Shown here one piece after another: positions 1 through 20,083 of a stretch of DNA of 20,083 nucleotides. Source of the DNA: Deltaproteobacteria bacterium (lineage in GTDB: Bacteria; Myxococcota_A; Polyangia; Polyangiales; Houyiibacteriaceae); contig JAXMNT010000079.1 of assembly GCA_034670305.1 (NCBI GenBank), positions 1-20,083 of the forward strand, in the 5' to 3' direction. Numbering within the stretch: the first letter of the stretch is position 1; the number at the start of each line of letters is the position of its first letter. Position numbers and translations under genes: made by a program. The notes beneath the pieces were generated by a model. That model was not told the origin of the DNA, searched no databases, and worked only from the letters and a program-made list of their open reading frames with translations.

Positions 1-40
1 CGCGATGCTCGTCGCGCTGATCAAGCGATCTGACCGCTGA
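1..40 (+). CDS. Possible 3' end of an upstream CDS (partial, ...AMLVALIKRSDR*)
   Basis: The frame starting at base 2 has GC3-rich codons and ends in TGA at 38-40, converging on the leftward operon. Too short to assign a function. Confidence 0.3.
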   Translation, partial: AMLVALIKRSDR

Positions 41-45
41 TCCGC

Positions 46-82
46 GGGCAAGGGCAAAGGCAAGGGCAGGGGCAAGGGGCAG
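46..82. repeat. Short (GGCAAG)-like hexamer tandem repeat
   Basis: Units ggcaag, ggcaaa and ggcagg are repeated about 6 times. Confidence 0.7.
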
Positions 83-124
83 GCTGCGAGAACGCCCTGC
101 GGGCGTTCTTCAGCAACCTGCTAG
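79..124. repeat. Imperfect palindrome ending in CTAG; MITE/REP-like element or bidirectional terminator
   Basis: gcaggctgcg-agaacgccc TGC gggcgttct-tcagcaacctgc-tag: a perfect 9-bp inner stem with imperfect outer arms, lying between convergent genes. Confidence 0.55.
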
Positions 125-158
125 CGGTCGGCGGCTTCGGCTGCGAGTGGGCGGCGAC

Positions 159-309
159 TTCGGCGTCGGCTTCGGCTTCGGCTTCGGCTTCGGCGTCGGC
201 GTCCTCTTCGGATTCGGCTTCGGCTTCGGCTTCGGATTCGGCTTCGGCGTCGGCGTCGGATTCGGCCTCGGATTCGGCGTCGGCGTCGGCGTCGGCCTCG
301 GAGTCGGCC
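159..309. repeat. Intergenic hexamer simple-sequence repeat (TTCGGC/GTCGGC)n
   Basis: About 25 degenerate ttcggc/gtcggc/ttcgga/ctcggc units just downstream of the M81 gene stop. They produce the spurious GFGFGVG and RSRSR ORF segments. Confidence 0.85.
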
Positions 310-320
310 GCCGCGTCGGG

Positions 321-1817
321 TCAGCTGCGCCGGCGTCGGTCCGCGGTCCGCCAACCGGCAGGAGGCGGCTCGGCGAACGGGAACATCGGATCGGTGAACG
401 GCACTTGGGCGCACGCTTCGAGATCCGTCGCGCCTCGGGTTCGCACCGGGATCGCCGAACGCACGTACGGCGCGAAGCCGACCATGAAGTGGAAGAAGCT
501 CTTCACCACCACGATGTCGGCGTCGCGCATGCGCAGCCCGAGCGCGGTATAGAAGCTCGGCCGCAACGTGTAGGGAATGCCGTCGGTGACGACGAGCTGC
601 ACCGACCCGAGATCCAGCCGCACCGCGCGACCGAACGCCCCGAGGTCCGCCCTCGCCCGCAAGTGTCCCTGGATCCGGAGCGGCACGTTGGTCTGCGGAT
701 CCAACCGTCCTCCCACCGTCCGGTCGACGGTGGATCCGAGCGGCGCGTCCCAGAGCGCCTCGACGACGGAGTCGTCTCGAATCGGGACGAACGAGACCAT
801 GTCCTCCACCCGCATCAGCGCTTCGAGCAGCGCCGTGTTCTCACCCGGTGCGCCGGCACCCACCACGTCGGACACATCGGAGAAGAACACACATCCGGTC
901 TTGCGCGCCCACCACCTCCGGCGTGCGACGTCGATCGCCTCGGCCGGTTCCAAGAAGCGTGGCGCGGGTTCGGCGCGGATCGCCCACGCCCGATCGGCGA
1001 CCTCGTCCGCCAACTGCTCGGCGAGCGCTTGGTCGCCGTCTGTGGTGACATGTACCGACCAGCCGAGGTCCTTCGAATCGCTGAAGGGATGCACCGTGAA
1101 GAGGTTCGCGCGCAACACGCGACCATCTCGTTCAAGCCCCTTGAGGTACTGCTTGATCTGTCGCATCGGTGCGAGGAAATCGACGTTCGCGCCCCCGCCA
1201 ATCGCGATCGGCAAGCTGCGCCAGGCGCTCGTCGGGCGAATCTCGCCTCGAATGATCTTCGGCAACAGACGACCCACTTGAAACCCGACGTGCGGAAGAT
1301 CCCGGTGCGGGTTGGTGCGGTACCCGACGACGAGATCGGCCGGGTCGGCTTTCGCTGGGGTCAGCTGCGCGTGCATGTCGTAGGTGATCGCGAGCGGCAC
1401 GTTCGGCGCGATCGCCCGGACGCGGCGCAGCAGCTCCTCTTCCGGCTCCGGGTACCGTCCCTCCGCCCGAATGGAGCCATGCAGCGCCAGGTAGATCCCA
1501 TCGAGCGGCATCGCCCGTTCGAGTCGGCCGGTGAGTTCTTCGAGAAACGTCTCCGCGCACTCGGCCGACATCGGCCCAGACGGGAGCGCCCACGCGCTGA
1601 GCAGCGGCACCCGCTCGACCCCGCGAGGCGTTGCGGCGCGAAACCCGCTCAGCTCCGCGATGGGCGACAGGCCGGGAACCTCGTTGCCGAGCGGGTGGGC
1701 GATCTCTTCGACCGCGGCGCCCTCGTGCAAATGAAACCGCTCGAAGTCCGCCCACGTCGTCTTCACCGGCGAGAAGGAGTTGGTCTCGGTCATCAGACGG
1801 GCGTAGGCGATTCTCAT
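321..1817 (-). CDS. M81 family metallopeptidase (MlrC-like)
   Basis: 498 aa with N-terminal [27 protein letters not shown], a DVSDVVGAG motif and C-terminal DIVVVKS, all typical of MlrC/M81. Confidence 0.9.
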
Positions 1818-1850
1818 GGCCCGCTCATTCTGACACCGAGTGCCAGTTCG

Positions 1851-3011
1851 TCAAGTCGGCTGGGCGCCAAGCAGCGGGTACAGGTCGCGCCGCACCACCC
1901 GCGGACTGCGTATGAGTGCTTCCAGCACGAAGGGCCGAGTGCCGGGGTCGGCGATGAGCGAGATGTGCGAGCGCGCCGGAGTCGGGATCCACCACAAGGA
2001 GTCCGGCAAGAGCCCCGGCAACGAAGCCAAGGTGTGTTCGTCGAGGCTGCCATCTCCCGCGGCGTGGGTGCGCTCGTCGTCGGAGTCGCAACACGTCGGC
2101 AACACGACCGGCGTCTGCACCACCACCCGCCGGGCGGTCTGGCGATCGCGCGCGGCGATCACCACGTCCTCGGCACTGGCCGCCACGTTTTCGATGCGTC
2201 GATGCAGCCCCTCGGCCTCGGCAAGGCGCTCGGCGAGTCTCGGTTCGTCGGCGAGTGCAAGGCCGAGCGCCCGCCAGGTCGCCGTGTCGTAGATCGAACA
2301 CGTCGCGGCTTGGCCGGACGGCGTCACGAAGAGGGAATCGTCCGGGTGGGGCAGCAGATGAAACGCGCCCCCCAAAGACGCCACTTCGCGCGGCGTGTGG
2401 TGCCGGCTCCGAGGCAGGAACGAGAACCCAGCTTGAAGGTGCGAGAAGCAGAGGTACGCGCCGCGCTGGGGGGCGGCCAGGTAGACCGCGCGCCGAACCG
2501 AGCGCCGCGTGCCCAGCCACTCGAGTTCACGTGCGAGGTGGAGCCGCAGCAAGACGCCGCCGCCGCTGATGGCGAGCACGTCCACCGCGTCGTCCGATGC
2601 GCCCTGCACACGGCGGATGGTCTGCTCGAGCGCGTCCGCCCCTGCGAATGCACCGGCCCGCCAATCGTAGGCCACCCCAAACAGCGTCTCCCCGCGGCGG
2701 TAGCCACCGATCTGCTCGAGGTAGCGGAGCAAGCCCCCGAACACATCGTGTTGCCAAACACCCGGCACGACGTCGAACCCCTCCAGCAGACCATCCGGTT
2801 GCAGCGGCGTGGCTTCGAAGAAGTCGCTGCCCGCGAAGAGCCGGCGGCTGTCCCCCCACACGCGCCGCCCCGCGGGATCGCGGAGCACACTGCCGAACGG
2901 GCCAGGCACGACCACCAGGGGCGGCCGCTTCGTCGTCGCGGCGCGTTCCCGAAGGAGCCGGCTGCGCAGCGAAAGACGGGACGCGCGCTCCCGCAACCGG
3001 TTCAGGAACAC
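1851..3011 (-). CDS. Alpha/beta hydrolase of the LCAT/PGAP1/lipase-like acyltransferase type
   Basis: Oxyanion region PLVVVPGPFGS, YDWR motif, nucleophile elbow DVLAISGGG, LAAPQRG, GDGSL and a C-terminal His (RSHISL). The start is uncertain (GTG 3011 or 3023). Confidence 0.8.
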   Translation of the reverse strand: MFLNRLRERASRLSLRSRLLRERAATTKRPPLVVVPGPFGSVLRDPAGRRVWGDSRRLFAGSDFFEATPLQPDGLLEGFDVVPGVWQHDVFGGLLRYLEQIGGYRRGETLFGVAYDWRAGAFAGADALEQTIRRVQGASDDAVDVLAISGGGVLLRLHLARELEWLGTRRSVRRAVYLAAPQRGAYLCFSHLQAGFSFLPRSRHHTPREVASLGGAFHLLPHPDDSLFVTPSGQAATCSIYDTATWRALGLALADEPRLAERLAEAEGLHRRIENVAASAEDVVIAARDRQTARRVVVQTPVVLPTCCDSDDERTHAAGDGSLDEHTLASLPGLLPDSLWWIPTPARSHISLIADPGTRPFVLEALIRSPRVVRRDLYPLLGAQPT

Positions 3012-3042
3012 CGCGTCACCCACGCATCGATCGACCGCGGCG

Positions 3043-4635
3043 TCACAGCTTCGTCTTGGCCCACACGTCGAAGATCGGACGCGGCACGAGCGCCGCAAAC
3101 CGGCTGCTCAACGAACCATGGAGAGGAAACCGAACCACCGGTGCGCCCCGCTCGACGCCGGCGACGAACGCGCGCACCGCTCGGTCCACCGGTTGAATGA
3201 ACGGCATCTCGTCGCAGCACTTCGACTCCGTCAGGCCACTCTCCACGCAGCCCGGTTCGATGAGGGTCAGCCCGATACCGAGTCGTGCGGCATCCGCGCG
3301 CAGCGCATCCGCCAACGCGCGGAGCGCCGCTTTGCTGGCCGCGTAGGGCCCATGCTTCGGATACCCGCGGTCCGCGGCCTGCGCCCCAGTGATCGCGATC
3401 CGAGGCGTGCCCGACTTCGGCATCGCACGCATCCACGCGAGCACCGGGTCGAGGTAGTTCGTCACGCCGAGGTAGTTGGTCGTCATCACGTTGGCCGCGG
3501 ACTCCGCGCGAAAGCCCGCCGCCGTCCAGCGATGGTCCCGCTCCAAAGCGAGCGCATCTTCGCCGCGCACACCGTACCCGCCGGCGTTCAGGTACGCCCG
3601 GTCGAGCCGCGGCCAGCTCGACCGCAACGTCGAGACCACCTCGCGTGCGGCGTCCGCGTCGCGGACATCCGCGGGAAGCACGCGTACCTCACGCGCCCCG
3701 TGCGCGAGACAACGCCGCGCGGTCTCTTCGAGTTCCTCCGATCGGCGCGCCACCAGCGCCAGCTTGGCCCCGGTGAGTGCGTACTGCCGGGCGACCTCTG
3801 CCCCGATGCCACTGCTCGCACCCGTGACCAACACATGCAGCGCCGTGTCGTCCGCGCTGCGCTGGGTGAAGTTGCGTTGCAGGAGCGCGGAGGGACCGAA
3901 GTAGAGCACTGCGTCCTTCACGTTCTCCGACAGGCGTCGCTGGTGACTCATCGTCGGTTTCGTCGCGTAGCTGAGTGAGAGCACCAGTCGCCGCTCCCCT
4001 TTTCCGAGCGGCGACACCGCGTGCCAGACCTTGGAGCCGCAGAAGATCACCGCGCCGCCGGGCGTGGTCTGCAACGAGAGCGCTTGGTTCGCGCGCGACG
4101 GATCGTCCTTGTGGAGTTTCGCCAGAAAACGTTGAGACGAGTCGTCCACGATCGACACGATCATCGTGTAGGAAGTGCCTTCTTCGCAGCCACACGTGTC
4201 GTAGTGGTACTGCATCCCATCGCCGCGTTTCGTGTACACGTACGCGGCGCACGCGTGGTCGTCTTCGGGGTGTTTCAGGTACATCGGCGCACCGACCAGA
4301 TCGCTCATCCAGTCGAGAAACACTTGGCTCTCGTAGAGCGCGACCACGGTGGGCGCCTTCTTCTGCAACGCGCGCCAGCCGATGTGTCCCGCCTTCCGCA
4401 CGAACGGAAGTTTGCTGCGATGCACCTTCAGCGTAGGCAGCGTGAGCTCGCTGCGAAGTCTGGCGAGCATCGCGGGTTCGACGAAGTCCGGCACGAACTC
4501 GAACTCGTTCTCCGCCGCGTATCGGCGGCGGATGCCTTCTTCGTCGAGTGCGCCAAAACTCCGACGGAGCGACGCGTCCACCCACGCTCGCGTAGACGGT
4601 TCGGACGAGGACTCGGTTTCGATCACGGCGGCCAT
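3043..4635 (-). CDS. Fusion of an N-terminal 2OG-Fe(II) oxygenase and a C-terminal short-chain dehydrogenase/reductase
   Basis: The N-terminal half has the HYD...WHAV...RRLVLSLSY facial-triad and 2OG-binding pattern. The C-terminal half has VTGASSGIG, LNAG and YAASK. One uninterrupted ORF; ATG at 4635 lies 4 bp after the upstream stop. Confidence 0.85.
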   Translation of the reverse strand: MAAVIETESSSEPSTRAWVDASLRRSFGALDEEGIRRRYAAENEFEFVPDFVEPAMLARLRSELTLPTLKVHRSKLPFVRKAGHIGWRALQKKAPTVVALYESQVFLDWMSDLVGAPMYLKHPEDDHACAAYVYTKRGDGMQYHYDTCGCEEGTSYTMIVSIVDDSSQRFLAKLHKDDPSRANQALSLQTTPGGAVIFCGSKVWHAVSPLGKGERRLVLSLSYATKPTMSHQRRLSENVKDAVLYFGPSALLQRNFTQRSADDTALHVLVTGASSGIGAEVARQYALTGAKLALVARRSEELEETARRCLAHGAREVRVLPADVRDADAAREVVSTLRSSWPRLDRAYLNAGGYGVRGEDALALERDHRWTAAGFRAESAANVMTTNYLGVTNYLDPVLAWMRAMPKSGTPRIAITGAQAADRGYPKHGPYAASKAALRALADALRADAARLGIGLTLIEPGCVESGLTESKCCDEMPFIQPVDRAVRAFVAGVERGAPVVRFPLHGSLSSRFAALVPRPIFDVWAKTKL

Positions 4636-4639
4636 GCGG

Positions 4640-5698
4640 TCACGCTTTCGCAAAGTCGCGGGTGAGCTCCGCGAACGAACGGGGTCGGGGCGGGAAGCCG
4701 GTCATGGCGTCGACGAACCCTCGACAGGAGGTCAGGCAATCGCCGCAATGGCTGAGTTCGTGGCTGTGGAGTCGCTCTTCGACGAGCGACCAGGGTTCTC
4801 GCACCAGGTTGCCCGAACGAAGATGAAGCTTCTCGATGCAAGGAGACACGTCGCCGAGGTGATCGATGTTGAAGAACCGCTCCCCCGCCCAACAACGACG
4901 GGGCGTCTCTCCGCGCAAGAACGGATCGATGCCTTCGAGGTAGTGCGAGAAGCTGATGAAGTGCGGGTGGCGCGCCTTGAGTTCGAGCAGCCGCGCACCG
5001 GTGCCGATTGGTGGCAACGACTTGCCGCCCTCCGCCCGCCCCAGACCTTCGCGCGAGAGCAACGTGACCTGGTGTCCGACCCCGAGCGCTTTCGAGACCT
5101 CGAGCAAGCGCGGCAAGTCGCGGTGGTTGTCGTGCATCACGACGGACATCAAGAACACCTGCCGAGCGCCCGAGGGTGCGGTCGCCCGCAAGATCTCGGC
5201 GGCCCGCAGCGCGGCTTCGAAGGTCCCCGGTTTGCCGCGGTGCGCGTCGTGTACCGCGGGGTCGGCGTAGTCGACCGAGATCCCAATAGAGTCGAGGCCC
5301 GCGTCCCAGAGCCGGCGCGCTCGGTCGTCGGTGACCCGCCAACCGTTGGTGAACAGGATGGGGTGGTGGTGCTGCGCGAACGACTCGACGATGTCGAAGA
5401 TGTCGTTGCGGAGAAGCGGTTCGCCTCCCTCCAGACTCACGATCAAGGAACCGGCCGCGGCCAGCTTGTTCGCGATGGTCGCGAAGTCCGCGGTGGTCAG
5501 CCCGTGATCTCGGTGGGCCGGGTTCTCCCAGAACGAGCAGAACCCGCAGCTGAGGTTGCAGCGGTTGCTCACCTGGACGATGCAGTGAACCGGCCGACCC
5601 GAGACGAGCCCCAGCGTGAAGCGCCCGGCTTTGCTCGAAGTCCGCGCCGCGTTTCGAAGAGACCTCGCGGCGGTCCGAAGCGTCTCCGCCGGCTTCAC
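4640..5698 (-). CDS. Radical SAM protein with a C-terminal SPASM/twitch-like domain
   Basis: CNLSCGFC (CxxxCxxC), GGEP and FTNG, then C-terminal CWAG...GDVSPC...CGDCLTSC. The GTG start at 5698 overlaps the aminotransferase stop (GTGA). Confidence 0.88.
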   Translation of the reverse strand: MKPAETLRTAARSLRNAARTSSKAGRFTLGLVSGRPVHCIVQVSNRCNLSCGFCSFWENPAHRDHGLTTADFATIANKLAAAGSLIVSLEGGEPLLRNDIFDIVESFAQHHHPILFTNGWRVTDDRARRLWDAGLDSIGISVDYADPAVHDAHRGKPGTFEAALRAAEILRATAPSGARQVFLMSVVMHDNHRDLPRLLEVSKALGVGHQVTLLSREGLGRAEGGKSLPPIGTGARLLELKARHPHFISFSHYLEGIDPFLRGETPRRCWAGERFFNIDHLGDVSPCIEKLHLRSGNLVREPWSLVEERLHSHELSHCGDCLTSCRGFVDAMTGFPPRPRSFAELTRDFAKA

Positions 5699-7047
5699 GA
5701 CTTCGGTCCCAGCGCCGAGCGCGCGAGGTCCCACGCGGCGCGACCCAGGGTGCGCGGGACCGACCGGATGCGGGTCGCGAGCACGCGTTCCATCGCCGCG
5801 AGGAACCCATCGATCTGTTCGAGCGCAATGGTGAGCGGTGGTTCGACCCGCACCACCGAGGGATCCAGCGTGCAGACCTGCGTGACGTACCCGGCTTCGA
5901 GCAGGCCGATCACCAGTTGTTGTGCGACCAGCGCCTTGGCCAACTCCGGCAGCGGCACCCGCACTTCGATGCCCCACAGGAGCCCCCGGCCCCGCACCGC
6001 GTGTATGGACGCGTGTTTCGCGGCCAACGACCGAAGCCCCGCCTCCAGGTGAGCCCCCTTGCGACGTACCATCGCCGGCGCATCGAGCGCGTCGAGCGTC
6101 CACAGCGTCGAAAGCGCCGCCGCACATGCCAGCGGCCCGCCCCGGTAGGTGGCGCAGTGCAGCTCATGATCGGCGAGCGACCCGTAGGCGGCCGCCCAGA
6201 GTTTCTTCGAAGTCACGTACGCCCCGATGGGCATCGCGCCACCGGACAACGCCTTCGCCAGCACGAGCACGTCCGGCACCACGCCTTCGTCTTCGAGCGC
6301 GAACATCGGACCGGTTCGCGCGAGCCCGGTCTGCACTTCGTCCAGGATGAGCACCGTGCCGTAGCGCGCGCACAACCGCTTCGCCTGCGCGAGGTAGTTC
6401 GGCGGCGGAAGCCGCACGCCGCCTTCGGCTTGAATCGGTTCGAGCACCACGGCGGCCACATCGCGTCGCCGGAGCCGGACCTCGAGCGCGCCGAGATCAC
6501 CGAACGGGATCTCGCTGGCCTCGAGCAACGTGCCGAACTTCTTCTTGCGACCATCGCTCGTCACCGAGAGCGCACCGAATGTGCTCCCGTGGTAGCCGCG
6601 CTCCGCATAGACGAACGCGTCGCGGTGGGTGACGGCGCGCGCCAGCTTCAAGGCGCCATCGACCGCTTCGCTCCCCGAGGATCCAAAAAAACTCACCTCG
6701 AGCGGGTCCGGCAAGCGGTCCGCGAGTTCGCGGGCGAGCGCCGCGGGCAGTGCCTCGGGCGCCATCAATACGAAACTCGGCGTCTTCGCTTGGCGCACGG
6801 TGTCCATGGCTTGCCAGACCTCAGGGGCGTGGTGGCCGAGCGGCACGCTCCCGTAGCCCGCGAGCATGTCGGTGTACGCGTTCCCATCCGCGTCGTAGAG
6901 GGTGCAGCCTTCGCCCCGCACGAACTGACGTTTGAATCCCATCAGACCGAGCGCCTCGACCATCTTCGGGTTGAGGTGCGCCGCCGTCTCCTGCTCCACG
7001 TCGGTCTGGGCGGCGCCGAGGATCGCGTCGATGCGTTCGGAGATCAT
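5695..7047 (-). CDS. Class III PLP-dependent aminotransferase (ornithine/putrescine/HpnO-like subgroup)
   Basis: 450 aa with SGSEAVD, GYHG, EPIQAEGG, DEVQTGLARTG and LAKALSGG (PLP Lys). Confidence 0.92.
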   Translation of the reverse strand: MISERIDAILGAAQTDVEQETAAHLNPKMVEALGLMGFKRQFVRGEGCTLYDADGNAYTDMLAGYGSVPLGHHAPEVWQAMDTVRQAKTPSFVLMAPEALPAALARELADRLPDPLEVSFFGSSGSEAVDGALKLARAVTHRDAFVYAERGYHGSTFGALSVTSDGRKKKFGTLLEASEIPFGDLGALEVRLRRRDVAAVVLEPIQAEGGVRLPPPNYLAQAKRLCARYGTVLILDEVQTGLARTGPMFALEDEGVVPDVLVLAKALSGGAMPIGAYVTSKKLWAAAYGSLADHELHCATYRGGPLACAAALSTLWTLDALDAPAMVRRKGAHLEAGLRSLAAKHASIHAVRGRGLLWGIEVRVPLPELAKALVAQQLVIGLLEAGYVTQVCTLDPSVVRVEPPLTIALEQIDGFLAAMERVLATRIRSVPRTLGRAAWDLARSALGPKS

Positions 7048-7490
7048 GGCGCACGCTCCGCGGAGGTCGGCTTCGACGCGAGCTGCGCCGCGACCACCCG
7101 CGCGAAGGTGAGCACGGAGAACAGCCGAGGGATCTCGCGCGGCCGAAGGCCCGCTTCGATCCGCTGTGTGGCTTCCGGCAAGAGCGACCGCAGCCGCTCG
7201 AGCCCAGCGTCCGACACGACCCCATCGGGCGCGAACTCCTCGTCCCGCATGCCGCCCCGAGCAGCCTGCTCCAGCGCACCGCGGGTGATCTCGACGTCGA
7301 ACCGATCTTCCAGCTCGAACACGATGTCGAGGAAGTCGAGCGACTCGGCGCCGAGTTCGTCCACCAGGTTGTGCTGCAACTCGACCGCGTCGAGTGACTG
7401 GCCGAGCGCTTTCGCGATCACCTCCCGCACGCCGAGTGCGAGATCGGCATCCACCTGCCCCGCCGCCACTGCGACCAACGCATCGTTCAT
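7044..7490 (-). CDS. Acyl carrier protein, oversized (148 aa) with an internal/C-terminal insertion
   Basis: Phosphopantetheine site DELGAESLDFLDIVFELEDRFDVEI. The ATG at 7490 overlaps the nitroreductase stop (ATGA). Confidence 0.9.
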   Translation of the reverse strand: MNDALVAVAAGQVDADLALGVREVIAKALGQSLDAVELQHNLVDELGAESLDFLDIVFELEDRFDVEITRGALEQAARGGMRDEEFAPDGVVSDAGLERLRSLLPEATQRIEAGLRPREIPRLFSVLTFARVVAAQLASKPTSAERAP

Positions 7491-8185
7491 GGCTTCTCCC
7501 ACCCGATCCATCGGGTCACCTTCTCCGCCGACCGACGCGGCGGAGCGATGGGCGCCTCGTCCGGCCATCCGATCGCGATCGCGCCAAGCATCTCGAACGG
7601 CGGTCGAATCTCAAGCAGCTGTTCGATTGCGGGTCGCGCGATCATCGGCCCCGCCATCCAGGTCGCCCCCAGACCTTCGGCCCGTGCTTGCAGCAAGAGC
7701 GCCATCACACTGGCGGCGACCCCGCATCGATCCGGAAGCATGTCGCCTGGCAGACTGTAGGTGGACGGGTCTGCTCCTGCCGAGGACAGGAAGCGGGCCA
7801 CCAAGTCCGCGTGGGTCCGCACCTGCGGCACGACGACCACCTCGGCCGAGTCGAGCGGCTCGTGAAAGAAGTCTCCGTAGGCGCCCCATTCGGCCGCGTG
7901 CCGTCCCGTCGCGATCGTTTGGTCGAGCCGCTCAGTGGCTTCCCGGACGCGATGCACCAACGCGTCTTTCGTGGCGCCGCGCACGACGTCAAAACGCCAA
8001 GGCTGGCGGTTCGTACTCGAAGGCGCGCTGATCGCCGCATCCAGAAGCCGTTCGACGAGGGTCCGCGGCACGGCGCGGCGCTGAAACCGGCGAACGCTCC
8101 GACGTCGACGCAACCACTCGAGGTGACTGGGCCCGTCGAACGGAGGCTGGCTCTCCAGCTCGAGGGTGGGCGGCGAGGGCTTCAC
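7487..8185 (-). CDS. Nitroreductase-family flavoprotein
   Basis: RRRSVRRF, APSSTNRQPWRF, LLLQARAEGLGATWM and IAIGWP motifs. Confidence 0.92.
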   Translation of the reverse strand: MKPSPPTLELESQPPFDGPSHLEWLRRRRSVRRFQRRAVPRTLVERLLDAAISAPSSTNRQPWRFDVVRGATKDALVHRVREATERLDQTIATGRHAAEWGAYGDFFHEPLDSAEVVVVPQVRTHADLVARFLSSAGADPSTYSLPGDMLPDRCGVAASVMALLLQARAEGLGATWMAGPMIARPAIEQLLEIRPPFEMLGAIAIGWPDEAPIAPPRRSAEKVTRWIGWEKP

Positions 8186-8946
8186 GGAGGTGGTCTACCA
8201 AGCCCGGCGGATTGTCGGAAGCCCTCCAGCGCACACGCGACCAACGGCTCCACCGAACCGAGGTCCCCGAGCGTCGCACGCAGGCCTGGGCGCCACGTGT
8301 GCAGCGCCTCGGTTGCAGCCGCCGTGTCGAGACCGCCGTCGAAGAGCAGCGCGGCCGCCGCCGCACCACAGGCCGCCTCCTGAGCGACGAGCACTTCCGG
8401 CACGATCCGGTCGTCGGCCCCGACCACGAGCGCGTGGCCCACGTCCCCCGACCCCAGCGCGCGCGCGGCCGCGGCCAGCGCCTGCGCACCCGAGGTCGGT
8501 CCACCGAACGTCGCAACGTCGCCGCTCAACTCGAGCTCTGCCCCCAACAAGGACTGAAGCCCGGTCGGCAGGTATCGGAGCATCCACAGCGGGTGCATGC
8601 GTCCGAGTCCGTGCGCGTGGGGCGCGTCGTGTGCGCTCCGTTGGTGCTCCATCGCCTTGAGGAGCGTGGGCCAGTCCGCACGCAGCGGATGGGTGGCGAC
8701 GTACAGACCCGTGCGCGGAGGCATCGGCGACGCGCGGTGGAGCGAGCGCGCTTCGGCCAGCGCGTGCTGGTCGATCGAGCTCAAGAACCGCCACGACCTC
8801 GGCGCGTCGGGCCGTGCGGACACCGGAGCGACGCGCGGCCGGTACATCGGATGAGGCCGCAAAAGAGAGCGGCCGGAACGCACCGCATCACAGGTCGACT
8901 CGAGGTCGCCCGCGGCCGTCACGATCGACGCGGCGATCCACTTCAT
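8182..8946 (-). CDS. Ketosynthase-like non-catalytic partner (chain-length-factor-like), short (254 aa)
   Basis: KS N-terminal-like fold (RTGLYVAT, HPLWMLRYLP, SGAQALAAAARAL, ALVVGAD) with no catalytic Cys or His motifs. The ATG at 8946 overlaps the KS stop. Confidence 0.75.
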   Translation of the reverse strand: MKWIAASIVTAAGDLESTCDAVRSGRSLLRPHPMYRPRVAPVSARPDAPRSWRFLSSIDQHALAEARSLHRASPMPPRTGLYVATHPLRADWPTLLKAMEHQRSAHDAPHAHGLGRMHPLWMLRYLPTGLQSLLGAELELSGDVATFGGPTSGAQALAAAARALGSGDVGHALVVGADDRIVPEVLVAQEAACGAAAAALLFDGGLDTAAATEALHTWRPGLRATLGDLGSVEPLVACALEGFRQSAGLGRPPP

Positions 8947-10163
8947 CGGCTGGTCCCGAGCAGCACCGACGCGTTCTGTCCCCCGAACCCGAACGCATTG
9001 CAGAGCACCCGCCGCAGCGGTGTCTCTTGCGGCGCCTGCACCAGATTCAGTGGACCGATCTCGTGATCGACGGTCTCGAGCCCCGCGGTGCCTGGGACGA
9101 GCCCTTCGCGAAGCGCGAGCAGACACGCGGCGATTTCGATCGCGCCACTCGCCGCCATGGCGTGGCCGATGGCCCCCTTGATGGACGACACCAACGCCGC
9201 CTCGCCCACCGCCCGACGGATGGCCGTGGCCTCGGCCACATCGTTGAGTGGTGTGCCGGTGCCGTGTGCGTTGACGTAGTCGACCGAGGACCCGTCGTGA
9301 TCGCGCAACGCAACGCGCATCGCGGCCTCGGCGTAGCGGCCCTCGGGGTGGGGCGCGCTCGGCCGGTAGGCGTCCTGGGTGACGCCGCCCCCGAGGACAT
9401 GGGCCCACACGGTCGCGCCGCGGGCGCGCGCCGAGCGCTCGGACTCGACCAAGAACATCGCGGCGCCCTCCCCCATCACGAGCCCATCGCGGCGGGCATC
9501 GAACGGACGGCACACGCCGGACGCGGAGAGTGTGCCGAGACGCAGCATGCCGCCGAGTCCCATCGGGTCGATCATGGAATCCGCTGCGCCACACAGGACG
9601 CGTTCGGCGCGACCGGACCGAACCCAGCGCGCGGCACGCAAGAGCGCGATCACACCACCCGCGCAGGCATTCGAGGACGCGAACGCGGGGCCTTCGTGGC
9701 CGAGGGCCTCGCATACGGCGCGCACCGGGGCGTCCACGCTCCCTCGGAGAAGAAGCGGTGGCGTGGCACCGGCGGCACGCTCGAAGTCGACTCCGGTTCC
9801 GTCCCAGAGCGGGTCGAAGGCCGGCAGCATCGCGCGCTCCACGCCACACGCGATGAGGATGGCGTCGTGGGCGGCGAGCGCGGTCGGGCCGGGCGCCGAA
9901 CCCGACGTCGCGTCCGCATCCAGCATCGAATCCGGCGACGATGCCGATGCAAGACACTCGCGCGCCGCGGAGAGGGCGAAGTCGATCCGGCGGTCGGGAC
10001 CTGGGGATCCGTCGGGGACCTCCGCGACGCAGGGTACGCCGAGCGCTTCGTTCAGCGGTCCGGATCGGGTCGCCACCCGGTGCGCGCGCAAGCCGTCCTC
10101 CAGCACCGCGAGACCGGATCCAAACGCGCTGACGACCCCCACGCCGGTGACGACGACGTTCAT
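8943..10163 (-). CDS. Beta-ketoacyl-ACP synthase (FabF/KS-alpha-like), catalytic triad intact
   Basis: VVVTGVGVVS, SNACAGG (Cys), NAHGTGT (His), KGAIGHAM (His) and NAFGFGG. The ATG at 10163 overlaps the upstream stop. Confidence 0.93.
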   Translation of the reverse strand: MNVVVTGVGVVSAFGSGLAVLEDGLRAHRVATRSGPLNEALGVPCVAEVPDGSPGPDRRIDFALSAARECLASASSPDSMLDADATSGSAPGPTALAAHDAILIACGVERAMLPAFDPLWDGTGVDFERAAGATPPLLLRGSVDAPVRAVCEALGHEGPAFASSNACAGGVIALLRAARWVRSGRAERVLCGAADSMIDPMGLGGMLRLGTLSASGVCRPFDARRDGLVMGEGAAMFLVESERSARARGATVWAHVLGGGVTQDAYRPSAPHPEGRYAEAAMRVALRDHDGSSVDYVNAHGTGTPLNDVAEATAIRRAVGEAALVSSIKGAIGHAMAASGAIEIAACLLALREGLVPGTAGLETVDHEIGPLNLVQAPQETPLRRVLCNAFGFGGQNASVLLGTSR

Positions 10164-11152
10164 CGGAGCCGCTCGATCCGCACGTGGCCCCACGCGCCCG
10201 ACGCCGCGTCCCGGGTTCGAATGGTGGCGACGCCGGAGACGTCGAGGCGCGCCAGCGCGAGACACCACGCGAGGGCAGGCGACGCCGCGAGCGTCGCACC
10301 GAACACAGCCTGCGCGTCCACGTCGGCGACGCGCGGCGGAAGGGTGGACCGGGGTGCGTCGACCACGAACAGATCATCCGGAGGAACCGGCTCGGATCCA
10401 TCGCACAGGCGCGCCTCGAGGAGCCGGCCGATCGGCCGCTCCGCCACCGAACGGAGCCGGAGGAACGCAGCGCCCTCCGACAGCCAGCCGAGGTCGGCCA
10501 CCGAGGCCTCGCGCGTCCGTTCGATTCGCGTGATCGGATGGTGTCCGGTGTCCGCGCCACCGATGAACGCCTCGGGTGCTCCGTCTTCGAGCGCGTCGCA
10601 CGCGTCGGCGAGCGCCATCACCGTGCCGAGCCCGCGCGAGAAGGTCGCCTCCCCCGGTCCATGCACGCTGGCTTCGATCGCGGCGTGGCAGAGCGTGAAG
10701 CTCGGAAGGCTCTGGAAGGTGCGGAGCGGATTGAACGACCGGAGTCCACGTCGACGGAAAGCCGGGAGCGAGAAGGCGCCGTCCACCCGGCTGGAGCCGA
10801 CCACCCGATCGAGTTCGGCGCGTTCCACCCCGGAGGCCCCGACCCCGACGAAAAGCGCGGCGCTTGGATCTGCGGGCTCGGCTTGCAACATGAGCCGAAT
10901 CGCAGCGACCGACAGCGCCGCCGCACGACTCACTGCTTTGGCACCGCGGCCGTCCACGCGCAGGTCCTCTGGCAGGTCGATGGGTGCGGGGTCTCGCGCG
11001 ATCGGCAGCGCCCTCGCGAGTCGTCCGAGCGCGACGGTGTTGTCCCTGAGAATGTGGTCTACCGGATCCGCCGCGACCCGGGCCGGTCCCGCGCTCCCGT
11101 CGCAGAAGATGGCTGGCACCGAGACCCCCGAAGCCGAGACGATGAAGGTCAC
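10160..11152 (-). CDS. Ketosynthase-like non-catalytic partner (chain-length-factor-like), 330 aa
   Basis: KS-like segments (AALFVGVG, NPLRTFQSLP, MALADACDAL, IGGAD, SEGAAFL, FGATLAAS). TFSRGLG sits where the catalytic Cys would be and there is no HGT motif. The GTG at 11152 overlaps the KS stop. Confidence 0.78.
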   Translation of the reverse strand: MTFIVSASGVSVPAIFCDGSAGPARVAADPVDHILRDNTVALGRLARALPIARDPAPIDLPEDLRVDGRGAKAVSRAAALSVAAIRLMLQAEPADPSAALFVGVGASGVERAELDRVVGSSRVDGAFSLPAFRRRGLRSFNPLRTFQSLPSFTLCHAAIEASVHGPGEATFSRGLGTVMALADACDALEDGAPEAFIGGADTGHHPITRIERTREASVADLGWLSEGAAFLRLRSVAERPIGRLLEARLCDGSEPVPPDDLFVVDAPRSTLPPRVADVDAQAVFGATLAASPALAWCLALARLDVSGVATIRTRDAASGAWGHVRIERLR

Positions 11153-12375
11153 GACACCCGCTCCACCCGCACCGAGACGTTGCCGCCCCCGAAGCCGAAC
11201 GCGTTCACGAGGGCGGCCTGCACGGATGCGTCCCGCGTCTCGCGCAGATGCCATCCCGGACAACCCGCGTCGGCTTGCTCGAATCCAACGGTCGGGAACT
11301 GTCGCCCGCGCGCGGTTCCCCCAGACGACACCGCTTCGATGGCGCAGAGCAATCCAACGGCGCCCGCCCCTGCGATCCAATGACCGAGCGCACCCTTCAC
11401 CGAACCGATCGGCACATCGTCCCCGAAGAGCCGATAGAGCGCCCGCGCTTCGGACGAGTCCCCTTTCGCGGTGGCCGTGCCATGGGCTTGCACGTACTGA
11501 ACAGGCTGCCCTCCAAGCGCGGTGCGCATCGTGGCTTCGGCCACCACTCCGTCTGGGTCGGGATCGGTCAGGTGGTGGGCGTCGAGGCCGCGGCCCCACC
11601 CGGCCACGCGGACAGGAGTCGATGGCCCACGCGTGCCCCCGAGCACGACGCACGCCGCGCCTTCCCCGAGCACGAACCCATCGCGGCGACGGTCGAAGGG
11701 GCGCGCGACTCCGGAGGGACTCAGCGCGCCGAGCCGATCGAATGCACCGAAGAGGAGCGGGTCGAGCCCGGCCCCCACCCCCCCACAGATCGCAGCGTCG
11801 CATTCCCCGGCCGCGATCGATCGAACGCCTTCCACCACCGCGGCGAGTCCACTGGCGCACGCCATCGCGGGCGCGCCGACCGGCCCATCGAACCCGAAGC
11901 GGGCGGCCACGGCGGCCGCCGGTCGAAGTTCGTCTGAGTGTTGCGCGCGCTGCATCACCGCTTCGCCCTCGCGCGCGAACGCCTCGTGGTCGAACGTGCG
12001 GCCGCCGCCCGCAGCTCGGCTGAGGTCGAATGCGAACGGGTAGCGCGCGAACCCGGACTCCGCGCCGATGAACACCCCTACCCGCTGGGTATCGAGCCCC
12101 GCTTGCGCCCACGCTTCTGTGGCCGCGAGCCACGTCATCGCCACCCGGGGTTCCAGCATGGCGCCGTCCTCGGGCGGACGTTCGCTGTTTCTGCGCTGCA
12201 CTTCCGCGGAGACTGTCTTGCTGCACACCGGCGCCCCGGTCTGACAGTCGAACCCTCGGACATCGAAGCGCTCGACCCGCGACACACCCGTGGCCCCGGC
12301 GGCGAGCCGGTCGGCGGTCGTCGTCCAGTCCGGACCGAGCGCCGACACACACCCGACCCCGCGAACCCAGGTCAC
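11149..12375 (-). CDS. Beta-ketoacyl-ACP synthase (FabF/KS-alpha-like), catalytic triad intact
   Basis: GVGCVSALG, MACASG (Cys), PFDRRRDGFVLGEG, QAHGTAT, KGALGHW and NAFGFGG. The GTG at 12375 overlaps the dehydratase stop. Confidence 0.92.
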   Translation of the reverse strand: MTWVRGVGCVSALGPDWTTTADRLAAGATGVSRVERFDVRGFDCQTGAPVCSKTVSAEVQRRNSERPPEDGAMLEPRVAMTWLAATEAWAQAGLDTQRVGVFIGAESGFARYPFAFDLSRAAGGGRTFDHEAFAREGEAVMQRAQHSDELRPAAAVAARFGFDGPVGAPAMACASGLAAVVEGVRSIAAGECDAAICGGVGAGLDPLLFGAFDRLGALSPSGVARPFDRRRDGFVLGEGAACVVLGGTRGPSTPVRVAGWGRGLDAHHLTDPDPDGVVAEATMRTALGGQPVQYVQAHGTATAKGDSSEARALYRLFGDDVPIGSVKGALGHWIAGAGAVGLLCAIEAVSSGGTARGRQFPTVGFEQADAGCPGWHLRETRDASVQAALVNAFGFGGGNVSVRVERVS

Positions 12376-12839
12376 CGCCCCGCGCGCTCCAGGCCGTGCA
12401 GCCAGACTTCTCGGCGGCGACGGTGGGCTTCGAGAAGCGCGTCCGCATGGCCAGTCTCGAACACGAACGTCAACGTGGCGCAGACGACCTCGACGCCGTC
12501 CACCTGCCCGCGGCAGACCACCCGGGCGCGCTCGGCGTTCCCTTTGCCCGCCGCTTCCAGCACCAGTCGATCGCCCGGCCGGACGGGTGCGGAGAAACGC
12601 GCCGCGTCGACGCCGACCAGGACCGCCAACGCCGCCCGTTCGCCGCCCGCCGCAGCGGCGTCCTCTTCTGCGAGCAGTCCACTGAGTTGCGCGAGCGTCT
12701 CGATCAGGAGCGCGCCGGGATAGAGGGGCGCACCCACGAAGTGATCCGCGAAGACATCCTCGCTCGCGCTCACGCACTTGAGCCCCCGCGCGAAGCCGGG
12801 GCCGAGTTCTGTCACACGGTCGAGCAAGACGTATCGCAC
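12372..12839 (-). CDS. 3-hydroxyacyl-ACP dehydratase, FabZ-like hotdog fold
   Basis: LLDRV, KCVSASE, DHFVGAPLYPGALLIETLAQ (catalytic His/Glu) and RFSAPVRPGD. Confidence 0.92.
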   Translation of the reverse strand: MRYVLLDRVTELGPGFARGLKCVSASEDVFADHFVGAPLYPGALLIETLAQLSGLLAEEDAAAAGGERAALAVLVGVDAARFSAPVRPGDRLVLEAAGKGNAERARVVCRGQVDGVEVVCATLTFVFETGHADALLEAHRRRREVWLHGLERAGR

Positions 12840-12937
12840 GCAGCTTCTCTACTACACACCGCGACTTTGTGCGGGGGTTCGATGGGTCCGGGTCCTGCCT
12901 CTTCCGCGCCGGCCGGTTTCTCGGTACTCCTGCGCGC
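12840..12937. promoter_or_regulatory. Divergent promoter region of the two cluster operons
   Basis: 98-bp non-coding gap between head-to-head genes. No promoter boxes could be confidently identified. Confidence 0.45.
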
Positions 12938-14650
12938 ATGGACTGCTGCGAAACCGACGCGAGCCCGCGCCCCGACCGACCCCACACGTTTCTGCTGCAT
13001 GCCCTGTCGACATGCACCCACTGCGGAGAGACCCGCGAAGGGCGCGTGGTGCGGCGGGGGTCGACCATCCACACGCTCGTCTATTGCGCCGAGTGCAAGA
13101 AGCAGTCGGAGCACGACACCCACCCCGACGCGGATGCCTACTTGGCGGAGCTCGTCGCGCGCGCCCCATCCGAACCACAGGCCGAGGAGGTCGAGTTCAA
13201 ACGCACCACCTCCACCTGTCCCTCGTGTCTCGCGCTCGTCGAAGCCAAGGTGGTGATTCGCGACGGCCAGGTCTTCTTTCGCAAACACTGCACGGCCTGC
13301 GACGAGACCACCCAAGCGATGGTCTCCGAAGACGCGGACTACTACGTGAAGGCCTACACCTTCGCGGCCGCGGGGACCGAGCCACTCCACTTCGGCGCGC
13401 CGGTGGAGCACGGCTGCCCGACCGATTGCGGCACCTGCAACGACCACGAGCAGCACACCTGCCTTCCGATCATCGAGGTCACCGACCACTGCAACCTCGA
13501 GTGCCCGATCTGCATCGTGGACAACCAGTACTCCTGGCACATGCCGGTCGAAGAGTTCCGCACCATCATCGATCAGCTCGTGCGCGCCGAAGGCCAGCTG
13601 GAATCGGTCGCGATCAGCGGCGGCGAGCCGACCAGCCACCCGCAGATTCTCGACCTGCTCGAAGCCGCCGACAGGCCAGAGATCGGCCGGGTGTTTCTGA
13701 TCACCAACGGGCTCCGGCTCGGCAAGGACCGGGCGTTCGCGGAGGCGATCAAAGCGCGTGGAAGCTACGTCGGACTCCAACTGGATGGGTTCGACGCCGA
13801 GACCCACGAGATCGTGCGCGGCCGGGACCTGACCGCGGAGAAGGGGCGTGCGCTGGCGGTGCTCGAAGAACTCGACATCCCCACGCAGATCATCTTCGTC
13901 GCGGTGAAGGGCGTGAACGACCACCAGATCGGCGACGCGGTGAAGCTCTTCCTCGAGAAGGATTTCATCCTCTCCCTCAACTTCCAGCCGGTCGCCCACA
14001 CGGGCCAGGGCGGTGGCAAGTTCACCCACGACCCGATGGACCGGTTGACGATCCCCGGGGTCATCCGCGCGATGGAGGCGCAGTCCGACGGCGCGCTGCG
14101 CACCTCCGATTTCCATCCCCTGCCGTGCTCGCACCCGCAGTGCGTCTCGCTCACGTACTTGTTGCGGCTCGAGGACGGACGCCACGTGCCCTTCCCGCGT
14201 TTCGTCGACTACACGAAACACAGTGAGCTGCTTCGAAGCAGCGCGACCCTGCCGGCGACCTCGCAGATCCACGACGCGATGCTCGAGGTCATTCACGATG
14301 TGTTCGCGAACGAAGACGACGTAGAGGACGGCGAAGCGATCCTCGGCGCACTGCGGCAGAGCGTGAAGGCGATGTTCCCGACGCGGCCGATGACCGAGCG
14401 CGAGAAAGTGCGGATCGGCGAGGCCCACGCGAAGTCGATCTTCCTGCACGCCTACATGGACCGGCACGACTTCGACCTCGAGCGGCTCCGCAAGTGTTGC
14501 CACCACTACGCGCAGCCGGACGGCCGCGTGATGCCAGCCTGCGGGTTCAACATGTTCCACCGGGGCGCGGCCAAAGGCACCGGCACGACGCGAGCAACGT
14601 GGGCGAAAGATCCCTTCTCGGGCAAACCGCAGTTGCCGGTCGTCTCGTGA
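12938..14650 (+). CDS. Radical SAM protein of the tetraether synthase (Tes/GDGT-MAS, MJ0619-like) family with a tandem N-terminal rubredoxin-like module
   Basis: TTSTCPSC-x20-CTAC rubredoxin-like module, GCPTDCGTCNDH auxiliary-cluster motif, VTDHCNLECPIC radical SAM motif, SGGEPT, TNG, CSHPQC and C-terminal YMD..DFDLERLRKCCHHYAQPDGRVMPACGFN. This order matches my recollection of the Tes family. Confidence 0.88.
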   Translation: MDCCETDASPRPDRPHTFLLHALSTCTHCGETREGRVVRRGSTIHTLVYCAECKKQSEHDTHPDADAYLAELVARAPSEPQAEEVEFKRTTSTCPSCLALVEAKVVIRDGQVFFRKHCTACDETTQAMVSEDADYYVKAYTFAAAGTEPLHFGAPVEHGCPTDCGTCNDHEQHTCLPIIEVTDHCNLECPICIVDNQYSWHMPVEEFRTIIDQLVRAEGQLESVAISGGEPTSHPQILDLLEAADRPEIGRVFLITNGLRLGKDRAFAEAIKARGSYVGLQLDGFDAETHEIVRGRDLTAEKGRALAVLEELDIPTQIIFVAVKGVNDHQIGDAVKLFLEKDFILSLNFQPVAHTGQGGGKFTHDPMDRLTIPGVIRAMEAQSDGALRTSDFHPLPCSHPQCVSLTYLLRLEDGRHVPFPRFVDYTKHSELLRSSATLPATSQIHDAMLEVIHDVFANEDDVEDGEAILGALRQSVKAMFPTRPMTEREKVRIGEAHAKSIFLHAYMDRHDFDLERLRKCCHHYAQPDGRVMPACGFNMFHRGAAKGTGTTRATWAKDPFSGKPQLPVVS

Positions 14651-15387
14651 CGCTGCTGCAGGGCCGCATGGCGCTCGTGACCGGCGGGTCGCGCGGACTC
14701 GGTCGCGCGCTCTGTGAGGTCTTCGCGCGCGAGGGCGCCGACGTGGCGTTCAACTACGCGAGCGACGACGAGGGCGCGCTCGAGACCACGCGGCGCATCG
14801 AAGCGCACGACCAGAGGGCGTTTCCGAAGAAGGTCTCGGTGACCGATCGCGCGGGTCTGCGGGCGTGGGTGAAGGAACTGGAATCCAGCGATGTGGCGAT
14901 CGACATTCTCGTGAACAACGCGGGCATCGGGGAGGTGTTGCCACTCGCGCTGATGGAGGAGTCCGACTGGGACCAGATGATGAACGTGCACGTCAAAGGT
15001 GCGTTCTTGACGAGCCAAGCGGTGCTGCGCGGCATGATCCGCCGGCGCCGCGGGACCATTCTCAACGTCACCTCGCTCGCCGGCGTGCGCATGATGAAAG
15101 CGCCAGTGCATTACTGCACCGCCAAGGCCGCACTCCGTGGGTTCACCGAGTCCCTCGCGAAAGAGATCGGACACTACGGCATCACGGTGAACGCGATCGC
15201 CCCGGGACTGCTGGACGAAGGCGTCGGCGATCAGGTGCCGGCCGAGAAGCGCGCCGAGTACCTCACGTTCTGCGCGCTCGAGCGGCTCGGCACGAGCGCA
15301 GAAGTCGCGGAGACGGCGGCCTTCCTCGTCTCCTCGCGCAACACCTACATGAACGGCGCAACCGTGGTGCTCGACGGCGGCGTCTGA
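14647..15387 (+). CDS. fabG: 3-oxoacyl-ACP reductase (FabG-like SDR)
   Basis: VTGGSRGLG, LVNNAGI, VTS, YCTAK, VNAIAPG and LDGG. The GTG at 14647 overlaps the radical SAM stop (GTGA). Probably a cluster-dedicated paralog. Confidence 0.88.
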   Translation: MTLLQGRMALVTGGSRGLGRALCEVFAREGADVAFNYASDDEGALETTRRIEAHDQRAFPKKVSVTDRAGLRAWVKELESSDVAIDILVNNAGIGEVLPLALMEESDWDQMMNVHVKGAFLTSQAVLRGMIRRRRGTILNVTSLAGVRMMKAPVHYCTAKAALRGFTESLAKEIGHYGITVNAIAPGLLDEGVGDQVPAEKRAEYLTFCALERLGTSAEVAETAAFLVSSRNTYMNGATVVLDGGV

Positions 15388-15388
15388 G

Positions 15389-16258
15389 GTGCGTCGCGCC
15401 CTCCGGTTCGGGGTCTACCCAGCAAGCGTGGCGGCGGTGCTCTTCGGGACCCACCACCTCGTGCGCGCCGGCGTGCACCCGGCGATCGTGCTCGGCGTGG
15501 GCGGCCTGGTGTTCGTCGTCTTCCTGGCCTTCTTGGAACGCGTCGCGCCGTTCGAACCGACGTGGGCCGAAGCCCGCAACGACGTGCGCACGGACATCGC
15601 GCACGGCGTGCTGACGTGGAGTCTGATGCCCGCGCTGCTCGAGCCCTGGCTCGTGGCCGGCCTGGGAGCACTCGCCGCCCATCTCTCGAACCACGGGGCG
15701 CTCTGGCCGGCGACGATCCTGCCCGAACCGCTCGGGTGGCTCGAACTCCCCACCCAGGTGGTGCTCGCAGCGCTCGTGAGTGAGTTCGGAACCTACGGTC
15801 TGCACCGCGCCATGCACCGCGTCCCCTGGCTGTGGCGGCTGCATCGCGTGCACCACTCCCCGTCCCGCTTGTACTGGCTCAACGGGGCTCGGTTTCATCC
15901 GCTGGACCTCGCGCTCTCCCTTGTCGTGCAGCTGTCTCCGCTGGTGCTGCTCGGGACCCCATCTCACGTGATCCTCCTCTTCACCGCCTGGACCAGCATG
16001 AACGCGTTCTTTCGACACTCGAATGTGCACGTCTCGCTCGGCTGGCTGAACTACGTCGTCTCCATGGCGGAGGTGCACCGCGTGCACCACGAACCGTCTC
16101 GCCGTGCCTACAACTACGGCGCCCTGCTCTCCGTTTGGGATCTCGTGTTCCGAACCTTCAGGTTTCCGGCGGAGCCCGTGCGTGCGGTCGGTTTGCCGGA
16201 GACCGACCGCGTCAGTCCGACCTACCTCGGACAGCTCTGGGGTCCCTTCCAGCACTGA
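15389..16258 (+). CDS. Membrane di-iron fatty acid hydroxylase / sterol desaturase family protein
   Basis: Hydrophobic segments plus His boxes HRAMH, HRVHH, FRHSN and HRVHH, and NYG...WDLVF. Confidence 0.9.
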   Translation: MRRALRFGVYPASVAAVLFGTHHLVRAGVHPAIVLGVGGLVFVVFLAFLERVAPFEPTWAEARNDVRTDIAHGVLTWSLMPALLEPWLVAGLGALAAHLSNHGALWPATILPEPLGWLELPTQVVLAALVSEFGTYGLHRAMHRVPWLWRLHRVHHSPSRLYWLNGARFHPLDLALSLVVQLSPLVLLGTPSHVILLFTAWTSMNAFFRHSNVHVSLGWLNYVVSMAEVHRVHHEPSRRAYNYGALLSVWDLVFRTFRFPAEPVRAVGLPETDRVSPTYLGQLWGPFQH

Positions 16259-16267
16259 TCTTCGCGA

Positions 16268-16289
16268 GGTTCGGCGGTTCGCCGGAACC
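16268..16289. terminator. Hairpin between convergent genes (possible terminator)
   Basis: ggttcggcg-gtt-cgccggaacc stem with one bulge and no U-tract. Confidence 0.3.
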
Positions 16290-16310
16290 GTCCGCGGGTC
16301 GGCCGGTGCC

Positions 16311-18149
<1,839 letters not shown>

Positions 18150-18161
18150 AGGCGGAGTGTA

Positions 18162-19586
18162 TTACTCAGCGGCCGCCTGCGTGAATTTCACGTACTCGAA
18201 GTCCACGCCCTTGCCTTTGACGCCCTTTCGGGGCGGCGCGATCCAGGGAGCGAACTCGCCGGGCTCGTAAACCGGGACCATCAAGGACTTCACGTAGTCT
18301 CGGTCCGCAAGGCTCGGGAGCCACTTCGCCTTCTGCGCCTCGAACTCGTCGCGCGAGATGAGCGCGCCCTTGGGGTCGAACGCGTGGTCCGCGTAGATGC
18401 CCATGGACCGGTTGAACCGGCGCGAGGGAATGGAGAGTCGGATGTCGAGGCCGGATGCGGCGATGGTTTTGTTCCACCGCGCGCAGGCGCGCTCGCAGTC
18501 GGCCACGTACTCGTCGCGGAGCAGCTCGTTCATGGCGTTGCGAAGGGGCACCTCTTCGGCCGAAAGCCGGCCACCCTGCACGACCGGGATGCTGTACCCC
18601 TCGCGGAGTGCGCTGTGCTCGTCGTACTTCTTGCGTTCGTGGTGACGGCCTTTGAGGCCGGTCGCGAAGTAATCGGCGGCGTTGCTGCTGATCTCCCCGC
18701 CAAACAGTTCGACCGCGCTCGAGAACCAGAAGTTGATGTAGCGCTGGATGGTCGCGAGATCGACCGCGCCCTGGTTGCGCGCGTCGCCGTTCGGGTCCGC
18801 GAGGGTCGCCTCAGCGGCGCGCTGCACCACGCGGTCGACCCCGTACTCACCGACGCTCAGGTGGAACGCTTCTTCGGTGAGCATGAACTGGGTGCAGCGG
18901 GCGAGCGGATCGAAGCCCGACTCGCTGAGCGCGGACAGCTGGTACTTGCCATCGCGGTCCGTGAACATCGCGAACATGAAGAACGAGAGCCACTCGTCGG
19001 TGGTCTCGTTGAAGGTCGAGAGGATGCGCGGTTTGTCCACGTCGCCGCTGCGGCGCTCGAGCAACGCTTCCGCTTCTTCGCGGCCGTCGCGGCCAAAGTA
19101 CTGGTGGAGCAGATGGACCATCGCCCACAGGTGCCGACCTTCTTCGACGTTCACCTGAAAGAGGTTGCGCAGGTCGTAGAGCGACGGGGCGGTCTTGCCA
19201 AGGAGCCGCTGCTGCTCGACGCTCGCCGGCTCGGTGTCGGCCTGAGTGACGATGATGCGTCGCAACATGCCGCGCATCTCGCCGGGAACCTCGTCCCAGG
19301 TCTCCTGCTCGGCGTTGTCGCCGAAGCCGACGTTCCGCTTCTCCGCGCGCGGCGTGAGAAAGATGCCCCAGCGGTACTCGGGCATGCGGATGTAGTCGTA
19401 GTGCGCCCAGCCGGATGCATCGACGCTGATCGCGGTGCGCAGCCAGATGTCGTCCTCCTGGAACCCTTCGGGCCCCATGTCGCGCCACCAGTCGAGGAAG
19501 TTGGGCTGCCACTTCTCCAGGGCGCGCAGCAGCTTGCGATCGCTGCTGAGGTCAACGTTGTTGGGAATGGAATCCGTGAGAGACAT
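18162..19586 (-). CDS. boxB: Benzoyl-CoA 2,3-epoxidase, di-iron oxygenase subunit
   Basis: IPNNVDL...RALEKWQP, MPEYRWGIFL, QADTEPASVEQQR, APSLYDLRNLFQVNVEEGRH, DRDGKYQL and TEEAFH. 474 aa from ATG 19586. Confidence 0.95.
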   Translation of the reverse strand: MSLTDSIPNNVDLSSDRKLLRALEKWQPNFLDWWRDMGPEGFQEDDIWLRTAISVDASGWAHYDYIRMPEYRWGIFLTPRAEKRNVGFGDNAEQETWDEVPGEMRGMLRRIIVTQADTEPASVEQQRLLGKTAPSLYDLRNLFQVNVEEGRHLWAMVHLLHQYFGRDGREEAEALLERRSGDVDKPRILSTFNETTDEWLSFFMFAMFTDRDGKYQLSALSESGFDPLARCTQFMLTEEAFHLSVGEYGVDRVVQRAAEATLADPNGDARNQGAVDLATIQRYINFWFSSAVELFGGEISSNAADYFATGLKGRHHERKKYDEHSALREGYSIPVVQGGRLSAEEVPLRNAMNELLRDEYVADCERACARWNKTIAASGLDIRLSIPSRRFNRSMGIYADHAFDPKGALISRDEFEAQKAKWLPSLADRDYVKSLMVPVYEPGEFAPWIAPPRKGVKGKGVDFEYVKFTQAAAE

Positions 19587-19664
19587 CGAGAGGAACCTAG
19601 ATTCGGACGCGACCAAGGGCAGTGCGGCGCCACACGTGACCGCCCTCACGGTATTTATTGGCAA

Positions 19665-19791
19665 GACGGGCCTGGCCCGCTTCGCGGGACTGGCGGCCCT
19701 AATTCGGCGTCCAGAGCACATCGACGTGCTCGCCGCCTGAGGTGGCGACGCGGAAGGAGCGCTTGAGGACACTTGGCGGCTGCGCGCGGTC
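19665..19791. repeat. 127-bp structured direct repeat, copy 1
   Basis: Identical to 19957-20083 and contains several hairpins. Confidence 0.95.
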
Positions 19792-19900
19792 GATGCACTC
19801 CCGCCACCTCTATGACGCGCTTGGGGAGTGCACCAGTTGCTCGCCCTGCAGGCTGCGCAGGTGCACGGGCGGAGATGCCTGACTCGCTGGCGCTGAGCGC

Positions 19901-19944
19901 GGCCTGGCTCGCTTCGCTCGACTGGCGGGCCTAATTCGGCGTCC
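19901..19944. repeat. Degenerate partial copy (44 bp) of the repeat's REP-like first part
   Basis: ggcctggctcgcttcgctcgactggcgggcctaattcggcgtcc versus ggcctggcccgcttcgcgggactggcggccctaattcggcgtcc (4 mismatches). Confidence 0.85.
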
Positions 19945-19956
19945 TTCTTTCTTATC

Positions 19957-20083
19957 GACGGGCCTGGCCCGCTTCGCGGGACTGGCGGCCCTAATTCGGC
20001 GTCCAGAGCACATCGACGTGCTCGCCGCCTGAGGTGGCGACGCGGAAGGAGCGCTTGAGGACACTTGGCGGCTGCGCGCGGTC
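19957..20083. repeat. 127-bp structured direct repeat, copy 2 (runs to the window end)
   Basis: Base-for-base identical to 19665-19791, offset 292 bp. Confidence 0.95.

Follow-up and report, generated by a model that had tools for sequence, protein, structure and literature searches.

What does a radical SAM enzyme resembling archaeal GDGT-MAS/Tes do beside a set of ketosynthase and acyl carrier protein genes? The window, which is the whole stretch of DNA analyzed (20,083 nucleotides), carries 15 genes at positions 321-16258, with 12 on the minus strand (321-12839) and three on the plus strand (12938-16258) in a divergent arrangement. Third-position GC analysis and start-codon mapping indicated that all 15 genes are real, and the third-position GC is strong and the frame open in each of them. 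ATGA or GTGA overlaps occur at eight consecutive minus-strand junctions, from g12 to g04, and a GTGA over the stop codon of g13 is the start of g14. These results bear out two claims of the preliminary description, which had reported two divergent, tightly coupled operons of 15 genes and translational coupling of the Tes-like gene to fabG. Every functional label it gave was also reproduced by Pfam, NCBIfam, the AlphaFold model, or orthologue alignment. The 98 bp that separate the divergent genes g12 and g13 (12840-12937) are the presumed promoter region; this assignment was made from its position only, because no sigma-70-like match was found in it.

The first plus-strand gene, g13 (12938-14650), encodes Tes1, a 570-aa radical SAM enzyme of the GDGT-MAS/Tes superfamily starting from ATG 12938, with an alternative opening of the ORF at GTG 12869. 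It contains an N-terminal Cys4 module, a rubredoxin-like module, a [4Fe-4S]N motif, CX3CX2C, and C-terminal Cys residues. The sequence matched 7TOL over the whole chain (E 6.6e-62), and the fold was superimposed on GDGT-MAS by Foldseek with a TM of 0.70-0.71 over 490-498 columns (7TOM: TM 0.71, 498 columns). The four-domain architecture of GDGT-MAS/Tes (MJ0619; 7TOL and 7TOM; NF045702) is common to g13 along the whole chain, including the rubredoxin-like site, the Cys3+His ligands of [4Fe-4S]N, CX3CX2C, the C-terminal Cys, and the equivalent of Tyr459. Judged from these sequence features, g13 is a true superfamily member. It had been described as a Tes homolog, and the 7TOL match and the fold uphold superfamily membership but not membership in Tes itself: g13 scored 255.3 bits on the NCBIfam Tes model (NF045702; cut-off 450) and 260.9 bits on the TrsS model (cut-off 490). 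Residue mapping placed His at the Met439 position in 79/79 Tes1 orthologues, and an extra N-terminal Cys4 β-module is present in 77/79. The scores below cut-off, the Met439-to-His replacement, and the added module rule out g13 as a Tes orthologue. The fourth rubredoxin ligand also differs, being Cys instead of His. In GDGT-MAS, Met439 is a labile ligand of the reactive cluster and is fully conserved across 1000 archaeal homologues; therefore, the chemistry at the reactive cluster of Tes1 may differ. Tes1 keeps all four metal sites of GDGT-MAS and its catalytic-site Tyr; Tyr459 and the ligands of the rubredoxin, [4Fe-4S]N, and radical SAM sites are retained in 79/79 orthologues, and Pfam and NCBIfam detected no methyl-donor or B12 domain. 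A second characterized activity was not found in the superfamily; TrsS is listed only as a selenoprotein.

FabG1, encoded by g14 (14647-15387, plus strand), is a 3-oxoacyl-ACP reductase-type SDR of 246 aa (Pfam adh_short, 173.6 bits; NCBIfam FabG, 209 bits, below the cut-off), and its Ser143, Tyr156, and Lys160 are invariant in A3. A PPTase gene lies 3' of FabG1 in eight loci, which was counted in favor of a dedicated carrier. A predicted Tes1-FabG1 complex scored 0.32 (best control, 0.00), with 100% contact agreement over three runs and a partner pLDDT of 90. The 0.32 mark was met by 58/80 solved complexes and 2/110 mismatched pairs, and scores of 0.60 or less were obtained for 7 of those 80 solved complexes and for both passing mismatches; on this calibration of the tool, such a weak prediction is more often wrong than right.

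The minus-strand operon begins with g12 (12372-12839), a FabA/FabZ-like hot-dog dehydratase (DH) of 155 aa (Pfam FabA, 62.9 bits; NCBIfam FabZ, 85.4 bits, cut-off 113). The FabF-like ketosynthases KS1 (g11; 11149-12375) and KS2 (g09; 8943-10163) keep the Cys-His-His triad (Cys173, His298, and His332; Cys167, His300, and His334, respectively). The triad is absent from both KS-fold partners, CLF1 (g10, unkB; 10160-11152; 330 aa) and CLF2 (g08, unkA; 8182-8946; 254 aa; KasB E 8e-4), in agreement with the two ketosynthases and two noncatalytic partners described previously. The sequence family of g10 had no match in Pfam, NCBIfam, or PDB sequences, and no NCBIfam model matched g08 or g10 at E 0.001 or better. 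The best Foldseek matches of the AF2 model of g10 (pLDDT 75) were the CLF chains 6SMP_F, 1TQY_B, and 6KXF_B, and the modeled protein thus matches best a CLF-type KS-fold partner. CLF2 was aligned to KS2 by way of its full-length orthologues. The operon continues with g07 (7487-8185), a nitroreductase-family flavoprotein (NTR) of 232 aa (Pfam Nitroreductase, 89.5 bits) weakly similar to BluB and the C-terminal part of FbiB, and g06 (7044-7490), an ACP of 148 aa (Pfam PP-binding) with Ser in an ESLD motif. The ACP has a conserved C-terminal extension of ~60 aa, and in 43/43 loci with a match the alignment reaches at least residue 133.

A search of genome contigs yielded 229 Tes1 relatives, of which the best 80 were taken for examination. 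Core genes were counted in the 49 loci of these 80 that have at least 9 kb upstream. KS1 and KS2 were each present in 48/49, DH in 46/49, CLF2 and NTR each in 43/49, ACP in 39/49, and CLF1, at 40% coverage or more, in only 34/49; at the thresholds used, 12/49 loci fell short of the full set of six core genes. One locus (L085) had no KS within 10 kb. FabG1 lies directly 3' of Tes1 in 74/75 loci (among the same best 80 of 229). The linkage of a Tes-like gene to KS/CLF/ACP genes, suggested from this single locus, is therefore recurrent. The conserved core consists of DH, KS1, CLF1, KS2, CLF2, (FabG2), nitroreductase, and ACP facing Tes1-FabG1, and moves as a set across Myxococcota and Massilia, with tailoring genes that differ among lineages. 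Among 401 genomes sampled from the phylum, Tes1 (63% identity or more) and the CLF1 profile (>200 bits) coincide in three (G000, G390, and G147), on the same contigs, and CLF1 exceeded 200 bits only in these three Tes1-carrying genomes. A single Betaproteobacteria clade (Massilia) is nested among Myxococcota in the tree, with a support of 98. The cluster looks horizontally mobile and sporadic, and its patchy distribution, variable tailoring genes, and nested Betaproteobacteria clade point to a specialized-metabolite character. No characterized counterpart of the Tes1-KS/CLF/ACP cluster turned up in the literature, just as the gene set had not been recognized at the outset. The window comes from a soil-type bacterium, probably of the Myxococcota, and is one member of a conserved, uncharacterized family of biosynthetic gene clusters, and the role of bacterial Tes-like enzymes is now open to test in culturable strains.

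The remaining genes are less constant. The class III (PigE-like) aminotransferase g05 (5695-7047, minus strand; 450 aa; Pfam Aminotran_3, 283 bits; PigE model, 399 bits versus a cut-off of 850) has upstream counterparts in 28/49 loci (best 80 of 229) and counterparts at any position in 20/33 fully flanked loci. Polyangium-type loci have no aminotransferase within 10 kb; amination is therefore not part of the core pathway. The second radical SAM enzyme, rSAM2 (g04; 4640-5698, minus strand), has CX3CX2C and a C-terminal Cys cluster (SPASM/twitch-like) and occupies the slot of a second Tes-like gene in other lineages: among 33 loci, the rSAM2 type was found in 11, an extra Tes-like gene in 14, both in one, and neither in nine. 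The g15 product (15389-16258, plus strand) belongs to the membrane di-iron fatty acid hydroxylase family (Pfam FA_hydroxylase, 106 bits; His boxes) and is OlsE-like (148 bits on the OlsE model, cut-off 475); with a family member in 6/33 fully flanked loci, it is a variable accessory gene. The preliminary description had counted all 15 genes as one cluster. All are real, but only ~10 of the 15 belong to the conserved cluster, and three named parts fell away in the 49 loci (best 80 of 229). The M81/MlrC-like peptidase g01 (321-1817, minus strand; Pfam DUF1485, 236 bits; MlrC_C, 96 bits) was found in 0/49 and is outside the conserved cluster. The LCAT-like α/β hydrolase g02 (1851-3098, minus strand; Pfam LCAT, 24.7 bits; start at 3098, 3023, or 3011) was found in 1/49 at 40% coverage or more, with a further match in L075, and is probably an accessory or neighbor gene. 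The lineage-specific g03 (3043-4635, minus strand), present in 3/49, fuses an N-terminal HalD-type 2OG/Fe(II) oxygenase (HYD motif, 144-146; Pfam, 27.5 bits; Atlas score, 0.97) to a classical SDR.

Here, we propose a pathway, and we infer its radical step and product. The two KS-CLF heterodimers, ketoreductase, and dehydratase would assemble a chain carried by the dedicated long-form ACP; a reducing type II PKS consisting of KS-CLF, KR, and DH has precedent (PMC10698177). Because the cluster encodes no enoyl reductase, the chain would remain partly unsaturated or oxygenated unless the nitroreductase-type flavoprotein or a borrowed FabI reduces it. The 5'-deoxyadenosyl radical of Tes1 would attack an unactivated carbon of the ACP-bound chain, most likely making a C-C bond by cyclization or cross-linking, perhaps at a point between the two KS-CLF stages, and the coupled FabG1 would then reduce an adjacent carbonyl. 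In the lineage of the window, the SPASM-type radical SAM enzyme, PigE-like aminotransferase, 2OG oxygenase-SDR fusion, and membrane hydroxylase may aminate and hydroxylate the product; an ACP-bound ketone is a precedented class III transaminase substrate (PMC10698177). The end product would be a specialized lipid or polyketide, not a bulk membrane lipid. Taken as a whole, from the conserved cluster family through chain building by two KS-CLF pairs and the Tes1 radical step to a specialized product, we regard this explanation as reasonably probable.

Parts of the cluster resemble known systems. Tes1 differs from GDGT-MAS in its aerobic-type bacterial host and in its genomic context, which is a carrier-protein assembly line and not isoprenoid ether lipid genes. 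Highly reducing type II PKSs (ishigamide Iga11-Iga12, 6KXD-F; aryl-polyene type) share a Cys-His-His KS with a triad-less KS-fold partner, discrete ACP, KR, and DH, and the lack of a cluster-encoded enoyl reductase (PMC10698177). In contrast to them, the window has two KS-CLF pairs, a long-form ACP, partners too divergent for Pfam or NCBIfam, and a nitroreductase and a Tes-type radical SAM enzyme as integral members. Aryl-polyene clusters typically carry adenylation, thioesterase, and glycosyl/acyl-transfer genes; none of these was seen in the window cluster. The cispentacin/coronafacic acid system (AmcB-AmcH) likewise has a KS with a motif-less partner, a hot-dog enzyme, and a class III transaminase, and in the cispentacin pathway the partner is a cyclization factor acting on the ACP and FabI comes from primary FAS, giving precedents for both roles (PMC10698177). 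The AmcF model gave KS2 185.9 bits (cut-off 325) and the AmcE model gave DH 35.3 bits (cut-off 140), so that neither protein reaches the respective cut-off. The window cluster differs in having no adenylating loader, and cispentacin differs in having no radical SAM enzyme, a term that occurs 0 times in PMC10698177. The anammox ladderane 'Cluster I' (amxACP, amxFabZ, and amxFabF2/amxFabFmut) pairs FAS-II-like genes with a radical SAM enzyme and, as in the window, includes a KS/CLF-like heterodimer, a dedicated ACP, and FabZ (10.64898/2026.05.19.726425). Its radical SAM enzyme was proposed to remodel or cyclize the chain, with the product link still unproven in the part of that source considered, and is cobalamin-dependent, whereas the window enzyme is Tes-type without a B12 domain; 'Cluster I' also has a phytoene-desaturase homologue, a type not seen in the window (10.64898/2026.05.19.726425). 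The hosts differ in phylum and lifestyle. Mss of Thermotoga and Thermoanaerobacter is a bacterial radical SAM enzyme reported to join fatty-acid tails into diacids (PMC13459092); no KS/ACP cluster appears in the available part of its literature description, and it is likened to Tes1 by description only.

With its linkage to the assembly line unchanged, Tes1 may instead catalyze methylation, desaturation, C-S bond formation, or oxidation/epimerization feeding FabG1 and the aminotransferase, so that a Tes-like, SDR, and aminotransferase module puts a functional group on an unactivated carbon. We hold this to be possible but doubtful. The replacement of Met439 by His in all 79 Tes1 and in 42/43 Tes2/3 sequences, the loss of Tyr459 in 41/43 Tes2/3, and the substrate-sulfur intermediate of GDGT-MAS itself fit such chemistry. 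So does the recurrence, in paralogous clades beside KS, DH, NTR, and ACP genes, of a Tes-like gene followed by FabG (and an aminotransferase), which also speaks for the proposed pathway. Up to three Tes-like paralogs can occur in one cluster, a number easier to reconcile with several tailoring steps than with one coupling. Divergence among homologous archaeal lipid radical SAM enzymes has led to methylation and desaturation, but the enzymes concerned are of the B12 type (10.1101/2025.10.20.683597). In favor of C-C coupling, the sole characterized member of the architecture forms C-C bonds, Tes1 keeps Tyr459 and every mappable cluster ligand, and it has no methyl-donor or B12 domain. The same C-C bond could also link the tails of two acyl chains to a diabolic-acid-like diacid or brGDGT-type precursor, making the cluster a bacterial counterpart of archaeal Tes. 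The whole-chain likeness to GDGT-MAS accords with this, and brGDGT-type products were hypothesized for bacterial Tes homologues (PMC8941075, PMC11868695). Nevertheless, it is highly improbable: no glycerolipid acyltransferase or ether-lipid gene was seen in the window or conserved core, Met439 is not kept, the aminotransferase, nitroreductase, and oxygenases indicate tailoring, and orthologues in 3/401 genomes with an apparent move into Massilia are unlike a core membrane trait. A solitary Tes-like clade of the same phylum, with Met in 5/9 sequences, is a better candidate. Of the products named in the preliminary description, the membrane-spanning diacid is thus the least probable, since the cluster is sporadic, mobile-looking, variable in tailoring, and without glycerolipid genes.

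Whether or not C-C coupling by Tes1 holds for the family, the window copy may be impaired. CLF2 has 254 aa versus about 380-420 aa in 48 orthologues, and the FabG2 gene, which lies 3' of CLF2 elsewhere, is missing after g08. This second FabG is present in nearly all related loci, including 26/26 listed layouts that take in the KS operon; it is not on the contig, and elsewhere in the genome it is related only to general SDR/FabG paralogs of at most 43% identity. Having lost FabG2 and the C-terminal end of CLF2, the window copy may yield an altered product or none. That the window holds a decaying, nonfunctional remnant is nonetheless unlikely, given the 15 open frames with strong third-position GC and the clean GTGA overlap of the short CLF2 with the next gene. 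The closest relatives (L009 and L010) likewise have a divergent or shortened CLF2 C terminus, and FabG1, the SDR half of g03, or a housekeeping FabG could stand in for FabG2. Four per-run assemblies from one study, possibly the one from which this DNA came, match positions 7000-9600 with 0 differences; the odd g08 junction is therefore not a one-off assembly error. The best FabG2 relative in the genome adjoins a fabF-like gene on C11.

The window is the whole 20,083-bp contig (C79) of a genome assembled into 105 contigs (7.9 Mb; ~69% G+C). Third-position GC and start mapping placed 12 genes on the minus strand (g01–g12, 321–12839) and three on the plus strand (g13–g15, 12938–16258), the two groups diverging from a 98-bp spacer. 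ATGA or GTGA overlaps occur at eight successive minus-strand junctions, from g12 to g04. On the plus strand, the GTG start of g14 (fabG) overlaps the TGA stop of g13, and the start of g15 lies one base past the stop of g14. The two divergent, tightly packed operons and the translational coupling of the tetraether synthase (Tes) homolog to fabG, both proposed in the preliminary description, are thus borne out. The scan for promoters and terminators stayed at chance level, with one promoter-like site against 0.9 expected and nine terminator-like sites against 9.0 expected. Pfam and NCBIfam searches upheld all the functional labels assigned earlier. The minus operon encodes an M81/MlrC-like peptidase (g01), an LCAT-like hydrolase (g02; a weak match, 24.7 bits), a HalD-type 2OG oxygenase–SDR fusion (g03; Atlas score 0.97, HYD motif), a radical SAM protein bearing CX3CX2C plus clustered cysteines at the C terminus (g04, rSAM2), a class III aminotransferase (g05), a long-form acyl carrier protein (ACP) of 148 aa (g06, 7044–7490), a nitroreductase-family protein (g07), two FabF-like ketosynthases (KSs) with Cys–His–His (g09 and g11), and a FabZ-like dehydratase (DH, g12). 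The top model for g05 was the PigE aminotransferase domain (399 bits against a cut-off of 850), and phmmer comparison of the N-terminal domain of g03 with PDB sequences gave matches at chance level only. The plus operon encodes a Zn-ribbon, Tes-like radical SAM protein (g13, Tes1), FabG (g14, FabG1), and an OlsE-like member of FA_hydroxylase (g15; 148 bits against a cut-off of 475).

A DnaK-type Hsp70 gene (16311–18149, minus strand) adjoins the cluster; its product scored 678.9 bits on PRK00290, above the cut-off of that model and under that of TIGR02350. In two related loci (L017:1235–2758 and L086:1353–2825), a 42%-identical Hsp70 gene flanks the cluster on its ACP side, and the adjacency may reflect coincidence or a dedicated chaperone paralog. 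Farther along the minus strand are the gene for BoxB, the benzoyl-CoA 2,3-epoxidase subunit B (18162–19772; 718.9 bits, exceeding its cut-off), and a partial ORF upstream of it (19810–20082), which belong to aerobic benzoate catabolism and have no relation to the cluster. Because Hsp70 and BoxB are unrelated to the cluster, its right edge was set at 16258.

The assembly-line proteins have the hallmarks of a reducing type II PKS/FAS-like system, namely a ketoreductase (KR), a DH, and a discrete ACP that carries the Ser for phosphopantetheine. The catalytic triads are C173/H298/H332 in KS1 (g11) and C167/H300/H334 in KS2 (g09), and both proteins were FabF-like in PDB and NCBIfam searches alike. 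Two noncatalytic KS partners had also been reported, and g10 (CLF1) and g08 (CLF2) indeed lack the triad, the former having the KS fold and the latter being alignable with KS2. No sequence family was assigned to g10 by Pfam or NCBIfam, and a fold search was required because the PDB sequence search yielded nothing. Its AlphaFold model (29-sequence alignment, pLDDT 75) best matched CLF chains, those of AntE (6SMP_F, E = 6e-11), actinorhodin (1TQY_B), and ishigamide (6KXF_B), and its gene shares a GTGA overlap with the KS1 gene. The g08 protein showed a weak match to KasB (E = 8e-4), its gene shares an ATGA overlap with its KS gene, and its orthologues align with KS2 from end to end with the triad absent. 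No enoyl reductase of the FabI/K/L/V or MDR type was matched among the 15 window proteins in Pfam and NCBIfam. The ACP carries a C-terminal extension of ~60 aa, and the alignment reaches residue 133 or further in all 43 loci with an ACP match; this extension might serve to dock the radical SAM or KS–CLF partners.

GDGT-MAS/Tes, the archaeal tetraether synthase, is the closest known enzyme to g13. The two sequences align in two stretches spanning the chain (7TOL, E = 6.6e-62), and the g13 model superimposes on 7TOM over 498 columns (E = 1.3e-25, target-normalised TM 0.71). The next fold match, MoaA (TM 0.49, 270 columns), covers the radical SAM core only. The model has a pLDDT of 70.7 and is low near the cluster-binding loops. 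On the Tes model NF045702, g13 scored 255.3 bits against a cut-off of 450, the best score in the genome of the window being 196.9 bits; the cut-off was passed in three of 14 control genomes. The TrsS model NF045646 gave 260.9 bits against a cut-off of 490, and no in-frame stop occurs in g13. A selenocysteine TGA considered for the G147 orthologue was rejected, as this codon is an ordinary stop near the C terminus.

Residues were numbered from GTG 12869 and mapped through the cofactor residues given in the available part of PMC9433317, and were compared among 79 Tes1 orthologues, 43 paralogs of the Tes2/3 type, five sister sequences, and nine solitary homologues. The radical SAM cysteines C208/C212/C215 align with the CX3CX2C motif of 7TOL and are Cys in all 79 orthologues. 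In the rubredoxin site (C9-X2-C12...C33-X2-H36 in GDGT-MAS), C117/C120/C141 are kept, and Cys144 replaces His as fourth ligand in 79/79 Tes1 sequences. The [4Fe-4S]N site (C73, C77, C80, and a His in GDGT-MAS) is retained as C183/C187/C190 and H193 (79/79), and Tyr459, near the substrate terminus, corresponds to Y547 in a CCHHY motif (79/79). Met439, the labile ligand of the reactive [4Fe-4S]C cluster, is not kept: His527 takes its place, and His is found in 79/79 Tes1 and 42/43 Tes2/3 sequences, in a register that is good but not certain because of a two-residue alignment gap there. In archaea, Met439 is fully conserved across 1000 homologues (PMC9433317). Tes1 sequences invariably have C420, C425, C543, C544, and C558; the Cys ligands of [4Fe-4S]C are not named in the available part of PMC9433317. 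An additional N-terminal Cys4 module is present in Tes1 alone (77/79); in the model, it looks like a second copy of the β-rich rubredoxin module. The earlier designation "Tes homolog" therefore stands for superfamily and architecture, given the matches to 7TOL and 7TOM, and falls for the Tes equivalog, given the His in place of Met439 and a score below the cut-off of a model that does pass in control genomes. As judged from sequence, g13 is a member of the Tes superfamily and is not a Tes equivalog.

Clade-specific motifs located 259 stretches in species-representative genomes, at least 229 of which encode a Tes1 relative; the best 80 of the 229 were examined, and the locus counts in this paragraph refer to them. 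The hosts are Polyangiaceae, Haliangiales, Kofleriaceae, Archangiaceae, and Myxococcaceae, together with Massilia/Telluria, other Burkholderiales, and a few MAGs labelled otherwise. Linkage was counted by tblastn with the window proteins in the 49 loci whose sequence extends 9 kb or more upstream of Tes1. KS1 and KS2 were each found in 48/49 loci, DH in 46, CLF2 and the nitroreductase in 43 each, ACP in 39, CLF1 (at ≥40% coverage) in 34, and the aminotransferase in 28; rSAM2 was found in 13, g03 in three, g02 in one, and g01 in none. All six core genes were present in 37/49 loci, and the related loci share the gene order of the window. In locus L085, KS was absent within 10 kb. In 74 of 75 loci, Tes1 is followed immediately by FabG1 on the same strand; L080 is the exception. 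Blind ORF calling and clustering of the 80 loci was noisy, with shadow ORFs and merged aminotransferase and Tes families, and served only to choose accessory genes for Pfam. Of 401 genomes sampled evenly from the phylum of the window, 61 carry a Tes-like gene at E 1e-20 or better; identity reaches at least 63% only in G000, G390, and G147, and is 45–48% in five more. The CLF1 profile scored 364.6, 283.8, and 214.3 bits in exactly this trio, on the same contigs as the Tes-like gene, and ≤116.5 bits elsewhere in the 401 genomes. The repeated co-occurrence of the Tes homolog with a KS/CLF/ACP set, for which a check had been suggested, was thus found both among the loci (KS1 and KS2) and among the genomes (CLF1 and Tes1 in the same three of 401).

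Among assembly lines, the nearest counterparts are the reducing type II PKS systems and the cispentacin system, with anammox Cluster I close in concept. In Cluster I, whose role is unproven, a KS/CLF-like heterodimer is accompanied by a B12-dependent radical SAM enzyme and a phytoene-desaturase homologue (bioRxiv 10.64898/2026.05.19.726425). The window differs from this ladderane cluster in having neither a cobalamin-type radical SAM enzyme nor a phytoene-desaturase homologue; no B12-binding or amine-oxidase/desaturase domain was detected in its 15 proteins with Pfam and NCBIfam. Equivalogs of the cispentacin/CFA proteins AmcF, AmcE, and AmcG were not found either, as the AmcF model gave 185.9 and 102.5 bits against 325 and AmcE 35.3 against 140, and g08 and g10 matched no NCBIfam model. 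In the available parts of PMC13459092, PMC8941075, and PMC11868695, bacterial Tes homologues figure solely as candidates for brGDGT synthesis. The literature searched, which leaves subscription journals mostly outside its coverage, contained no paper combining GDGT-MAS with an acyl carrier protein and none on this cluster, in line with the earlier remark that the gene set matched no characterised cluster. The type II FAS/PKS-like cluster is of a known kind; the integral Tes-type tailoring enzyme is new.

Here, we propose a mechanism that takes as facts the gene identities, the gene coupling, the conserved co-occurrence, and the retained Tes cofactor sites. The two predicted KS–CLF pairs, KR, and DH would assemble a chain on the dedicated ACP. 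Because no enoyl reductase is encoded, the chain would be polyene-like or oxygenated unless it is reduced by the nitroreductase-type flavoprotein or by FabI of the host; cispentacin biosynthesis likewise borrows FabI (PMC10698177). Tes1 would then take a hydrogen from an unactivated carbon, most likely forming a C–C bond, and FabG1 would probably reduce the carbonyl beside the new bond. The pairing of a Tes-like gene with FabG recurs in the paralog clades. In complex prediction, Tes1–FabG1 scored 0.32 (best control, 0.00), a mark reached by 58/80 solved complexes and 2/110 mismatches, scores of 0.60 or below being those of 7 of the 80 solved complexes and both mismatches that passed. With 100% contact agreement over three runs and a partner pLDDT of 90, the prediction lends weak support to a Tes1–FabG1 complex and is given no weight in the proposed mechanism. 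The presence of two KS–CLF pairs would be accounted for if one acted on the linear chain and the other on the chain after modification. An ACP-bound ketone may be the substrate of the class III aminotransferase, by analogy with the transaminase AmcC (PMC10698177).

We tentatively suggest, with appreciable doubt, that enzymes of the Tes1 type catalyze Csp3–Csp3 (or radical-to-alkene) coupling on a carrier-bound chain between two KS–CLF stages, giving a new class of carbocyclic or cross-linked lipids. The main rival to the mechanism proposed above shares the linkage to the assembly line and has Tes1 perform a different radical reaction. It is proposed because Met439, the labile cluster ligand, is replaced, and it has to accommodate the cofactor sites that Tes1 retains from the coupling enzyme; we regard it as possible, if somewhat doubtful. 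That the cluster makes a membrane-spanning lipid, as its kinship with GDGT-MAS might suggest, is a weak and very improbable reading: Tes1 is locked to the KS–CLF/ACP line, which points to carrier-bound substrates and to specialised rather than membrane-spanning lipids.

The function of the bacterial tetraether synthase relatives has been open since 2022, brGDGT-type lipids being the sole idea in the available part of the published record (PMC8941075). The present work delimits an extensive clade of 229 or more genomic relatives in which a Tes-type enzyme is locked to a dedicated KS–CLF/ACP line and its own reductase. If true, carrier-bound coupling would give bacterial Tes homologues their first assigned function and would extend Tes-type chemistry to an acyl carrier protein for the first time; polycyclic products would arise from clusters in which two or three Tes-like paralogs are present. 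Counts of "Tes homologues" in metagenomes would overestimate brGDGT producers, because the Tes1 clade probably acts otherwise. Knock-out and lipidomics are feasible, since the cluster is present in the named isolates Massilia frigida CCM 8695, M. aquatica CCM 8693, M. rubra CCM 8692, Massilia sp. TWP1-3-3, Polyangium fumosum DSM 14668, and P. jinanense SDU13.

Gene content around the core varies between lineages. Among the best 80 of the 229 loci, 30 have one or two further Tes-like paralogs (~490 aa, 33–37% identity) with a Zn ribbon and a radical SAM domain in Pfam, each usually with its own FabG and aminotransferase. In 33 of these 80 loci, the sequence extends 9 kb or more to either side; 11 of the 33 have the rSAM2 type of the window, 14 have extra Tes-like paralogs, one has both, and nine have neither, while 20 carry the class III aminotransferase and six the FA hydroxylase. 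A 4′-phosphopantetheinyl transferase (PPTase) gene lies directly 3′ of FabG1 in eight of the 80 loci (e.g., L028:12456–12977); these PPTase-bearing clusters are of the Haliangiales/Kofleriaceae type, and the window has no PPTase gene. Neighbouring genes 3′ of Tes1–FabG1, possible members of the cluster, include one of the arginase family in Polyangium loci (L024:13846–15000) and a DyP-type peroxidase-like gene in Massilia loci (L061:15328–16770). More distant Tes-like genes (33–48% identity) in L097, L099, L103, L114, and L115 adjoin FabG, aminotransferase, DH, KS, nitroreductase, and ACP genes. The sister clade (L097 to L101; 45–48% identity to Tes1) occurs in clusters where a tandem array of two or three Tes-like genes precedes a pair of FabG genes; in L097 (G059:C309:41536–46090), DH, KS, nitroreductase, and ACP genes come next.

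A solitary Tes-like clade of ~30% identity was found in nine other genomes of the phylum (L106–L113 and L116); no window genes occur near it in these loci. Met occupies the Met439 position in five of its nine sequences, and a Tes-like or brGDGT-type role is more plausible for this clade than for Tes1. The FastTree tree of 136 sequences was rooted on this Myxococcota clade, and the root is an assumption because the clade was used for want of Mss and archaeal Tes sequences. The cluster-associated enzymes separate with a support of 99 and divide into Tes1 (79 rows, 100), Tes2, Tes3, and a sister clade of five rows. Seven rows from Betaproteobacteria (L042, L057, L058, L061, L073, L082, and L037; Massilia/Telluria/Burkholderiales) form one clade (98) nested among Myxococcota, and their clusters carry the rSAM2 and aminotransferase variant of the window. 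With the root assumed, this nesting suggests horizontal transfer of the whole cluster.

The copy of the cluster in the window is possibly impaired. Its g08 protein has 254 aa against a median near 395 aa in 48 orthologues and aligns without the C-terminal thiolase half. FabG2, a second FabG encoded between the nitroreductase and CLF2 genes in nearly all related loci, is absent from the contig; the other matches in the genome are general SDR/FabG paralogs of ≤43% identity, the best of which adjoins a fabF-like gene on another contig (C11). The genome has a single Tes-like gene and a single copy of the cluster. The region 7000–9600 is identical in contigs from four sequencing runs, assemblies that are not independent because they share a single study, from which the DNA of the window may itself have come. 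All reading frames of the window are open, and CLF2 of the closest relatives, L009 and L010, is likewise shortened or degenerate at the C terminus; from these facts, an impaired or altered cluster is rated as possible, at a low probability. In the sample of 401 genomes, the family of the host (f1) consists mostly of one genus (g2) with genomes of 3–5 Mb, and a Tes-like gene was found in 0/18 of them, the 7.9-Mb genome of the window being an outlier within the family.

Follow-up and report, generated by a model that had tools for sequence, protein, structure and literature searches.

What does a relative of the archaeal enzyme GDGT-MAS/Tes do in a bacterium, where its gene is surrounded by acyl carrier protein (ACP), ketosynthase (KS) and CLF genes instead of archaeal ether-lipid genes? 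Bacterial "Tes homologues" serve as genomic markers of the producers of branched GDGTs, which stand behind palaeoclimate proxies (PMC8941075, PMC11868695), and their function is described as unconfirmed (PMC11868695); our literature search turned up no experimental work on a bacterial Tes homologue. The stretch of 20,083 nucleotides analyzed here (the window) encodes one such protein, a 570-residue radical SAM enzyme of the Tes/GDGT-MAS superfamily, for which we use the name TesH (positions 12938..14650, forward strand). Its reading frame is genuine, with an ATG at 12938 and a TGA at 14648-14650 read directly from the letters, and its aligned orthologues begin with the same "MDC". TesH is the only Tes-family gene in its own genome.

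The resemblance between TesH and GDGT-MAS/Tes is full-length homology and not chance. A phmmer comparison with 7TOL gave an E-value of 5.6e-62, and Foldseek aligned TesH with the GDGT-MAS structure at E 1.2e-37 over 498 columns. The AF2 model of TesH (pLDDT 95.1) reproduces the four-domain fold of 7TOL and 7TOM; its residues 83-570 superpose on residues -2..494 of the 7TOM chain with a VIA-align Z-score of 46.9 and an rmsd of 2.8 Å for 445 aligned residues. When structures were ranked against the model, 7TOM and 7TOL came first (Z 46.9 and 44.4), followed by MoaA at 19.8. The order of domains is that of the Tes/TrsS/HMPTM superfamily, PF23545 followed by PF04055, both above the Pfam gathering scores (Zn_ribbon_HMPTM, 4.2e-12, 45.9 bits, cutoff 27; Radical_SAM, 7.4e-22, 78.7 bits, cutoff 29.5). 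Together with the motif alignment described below, these comparisons bear out the earlier note, which had recognized a bacterial member of this superfamily with all four metal sites populated.

[quoted passage not shown] The claim that every metal-binding motif is kept therefore stands for the radical SAM cysteines, for the three cysteines and His170 of [4Fe-4S]N and for C402, C520 and C535, but not for the fourth rubredoxin ligand (Cys121) nor for the Met439 column (His504). We counted conservation over 101 aligned sequences, comprising 23 rows of TesH's own clade, 5 Tes, 4 TrsS and 69 other rows. The radical SAM motif CX3CX2C is found as C185-x3-C189-x2-C192 (C185NLEC189PIC192, 13490..13513, forward strand) both by Pfam and in the alignment. 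The [4Fe-4S]N motif C160-x3-C164-x2-C167-x2-H170 (C160PTDC164GTC167NDH170, 13415..13447, forward strand) aligns with C73, C77, C80 and the conserved histidine of MJ0619, carries the complete Tes ligand set and is nearly invariant over the 101 sequences.

The rubredoxin-like CxxC-x20-CxxC, which the earlier note had named once, is indeed present but occurs twice in the translation, as C26xxC29-x20-C50xxC53 and C94xxC97-x20-C118xxC121. The second copy (13178..13375, forward strand) is homologous to the GDGT-MAS domain, as it aligns with C9X2C12X20C33X2H36 of MJ0619, retaining three cysteines and replacing the histidine with Cys121; this column is Cys in 23/23 rows of the own clade and His in 5/5 Tes and 4/4 TrsS rows, giving a Cys4 site versus the Cys3His site of Tes. 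The first copy (residues 13-80, 12974..13177, forward strand) is a tandem duplicate of it: residues 13-80 and 81-146 share 30% identity over 46 gap-free residues (BLASTP E 2e-6), and both domains have the identical order of strands and helices in the AF2 model. As judged from the alignment, this extra N-terminal ribbon is specific to the TesH clade, being found in 22 of the 23 own-clade rows and absent from the 5 Tes, the 4 TrsS and 68 of the 69 other rows.

The C-terminal cluster region departs more from the archaeal enzyme. In the C397-SHPQ-C402 stretch (14126..14143, forward strand), C402 corresponds to the first ligand of the C-terminal cluster (Cys in 91/101 rows), and C397 is an additional cysteine found in 23/23 own-clade rows, in none of the five Tes rows and in 3/4 TrsS rows. 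The remaining elements lie in H504-AYMD...C520-CHHY524...C535 (14447..14542, forward strand), where Y506-M507-D508 is followed after 11 residues by C520-C521-H-H-Y524 and after another 10 by C535; the earlier note had reported this motif with both spacers one residue too short. C402, C520 and C535 are near-invariant across the 101 sequences and, by their conservation, are the predicted three cysteine ligands of [4Fe-4S]C. The place of the labile Met439 is taken by His504, which is His in 23/23 own-clade rows, where Met is found in 4/5 Tes and 4/4 TrsS rows, although one pairwise BLASTP alignment puts the gap elsewhere. With the same dissent in gap placement, the methionine of "YMD", which had been taken for the retained labile ligand, pairs with Met442 of MJ0619, so that this claim is not supported. 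The tyrosine was correctly identified as retained, since Tyr459 of MJ0619 corresponds to Tyr524 (23/23 own-clade rows). C521 is Cys in all 23 own-clade rows but only in 2/5 true Tes, and in the true Tes rows an insert of about 20 residues, missing from TesH, precedes HxxC.

According to Lloyd et al. (2022, PMC9433317), Met439 is completely conserved in 1000 archaeal homologues, the MJ0619 variants M439A, Y459F and Y459L keep robust activity, and the first substrate radical is kept as a C-S bond to the cluster rather than on the tyrosine, where the earlier note had placed it. The argument that the retained methionine, the CC pair and the tyrosine would indicate a C-C coupling enzyme is thus not supported: the Met439 position is occupied by histidine, the second cysteine is shared by two of the five Tes rows, and neither Met439 nor Tyr459 is needed for robust activity. 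For TesH, a protein outside the Tes equivalog, C-C coupling is a prediction.

As for its placement within the superfamily, TesH does not belong to the Tes equivalog because it scored 255.5 bits against NF045702, where the cutoff is 450, and falls into a different clade. This cutoff was reached by only 5 of 90 representatives. The best-scoring NCBIfam model was the TrsS model NF045646 with 261.1 bits, below its cutoff of 490. In a tree from a quick search with midpoint rooting, the own clade (23 rows, SH-aLRT 100) and the Tes rows (5 rows, 97) lie in opposite halves, and the stem of the TesH clade measures 0.45 changes per column, far from both Tes and TrsS. By sequence, TesH is thus not a Tes but represents a separate bacterial clade. 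TrsS, a radical SAM (seleno)protein, shares with TesH the short form lacking the Tes insert and, in three of four rows, the cysteine at the position of C397; however, it groups next to Tes, keeps the methionine at position 439 and has valine at the Tyr459 position. For TrsS, we found no function in print other than a table entry (PMC13188914). A TGA seemingly inside one orthologue (G147) was considered as a selenocysteine codon and rejected, as it is that gene's own stop.

The neighbors of TesH are genes of the fatty acid or polyketide synthesis type. Immediately downstream, 17 nt after the TesH stop, lies a FabG-like 3-oxoacyl-ACP reductase of the SDR family (14668..15387, forward strand, ATG read directly; 209 bits with TIGR01830, missing the cutoff of 298). 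An OlsE-like lipid hydroxylase gene adjoins the FabG-like gene. Upstream, across a gap of 98 nt, a divergent operon begins on the reverse strand with a FabZ-like dehydratase (12372..12839; 85 and 83 bits with FabZ models, below their cutoffs), followed by the ketosynthase KS1 (11149..12375, overlapping the FabZ stop by GTGA), the CLF-like partner 1 (10160..11152, no Pfam hit), KS2 (8943..10163), a short CLF-like partner 2 of 254 residues (8182..8946), a nitroreductase-family flavoprotein (7487..8185; PF00881, 3.7e-25), an ACP (7044..7490; PP-binding, 5.5e-9), a class-III aminotransferase (5695..7047; best model PigE, 399 bits, cutoff 850), a second radical SAM enzyme (4640..5698; best NCBIfam hits to the AhbD, WgkB and NirJ models) and a fusion of a HalD-like/2OG-Fe(II) oxygenase domain with an SDR (3043..4635). 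From FabZ to the second radical SAM enzyme, eight consecutive start-stop overlaps of the ATGA/GTGA type occur, and the divergent operon is translationally coupled.

Both ketosynthases possess the Cys-His-His residues (ACASG or ACAGG, HGT and GH), whereas both CLF-like partners lack these motifs, partner 1 having neither the catalytic Cys nor His. On gene content, the window thus holds a type II FAS/PKS-like cluster, with Cys-His-His ketosynthases and predicted CLF partners, an ACP and FabZ-like and FabG-like enzymes. PDB sequence matches of KS1 and KS2 were to generic FabF only and uninformative for typing the ketosynthases. The ACP comprises 148 residues, about 70 of which form a conserved C-terminal extension; its 30 orthologues have a mean column identity of 60%, and its model has a pLDDT of 87. 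In a fold search, the first ~55-60 residues matched ACPs at E 3e-3 or weaker, and the extension had no convincing match.

This arrangement is conserved in other genomes. Among 80 loci, labeled as Myxococcota and Burkholderiales (Massilia, Telluria) and counted for each gene over the loci with enough flank, the FabG-like gene is immediately downstream of TesH in 75/75. The window-like divergent position is kept by FabZ in 61/69, KS1 in 57/63, CLF1 in 54/61, KS2 in 54/59, CLF2 in 45/55 and the nitroreductase in 41/52 loci. The ACP occupies its window-like position in 35 of 50 loci and is found anywhere in the locus in 39 of 50 (a short query, E 1e-10); the corresponding counts are 20/49 and 36/49 for the aminotransferase and 11/48 and 15/48 for the second radical SAM enzyme. 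The OlsE-like gene occurs in only 6/80 loci, and just three have it downstream of the FabG-like gene, where it also lies in the window. A sister sequence with 40% identity, from an Oligoflexia MAG of 37.5% GC (P0125), lies in a co-directional run of ACP, FabG, an unassigned gene, TesH, nitroreductase, FabZ, KS, CLF, KS, CLF and SDR. Four of five more distant relatives adjoin at least a FabG-like gene, three of them (L168, L170, L172) also other FAS-type genes, and the fifth (L169) has no FAS-type gene in the 19 kb around it. Four of the five carry two or three tandem Tes-like paralogues; among the paralogues looked at, only one keeps Met at the 439 position. Among the papers listed in our literature search, none linked a Tes-like enzyme to a KS/CLF cluster; Supplementary Figure 4 of Zeng 2022 and Supplementary Figure 5 of Lloyd 2022 may already show the clade.

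What the data show is the fold, its set of ligands and the association with the neighboring genes. Building on them, we favor, with moderate confidence, the reading that TesH serves a conserved type II FAS/PKS-like cluster as a tailoring enzyme, performing radical chemistry on the cluster's own ACP-built chain with formation of a new C-C bond. The cluster core consists of the FabG-like reductase, FabZ, two KS/CLF pairs, the nitroreductase-like flavoprotein and the long ACP, often with the aminotransferase and the second radical SAM enzyme added. The ACP encoded in the cluster would carry the growing acyl or polyketide chain; at TesH, a 5'-dA radical would attack this chain by hydrogen abstraction at an unactivated sp3 carbon, and the C-terminal [4Fe-4S] cluster would hold or oxidize the resulting radical, as in GDGT-MAS, leading to the new C-C bond. 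This bond might connect the tails of two chains or cyclize a single chain, and the product would probably bear an amine where the aminotransferase is present. The fixed association with ACP, KS/CLF, FabZ and FabG genes strongly suggests an acyl rather than an isoprenoid substrate, as the earlier note had proposed. Synteny is an association, with which an ACP-bound substrate, a free one or one already in a lipid would all be compatible.

Several observations speak against this reading, among them the Tes insert that TesH lacks, the absence of FAS-type genes near L169 and the detection of the ACP in only part of the loci. Because of His504 at the labile-ligand position and the extra conserved Cys397 and Cys521 nearby, moreover, the C-terminal cluster may be fully ligated and serve only as an electron relay, in which case a reaction unlike the GDGT-MAS coupling, with its sulfur-parked radical, would be favored. 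TesH would then have the same place in the cluster but catalyze desaturation, sulfur insertion, C-O or C-N ring closure or epimerization, an alternative we regard as rather unlikely. His504 for the displaceable methionine and the possible added ligands Cys397 and Cys521, each in 23/23 own-clade rows, are in line with it, as are the long stem separating the clade from Tes and TrsS and the sulfur-containing intermediate documented for GDGT-MAS (PMC9433317); the two or three diverged paralogues per cluster in the relatives suggest a division of labor. However, the whole C-terminal domain and the three cysteine ligands superpose on GDGT-MAS, and the loss of the methionine need not alter the chemistry because MJ0619 M439A still couples (PMC9433317).

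It is unlikely that TesH is instead a synthase of membrane-spanning lipids, making iso-diabolic acid or precursors of brGDGTs by linking the tails of ordinary (iso-)acyl phospholipids, with the FAS-like neighbors only supplying fatty acids. Such a role was proposed for 456 bacterial Tes homologues by Zeng et al. (2022, PMC8941075), E. coli phospholipids were bound in the GDGT-MAS pockets (PMC9433317), and the adjoining OlsE-like lipid hydroxylase would fit; the latter is rare among the 80 loci, though, and housekeeping lipid remodeling does not call for a dedicated ACP, two KS/CLF pairs or a nitroreductase, nor for the aminotransferase that is often present. The gene is also patchy: of 301 genomes sampled from the phylum, 8 have a match at E 1e-100, and the own-type form occurs in just one of the 300 genomes other than its own. 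Moreover, the screened (iso-)diabolic-acid producers outside Acidobacteria lack Tes homologues (Sahonero-Canavesi et al., 2022, PMC13159169), such homologues were reported in only 3 of 14 iso-diabolic-acid-making acidobacteria, and Mss was shown to do the job (PMC13159169). The inherited annotation, finally, would make TesH a class D radical SAM pterin methyltransferase, which we consider extremely improbable. As the earlier note had foreseen for automated pipelines, orthologues are publicly named "radical SAM protein" or "7,8-dihydro-6-hydroxymethylpterin dimethyltransferase", and the Pfam domain is named after HMPTM. However, Lloyd et al. (PMC9433317) were unable to reproduce this activity with MJ0619 and demonstrated a narrow, hydrophobic tunnel for lipids, and no pterin or methanopterin genes were seen in the window.

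The proposed tailoring of an ACP-built chain has partial counterparts in known systems. Mss of Thermotoga and Thermoanaerobacter is likewise a radical SAM enzyme joining two acyl tails (PMC13159169, PMC13459092), but it is described as only remotely related to Tes and uses ordinary membrane fatty acids (PMC13159169). The anammox "Cluster I", proposed for ladderane synthesis (bioRxiv 10.64898/2026.05.19.726425), similarly combines a private amxACP, amxFabZ and a FabF/FabF-mut heterodimer with a radical SAM enzyme to which remodeling of the chain is ascribed; by its description, that enzyme is cobalamin-dependent and accompanied by a phytoene-desaturase homologue, and no Tes-like enzyme is described for the cluster. 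Highly reducing type II PKSs (aryl polyene, ishigamide and cispentacin Amc) share the KS/CLF pairs, the FabZ- and FabG-like partners and the free-standing ACP; matches to their models (AmcF, 186 bits, cutoff 325; AmcE, 35 bits; FlxB, 184 bits, cutoff 340) all stayed below cutoff. We considered a cispentacin cassette and rejected it: no score reaches its cutoff, and the published myxobacterial cassette, reported from ten Myxococcaceae strains and in nine of them beside NRPS genes, is a different cluster (PMC13445942).

Tentatively, the cluster might make an undescribed class of lipids or polyketides, with a Tes-type enzyme coupling unactivated sp3 carbons in chains that are built on a private ACP. 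If so, a tail-to-tail dimer could be a long α,ω-bifunctional (amino or carboxy) "bola" molecule, or the product could be a carbocycle; in the relatives with two or three Tes-like paralogues, several bonds of this kind would be formed, and Csp3-Csp3 radical coupling, known from archaeal membrane lipids, would also have a place in bacterial biosynthesis on carrier proteins. With its cultured carriers, such as Massilia atriviolacea, M. aquatica, M. rubra, Polyangium fumosum and Archangium violaceum, and its compact, conserved cluster with a core of 12-14 kb, TesH offers a tractable entry to the function of the bacterial superfamily members, and the histidine for Met439 and the Cys4 rubredoxin are naturally occurring variants with which to probe the handling of the substrate radical at the C-terminal cluster. 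The TesH clade would probably pass the looser published screen for Tes homologues (E below 1e-50, identity above 20%), with 27% identity and E 6e-59 to a protein passing the Tes model in a single pairwise BLASTP comparison and not a database search. Since the genomic setting points to a private acyl-chain pathway, Tes-homologue screens probably overcount.

TesH, a radical SAM enzyme of 570 residues from the Tes/GDGT-MAS superfamily, is encoded on the forward strand at 12938–14650, where direct reading gives an ATG at 12938 and a TGA at 14648–14650. Its start, MDC, is common to the aligned orthologues, and the GC3 frame signal agrees with the frame. Pfam identifies Radical_SAM at residues 179–337 (7.4e-22) and an HMPTM zinc ribbon at residues 88–121 (4.2e-12). 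The top two NCBIfam models are TrsS (NF045646, 261.1 bits) and the archaeal tetraether synthase Tes, also called GDGT-MAS (NF045702, 255.5 bits); TesH lies far under the cutoffs of both (490 and 450 bits). GDGT-MAS is the sole close solved structure, with phmmer aligning residues 84–543 to 20–498 of the 7TOL chain (E 5.6e-62), followed by MoaA as the second-ranked match (2e-6).

We modeled TesH with AlphaFold2 from a 101-sequence alignment (mean pLDDT 95.1, pTM 0.94). Foldseek matched the model to 7TOM, another GDGT-MAS entry (E 1.2e-37, 498 columns; runner-up entry 4e-9). The superposition on GDGT-MAS that the earlier note had proposed covered model residues 83–570 against −2 to 494 of the 7TOM chain (VIA-align, Z 46.9, r.m.s.d. 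2.8 Å for 445 aligned residues), with MoaA ranking second at Z 19.8. These fold matches indicate that all four GDGT-MAS domains are present in the predicted structure, including the C-terminal cluster domain. Residues 13–80 are extra relative to GDGT-MAS, repeat in the model the strand/helix order of residues 81–146, and share 30% identity with them over 46 ungapped residues (E 2e-6); they form a second, tandem copy of the zinc-ribbon/rubredoxin domain. This additional ribbon was found in 22 of the 23 alignment rows grouping with TesH (its own clade), in none of the nine Tes or TrsS rows, and in one of the 69 others.

The claim that every metal-binding motif is kept stands only in part. In the GDGT-MAS MJ0619, whose native numbers are 20 lower than the PDB chain numbers (verified on C9 and the CCIHY Tyr), the rubredoxin site is C9X2C12X20C33X2H36, [4Fe-4S]N is bound by C73, C77, C80 and a His, the radical SAM cluster sits on CX3CX2C, and [4Fe-4S]C has a labile Met439 (Lloyd et al., 2022, PMC9433317). 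TesH retains the first three rubredoxin cysteines (C94, C97 and C118), the [4Fe-4S]N set (C160, C164, C167 and H170) and the radical SAM cysteines (C185, C189 and C192). The fourth rubredoxin ligand, however, is Cys121, with Cys in 23/23 rows of the own clade and His in 5/5 Tes and 4/4 TrsS rows. C402, C520 and C535 are near-invariant family-wide, from which we infer that [4Fe-4S]C is bound by these three cysteines. In the Met439 column TesH has His504; the own clade is uniformly His here (23/23), whereas Met occupies 4/5 Tes and 4/4 TrsS rows; the 69 other rows have His (41), Lys (7), Met (5) or other residues. HMMER and both MAFFT alignments concur on His504, and a single pairwise BLASTP, which instead breaks the preceding strand with a gap of eight residues, dissents. 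Three residues before the invariant (M/Q)-D, P0260, a relative passing the Tes model, has Met where TesH has His.

The alignment with MJ0619 thus upholds the three putative cysteine ligands of the C-terminal cluster and Tyr524 as the counterpart of Tyr459, which lies 4.2 Å from the substrate (PMC9433317), but Met507 of the YMD motif corresponds to Met442 and not to Met439. The argument that retention of the Met, the CC pair and the Tyr points to C–C coupling is accordingly not supported: the Met439 column is His504, and only two of five Tes rows have Cys as the second member of the pair. Moreover, the M439A, Y459F and Y459L variants of MJ0619 remain active and the first radical is stored as a C–S bond to the cluster (PMC9433317), so coupling cannot be read from either residue.

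A word-indexed search yielded 1493 relatives. The best 120 of these are 61–71% identical to TesH, except P0002, a 438-residue fragment with 99% identity. As the earlier note had predicted, names among these 120, where given, are "radical SAM protein", pterin dimethyltransferase or the generic radical SAM superfamily; one protein is called "tetraether lipid synthase". Searching a 50%-identity library gave 410 matching proteins at E 1e-30 or better, and full-length matches comprise the own cluster and P0122 (57%) before falling to 44% identity. Among 90 full-length representatives, five pass the Tes model, four the TrsS model and 81 neither. In a quick maximum-likelihood analysis of the 101 rows, the own clade forms a single branch (SH-aLRT 100, stem 0.45) with P0125 as sister, and Tes and TrsS fall together in the opposite half of the tree. 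The source genome (7.9 Mb, 105 contigs) has a single Tes-family gene. In an even sample of the phylum, 8/301 genomes match at E 1e-100, the source genome counted (7/273 good-quality genomes); one other, G147, carries the own-type form, and the remaining six matches begin at query residue 65–91. Bacterial Tes homologues are already in print, presented in the sources consulted as homologues without a functional test; our literature search, supplementary material aside, found no publication on the own clade or its cluster.

Leftward of TesH, most of the window is one minus-strand operon, divergent from TesH and separated by 98 nt. Eight consecutive ATGA/GTGA overlaps join nine genes: FabZ-like, KS1, CLF-like 1, KS2, CLF-like 2, nitroreductase family, ACP, class-III aminotransferase and second radical SAM. 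The ACP (7044–7490, −) has 148 residues, about twice the usual length; known ACP structures match only its first 55–60 residues or so, and its C-terminal helical extension of ~70 residues is strongly conserved (60% mean column identity, 30 orthologues). After the second radical SAM gene comes a fusion (3043–4635, −) whose N-terminal domain is a HalD-like/2OG-Fe(II) oxygenase (PF23169, 3e-7) and whose C-terminal part is an SDR; from its domains, it could hydroxylate or halogenate the chain. Next come an LCAT-like alpha/beta hydrolase (1851–3098, −) and, at the far end, an MlrC/M81-family peptidase (321–1817, −). On the plus strand, a FabG-like reductase starts 17 nt past the TesH stop and adjoins a downstream fatty-acid-hydroxylase-family gene (15389–16258, +), nearest OlsE, an ornithine-lipid hydroxylase (148 bits, cutoff 475).

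Of 100 matches confirmed in species-representative genomes, we retained 80 loci for comparison; for each gene, only loci with enough flank were counted. Window-like placement, followed by presence anywhere in the locus, was found for FabG-like in 75/75 and 75/75, FabZ in 61/69 and 63/69, KS1 in 57/63 and 60/63, CLF1 in 54/61 and 58/61, KS2 in 54/59 and 56/59, CLF2 in 45/55 and 49/55, nitroreductase in 41/52 and 46/52, ACP in 35/50 and 39/50, aminotransferase in 20/49 and 36/49, and second radical SAM in 11/48 and 15/48. Homologues of the OlsE-like gene occur in just 6/80 loci (downstream of FabG-like in just three), of the LCAT-like hydrolase in just 2/80 and of the peptidase in 0/80. The loci are labeled Polyangium, Kofleriaceae, Haliangiales, Archangium, Hyalangium and Sorangium, but also Massilia and Telluria, and the P0125 locus (Oligoflexia MAG, 37.5% GC) has the same genes in one co-directional run. 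The analysis shows that TesH is a Tes-superfamily enzyme that stays tied, in different phyla, to its own ACP-dependent system for building chains.

More distant relatives (32–47% identity) in same-phylum genomes often occur as diverged tandem paralogues, two or three per cluster. L168 has three (5537–10076), followed by two SDR genes and by FabZ, KS, nitroreductase and ACP; L170 has three (3017–4480 and 7854–10729) with an aminotransferase, a second radical SAM and FabZ; L171, a 6.3-kb contig, has two (2161–5000) with two SDRs; L169 has two (7036–10013), with no other window protein in the surrounding 19 kb. L172 has a single Tes-like gene with an SDR, and a KS lies 2.3 kb off. Among the paralogues inspected, the Met439 position is Met in L168:5537–6925 and His in the rest.

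TesH would thus modify the product of its private ACP-dependent system, presumably abstracting hydrogen at an sp3 carbon and forming a C–C bond by analogy with the only characterized relative. Given the substitutions at His504, Cys397, Cys521 and Cys121, the loss of the Tes insert and the divergence from Tes, the chemistry may also be other than C–C bond formation. A brGDGT-type role, as proposed for bacterial Tes homologues (PMC8941075), fits poorly with the patchy distribution of TesH, the dedicated ACP/KS/CLF set beside it, and the lack of correlation that Sahonero-Canavesi et al. report (PMC13159169).

The cluster may extend past either end of the window, because the latter is an entire contig. 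Further right, an Hsp70 gene (16311–18149, −; 1.2e-187) lies antisense to a plus-strand frame (16104–19766) with a Pfam NAD-GH match (4.8e-98), which is probably not a gene because the GC3 phase favors the Hsp70 strand. This Hsp70 paralogue is nearest to those of MAGs labeled Polyangiaceae or Polyangiales (70–73%). The neighboring BoxB, a benzoyl-CoA 2,3-epoxidase subunit (18162–19772, −; 718.9 bits, cutoff 499), is unrelated to the cluster.
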